24,079 bases of DNA. It comes from a virus. Its lineage: Duplodnaviria; Caudoviricetes. A program made the position numbers and the translations under genes. Below are positions 1 to 24,079 of the stretch, in pieces. The notes under the pieces are model-generated. The model saw only the letters and a list, made by a program, of their open reading frames with translations. It did not search any database and was not told the DNA's origin. The stretch lies in IMG/VR virus record IMGVR_UViG_3300048606_000012, positions 1 to 24,079 of that record. The stretch is one strand, 5' to 3'. The stretch's first letter is position 1, and each line of letters opens with the position of its first letter.

Positions 1-90
1 AGTTGACTTAAAAAATATTCCCAAAAGTTTTTATAAAATAGTATATCTTGTAAGACATAGGGCAGAGGTATATAAAGGGGTGAAAAAATT

Positions 91-561
91 ATGAGTAGAC
101 CTCCAAAATTACCTGAAATGCTTGAGGGCAACAGTAATTCGAAAGAGGATTTAATCGTCCGTAATAAAGTTAAAGCCATGTTCGGTGCAGAAGTCATAAA
201 AGACCTGAAACCTAGTAACAGGCTTAATAAAAATCAAAAAGATATTTTCAATTTTATCAAAGCGCATATCGAGAATGTGGGTATACATGGCGACATTGAC
301 GCTCACATGCTTGAAACGGCTTCTATCGCAATAGACCGCCTGCAGAACATTGAAAAGCTTATCAACGAAGATTTTGACATGATTCGTGATAGGGAGTTAA
401 TGCAGGCCAAAAGCAAATATACAGTTGATTTCATGAAAGCTGTTGAGTTCTTCGGAATGGCTCCGACAGCTCGGGCGAAGTTCGGTTCACTGGTGGCTAA
501 CAATAAGGCCAAAGAGCAGGACCCGTTATTGAAAGTATTAAAGAAAAATAAAAGTGGTTGA
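91..561 (+). CDS. terS: Phage terminase small subunit (P27-like)
   Basis: 156 aa, directly upstream of TerL. MSRPPK N-terminus, 'FGMAPTARAK' and 'DPLLKVL' C-terminal motifs typical of P27-family TerS. SD aaggggtg upstream. Confidence 0.85.
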   Translation: MSRPPKLPEMLEGNSNSKEDLIVRNKVKAMFGAEVIKDLKPSNRLNKNQKDIFNFIKAHIENVGIHGDIDAHMLETASIAIDRLQNIEKLINEDFDMIRDRELMQAKSKYTVDFMKAVEFFGMAPTARAKFGSLVANNKAKEQDPLLKVLKKNKSG

Positions 562-2246
562 TAATCATGTTGTTTGAAATGGCCTGCCAGTATGCGAATG
601 ATGTATTGGACGGAAAAGAAGTAGCAAACAAGTATGTGAAAAAACAATGCCAGATATTCTTAGATGACCTTGAGCGTCAACATGACGATAATTTCGCCTA
701 TTACATGGACTTGGATCAAATCGAAGTAGTAGAAGGTATCTTAGGCCTGCTTAACTTTGCTACAGGAATAGGTGTGACGAATAAGACTGTACTAGAGGGC
801 TTGGTAGGATTCCAAGCCTTCTTTTTTGTGAATGTTTTCGGGTTCCGTTTTAAATCCAATCCAGAGAAATTCAAGAATCGTGACATAACGCTTTTTATCT
901 GCAGGAAAAACGGTAAGACATGGCTTGTCGCTATCCTGTTTATTATCTTGTTACTAACTGAGGACGATTTCAGCGAGTTTTATTCTATCTGTAAAGACCG
1001 TGAACTAGCAGGCCTAGTCAAAACAATGATTGCTCAAGTTCTGAGCGCTAGTCCTGCCATCAATAGTTATTTCGTAGTACCAAAAACATTATCGGGCAAA
1101 GTGGTATGTAAGCTCACAAATTCTTTTTATCAGCCACGGACAGCAGACCCGAGCGCTAACAACGGCCTGCGCCCTAGTGCTTTCATAGCAGATGAAATTG
1201 GAGCTTTTAAAGAGTACGACAATATTAATGCGATGCAGTCAGGCCAGTTAAGTGTTAAGAATCCTCTGAGATTCAAAATCACTACGGCCTATCCTGAGGA
1301 CCAGAGCATCATGCTCGAAGAATTAGCCTATATTAAAAAAGTATTTGACGGGTCAATCGAGGACAACCGTATGTTCGCTTTGCTGTATTATGCCGAAGAT
1401 AATTATTTATGGGACGAAATCGGACTTTTACAGGCTAATCCCCTCAGAATAGAGGAAAACTATCAGGAGATTCGTGATAACCGTAAAGAGGCAATCGAAA
1501 AACCCAAAGTACGGGCTGAATACCTTTGTAAGCACATGAACCACTTTATGCCTAGCAACGCAGGCGAAGAGTATGTCAATGTCGAGGATTTACGACAATG
1601 TAAGATACCTGAGTTTGATTGGACAGGCCGACAGGTGTGGATTGGTGTCGATTTGGCTCTTACAGTAGATAACTGCGCTATTGCGATGGTCACAGAAGAG
1701 GATTTGAAAATTTATGCTGATGTATTCGCTTTTGTTCCAACTGAGAGAATTGAGGAAAAGAACCGTGTCGAGAAAATCAATTATTACGATTTTATCAAAG
1801 CAGGCAATTGTTTTGCTTGTGGTGACATGGTAATGGATTACGGCTTTATGGAAGAGTTTGTTTTAGCAATCGAAGAAAAGTACAAGGTTACCGTTATGGG
1901 CGTGGGCTATGACCGTTACAATGCGTTAAGTTCAGCGCAACGATGGGAACGGGCCAACCTCAAGACCGTGGAAGTTAAACAACATTCTTCGGTGCTTCAT
2001 CCTGCTACTAAGTTGCTACGCGAAAAAATCTTGAATAAAGAGTTTTTCTACACGCCAAATGACTTACTGGAAATCAATTTTCAAAATGCAAAAGTTATCG
2101 AAAATAATAATAAAGACACTTACATTAACAAAAAGAAAAGTACAGGCAAAGTAGATATGTTAGCGAGCCTTATCAATGGAGTGTACCTGCTTCAAATGGA
2201 CGTTATCTTTAATCCTGACAGCGATTGGGCTATCCAAATCATTTAA
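558..2246 (+). CDS. terL: Phage terminase large subunit
   Basis: Walker A RKNGKT, Walker B FIADE, coupling motif ITTA, nuclease motifs GVDLA and KVD. Start is either TTG 558 (overlapping the TerS stop) or ATG 567. Confidence 0.95.
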   Translation: MIIMLFEMACQYANDVLDGKEVANKYVKKQCQIFLDDLERQHDDNFAYYMDLDQIEVVEGILGLLNFATGIGVTNKTVLEGLVGFQAFFFVNVFGFRFKSNPEKFKNRDITLFICRKNGKTWLVAILFIILLLTEDDFSEFYSICKDRELAGLVKTMIAQVLSASPAINSYFVVPKTLSGKVVCKLTNSFYQPRTADPSANNGLRPSAFIADEIGAFKEYDNINAMQSGQLSVKNPLRFKITTAYPEDQSIMLEELAYIKKVFDGSIEDNRMFALLYYAEDNYLWDEIGLLQANPLRIEENYQEIRDNRKEAIEKPKVRAEYLCKHMNHFMPSNAGEEYVNVEDLRQCKIPEFDWTGRQVWIGVDLALTVDNCAIAMVTEEDLKIYADVFAFVPTERIEEKNRVEKINYYDFIKAGNCFACGDMVMDYGFMEEFVLAIEEKYKVTVMGVGYDRYNALSSAQRWERANLKTVEVKQHSSVLHPATKLLREKILNKEFFYTPNDLLEINFQNAKVIENNNKDTYINKKKSTGKVDMLASLINGVYLLQMDVIFNPDSDWAIQII

Positions 2247-2261
2247 AAAGGAGGTTTGCCC

Positions 2262-3539
2262 GTGTGGCCTTTTAGAAAGAAAGAAGAACGAGCAACCTTA
2301 GAAGAAATCTTAATTCAAAGTGGCGCTTTAACGACCACTCTTTCGAAAGACCAAGCTTTAAACATTCCTGCTTTCACAGCTTGCGTAGAATTAATCTCAA
2401 TGACAGTCGCAAGTTTGCCCGTGAAGCTTTATACAGCGACAGGCGAAACTACAGAAACAAAAGAGGATCAACGTGTTGACTTATTAAATGATGATACGGG
2501 TGATACCTTAGACGGATTCCAATTGAAGAAAGCGCTTGTCGAAGATTACTTGATACACGGTGGAGGCTATGCCTTTATCAATCGCAGGCTAAACAATGCT
2601 CAAAGTGTGCATTATGTGGACTTTCCTTACATTGCGATTAACAAGAATGTGGACCCAATCTATAAAAAAGCTGACTTTATGGTAAATGGCGAATCTTTTG
2701 CTGAATACCAATTCATTAAGTTGCTTCGAAAGACCAAAGACGGGGTTACAGGCAAAGGAATTTTAAAAGAAAACAATAAAATGCTGTCTGTCGCCTATAA
2801 TCAAATGGCCTATGAAGAGGTTCTGGTTAAAACTGGTGGAAATAAGAAGGGATTTTTAAAATCGCAAGGTCGTTTAAGCTCTGAGGCTATGGCTGAGTTA
2901 AAAGCAGGATGGAAAGACCTTTATGCCAACTCAGAAGAGAACGTTTTAGTCCTTAATAATGGGCTTGAGTTCCAAGAGGCCTCTCAGACCTCCGTAGAGC
3001 TTCAATTGAATGAACACAAGCAAAGTAACTCAGACGAGATTTGCAAGGTGTTCCTGGTCACGCCACGCATTTTAACAGGCGAAGCAGACGAAGAAGAATA
3101 TAATAATTGGATTAAAATTTGTATTTTGCCTATTTTGGTATCATTTGAAACGGCTTTAAACAAAGATTTCCTCTTACCGAGCGAAAAAGAAAACCATTAT
3201 TTCGCCTTTGACACCACAGATTTAACAAAAGCCTCAATCGAAGAACGTTTTTCTGCCTATGACATAGCCATTAAAGGCGGTTTTATGCAAATTGACGAGG
3301 TTCGATACAAAGAGAATTTAGCCCCATTAAAGCTGAATTGGATTAAAATGGGCTTGCAAGATGTACTTTATTTCCCTAAATCTGAGGAAATTTACACGCC
3401 AAACACCAATAAACTCGCTAAAATGGGCGAAAATCCAACAGTAGAATCGACAGGAGGGGCAAATAATGAAGGAATTTCAAATCAATCTGGACTTAATCAA
3501 GAAAACGGAAATACCGCCAATACAGGTCAAGCGAACTGA
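2262..3539 (+). CDS. HK97-family portal protein
   Basis: [30 protein letters not shown] and [10 protein letters not shown] motifs, and position after TerL. SD AAGGAGGT at 2248-2255 abuts the TTG at 2256, so GTG 2262 is the preferred start. Confidence 0.93.
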
Positions 3540-5628
3540 TTTAAACAACATTCTTTTTCAATTTGTCCTTACAGATAACGGGCTAATTGTTGATTTAACC
3601 GACTCTATTGTGCGTCTGAGTGTTTTAAAACCGTCTGGACTAACTGTTTTCCAAGATTGCGTCATTACAGACGCTTTGGATGGCTCTTGCGAGGCACTTT
3701 TAAACAATCAAGCCTATTTAGAGACAGGGATGCACTCAGGGGAACTAGTGATAACCAAAGGGGAAACCCAATCGACCACCAGGCAATTCGAATATTTTTC
3801 TTTAAATACAATCATGAACGATAATACACTAGAAAGCTCGAATGATTGGGAAACTCTACATACTATTTTGCTTAATAGTGGGTTAAAGCCCCTTTTAGGC
3901 GAAAATACGCCTAATGGAATCGTGGAGCCTGATTACAAAGGCCAAATCTACTTAGATACCTTAAATAACCTCATGTTTTACGCTTTTGACTTAACTGTAA
4001 ACAGTTGGTCTCCTTTCGGCACAGGCTCAGGTGGTGAAGGTGGCGGTGGTCCTGTTTATTGGGCTGATATTCTCTCGAAACCTCTCACTTTCGTACCGAG
4101 CAATCACGACCACGGAATGCTCGAAATTACAGGCTTAACCGAAGCACTTGATACGATTGAAAAAATGGAAGGACCACAAGGACCTGCAGGACCGCAAGGA
4201 TTACAGGGTTTGCAAGGTTTACAAGGGATTCCAGGCCCAAAAGGTGATAAAGGCGATAAAGGGGATCAAGGCTTGCAAGGAATTGCAGGACCGAAAGGAA
4301 ATACAGGCGATATTGGTCCTGCAGGCGAGCAAGGTCCCATTGGATTAACAGGTCCAGAAGGTCCCATCGGTCCAAAAGGTGATGATGGCGCTGACGGTAC
4401 AGGCGTGACGATTTTAGGGAGCTATCCCACAGCAGGCGACTTAAATACAGCTCACCCGACAGGAAATACCATTGGTGACGCTTACATTGTGGCAGGTGAT
4501 TTATATGTATGGAATGGCTCTATTTTTGAGAATGTTGGACGAATTCAAGGACCCGAAGGAGCGCAGGGTCCCATCGGACCAACTGGACCAAAAGGAGATG
4601 CAGGCGAAACTGGAATTCAAGGAATTCAAGGACCTGCAGGACCAGAAGGAGCGCAGGGACTAAAAGGAGATACAGGTCTGCAGGGACCTATCGGACCTGA
4701 TGGACCGCAAGGGATTCAGGGAATTCCAGGCGAAACAGGCCCACAAGGAATTGCAGGACCCGAGGGACCCCAGGGGTTAAAGGGAGATACGGGTTTACAA
4801 GGGATTCAAGGGATTCAAGGACCGATTGGACCTGATGGACCCACTGGTTTACAAGGTCCTCAAGGATTAAAAGGAGATACGGGATTACAAGGACCCATCG
4901 GACCAGAGGGACCACAGGGACCTGCAGGAGCAAAAGGGGATACAGGCGAAATTGGGCCAACTGGACCACAAGGAATCCAGGGACCCATCGGACCCGAAGG
5001 ATTACAGGGACCACAAGGATTAAAGGGAGATACAGGAGATATTGGACCACAAGGGCCACAGGGGGTGCAGGCGAGTGTTGAAGATAATCTTATTAGCACT
5101 AGTATTGATACTGCTCTTTCAGCTAATCAAGGGCGTATTTTAAACGAAACAAAAGCTAATATTGACCATGTTCATGACTATGCGCCCGATACCCATTCGC
5201 ATATAGTTGCTGAAATCGAAGGACTTCAAACTGAATTAGATGGCAAATTATCTAAAACAGGTGGAGAGCTTACAGGCCCTTTGACGATAACGAATAAAGG
5301 CGATTTAAAAGAACAACTCAAAATTAATATTGATAGAGCATGGACTTTTAAACAAACAGGCGTAGACGCAAGCTCGCAATTAACTCTTTCGCCTGACACA
5401 AATAATAAAACATTTAACATCATGTCACCTTTAGGTGTAAAAACACTTGAAGTTAGAGTTAGTGATATACCCGAAGATGGCTATATCAATGCGCCTGTCA
5501 TTCAAGAAAACGGAACGAATTTAAGCGATAAGTATTTATTAAATACAAGAATCTGGACAGGTACACAGGCCGAATATGATGCAGTTGCCACGAAAGACGC
5601 AACGACTTTATATTTTATAACGGGGTGA
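3466..5628 (+). CDS. Collagen-like fibre protein with BppU-like N-terminal domain
   Basis: N-terminus resembles the BppU/DUF2479 Ig domain ([14 protein letters not shown]...VRL...KPSG). Two Gly-X-Y blocks, H-x-H knots (HDH, HVH, HSH), the fibre repeat DNLISTS..ALSANQG, and C-terminal TQAEYDA..KD.TTLYFI. SD aggagggg upstream. Confidence 0.85.
4171..5070 (+). repeat. Collagen Gly-X-Y repeats: about 26 triplets (4171-4404) and 58 triplets (4549-5070) separated by a ~48 aa globular spacer
   Basis: Read directly from the translation, with recurring [12 protein letters not shown] units. Confidence 0.95.
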
Positions 5629-5632
5629 CAGA

Positions 5633-8449
5633 ATGGCTAATTTGGCAAATGTGCCTATTAAATATATAAAAGTAAATGAAGACCGTTCAAGGGTTAGTAG
5701 TAATTTAAAACCAATAGAAATAAATGTGACGGCTCTTGGAAAAGACCAATGCCAAATAGGCGGAACAATTGAAAGTGATATATCGCCTATTACTGGAACA
5801 ATAACAACCTTAATTGATGGGGATATTGTAAATTCTATTACGTTTGATAACGATGTAAAGCCTAGTATTATTGTAACTTTACCAGAAGCACGAACAGATA
5901 TAACTCAAATAATGGTACGTCATGCAGACCCTACCGATAAACCTATTGTTTATGTATCTGAAAATAAAGTTGATTGGTTTGAAATCACTTTTGAAGGTGA
6001 AGAAGACGATTGGAGACGTTTGAAATATTCAATTCCCGTTAACAGTTCAATAGAATTTACAACTTCTATACCAACATGGATTGAAATAAACGATAATGTT
6101 GAAATGGATATTTCTGACGGACAGTTTGGAACAGTCGAGTTTTTCATAAAATTTAAACCAGATTTACCAAATGAAATTCAAGCAATAACAGATAAAGGTG
6201 ATTTAGGCACTCAGCAATATTACATGTTAATGGATGCTCGAAGTGGAACACCTCAGATTAAATTTAAACTAGGGAATAGTCATGAAATAACGGTGGATAG
6301 AACTAAGGACATAATAGGCCGATGGGTTCATATGGCATTTGTTATGGACGGTTCAAAAATTATTTATTACGAAGATGGAGAACTCATTCATCAAGAGGAA
6401 GGATTAAATTATTTTTTTAGTCGAACTAGTATAAGGTTAACATTCGGTAGAACCTCAGATAGACAAATGTATTATGGAAATTTTCTTTACAATTACCATA
6501 GAGTTTGGAATGTCGCACGAAGTCAAACAGAAATAAAAGATAACGCCTATTATGATGTTGACCCTACAAATCCTGATTTAAGAGGATATTGGGTTTTTAA
6601 TAATAGAAAACCAAAAGAGTTAACAGGAGGACTACACGAAGGATATTTAAAAAATAATGTGACTTTCCCTCTTGATGTTCCAGTCGAGACACTGGTAAAT
6701 AATTCTTTAGAATTTATAAGAGACCAACAAAGCTATGTTTCTATTTCACATCATGATTCATTGACGATTAACGGACCAATGACTCTCGAATTTTGGGTTA
6801 AAATGAAAAGCCCTTTACCTAATGATTTTCAAGTATTAGTGGATAAAGGAAATATCGGAACGACTCAATTTTATGTGCTTCATGAAGGCCGTAACGGCAA
6901 TAATCAAATTAAATATCGATTCGGAACAGGCCCCGAAAGAACTTTCAACCGTCCTGTTGATATTATAGGCAATTGGACACATATGGCTTTTGTCTGGGAC
7001 GGAACCAACATGTTTTATTATGAAAATGGCCTGCAAGTCGCACAAGAAAGTTTTCCTGTTTCTTTTTCGCCTAATACTATGCCTTTAACATTCGGGAGAA
7101 TGTCAGCAGGTGGAGCTTATTTAAATGCTTATCTGGATAATGTCAGACTTTGGAATGTTAGTAGAAGTGCAGAAGAGATAAATAATAACAAAGATATTCC
7201 AATCGATGGAAATACACAAGGTTTAATAGGGTTGTGGGAGTTTGACGAAGGAGCAGGAATAGTTGTAAATGACCTTAGTGTAAATAATAACGATGGGATC
7301 ATAACAAATGCGGTTTTTTCAACAGACGCCTCTCCTACAATATTACCTACAATAACAGGACCTATTATATTAGGCGAAACAAAGATTGATAATATTTTTT
7401 TAGGCGAACAACAAATTTTAAATGTGTATTTAGGGGATAAAATTTTAACGAAAAATCCAACAAAGCCTCTTGTACAAGTAACGAGTTTAACAAATTCAGT
7501 TCGTTTGGATTGGCCTGTAACAGAAAATACAACTTCATGGAATATTTATCGTTCAGAAGTTAAAGGGACTTTAGGCGAAAAAATGTCCGATGGAAGTTTT
7601 ATAAAAGTAAATACGTATACAGATACAACCGCAATAGGTGGAACCACTTACTATTATACAGTTGAATCAAAAAACGCTGATAATAACAAAGCCACAAAAG
7701 CAGAGCAAGTAACGGGATTCCCTTATTCAGAACTTGTTTATGAAAATAAATTGGTAGATTTTATAGGCTATACAGGTTGGACGGTGTACGGTACACCAGA
7801 AGTTACAAGTGATTTTGGAAACGTTGCCACTTTACAAGGGGGCGACCGATTAAAAATTGATACAGCCGAAAGATTACGATTTTATCTGCCTGTAGGAGTG
7901 GTTGGTAGTGCGAACGCAGGCGGTATCATCAAAGCAAATATAGCAGGCAAAAACGAATACACGATGGAATATGAAATACGCTTTGATACAGGCTTTCCGT
8001 GGAGTAAAGGCGGTAAAGTCCCAGGTTTGTCAGGTGGTGTTGGTTATACAGGCGGTGAACCTGCCACGGCAGGCGATGGTTTTAGCGTCCGAATGATGTG
8101 GCGAGAAGATGGGCGCATTATTCCATATGTCTATCATTACAAGCAAACAGACCAATTCGGAGACACCTTCGGATTGACTCTCGGATATTTCACTAATACA
8201 AAAGCACATAAAGTCAAATACTATGTAAAGCTTAATACACCAGGTGGTATGCCTGAGGGCATCGCAGATGGGATATTAAGGATTTGGATAGACGATATTT
8301 TAGTTTTGGACAAGACCGACATGTGCTACAGGACAGACCAAAGCCAAATTGATACAGCTCATATTTCCATTTTCCCAGGTGGTTCTACTGCTGATTGGAA
8401 TATGACAGCCGATGGATATATTCGTTTGTCATATGTTCAATGGCAATAA
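5633..8449 (+). CDS. Modular carbohydrate-binding/depolymerase protein: 2x LamG-like, FN3, polysaccharide lyase family 14-like domain
   Basis: Two repeats of W.HMAFV.DG....YYE.G ... R.WNV.RS..EI (LamG-like jellyroll). FN3 motif VRLDW...WNIYRS...YTD....GTTYYYTV. PL14-like motifs GGKVPGLSGG, GFSVRMMWR, LNTPG..DG.LRIW and FPGG. Confidence 0.8.
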   Translation: MANLANVPIKYIKVNEDRSRVSSNLKPIEINVTALGKDQCQIGGTIESDISPITGTITTLIDGDIVNSITFDNDVKPSIIVTLPEARTDITQIMVRHADPTDKPIVYVSENKVDWFEITFEGEEDDWRRLKYSIPVNSSIEFTTSIPTWIEINDNVEMDISDGQFGTVEFFIKFKPDLPNEIQAITDKGDLGTQQYYMLMDARSGTPQIKFKLGNSHEITVDRTKDIIGRWVHMAFVMDGSKIIYYEDGELIHQEEGLNYFFSRTSIRLTFGRTSDRQMYYGNFLYNYHRVWNVARSQTEIKDNAYYDVDPTNPDLRGYWVFNNRKPKELTGGLHEGYLKNNVTFPLDVPVETLVNNSLEFIRDQQSYVSISHHDSLTINGPMTLEFWVKMKSPLPNDFQVLVDKGNIGTTQFYVLHEGRNGNNQIKYRFGTGPERTFNRPVDIIGNWTHMAFVWDGTNMFYYENGLQVAQESFPVSFSPNTMPLTFGRMSAGGAYLNAYLDNVRLWNVSRSAEEINNNKDIPIDGNTQGLIGLWEFDEGAGIVVNDLSVNNNDGIITNAVFSTDASPTILPTITGPIILGETKIDNIFLGEQQILNVYLGDKILTKNPTKPLVQVTSLTNSVRLDWPVTENTTSWNIYRSEVKGTLGEKMSDGSFIKVNTYTDTTAIGGTTYYYTVESKNADNNKATKAEQVTGFPYSELVYENKLVDFIGYTGWTVYGTPEVTSDFGNVATLQGGDRLKIDTAERLRFYLPVGVVGSANAGGIIKANIAGKNEYTMEYEIRFDTGFPWSKGGKVPGLSGGVGYTGGEPATAGDGFSVRMMWREDGRIIPYVYHYKQTDQFGDTFGLTLGYFTNTKAHKVKYYVKLNTPGGMPEGIADGILRIWIDDILVLDKTDMCYRTDQSQIDTAHISIFPGGSTADWNMTADGYIRLSYVQWQ

Positions 8450-8471
8450 TACAGGGTAGAGGTGTTCGAAT

Positions 8472-9407
8472 ATGCAACAAATGAAGCTCATTCCTTTTAC
8501 GGTCAAATCAGTTCAAAAAACGACAGACGAACGCCCGTATGGCATTGACCAAATCAAAGCGCCTGAAATGTGGGATCAAGCCGAAAGAGGCAAAGGAGTC
8601 GTTATTGCCATTCTTGATACAGGCATAGATGTAACTCACCCTGATTTGAAAGACCGTATCATTGACGGGCGAAACTTTACTTTAGAGGGCCGTGTGAATG
8701 ATATTACCGACCGAAATGGTCACGGTACTCATGTAGCAGGCACAATCGCAGGCTCAGAAGATGGTGAGGGCGTCATAGGTGTAGCACCAGAGGCCGACTT
8801 ATTAATTTGTAAAGTGTTAGATAAAGATGGTTCAGGAGATTATAGAGGTATTACACAGGCCATAAGATGGGCTACTAGATGGCGTGGTCCAAATGGCGAA
8901 AAAGTTAGAATCATAAATATGAGTTTAGGGGGGCCAGTTCCAAATGAGAGACAATATAATGCGATTTTACAGGCTTGCGGAGAGGGGATACTTGTCGTTG
9001 TCGCAAGTGGGAACGAAGGAGACCAGGACGAGAGTAGTATGGAGCTTGGTTGGCCTGCTGGGTACAATGAGTGTATTACTGTCTCAGCGTGCGATGAGAC
9101 AAAGAAGCTTGCGCCGTTTTCAAGTAACTCGAAAGAGGTAGATGTAATGGCCCCAGGGGTTGATGTGCTATCTACTTATCCAGTAGGCAAGTATGCTGTT
9201 TTATCAGGTACTTCAATGGCAACCCCTCATGTGACAGGCGCATTGGCTTTAATTATTAATATAGGCGAAAAGTATTTCGATAGAACATTAACGGAATCCG
9301 AGGTATATGCCCTTTTGGTCGAGAGCTGTTGTTCTTTGGGCTATAAGCCATCAAGTGAAGGACACGGCATAATTGATTTAACGAACTTGAATAAAAGATG
9401 CAAATAA
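8472..9407 (+). CDS. isp: Intracellular subtilisin (S8), Isp/IspA-like
   Basis: Catalytic triad motifs ILDTG, HGTHVAG, GTSMATPHV. N-terminal LIPF motif characteristic of Bacillus intracellular serine proteases. No signal peptide or large prodomain. Confidence 0.92.
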   Translation: MQQMKLIPFTVKSVQKTTDERPYGIDQIKAPEMWDQAERGKGVVIAILDTGIDVTHPDLKDRIIDGRNFTLEGRVNDITDRNGHGTHVAGTIAGSEDGEGVIGVAPEADLLICKVLDKDGSGDYRGITQAIRWATRWRGPNGEKVRIINMSLGGPVPNERQYNAILQACGEGILVVVASGNEGDQDESSMELGWPAGYNECITVSACDETKKLAPFSSNSKEVDVMAPGVDVLSTYPVGKYAVLSGTSMATPHVTGALALIINIGEKYFDRTLTESEVYALLVESCCSLGYKPSSEGHGIIDLTNLNKRCK

Positions 9408-9473
9408 GAGGCAAAATACTACTAAACCTTTGGTCAATTTCAATATCCAACGTATATCCTTTCATACATGCAG

Positions 9474-9511
9474 ACAAAGACCTGAGAATATTGATATTCT
9501 TGGGTTTTTGT
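9474..9511 (+). terminator. Strong hairpin, probable intrinsic terminator after the isp-like gene
   Basis: acaaagacctgagaata-ttga-tattcttgggtttttgt: 17 bp stem including G-U pairs, 4 nt loop, T-rich 3' side. Confidence 0.6.
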
Positions 9512-9574
9512 AATTGTTTACATGTATACGTTTTTAGTTTACTTGGCAAAAATAACTATATTAACATATTTTTT

Positions 9575-9598
9575 AGTCCTGAAAAATGGACTTTTTTT
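9575..9598 (+). terminator. Weak hairpin plus T-tract before the prohead protease gene
   Basis: agtcc-tgaaaaat-ggact followed by tttttt. The stem is only 5 bp. Confidence 0.3.
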
Positions 9599-9623
9599 AT
9601 GCATGAAAGGGGGTGACACCTAA

Positions 9624-10298
9624 ATGCGGATTGAACTAAGAAGTGACTCAGTAATATTGGACGGGTATGTCAATGTGGTCTTGCGTGAGAGCCGAGAGTT
9701 ATCTAGTCCTAGAGGCCCGTTTGTTGAAGAAATTAAGCCCCGTGCTTTTGAAAGAGCTTTACGGAAAAATGATTCTGTCGATTTTCTTTTCAATCATGAC
9801 CGTAACCGTAAGTTAGGTTCTACCCGAACAGGCGAAATAGAGCTTCGTGAGGATAATGTCGGCCTGCGAGCGATAGCAACTGTGACGGATCAAATCGTAA
9901 TGGATAAGGCCCGTAACGGTGAACTTCGTGGTTGGAGTTTTGGTTTCTCTAGTTTAAAAGATGAATGGACGCCCCGTGAGAACGGCCTGCAAAAACGCTC
10001 GATTGAAGAACTTGAACTCTATGAAGTAAGCGTCCTAGATAAAACACCTGCATATTTGGCTACAAGTATAGAGCATCGTGGTGAAGTTGAAGTCTTGACT
10101 GAAACACGGATAGAAGAATTTCAGGCGAAAATCGATGATAAATCGACTAAATCTGAGGATAAACCCCTTGATACAGAAGAAACTAAGAAACAGGAAGAAA
10201 CTAGAGACAATCCTCAACCTTACTATTTTTCTAATCTTCAAAACGAAATTACCCTATTGCAACTCAAAGGAGGCAATTTAGATAAATGTCTATCTTAA
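9624..10298 (+). CDS. HK97-family prohead (maturation) protease
   Basis: FVEEI...AF, FLFNHD, LREDNVGL, GWSFGF and LYEVSVLD..PAY motifs. SD aaagggggtga upstream. Confidence 0.93.
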   Translation: MRIELRSDSVILDGYVNVVLRESRELSSPRGPFVEEIKPRAFERALRKNDSVDFLFNHDRNRKLGSTRTGEIELREDNVGLRAIATVTDQIVMDKARNGELRGWSFGFSSLKDEWTPRENGLQKRSIEELELYEVSVLDKTPAYLATSIEHRGEVEVLTETRIEEFQAKIDDKSTKSEDKPLDTEETKKQEETRDNPQPYYFSNLQNEITLLQLKGGNLDKCLS

Positions 10299-11419
10299 TC
10301 AAAACATATGAGACTCGTTCCATGCCTACTCTTGTGGAACAACGTAATAACTTAATTAGTGAAATGGAAGGTTTAGTCGAAAAGGCGAAAAATGAAACTC
10401 GCTCACTTGACGACCAAGAAATTACTCGTTTTGACGAAATCAAAACAGAAGTAACAAAAATCGATAAGACCATACAGGCCGAAAAAGAAGCCGAAGGCCT
10501 GGCAACTGACAAAGTTAAGACTCCCGAACAGGAAGAACAGCGAGCGCTAGATGAAGAAAAGTTTATCAAGTTCATTAAAGGCGATACCCGAGCTTTAGAT
10601 GTTGCGAGCAATGGCGCTATCATTCCCACGGACATAGCCGACAGGATTCTTACAAGAGTAAAAGAGCTTTCGCCTATTTACGCAAGAGCAACCGTTTTTA
10701 ATGTCGGTGGAGATTTGGATTTCCCTGCATTCGACAGTAACTCTATTGTAACAAGCTATGTTGCCGATTTACAGGAGCTAACGGCCCAAAATGGTAACTT
10801 TACAAGTCGTAAATTGCAGAACTTTATTGCAGGGTCTTTAGTAACGATTTCTCGCTCGCTTATGAATCGTCAAGATTTTGACTTAGTTAATTTTATTGTC
10901 AATCAAATGGGTGGCAGTATGTCTAACTTTATCGAAAGAGAATTACTAATAGGCGCAGGCGTTACAGGCGCAACAGGGGTGTTCGCTGACGGAAATGTAA
11001 CGGCTGTTACTCCTGGGGGTGCAAGCTTTACAACTGACGATTTAATCTCTCAACAAATGGCAATCCCAGAGCAATTTCAAGGAGCTTGTGCGTGGATTAT
11101 GTCTAAACCTACTTTCTTAGGCCTACGCAAATTAAAGGATGCTAACGGTACATATGTACTAAATCCAGATATTCGTACAGGCTTTGGATGGACCTTGCTT
11201 GGACAGCCTGTTTTTATTTCAGAAAATGCGCCTAATAACGCTATCGCTTTCGGAGATTATAGTGGGCTTTATGTCAAACTGGCTAAAAACGTAGAGATAA
11301 CGATTCTCAATGAATTATATGCGACACGCCATTCTACAGGGGTGGTAGGCTATACAGAATTTGATAGTCGTATCATCGAGGATCAAAAAATTTCAGTTAT
11401 GGAATTAGCAGTCGTTTAA
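10286..11419 (+). CDS. HK97-fold major capsid protein
   Basis: Coiled-coil delta domain at the N-terminus, GAIIPT, ISRSLM, LRKLKDANG.Y, LLGQPV and FGDYS motifs. Confidence 0.95.
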   Translation: MSILIKTYETRSMPTLVEQRNNLISEMEGLVEKAKNETRSLDDQEITRFDEIKTEVTKIDKTIQAEKEAEGLATDKVKTPEQEEQRALDEEKFIKFIKGDTRALDVASNGAIIPTDIADRILTRVKELSPIYARATVFNVGGDLDFPAFDSNSIVTSYVADLQELTAQNGNFTSRKLQNFIAGSLVTISRSLMNRQDFDLVNFIVNQMGGSMSNFIERELLIGAGVTGATGVFADGNVTAVTPGGASFTTDDLISQQMAIPEQFQGACAWIMSKPTFLGLRKLKDANGTYVLNPDIRTGFGWTLLGQPVFISENAPNNAIAFGDYSGLYVKLAKNVEITILNELYATRHSTGVVGYTEFDSRIIEDQKISVMELAVV

Positions 11420-11488
11420 AAGGCTAAAATCTTTCGATTAGGCCAAAAATAAAACTATTCATGTTGAATCTCGAAAGGAGGGTTACTT

Positions 11489-11875
11489 ATGGGATTAGTA
11501 CAAGCACAATTAGCTTTCCATCATGACGCTGTAGGCTCTAAAGCCCAAAACGAAGTGTTCGAAGTTCAAAACGAGCAAGTATGTGCTGAATTAGAACAAA
11601 AGGGATATGTTAAAAAAGTTGAAGGGTCAGAAGCTCAGTTGCACCAAGAACAGGCCAAATTACAGCAACAAGTGGGAGAAGTCAACAAACTCACTAACGA
11701 AGCCGTTTCTATGGCAAGTCACGACCACAATCAACAAGCCAATCAACAAGCCCAACAAGCGCAACAAATTCGTCAACAACTTGCTCAACAAGCGCAACAA
11801 GGCCAAAATCAACAGGCTCAACAATCTAGTGAGACACATATTAAAACCACAACCAAAAAAGCGAATGAAAAATAA
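11489..11875 (+). CDS. Small post-capsid protein with Gln-rich C-terminal half
   Basis: Strong SD aaggaggg and stop adjacent to the next ATG. N-terminal EVFEV....AEL...GYVKKV resembles small proteins often found after capsid genes. Confidence 0.75.
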   Translation: MGLVQAQLAFHHDAVGSKAQNEVFEVQNEQVCAELEQKGYVKKVEGSEAQLHQEQAKLQQQVGEVNKLTNEAVSMASHDHNQQANQQAQQAQQIRQQLAQQAQQGQNQQAQQSSETHIKTTTKKANEK

Positions 11876-12159
11876 TGAAAATTAATGAAATCACTTTAAA
11901 AGACATTAAGGATTATTTACATGTTTATCATAACGAGGACGACACGTTAATTTCTGCCATTCTTACAGCATCCCGTAGTTTTGTAAAAAACTATACAGGC
12001 CTGACAAATGAAAGTCTGGATTCTAAAGATGATTTATCAATGGCTGTTTTTATCTTGTCGTCTGAGTTATATGATAATCGAGCTTATACAGTCGAGAACA
12101 ACAATGTCAATCCTGTCATAGAGGCCATACTAGGTATGCACTCAGTAAATCTATTATAA
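11875..12159 (+). CDS. Head-tail connector (HK97 gp6-like)
   Basis: ITLKDIKDYL...EDD.LI and LYDNR motifs, and gene position. Confidence 0.9.
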   Translation: MKINEITLKDIKDYLHVYHNEDDTLISAILTASRSFVKNYTGLTNESLDSKDDLSMAVFILSSELYDNRAYTVENNNVNPVIEAILGMHSVNLL

Positions 12160-12173
12160 GGCGGTGTTGGAAT

Positions 12174-12542
12174 ATGGCTCGCATAAATGCAGGCAAATAT
12201 CGACACCTTGTTACCTTTCAGAGATTGAAACAGGCGAATCAGAATTCATATGGCGAAACCTCTACAAATGAAGATGAAAATTGGGAAGATGCTTTTACCT
12301 CACGGGTAGGTATCTTCCCTTTATCGGGTAGAGAATTTTTAGGCCTGCAAGGTGATGTAAAACACTCTGAAATTAGCCACAGAATCGTTTTAAGGTTCAC
12401 GAAGGGGATTACATCCGACATGCGAATTAAATTCGGCTCACGGGTGTTTGAGATTACTTCACCGCCTGTTAACAGTTATGAAAGAAATGACGAGTTACTA
12501 CTTTTTTGCAAAGAAAGAAATCCTTTGCCCACAGGAGGCTAA
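12174..12542 (+). CDS. Head closure / head-tail adaptor (SPP1 gp16-like)
   Basis: INAGKYRHLVTFQ, PLSGRE and ITSDMRI motifs. Confidence 0.9.
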   Translation: MARINAGKYRHLVTFQRLKQANQNSYGETSTNEDENWEDAFTSRVGIFPLSGREFLGLQGDVKHSEISHRIVLRFTKGITSDMRIKFGSRVFEITSPPVNSYERNDELLLFCKERNPLPTGG

Positions 12543-12545
12543 ATT

Positions 12546-13034
12546 ATGGCTGAAATTCGGAGCGCTTCTAAATTCGGGATCGAAGTTGTGGGATTGGTCG
12601 AATTACAGGCGCAATTTGAAAAGCTTGGTAAAATGCCTAAGAAATATTTAAACAAGGCAGGTCGTGAAGGAATTGCCGATAGTGAAAGATTAGTAAAATC
12701 AATGGCACCAGTAGGAAAAACAGGTAACTTAAAAAAGTCGATTAAAAAGAAAATGGAAACCCCAAACAAACGAAACAAAGGGGTTTACCGATTAGCCTAT
12801 AACCCTAAATTTAATGATGTTTTTCAAAAGAAAACAACAGGCGTTTATGGTGGTAAGCTACCCCACGCTTATATTCCTTCTTCGGTAGAATATGGTTATT
12901 TAGGTCCCGATGGTCATGTCAAAGTTAAAACCATGCATTGGGCTGATAAAGCCTTACGAAATACCGAAAGAAGTTCTATGCAAAAAACTGTTAATAGTTT
13001 AAATCGATCACTAGATATATTACTTAAAAAGTAG
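12546..13034 (+). CDS. HK97 gp10-like neck/tail protein
   Basis: V.GL.EL...F.KL, APVGKTGNLKKSI and VEYG motifs. Confidence 0.85.
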   Translation: MAEIRSASKFGIEVVGLVELQAQFEKLGKMPKKYLNKAGREGIADSERLVKSMAPVGKTGNLKKSIKKKMETPNKRNKGVYRLAYNPKFNDVFQKKTTGVYGGKLPHAYIPSSVEYGYLGPDGHVKVKTMHWADKALRNTERSSMQKTVNSLNRSLDILLKK

Positions 13035-13042
13035 GCGAGTTA

Positions 13043-13423
13043 ATGAATTTCGAAGAAGCGTTAACCTACGAATTACAGGCCATCACAGGCCTTTCAAATA
13101 AAGTATTTCCTCAAAAAGCAGAAGAGAATTTATTGCCTCCATTTGTTGTTTATATTTCTAGCGAGGGCGAGCCTATCATGACTCTTTCAGGCCCTACAGA
13201 TATGACGGAATTGACTTGTGGAATCCATGTCTGGGCTGAGACTTATGAACAATTAAAAGATTATACCAAATTGGTGACCGGTAAATTAAGAAGCTTTCTT
13301 CAAAGAAATATAGGCCAAAATGGCCCGTATATAAAAAGTATAACCCACACGGAACCTACAGAAGATATTGATAACAACACTAACTTTCATGTCAGCTCTT
13401 TCGACATAAGAGTGAGATTTTAA
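13043..13423 (+). CDS. Tail completion/terminator protein
   Basis: Position before the tail tube gene, VFP...LPPFVVY pattern, 126 aa. Confidence 0.75.
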   Translation: MNFEEALTYELQAITGLSNKVFPQKAEENLLPPFVVYISSEGEPIMTLSGPTDMTELTCGIHVWAETYEQLKDYTKLVTGKLRSFLQRNIGQNGPYIKSITHTEPTEDIDNNTNFHVSSFDIRVRF

Positions 13424-13437
13424 GGAGGCCTTTTTAC

Positions 13438-13845
13438 ATGCCGATTGTTGGAATAGGTACAACCCTCAAAAAAGGGACTACAGTAATTGCTAATTTAACA
13501 TCAATTGATGGCGTTTCCATTTCTGCAGATACAATCGAATCAACAAATTTAAGCACAGAAGGTGGATACCGTACATTCGTAAATGGTCTAAAAGATGCAG
13601 GCGAAGTCTCAATTTCGGGCCATTTCGGCTATGACGACCATAACGAATTGTTAACTGACTTCGAAGCAAGCACTTTGGACGCTTATACGATTGAGTTTCC
13701 TGACCGTGGGACTACCACAGGCACACAATGGACCTTCTCGGCTGTTGTAACGGCTTTCGGTACTTCTGTTGAGTTAGAAGATTTAATCAGCTTTGAGGCC
13801 ACTTTAAAGGTGTCTGGCAGACCGACATTGATTGGTCCAGTTTAA
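13438..13845 (+). CDS. Major tail tube protein
   Basis: DTIESTNL, GLKDAGEVSISG, IEFPD and LKVSGRP motifs (lambda gpV / TP901-like tube). Confidence 0.9.
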   Translation: MPIVGIGTTLKKGTTVIANLTSIDGVSISADTIESTNLSTEGGYRTFVNGLKDAGEVSISGHFGYDDHNELLTDFEASTLDAYTIEFPDRGTTTGTQWTFSAVVTAFGTSVELEDLISFEATLKVSGRPTLIGPV

Positions 13846-13866
13846 TATAAGATGGGTGAGGAAGTT

Positions 13867-14196
13867 ATGAGCGAAAATAAAGAAAAAAACAATCTGGTCA
13901 TTGTAGAGTTAGATAGACCTCGTTTTGTAAAATTCGGGCATAAAGCATTAAAGCAACTTGGAACGCTTACAGGCAAAAAGCTCGAAGAAATGGACGAGAA
14001 CGATTTTGATTTAGCAGACTTAGAAAAAATAATGTGGTGTGGCCTGCAAGCAGACGCCAGAGAACATGGCGAACAATTAAAACTAGAGGATATGGAAGAT
14101 TTACTTGATTCTGCCGATTCCTTTGGGGAAATCATGGAGGCTATGAATAAGGCTTTAGAAGTCGCTTTCATGAGAACTGAAAAAGAAAAAAACTAA
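13867..14196 (+). CDS. Tail assembly chaperone (gpG-like)
   Basis: Acidic ~109 aa protein after the tail tube, ending EKN* at a slippery site. SD gggtgagg favours ATG 13867 over 13852. Confidence 0.85.
   Translation: MSENKEKNNLVIVELDRPRFVKFGHKALKQLGTLTGKKLEEMDENDFDLADLEKIMWCGLQADAREHGEQLKLEDMEDLLDSADSFGEIMEAMNKALEVAFMRTEKEKN
14187..14193 (+). other. Programmed -1 frameshift slippery site A AAA AAC
   Basis: X XXY YYZ heptamer immediately before the TAA. The -1 frame is open from 14187 and in frame with ORF 14289-14558. Confidence 0.8.
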
Positions 14197-14558
14197 TCAA
14201 GGATAGCAGGCTAAAAAAAAGCGAAGAACCCACAGGCCGATGGAACTGGGAATTCGCTTTAAAGTCGGCTATCCTTGTCGGCCTTTCAGTGGAGCAATTT
14301 GAATACATGTCACCTTACGAGCTTTCTCTTTACATAGAAACCACACAAGAAAAACAAGAAACGGAATTAAAAGAAAGGCTTACTTTGGTATGGCTAGGAG
14401 AATACTATCATCGTACTAAACGTTTACCTAAACTAGCTGACGAGTTGAAGAAAGTTTCGAGCGATTCAAAGCAGGACATGACGCCTGAACAAATGCTCGA
14501 TAGAGTCAAGTCGTTAAATGCTCAATTCGGTGGTGTAACCATAAAAGGCGGTGAGTAA
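14187..14558 (+). CDS. Tail assembly chaperone gpT portion (expressed as G-T frameshift fusion)
   Basis: The -1 frame reads LIKDSRLKKSEEPTGRWNWEFALKSAILVGLSVEQFEYMSPYEL... The GLS.EQF..M.P.E pattern is typical of gpT. No SD before GTG 14289. Confidence 0.75.
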   Translation, partial: KKLIKDSRLKKSEEPTGRWNWEFALKSAILVGLSVEQFEYMSPYELSLYIETTQEKQETELKERLTLVWLGEYYHRTKRLPKLADELKKVSSDSKQDMTPEQMLDRVKSLNAQFGGVTIKGGE

Positions 14559-16868
14559 GTGGCTTTAAGGAATCTACTCGTCCGTGTGGGTGCAGATGTT
14601 TCAGGCCTGTCAGCAGGTTTGAAAAAAGCCCAGAAGGACGTTAAATATTTTGGTCGTAATGTAACAGGCTCTTTAAAAGAAATACAGGGGAAAATGGCAG
14701 GCCTGGCAGGTGCTTTGGGTGGTGGGATATTACTAAAGTCGGGTATCCAAGATGCCATGAGATACGAAGCGTTAATGTCTACTTTGGGCGAAACATTAGG
14801 CGAAAGTACAAGTCAATTTATGGATTGGCAGAAAAAGACAGGCCGTGCGATGGGCTTTTCTATGTTGCAGGGCGCAGAATTAGCGAACATGCTTTCTCTA
14901 AATTTTAAGTCGATTTCTACAAGTACAGCCGATTTAACGAACAAAACAACGAAAATGATGGAATTGGCGGCCGTTATATCGAACAAACGTGGTATGACTA
15001 TGACCGAAGTTTCTGATAGGATTCGGTCAGCTATGAACCAAGAGGCCGATGGCGCACAAGAGCTAGGTGTTGATGTTCGTATTGCGTCTATCAAAGCAGG
15101 CCAAGCCTATCAAGAATTAGCGAATGGCGCACCGTGGGATCAATTAAGCGAGAGTATGAGAAAAACCATTCTCTATCATCATATTTTCGAGCAAGTGTCA
15201 CAAAATTTAGGGACAACGATGCAAGATACTACGGCTCAAAGAATGGCTGTTTTTACGGCTACTTTAGCAGATGTGAGGTTAGCCTTAGGTCAAGCTTTTT
15301 TGCCTGTACTGCATGTCGTCCTACCGATTTTAACAGCCCTCGCTAATGGCTTGATTAAAGTCTTACAAATATTCGGGGCTTTCATGCAAGCTCTATTCGG
15401 CAAAGGCTTTAAATTCAAACCGCCTGTAACTTCTGGTGATGTAAAAAATACCGTTAATCAAGGTAAAGCTCTTGACGGAGTAGGAAAGTCTGCAGACAAA
15501 GCAGGCAAAAAATCTGCCAAAGCAGGCAAAAAAGCCCGTGAAGCTTGGAGTGGAACCTTTGGATTTGACGAAGTTCACACCATTAAAGAACCAGACGCAC
15601 CTGCAGGTGGAGCAGGCGGTGGTGGCGGTGGTGTTGGTGGCGGTGGCGGTGGCGGTGGTGGTCTCGGAGGCCTCGATGCAGGCGCTTTAGATATTGGTAC
15701 TCCTTTTGAAGCCTTTAACAAAGGAATGGAAGAACTAGCAAGCAAGTTTAAAAAATACACCGACCCAATCCGAAAAATCGCTAGTCAAATTTGGACAGCC
15801 GTGTCAGGCTTTGCTATTGAACAATTTAATCGAATAAGTGCATGGTGGGCCGAAAATGGCGCTCAAATTACACAGGCCATGAAGAATGTCTGGAATTTTA
15901 TATTACCTATTATCACTTTTGTTGTGAAGTTTATATGGGAGTCCGTAAAAGGTTTAGTTGAAGGTGTTATCACATTTTTCATGGGAATTATCGAATTTTT
16001 CTCTGGTGTATTTACTGGTGATTGGCAAATGGCCTGGGAGGGCTTAAAGAAAATTTTCATCGGAGCTTTTCAGGCGATTTCGAATTTCTTTAACCTCACG
16101 CTTATCGGTGGAATGAAAAAGCTTTTACTCAACTTTGTAAAAGATGGAATAGTAAACGTTCTCAAATTTGCTAGTAAATTTAAATCGGGCTTAGACGAGG
16201 CTTGGACCTTTGCTCGAAAAAAATTCATGGATTTTGTTAATACCCTGAAAAGGAACTTTATTGATTTAGGCAAGGAATTATGGGCCAAAGCAAAAGAAAT
16301 CGGCACTAATGTATCAAGCGCTTTTCTCAAAATTGGTGCTGTAGGAAAGAAAATTTGGGACGCTATCAAGGGCGCTTTCAAAACTGCTGTAAGTTGGTTT
16401 TCTACCAACGTAATAAATCCTATTAAAAGTCGCTTCGATAGCCTTAGAAATGCTTTTAAAGTAAGTATTACCTCTGGCCTAAAAGCTGTATTGAATAGTG
16501 TCCGTGCGCCTATTAATAATTTAATCAGTGGTATTAACTCAATTAAAAATAAAATCCCAGGCGCTAATATGTTACCTAATATTCCTTCAATTCCTCGATT
16601 TGCACAAGGTGGTATTACATCGGGTCCTATGCTTGCGATGGTCGGAGATAACCCAGGGGGAAAAGAAGTAATCTCGCCTCTGGACCGTCTACAAAGCATG
16701 TTAACGAATTCGGTCCTACAGGCCATGCAAGCAGGCGGTGGTGGCGGTGGGAATTCTGGGGATGTTGTTTTAAATATTGATGGTAGAGCTTTCGCTCGCT
16801 TGGTCAAACCGTTTTTAGAACAAGAACAGGGCCGAACTGGCTCAGATATAAGAATCAGAACCATGTAA
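14559..16868 (+). CDS. Tail tape measure protein
   Basis: LRNLLVRVGAD N-terminus, aromatic-periodic helical repeats, GFDEV motif, C-terminal PRFAQGGI...AMVGD..GGKEVISPL and LNIDGR. Confidence 0.92.
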   Translation: MALRNLLVRVGADVSGLSAGLKKAQKDVKYFGRNVTGSLKEIQGKMAGLAGALGGGILLKSGIQDAMRYEALMSTLGETLGESTSQFMDWQKKTGRAMGFSMLQGAELANMLSLNFKSISTSTADLTNKTTKMMELAAVISNKRGMTMTEVSDRIRSAMNQEADGAQELGVDVRIASIKAGQAYQELANGAPWDQLSESMRKTILYHHIFEQVSQNLGTTMQDTTAQRMAVFTATLADVRLALGQAFLPVLHVVLPILTALANGLIKVLQIFGAFMQALFGKGFKFKPPVTSGDVKNTVNQGKALDGVGKSADKAGKKSAKAGKKAREAWSGTFGFDEVHTIKEPDAPAGGAGGGGGGVGGGGGGGGGLGGLDAGALDIGTPFEAFNKGMEELASKFKKYTDPIRKIASQIWTAVSGFAIEQFNRISAWWAENGAQITQAMKNVWNFILPIITFVVKFIWESVKGLVEGVITFFMGIIEFFSGVFTGDWQMAWEGLKKIFIGAFQAISNFFNLTLIGGMKKLLLNFVKDGIVNVLKFASKFKSGLDEAWTFARKKFMDFVNTLKRNFIDLGKELWAKAKEIGTNVSSAFLKIGAVGKKIWDAIKGAFKTAVSWFSTNVINPIKSRFDSLRNAFKVSITSGLKAVLNSVRAPINNLISGINSIKNKIPGANMLPNIPSIPRFAQGGITSGPMLAMVGDNPGGKEVISPLDRLQSMLTNSVLQAMQAGGGGGGNSGDVVLNIDGRAFARLVKPFLEQEQGRTGSDIRIRTM

Positions 16869-16881
16869 AGGAGTGGTGTAA

Positions 16882-17232
16882 ATGGCTCTAATAACAGTCG
16901 CAGGGGTAGCATTACCCACTCCTGCAGAATTTCAAATAGGCTATATGGATATAAGTAAAGCCGAAAGAAACGCAAACGGAAACATGATAATCGAAAGAAT
17001 TGCGACAAAAAGAAAGCTATTTTTAACTTATGCCTTTTTAACGACTAGTGAATTGTCGCTAATCCTGCAGAAAATTGCGCCTGCTTATTATGATGTGACT
17101 TATTTAGACGCACATAGCAACACCTTTAAAACAGGCTCTTTTTACTGTGGTGACCGTACTATGGGAATGGTTGATTATGTTGACGGGATAGCCCGTTATA
17201 AAGAGTTTACTTTTAATTTAATTGAGAGGTAG
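16882..17232 (+). CDS. Distal tail protein-like (small Dit)
   Basis: Position after TMP, LPTP...DI...RNANG.M....IATKRKL...F.LIER pattern. Confidence 0.65.
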   Translation: MALITVAGVALPTPAEFQIGYMDISKAERNANGNMIIERIATKRKLFLTYAFLTTSELSLILQKIAPAYYDVTYLDAHSNTFKTGSFYCGDRTMGMVDYVDGIARYKEFTFNLIER

Positions 17233-17240
17233 GGCGAATC

Positions 17241-18905
17241 GTGGTTAATGTTTCAAGTGCTTTCAAAGAAAAAGTTTTTACTACTTCCAGAAAAACCAAT
17301 GCCAGAGTCACATTTGAAATTATTGACTCGACAGCCTATGACAATGTGATTACCGTAAGCGACCGAAGCCTTTTTAGTCGTGAGGACCAAGTGAGCAACC
17401 GAGAAAGAACGATGAGCTATAAATATGGAACGATGGAGCGTAATCACTGGCTTATGGACGGTTCTTTTGTGATTGCCCCTAAACCTCAAGACGAGGCCGA
17501 AGATAAGGCCGAAGTAGGTTGGTGGAGCTTTTGGGTAAGTGATGCAGAAGGGAATTTTTCAACCAAGCCTGTAGTGACCGTCACTTTTCCAGAGGTTCAT
17601 AGTTCCCTGGGTATCACCGTCACTTTCGATACTCTTACAGGCGAAACAGCAAAAGATTTCGATGTAAAAATTTATGATGATGCAGGCGCTATGATTCATC
17701 AATGGTTTTTTGCTAACAATTCAAAACCTGTCGTGGTACTGGATCAAATCTATGACAACTATAAAAAAGTTGAAATTACAATCAGCAAATGGAGCAAAGG
17801 AAATCACAGCGCCAGGATTTCAGAAATTGATTTCGGAATTACACAAGAATATTCAGGCGAAAAATTAATTGATATGAAAGTCATTGAGGAAATGGATTTA
17901 TTAGGGAGTACCATGCCCTCGAATGAACTGCAGTTTAAAATTGATAACTTTGACCGTGCTTTTAACATTATTAATCCTGAGGGTTTCTATCGCTTCATCC
18001 AAACAGGCCAAGAGGTTAAAGCTTATATAGGCGTTAAGATAAATGAAGAAGAAGAGGAAACGGATATTTTCGAAGAGATTTTAATGGGTACTTTCTACAT
18101 GACAGAATGGAAAAGTGATTTAGGCGCATTGACAACCACTTTCACAGCCAGAGACCTTATCACTTCACTAGAAACGAAACCCGATTATGTGAGCGCTATA
18201 GTAAAACCGAATCTTTACGATTTAGCTATAGACCTCTTTACTCATACAGGCGTGACCAAATACCAACTCGATTCCAGATTAAAAGACTTTGCGAGTTATG
18301 GCTTTTTGGAACCTATTAACCCACGGGTAGCCTTACAACATATAGCTATCGCAAGTCAAAGCACAGCTTACCAAGACCGAAACGGTGTCATGATTATCAA
18401 ACAATTTGAGCCGATTCAAACCAGTACAGGCTATATGATTTTTGCAGGCCCAGATGAATATGCAGGCGTGACCACACCAGAGGTGTTAGTCGATTATGGT
18501 TATCAAGCTATTGACTTTGACAATCTTTTTGCAGAACCCGAAATAGTACTAGAGTCTGCAGTTAAAGCTTTAATTTTTGATGTTCACCATACCGAAGAAT
18601 ATGCAACACAAGTGACAATCGAAAACCCTGATTTGAGCGCAAATAAAGGAGTTACTTATCAATATCAAAATCCTCTTATTGTAACACCTGTACAGGCCCA
18701 ACAAGTCGCAAACTGGATGTTTTTAGAATATGACTTTGACGCAAAATATACAGCTGTATGGCGTCAGAATCCTGCTTTTGAAGTAGGCGAGGCCGTTGCG
18801 ATAGAGGATATTTACGGAGGAATGAAAAAAGTAAGAATCACAAAACAAGAGTTTAACTTCGCAGGCTATTTGGAGGGCGTGACCGAAGGGAAAGGAGGCG
18901 TTTAA
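17241..18905 (+). CDS. Baseplate hub / Tal-like tail protein
   Basis: Position after Dit, internal galactose-binding-like segment (SLGITVTFD...RISEIDFG), C-terminal WRQNPAFEVGE. Confidence 0.65.
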   Translation: MVNVSSAFKEKVFTTSRKTNARVTFEIIDSTAYDNVITVSDRSLFSREDQVSNRERTMSYKYGTMERNHWLMDGSFVIAPKPQDEAEDKAEVGWWSFWVSDAEGNFSTKPVVTVTFPEVHSSLGITVTFDTLTGETAKDFDVKIYDDAGAMIHQWFFANNSKPVVVLDQIYDNYKKVEITISKWSKGNHSARISEIDFGITQEYSGEKLIDMKVIEEMDLLGSTMPSNELQFKIDNFDRAFNIINPEGFYRFIQTGQEVKAYIGVKINEEEEETDIFEEILMGTFYMTEWKSDLGALTTTFTARDLITSLETKPDYVSAIVKPNLYDLAIDLFTHTGVTKYQLDSRLKDFASYGFLEPINPRVALQHIAIASQSTAYQDRNGVMIIKQFEPIQTSTGYMIFAGPDEYAGVTTPEVLVDYGYQAIDFDNLFAEPEIVLESAVKALIFDVHHTEEYATQVTIENPDLSANKGVTYQYQNPLIVTPVQAQQVANWMFLEYDFDAKYTAVWRQNPAFEVGEAVAIEDIYGGMKKVRITKQEFNFAGYLEGVTEGKGGV

Positions 18906-18906
18906 T

Positions 18907-21465
18907 ATCTCTTTAGATAGATGGTATACATGTCAAAGAAATGATACTTTCGCTATTATAGCAAGTAAATTATACATAACTGTAGCTCAAATAGAGAGTA
19001 GAAATCCAACTGTAAATGTCAATAATGTTTATGAGGGCTTAAAATTAGTTGTTCCTTTGCCTCAAATGGATTACACCGTCATACAAGGGGAAACCTTTGC
19101 CACAATCGGCACTAAATTTAATACGACAAGCGCTACCATTCAAGAATTAAATCCTGACAAAAGCCCGAATAATGTTTATGGTGGTTTGGTCTTAAAGGTC
19201 CCACGGCCTGTAGGTGACTTCCAAGTTTTGACCAAAGAGCAGTTTGAATGGCAAGCGCTTTTATGTACATCGCAATATGAAACTTCCAGGCCATATCCAG
19301 AAAACTTTGGTGTAAGCGCTTCAAATTTTGATGGCGCAGGCCTAAGTTGGGGCGCAATCCAGTTTAACGCTAAGACAGGCCCATTAATTTCGATGTGGCA
19401 AACTATGATAAATAATTACCCAGAAGTAAGCTTGAAAGCTTTTACAGACAATGCAAGCAGAACGCTCGAATCGAATACAGCAAATTATAATTCATGGAAA
19501 ACATTATTTCTCGCAGGCGTTTTCGCTGATATTCTTGCATGGTCTGATGCTAGAGCTGACCTCGCTAAAAATAAACACGGTTTTATCGAGCCGTGGAATA
19601 CTTATTTTATGAATTTGGGTATTACTGCAGAGGCTCAAGAACTGCAGAAAACTAATGCGAGTTGGTATCACCAGATAGCCTTGCAATGGTTTAATGATTA
19701 TGGCCTGTGGTCTAGACAAGGATATGCCCTCATGTTTGATATTGCTGTACAATCTGGAAGTATGAATCCTAAAGTAAGTGGAGCCACTTATGATTTAATA
19801 GGCGAAATTAATACTTGGTATGCAGGGATCAGCAAGACAGGCAAAACAGCCACGCAATTAGAAGTAGAAAAGCTAGTGAAAATCGCAAATAGACGAGCTG
19901 ATTATATTGATAGTTCATGGCAGGCAGGGTACAGGGACCGAAAAGTAACACTTGCTGAAGGTTTTGGCGAAGTAAATGGCATGGCGATGAACACGGACTC
20001 TATGTATAACATGGGTTTAGAGCCTATGTATGTTACAAATGTTCCAGGCGAACTATGGTATCCTCTTGCAGAAATCCAAGCAAACACCACCCCGAGTGCT
20101 GTTGGCGATAATTATGTAACGGATGAAGATGTAACGTTAACAGTCGAGGCTGTAAATGGCCTGCTAAAGAATGATACGGACCCAGAGGGAAATAATTTAA
20201 CAGCTATTTTAGTTTCCTCGACTACATACGGGACGCTTGATTTAAGGCCTGATGGTGGCTTTACTTACATTCCAAATAAGAACTATAACGGTAATGACTT
20301 TTTCACCTATAAGGCTACTGATGGATTACTAGACTCGCCTAATGCAAGTGTGCAAATTACTGTTAACGCTGTAAAGGACCCACAGCCCTCAAATACGGAC
20401 GTTTACATTGTCCAGAGTGGAGAATACTTTTCTGTCATTGCAAGCCGTTACGGGCTAACTACAGCCGAATTAAGCGCATTGAATCCTGATGTGAACCCAG
20501 ATTTAATTTATGTGGGACAAGAGCTTTATGTGCCTAGACCAGATTATGACCCACCAGAAATGCCGACATTTATTAGAACCGTAGGCGATAGCTTAGAAGT
20601 TTCAGCAATCGTAACCGATAATAACGGGCTAACCGTTAAATTGATTGTGGACGCTAGTTTAAAATCTGATTTCACTTCCTTTATCGAGACAAAAGAAAGC
20701 GCTTTTGTTTCAAGTGGCTCTAGGGTTTATGTGTGGTTAAACTCCCTTGATTTTAATACGATTTCAACGACTATTTATTTAAGAGTCCGAGCAAACAATG
20801 GGAGTCATGATTCGCCTGAGAGACAAGTCGAATATGTTTATACAGTTCCACAGCCAGCTAACACACAAATTTATACAGTACTTGCAGGCGAAACACTTTC
20901 AAGTATAAGCGTAAAATTCAATACCACGATAAACAAATTATTAGAGCTAAACCCATTCGTGGAGGCTGTAAACGTTTATCAAGGGCAACAAATGTATGTT
21001 CCGACTTATGTAGAGCCAGAACCACCGCCTGTTATTGGTCCATTACCAATAGGCTATTATCCCTTAGAAGGTAGCAAGACCGATTGGAAACCAACTGATT
21101 ACTTAGACTTTGAGCAAATGAATCGAATGGAAAGCACTATACAACTTCTGAAAGATGTAGCTAAAGATTACGGAAGTGTTTCATTTTCTTTCGAAGTTTC
21201 GACAGACCGAACCGAAAGACATACCGAATGGGCCGATAGTTTCAATCGAATCGAAGAGGGCATTTTAACAATAGCAGAGTTTTTTAACTTAGAAAATTCA
21301 ATCGAAGTGCCTAAAACAAACTGGAAAGCACTTGATCCTGTATCTTACGTTGATATGAACCGAATTGAAAAGAACATTTTAGATTTATATAAATTCGTAC
21401 ATGGAAATTTAGGTCTTATAAAATATTGTGGTCAAACTACAGTAGGTGACGAAGGAGTGGCGTAA
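18907..21465 (+). CDS. Baseplate/tail protein with 4 LysM domains, lysozyme-like domain and cadherin-like Ig domain (ORF track start 19057; likely true start ATC 18907)
   Basis: LysM repeats at ~18922, 19069, 20401 and 20869. Lysozyme-like motifs YETS...NFDGAGLSWGAIQFN...FDIAVQSG. Cadherin-like NDTDPEG...DGGFTY.P...G.D.FTY..TDG. C-terminal KT.W....D.NRIE repeats of tail-fibre adaptors. Confidence 0.8.
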   Translation: MSLDRWYTCQRNDTFAIIASKLYITVAQIESRNPTVNVNNVYEGLKLVVPLPQMDYTVIQGETFATIGTKFNTTSATIQELNPDKSPNNVYGGLVLKVPRPVGDFQVLTKEQFEWQALLCTSQYETSRPYPENFGVSASNFDGAGLSWGAIQFNAKTGPLISMWQTMINNYPEVSLKAFTDNASRTLESNTANYNSWKTLFLAGVFADILAWSDARADLAKNKHGFIEPWNTYFMNLGITAEAQELQKTNASWYHQIALQWFNDYGLWSRQGYALMFDIAVQSGSMNPKVSGATYDLIGEINTWYAGISKTGKTATQLEVEKLVKIANRRADYIDSSWQAGYRDRKVTLAEGFGEVNGMAMNTDSMYNMGLEPMYVTNVPGELWYPLAEIQANTTPSAVGDNYVTDEDVTLTVEAVNGLLKNDTDPEGNNLTAILVSSTTYGTLDLRPDGGFTYIPNKNYNGNDFFTYKATDGLLDSPNASVQITVNAVKDPQPSNTDVYIVQSGEYFSVIASRYGLTTAELSALNPDVNPDLIYVGQELYVPRPDYDPPEMPTFIRTVGDSLEVSAIVTDNNGLTVKLIVDASLKSDFTSFIETKESAFVSSGSRVYVWLNSLDFNTISTTIYLRVRANNGSHDSPERQVEYVYTVPQPANTQIYTVLAGETLSSISVKFNTTINKLLELNPFVEAVNVYQGQQMYVPTYVEPEPPPVIGPLPIGYYPLEGSKTDWKPTDYLDFEQMNRMESTIQLLKDVAKDYGSVSFSFEVSTDRTERHTEWADSFNRIEEGILTIAEFFNLENSIEVPKTNWKALDPVSYVDMNRIEKNILDLYKFVHGNLGLIKYCGQTTVGDEGVA

Positions 21466-21996
21466 ATGGCAGTAGATTATAATAAAACCAGGTGGGAAAA
21501 CCGAGAAGTTGAAAGGCCCAGGACTTATCAACTTGTAGACAATGGTGACGGTACAACTACCCTTATTCCTGCAGAGGGAAATGTTTTAAGTGAAGGAACT
21601 CCGATTGTAGCGACTACCATGCAACAAATTGAGGACGCTATCGAAATGTTATCCATCACAAGTCAAATTTCCGAAAAAGGCCAAACCTCAAATGGTCATT
21701 ATCTTAAATTTTCAAATGGCAATCTATTATGTTGGGGCCTCATGTCTTTTAGTGCTACCACAGGCGCAAATGGAGCTTTACACTCTGTAACACTACCGAC
21801 AAAGGGCCTGCCTGCCTCATTTAGTCATACGACTTATTTCTGTGGGGTAACTCCTTATTTCACCGAATGTGTGGGGGTTGATATACGTTCACGGGCAGTA
21901 GATTTTTTTGAGCCTAGAATTTTTACGATTTCGCCTATGACAGATAAGTATATTGAAATGGGTTATTTCTGTTTCGGAAGGTGGTATGAGAGTTGA
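21466..21996 (+). CDS. Short tail fibre / receptor-binding protein with gp53-like C-terminal domain
   Basis: N-terminal Y.KT.W.N..VE.P..Y...EGTP..A..M..IE anchor and NGHYLKFSNGNLLCWG motif. Confidence 0.7.
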   Translation: MAVDYNKTRWENREVERPRTYQLVDNGDGTTTLIPAEGNVLSEGTPIVATTMQQIEDAIEMLSITSQISEKGQTSNGHYLKFSNGNLLCWGLMSFSATTGANGALHSVTLPTKGLPASFSHTTYFCGVTPYFTECVGVDIRSRAVDFFEPRIFTISPMTDKYIEMGYFCFGRWYES

Positions 21997-22265
21997 GAAT
22001 TTTATATTCACCAGTTCGTAGTGATAAATTTATTGGTTATTCTTTCGCAGGCGAAATTATTACATGCGACATGGAAGAAGGTCGGGATACATTCGACTTT
22101 TCTACTATGCCTAATGGAATAGCTGAAAATATTACAACCATTTTGCCTACAAACCCGATTTTACGGGCCGAACGAAAAGATGGTATTTTAAGTGTCGAAC
22201 TTGTCAAATACATCAAGGAAGATGCAACAGAAGCAGAACGTTTCCCTGAATGGATGGAGGTTTAA
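21993..22265 (+). CDS. Small tail-associated hypothetical protein
   Basis: 90 aa, overlaps the upstream stop (TTGA). DTFDFS.MPNG...RFPEW pattern. Confidence 0.7.
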   Translation: MRILYSPVRSDKFIGYSFAGEIITCDMEEGRDTFDFSTMPNGIAENITTILPTNPILRAERKDGILSVELVKYIKEDATEAERFPEWMEV

Positions 22266-22266
22266 C

Positions 22267-22401
22267 ATGGGAGAAATTATTTGGAAAACTCAAGAAGAAA
22301 TCGACCTAGAGCTACAGAATCCTAAATTAAGTGATATTGAAGAGTTAGCCAAACAGCAAACCGATTTAGTATTCACATTAATGACTAATGGGGTGATTTG
22401 A
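22267..22401 (+). CDS. Small tail-associated protein (XkdW-position), 44 aa
   Basis: SD ggagg at 22256-22260 and ATG 22267 (rather than 22192). Stop overlaps the next ATG. Confidence 0.7.
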   Translation: MGEIIWKTQEEIDLELQNPKLSDIEELAKQQTDLVFTLMTNGVI

Positions 22402-22535
22402 TGGATTGGTACACATTTGCACTCATAGACTTTAGGATTTACAAAGAGCCTGAAAGAATTAAGCAGTATGTCATTAAAGAAAAAATCACAGCTGAACATT
22501 ATCAGCAGATTACAGGCGAGACTTATCAGGTATGA
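22401..22535 (+). CDS. xkdX: XkdX-family protein (44 aa, not in ORF track)
   Basis: MDWYTFALIDFRIYKEPERIKQYVIKEKITAEHYQQITGETYQV, with the XkdX signature IT.E.Y..ITGE.Y. TGATG coupling at the start and ATGA coupling at the end. Confidence 0.85.
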   Translation: MDWYTFALIDFRIYKEPERIKQYVIKEKITAEHYQQITGETYQV

Positions 22536-22780
22536 ATAACGACATCGTTTTAACAATCATCCAAATTGTATTTAGCCTGATATTTGAAGGGATCATCCTT
22601 TCAATGGTGTTTGCTTTTATCGCCAATCAAACAAGCGAAAAGCAAAATAATGCCCTAAAAACTGAAATGTCTAACATAGAAGTGCAAAACAAATTTATTT
22701 ATGAACAATTACTAAAATCAATCGAAAACTCAAAAACTGAGGTTATAAGCCAAATCAAAGAAAGCGAGGCCAACAAATGA
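22532..22780 (+). CDS. Membrane protein, holin-like / lysis accessory
   Basis: One N-terminal hydrophobic helix plus a coiled-coil tail, located before the holin. Confidence 0.55.
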   Translation: MNNDIVLTIIQIVFSLIFEGIILSMVFAFIANQTSEKQNNALKTEMSNIEVQNKFIYEQLLKSIENSKTEVISQIKESEANK

Positions 22781-23100
22781 ACTTTGATTTAGATTTTATC
22801 ATGTCTAACGCTTTAGTAATTGTTCCTATCGTTATTGCGATTACACAGGCCATCAAGCTTACAGGATTCGTCAAAGACCACTTTTCGCCTTTGGTTTCTA
22901 TCGTAGTCGGGATTTTAGTCGGTTGGATGGGTCATCATGAAAACCCTGAATTATCTACGATTCTTTTAGGTGGAACTATTTATGGCTTAATTGCTTCTGG
23001 CCTGTATTCTGGTGTTAAAACGACTATGCAGGCTAGAAACCAACAAATAGCAGAAGAAGCACGAAAAAAACAAGCACAAAGGGGTAAACAAAATGATTAA
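22777..23100 (+). CDS. Holin
   Basis: 2-3 hydrophobic segments, GLIASGLYS motif, basic C-terminus, upstream of the endolysin. Confidence 0.8.
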   Translation: MNFDLDFIMSNALVIVPIVIAITQAIKLTGFVKDHFSPLVSIVVGILVGWMGHHENPELSTILLGGTIYGLIASGLYSGVKTTMQARNQQIAEEARKKQAQRGKQND

Positions 23101-23719
23101 AAAGCTCACAGCACTAATCTTAGTATCACTTTGCTTTATGGCTGTTTACAATCCACCACGGACAGACGCCCAAAGCTTTAAGACTCATGTAGTCCAAACG
23201 GGAGACAGCATGTGGAAAATCAGCGTGAAGTATCAAATAGGCCTAAGTGAAATTGTACAGGCTAATCCAAGTGTAAAAAATCCTGCTATGATTTACCCAG
23301 GACAAAAATTAAATGTGCCGAATATCGACAATGTAAAAAATGTCGAAACTGAGGTTTTAACTCTTGTGAATCAAGAACGTCAGAAAGCAGGCCTAAAGCC
23401 TTTGGAAATGGATTGGGAACTACAACGTGTAGCTCGCATGAAATCAGAAGATATGGCGAAAAAGAATTACTTTAGCCACACAAGCCCGACATATGGCTCA
23501 CCTTTTGACATGATGAAACAGTTTGGTATATCTTTCCGTACTGCAGGCGAAAACATTGCTACTGGTCAAAGGACAGCCCAGGAAGTAATGGATTCATGGA
23601 TGAAGTCACAAGGTCACCGAGAAAATATTCTTAAATCTGATTTCACTCATATTGGTGTCGGTTACTACCGTGGAGGCAGTTACGGCACAATGTGGACGCA
23701 AATGTTTATCGCTAAATAA
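23093..23719 (+). CDS. Secreted SafA-type LysM + CAP/SCP (YkwD-like) protein
   Basis: Signal peptide MIKKLTALILVSLCFM...DA. LysM HVVQTGDSMWKIS...NP.VKNP.MIYPGQKL. CAP motifs LVNQER, FSHTSPTYGSPF, GENIA, WMKSQGHRENIL and WTQMF. Confidence 0.9.
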   Translation: MIKKLTALILVSLCFMAVYNPPRTDAQSFKTHVVQTGDSMWKISVKYQIGLSEIVQANPSVKNPAMIYPGQKLNVPNIDNVKNVETEVLTLVNQERQKAGLKPLEMDWELQRVARMKSEDMAKKNYFSHTSPTYGSPFDMMKQFGISFRTAGENIATGQRTAQEVMDSWMKSQGHRENILKSDFTHIGVGYYRGGSYGTMWTQMFIAK

Positions 23720-23767
23720 AACCTTGCTCATAGGATAAAATAATTTTACTTTGAGAGGGGGCAAAAC

Positions 23768-24079
23768 ATGGTTAAAATATTTTTAGACCCAGGCCACGGT
23801 GGCGCTGATACAGGCGCTATCGGTAATGACCTTCATGAAAAAAATATTGTTTTGGACTTAGCAAAGAGAATCGAGCAAAAATTACAGGCCTTTAAAGATA
23901 TTGAAATAAAATTATCCCGTGTCAGTGATGTTTTCCTGCCACTTACCGAACGAACTGACATAGCTAATTCATGGGGTGCTGATTGCTTTTTGAGCTTACA
24001 TTTGAACTCAGCCACCGATAAAAGCGCTAGAGGCTTCGAGTCTTTTATATATTCTGGCACGACCAATAAATCGACAATT
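23768..24079 (+). CDS. N-acetylmuramoyl-L-alanine amidase (Amidase_3, CwlC-like) endolysin, truncated at window end (not in ORF track)
   Basis: MVKIFLDPGHGGADTGAIGNDLHEK...ERTDIANSWGADCFLSLHLNS...GFESFIY, with Zn ligands H, E, H. SD gagagggg upstream. Confidence 0.92.
   Translation, partial: MVKIFLDPGHGGADTGAIGNDLHEKNIVLDLAKRIEQKLQAFKDIEIKLSRVSDVFLPLTERTDIANSWGADCFLSLHLNSATDKSARGFESFIYSGTTNKSTI

What the first reader, a model, noticed from the sequence alone, without database searches (positions are those of the whole stretch)
219..23890. Window-wide over-represented asymmetric motif CAGGC / AGGCGAAA embedded in coding sequence
Seen (hand count): AGGCGAA occurs 24 times on + (1562, 2441, 3077, 3897, 4602, 4728, 4944, 7372, 7402, 7573, 9263, 9830, 10123, 10383, 12232, 13599, 14798, 17639, 17855, 19800, 20046, 20886, 22049, 23545) and 8 times on - (TTCGCCT at 693, 3201, 5388, 7066, 10669, 20811, 21930, 22884). 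25 of these 32 extend to AGGCGAAA. A rough base-composition estimate, assuming ~37% GC, gives only about 2 expected 7-mers. CAGGC occurs roughly 100 times on + and about 40 times on -, against roughly 10 each expected. It is not just a peptide motif: it is read as x-Gly-Glu, Gln/Lys-Ala-Lys/Asn (10123, 10383, 12232), Phe-Ala (693, 3201) and Ser-Pro using TCG (six sites), which favours GC-rich codons in an AT-rich genome. Inference: DNA-level selection or a biased repair process. Candidates are dispersed binding sites for a phage protein (compare mycobacteriophage stoperators), a genome-marking, modification or packaging signal, a Chi-like recombination signal (it is not B. subtilis Chi AGCGG), or Vsr-type repair tied to a C5-methyltransferase. 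I do not recognise it as a described motif.
Basis: partly seen in the sequence, partly recalled or inferred. Interest (0 to 1): 0.85.

Follow-up and report, generated by a model that had tools for sequence, protein, structure and literature searches.

The report
Evenly spaced phage DNA signature site
One lineage of uncultured soil phages, likely infecting Bacillus-like bacteria, carries a loose 10-12-letter DNA word about every 100-150 bases on both strands, spaced more evenly than chance and not enriched in the bacterial genomes sampled; it is likely a landing site kept by selection for a DNA-binding protein that has not been identified.

Summary
AGGCGAA occurs 24+8 times and CAGGC 107+40 times. 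Both survive codon shuffles and a model of 30 avoided words. They are pieces of one graded site, roughly WTWC-RGGC-GAWW (best form TACAGGCGAA).

The site marks one terminase clade (8 of 8 tree rows, 0 of 38 others). It lies on both strands, in coding and non-coding DNA, at 6.5-9.8 per kb. A matrix trained on two relatives predicts the window's synonymous codons. None of 502 Bacillales-type genomes searched comes within tenfold of the window's density; the true host is unknown. Sites turn over between relatives but are spaced more evenly than an independent-site null, which favours selection for coverage.

Vsr repair and Chi fail their tests. The one complete relative has no methyltransferase, Vsr or tyrosine integrase. 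The best guess is binding sites for a phage-encoded protein; a ParB-like protein is the leading, unproven candidate. In relatives the site has dyad symmetry, but only weakly in this window. The window also purges GCNGC so hard that Ala-Ala occurs once against 32 expected. Earlier scan notes report similar phage 'signature words' on other DNA, with other words.

The parts
153..23895 (.). Array of 160 matrix-defined sites (about WTWC-RGGC-GAWW), 6.6 per kb, on both strands
   Evidence: 160 observed vs 58.7 in codon shuffles; matrix trained on relatives G001 and L024
1562..23551 (+). 24 exact AGGCGAA (21 read x-Gly-Glu, 3 Gln/Lys-Ala)
693..22890 (-). 8 exact AGGCGAA on the antisense strand (2 Phe-Ala, 6 Ser-Pro)
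219..23889 (.). 147 CAGGC cores (107 +, 40 -); 106 of 147 continue with C or G
4941..4950 (+). Full consensus TACAGGCGAA, in the collagen-like gene
17636..17645 (+). Full consensus TACAGGCGAA, in a tail gene
17852..17861 (+). TTCAGGCGAA, highest-scoring site (the same 10-mer at 10120-10129)
18749..18758 (.). Perfectly palindromic form of the site, TACAGCTGTA
91..3539 (+). Context: terminase small and large subunits, portal
   Evidence: PHROGs 83, 9, 12
3466..9407 (+). Context: collagen-like fibre gene, large protein of unknown function, protease
9624..21996 (+). Context: head maturation protease, HK97-type capsid, connectors, tail tube, tape measure and tail genes
22777..24079 (+). Context: holin, SafA/YkwD-like LysM-CAP sporulation protein, amidase (cut by the contig end)

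Best explanation
The word is a graded 10-12 bp site that occurs every 100-150 bp on both strands throughout one phage lineage, and it is likely kept by selection as a binding site for a DNA-binding protein, probably a phage-encoded one. Shown: enrichment, graded consensus, both strands, restriction to one clade, site turnover at constant density, more even spacing than independent sites give, and dyad symmetry in relatives. Inferred: one site serves a neighbourhood of a few hundred bases, so extra nearby sites add little and long gaps cost fitness. A dimeric protein would load at these sites and coat or mark the genome.
For: Gly after nnA and before GAA is GGC at 79% of 141 sites, with A, G and T all lowered; near variants are also raised. 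Sense z 16.3 and antisense z 9.5 after Shine-Dalgarno-like and restriction-like words are fitted. 12 copies vs 0.47 expected in 5,032 non-coding bases of relative G001. Matrix trained on G001+L024 gains 56.6 log-likelihood units with one parameter in the window and 33-66 in five other held-out clade sets, vs 2.8 or less in 5 host stretches and 1.8 or less for the reversed matrix in clade sets. Density 6.5-9.8 per kb in 12 clade loci, 4.2 or less in all other loci scored. Gap CV 0.77-0.78 vs 0.93 (training, z -3.2) and 0.83-0.86 vs 0.94-0.96 (8 held-out loci, z -2.2 and -3.0); the reversed matrix and 10 core-permuted matrices never fell below z -1.4. Four-fold sites inside motif words are kept in 282 of 340 cases vs 235 expected, while the exact 7-mer is shared in only 19 of 56 ortholog comparisons. 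TWCR-N2-YGWA peaks at spacer 2 in all 6 clade sets and in 0 of 4 outside sets. The ParB-like protein has 15 close homologs (57-93%), and equal contig lengths tie two of them to clade genes.
Against: No binding was shown and no reader is known. The window holds only late genes, so gene content rests on one complete relative (capsid 66% identical). Homologs of the ParB-like protein at 31-52% sit on 80 loci, none with the motif. Only its N-terminal ParB domain matches, below the curated cut-offs; no ParB/Noc DNA-binding domain was detected. The window has 0 TWCG-NN-CGWA (4.1 expected) and TCGNNCGA at 6 vs 9, and the symmetric matrix gains only 21 there vs 57. Exact words alone are not evenly spaced (2 of 12 tests p<0.05), and the window alone is not significant (p 0.07-0.85). 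The held-out loci are related and not independent. Weak matrix signal appears in prophage L076 (14) and sister L073 (8.6). Even spacing also follows from fragment-based drive.
Confidence: 0.5

Rival explanations
1. Molecular drive through the phage's own recombination. The YqaJ (lambda-Exo-like) exonuclease would pause at the site, so site-bearing alleles survive resection and win gene conversion, as uptake sequences accumulate by biased uptake.
For: G001 encodes YqaJ and RecT. Lambda exonuclease pauses at GGCGA (PMC7496540, passages), the right half of the site. Drive would give graded matches, both strands, turnover and some evenness (for graded matches: PMC1939737, passages).
Against: 0 of 80 YqaJ-bearing loci outside the clade reach a twofold GGCGA excess (max 1.92, median 1.07). 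Sister L071/L073, with 60% identical YqaJ and 71% identical RecT, has CAGGC 0 vs 14-17 expected. The left half TACAG, strongest in this window, is not part of the lambda pause motif.
Confidence: 0.2
2. The reader is a host protein (nucleoid, repair, sporulation or defence factor) that the phage exploits, and the host does not enrich the word in its own chromosome or was not sampled.
For: The host is unknown. The phages carry a SafA/YkwD-like sporulation gene, and G001 has no tyrosine integrase. parS (PMC7383237, passages) has a 10-bp core that fits TWCR-NN-YGWA.
Against: Matrix weights shift between subclades (left half in the window, right half in G001), as expected of an evolving phage reader. 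The Spo0A box TGNCGAA (recalled) is at or near expectation: 23 vs 16, 27 vs 24, 11 vs 15. The Gram-positive topoisomerase II consensus disfavours +6A (PMC2094056, passages), which this site prefers when its RGGC core is set on the 4-bp stagger.
Confidence: 0.15
3. By-product: extreme restriction-site avoidance, or context-dependent mutation, funnels codon choice into the few permitted GC-rich words.
For: The window purges CCGG (2 vs 89), CGCG (2 vs 74), GCTGG (2 vs 28), GCNGC and CGNCG. This does force Ala-Gly and Thr-Gly towards NCA-GGN and explains part of CAGG (z falls from 11.5 to 5.8). Other soil phages have 'exception' words of this kind.
Against: CAGGA, CAGGT and CAGGG are 56, 37 and 32 against 147 CAGGC; CAGGT is at its shuffle expectation (36 vs 38). 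The matrix still gains 206-317 log-likelihood units after 30 avoided patterns, gapped ones included. Sites occur in AT-rich non-coding DNA. L107 has the motif without purging GCNGC, GCGG or AGCGG. Avoidance does not predict even spacing.
Confidence: 0.1
4. Vsr-type repair tied to a C5 methyltransferase, or a Chi signal for the host AddAB.
For: The word is GC-rich in a 40% GC genome, and Chi-rich phages exist (PMC12315714, abstract and passages).
Against: TAGGC 66 vs 30, CAAGC 58 vs 54, CAGAC 32 vs 28, CAGGT 36 vs 38: no transition variant is depleted. No PF00145, PF01555 or PF03852 in G001. Chi-rich phages have oriented, end-clustered sites and no Rec module; G001 has a Rec module and sites on both strands along its whole length.
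Confidence: 0.04

Closest known systems
DNA uptake sequences (DUS/USS) of Neisseriaceae and Pasteurellaceae
   Same: Short word over-represented genome-wide, with mismatched forms raised in a graded way (PMC1939737, passages; here: 0, 1 and 2 mismatches raised about 10, 7 and 2-fold in the window). Arises by point mutation inside genes.
   Different: Here it is in a phage and not in the sampled bacteria; the exact 10-mer is rare (2 in the window) and near matches dominate; density is several sites per kb; no uptake process is known for a phage genome.
ParB-parS and Noc-NBS
   Same: Palindromic site read by a dimer (parS and NBS sequences from PMC7383237, passages); the parS core fits TWCR-NN-YGWA; NBS sites are scattered over a genome (recalled); a complete relative encodes a protein with a ParB N-terminal-like domain.
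   Different: parS and NBS are 16-bp, sparse, high-information sites; this site is 10-12 bp, degenerate, every 100-150 bp, with a GG/GN centre. The phage protein shows no detectable ParB/Noc DNA-binding domain.
Chi sites and Chi-rich lambdoid phages (LLS, MD8)
   Same: A phage genome enriched for a short word written into genes (PMC12315714).
   Different: Chi there is oriented, end-clustered, shared with the host and tied to the absence of a Rec module; all four are otherwise here.
Mycobacteriophage stoperators (recalled, not read)
   Same: Many dispersed binding sites of one phage protein, lineage-specific.
   Different: Stoperators are about 13 bp, a few dozen per genome, mostly at gene boundaries and oriented with transcription; these sites are hundreds, inside genes, on both strands.
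HIP1 of cyanobacteria (recalled, not read)
   Same: Iterated short word with dyad symmetry inside genes.
   Different: HIP1 is a strict octameric palindrome linked to host methyltransferases; this site is graded, and no methyltransferase was found in G001.

Membership tests
Vsr/C5-methyltransferase bias | C-to-T transition variants of the word are depleted | tested here: not met
   (TAGGC 66/30, CAAGC 58/54, CAGAC 32/28, CAGGT 36/38)
Vsr/C5-methyltransferase bias | C5 methyltransferase and Vsr encoded | tested here: inconclusive
   absent from complete relative G001; host unknown; the window's own early region is missing
Chi | One orientation, clustered towards a genome end | tested here: not met
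   both strands, whole length of G001; strand bias follows gene direction
Chi | Over-represented in the host chromosome | tested here: inconclusive
   not so in 301+201 genomes and 20 stretches searched; true host not identified
Chi | Alters RecBCD/AddAB activity | not testable with these tools
   needs biochemistry
DUS/USS | Graded over-representation by mismatch load | tested here: met
DUS/USS | Present in the chromosome of a competent bacterium and read by its uptake machinery | tested here: not met
   phage-restricted among sequences examined; uptake itself not testable
parS/NBS | Dyad symmetry | tested here: inconclusive
   clear in G001, L024, L019, L107 and the L039 group; weak in the window
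parS/NBS | 16-bp consensus, few copies | tested here: not met
   10-12 bp matrix, 6.5-9.8 sites per kb
parS/NBS | Cognate ParB/Noc with a helix-turn-helix DNA-binding domain | tested here: inconclusive
   only residues 26-81 match ParB/Noc models, below cut-off; no predicted structure was obtained
Stoperators | At gene boundaries and oriented with transcription (recalled) | tested here: not met
   32 of 32 AGGCGAA and 143 of 147 CAGGC lie inside genes; antisense is also enriched
Ltr (RinA/ArpU) binding repeats | A few direct repeats just distal to the ltr gene, upstream of terS (PMC3753634, passages) | tested here: inconclusive
   G001 has four co-oriented copies upstream of terS, but more than 5 kb from its RinA-like gene, and the word is genome-wide

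The most novel reading that the evidence does not exclude
This phage lineage has written about 300 loading sites for its own ParB-like protein into its genome, one every 100-150 bp, so that the protein coats the whole non-integrated genome: a self-marking 'phage nucleoid' that shields it from sequence-specific host nucleases or anchors it into the spore.
Probability: 0.15. Interest if true: 0.9.

Novelty: new variant of a known kind. Interest (0 to 1): 0.66.

Why it matters
Phage sequence bias is mostly known as avoidance of restriction sites. Here the same genomes that purge GC-rich words hard enough to lose Ala-Ala also keep one degenerate site at 6.5-10 per kb, with even spacing, across a lineage whose synonymous sites are close to saturation. 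That implies an unrecognised genome-wide DNA-protein function in small siphophages. It is directly testable, because a complete relative supplies a short list of candidate readers, and motif-free sister phages with a homologous replication module serve as controls. The matrix also assigns soil contigs to this lineage without gene homology.

Tried and rejected
Named relatives: none close. Best terminase 43% and capsid 37% among phage records, no DNA match, best plasmid terminase 49%.
Host: no prophage or spacer match among the listed hits for 251 genomes; the listed hits were mostly the YkwD-like gene and 300 were not shown. The host stays unknown.
Literature: whole-word search for AGGCGAA, CAGGCGAA, TACAGGC and TTCGCCT gave 5 unrelated papers; topic searches showed no description in their listings. 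Supplements were not read, and subscription journals are not covered.
Shine-Dalgarno avoidance: fitted, and both strands stay enriched.
Hairpin or mini-hairpin: arms around AGGC pair no more than chance (46 vs 39.7).
Helical phasing or fixed pair distances: none clear.
HNH nickase site: the sites seen in PMC3592412 (passages) are CG/GT-type and do not match.
Cro-like repressor as reader: 57% identical in the motif-free sister, with a nearly identical helix-turn-helix stretch; no site cluster at the repressor switch.
A parallel 'own word' in the sister: GCAGCCA is enriched in L073 and G816, but all 13 copies in G816 lie on the main coding strand and GCA GCC encodes Ala-Ala, so it may be an exception to avoidance; not used as support.
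L051 passes the 7-mer filter (20 vs 3.2; 1 of 274 non-clade loci, many overlapping) but fails the matrix (gain 3.3) and dyad tests.
A structure prediction for the ParB-like protein gave no result, so its fold beyond the N-terminal domain is open. Solved-structure search gave only weak SbnI and sulfiredoxin matches.
The gene list held one out-of-frame 45-codon entry; later calls used automatically called ORFs and agree.
The tree uses 46 rows chosen from 84 to remove near-duplicates and shorten the run; FastTree local support only.
Population variants from soil runs were too truncated in the output for a substitution analysis. Host maxima were read by eye from the tables.
Full report
1. Observation. 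The window is the late module of a siphophage, terminase to amidase, with all genes on +. The record is a 24-kb virus fragment with no early genes. The excess survives 300 synonymous-codon shuffles on both strands. In a conditional-logit model of synonymous choice CAGGC is the first feature picked (z 16), and it keeps z 10.5 at the last reading of a 30-step fit of avoided words. Against this, the exact 7-mer is not outstanding under a maximal-order Markov model, because its sub-words are already raised. Soil-run contigs confirm the sequence.

2. What the word is. Pooling 14 clade sequences (139 kb of coding DNA), the raised words tile one consensus: TACAGGC z 22, AGGCGAA z 21, and near forms such as AGGCGTA and AGCCGAA. 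Matches to TACAGGCGAA with 0, 1 and 2 mismatches are 2, 27 and 68 in the window against 0.2, 3.7 and 31.5 in shuffles. Fitted matrices give about WTWC-RGGC-GAWW. The window weights the left part and accepts C or G after the core; G001 weights CGAA. A matrix trained on G001 and L024 predicts codon choice in the window (gain 56.6 for one parameter), L039, L040, L015+L016, L019 and L107 (33-66). It does not do so in 5 host stretches (2.8 or less), phage Staley (4.3) or three prophage loci (0.1); weak signal appears in L076 (14) and L073 (8.6). TWCR-N2-YGWA peaks at a 2-base spacer in all six clade sets (window 34 vs 16, G001 138 vs 36; palindromic patterns count twice) and in none of four outside sets. 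TCGNNCGA, which holds no AGGC, is raised in five clade sets but not in the window. So the site is pseudo-palindromic in the lineage and has drifted towards an asymmetric form here.

3. Distribution. In a terminase tree of 46 rows the motif marks one clade of 8 rows (local support 99) and none of the other 38, which include prophages at 70% identity. AGGCGAA runs at 1.2-2.5 per kb in 29 partly overlapping clade loci; 1 of 274 other loci passes the filter and fails the finer tests. Matrix sites are 6.5-9.8 per kb in 12 clade loci and 4.2 or less in the other loci scored. In 301 genomes of the order of Lysinibacillus sphaericus, CAGGCGAAA reaches about 33 per Mb against 498 in the window. In 201 genomes of a second Bacilli order, CAGGCGAA reaches about 74 per Mb against 748. 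Twenty 20-kb host-like stretches show CAGGC at 0.55-1.9 times the shuffle value against 3.5 in the window. The host was not found; a Bacillaceae host is inferred from the SafA/YkwD-like gene and terminase neighbours.

4. Dynamics. Four-fold sites between the window and relatives are 41% identical, and the full 7-mer is shared in 19 of 56 comparisons, yet density is constant. Between closer pairs, four-fold positions in motif words are kept in 282 of 340 cases against 235 expected (9 pairs, not independent). The protein imprint is modest: Gln-Ala 206 vs 109 (controls 232 vs 175) and Gln-Ala-Lys 23 vs 7.8 (controls 12 vs 15.5), while Phe-Ala and Ser-Pro are not raised. G001 has 12 copies in 5,032 non-coding bases against 0.47. 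Exact words are spaced about at random, but matrix sites are under-dispersed: pooled CV 0.80-0.83 vs 0.94-0.95, z -3.2 in training loci and -2.2 to -3.0 in held-out loci, with the reversed and 10 core-permuted control matrices at z -1.4 or above. The window alone does not reach significance. There is no phasing and no end clustering.

5. Candidate readers. The one complete relative, G001 (42.8 kb, capsid 66% identical), encodes YqaJ, RecT, RecU, two replication-initiator-like proteins, XRE and Cro-like regulators, a RinA-like activator, HNH and a ParB-like protein. It has no C5 or N6/N4 methyltransferase, Vsr or tyrosine integrase. A sister phage shares RecT (71%), YqaJ (60%), RecU (53%), Cro (57%), RinA-like (53%) and HNH (51%) but lacks the motif, which weakens these as readers. 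The ParB-like protein was not found in that sister's fragment, in G816, G821 or G809. It has 15 homologs at 57-93%, and contig lengths tie two of them to a clade capsid and to a YkwD-like gene close to the window's (an inference from equal lengths). It keeps an N-x-R motif (GNR in most rows) and DGQHR. Against it, more distant homologs lie on 80 motif-free loci, only its N-terminus matches ParB/Noc models, and no structure was obtained.

6. How it most likely works. Shown: a graded, lineage-specific, two-strand site kept at constant density with even spacing. Inferred: selection for coverage by a protein whose effect reaches a few hundred bases (confidence 0.5). Rivals are recombination drive through exonuclease pausing (0.2), a host reader (0.15), a by-product of avoidance (0.1) and Vsr or Chi (0.04). 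Lambda Exo pauses at GGCGA (PMC7496540, passages), but 0 of 80 other YqaJ loci enrich that word twofold. Avoidance is extreme here, with GCNGC at 1 vs 49 and Ala-Ala at 1 vs 32, and it explains part of CAGG, but not the matrix gain of 206-317.

7. Comparison and novelty. It works like uptake sequences in its graded spectrum, and like parS/NBS in its dyad form. It fails a defining feature of DUS, Chi, parS/NBS, stoperators and Vsr bias. Papers seen: PMC12315714 (abstract, passages); PMC7496540, PMC3592412, PMC3753634, PMC7383237, PMC2094056, PMC8410138, PMC1939737 (passages). Stoperators, HIP1, the Spo0A box and enzyme names are recalled. Searches for the words found no description. Earlier notes of this scan describe other phages with other enriched words (unchecked); none covers this lineage. 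Verdict: real, a new variant of the dispersed-signal kind, reader unknown; interest 0.66.

Noticed in passing
window 91-24079; clade loci: GCNGC is purged (1 vs about 49) and Ala-Ala occurs once against 32 expected in 7,693 residues; clade 20 vs 196, controls 333 vs 327. CGNCG is 2 vs 66-80, Pro-Gly 33 vs 96. Avoidance has reshaped the proteins. The matching restriction specificities (Fnu4HI-type GCNGC, ScrFI-type CCNGG) are recalled names.
   Followed up: partly
This fits the report that phages with their own Rec module mostly lack Chi. L107 does not avoid it.
   Followed up: partly
L030:436-877 (G001): AT-rich repeats between HNH and terS hold four co-oriented AGGCGAAT copies; the motif-free sister has three 90-bp repeats with other words at the same place (L071:11889-12298).
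   Followed up: partly
window 23093-23719: SafA/YkwD-like LysM-CAP gene between holin and amidase; many of its closest homologs lie on 40-45 kb contigs; in G001 it lies beside the RinA-like gene instead.
   Followed up: partly
window 3466-9407: A collagen-like gene, a 938-aa protein and a protease sit between portal and head protease; contigs of other soil runs show joints in the collagen repeats.
   Followed up: no
window 19057-21465: The 802-aa LysM-containing tail protein joins a domain found in a head-region gene of G001 to a C-terminal domain that is a free 138-141 aa gene in four relatives.
   Followed up: no
G001 (L030-L032): Complete 42.6-kb genome with a roughly 250-bp terminal overlap, no tyrosine integrase, two replication-initiator-like genes and an AAA + DUF7192 pair; possibly a non-integrating temperate phage. 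Serine recombinases were not searched by family.
   Followed up: partly
L307, L308 (G819) and L057: These phages enrich words that the clade purges (GCAGC; also CCCAGC and CCCGC in G819, CCAGC in L057).
   Followed up: no
L071, L073, L096, L149: CAGGC is almost wholly absent (0 vs 14, 0 vs 17, 1 vs 15, 0 vs 14); L073 also avoids GAAC/GTTC. L073 and G816 encode DNA methyltransferases.
   Followed up: no
L016:61-789: A zinc-ribbon HNH endonuclease gene abuts a divergent terS (46% identical to the window's, against 85% in L015 beside equally close terL genes).
   Followed up: no
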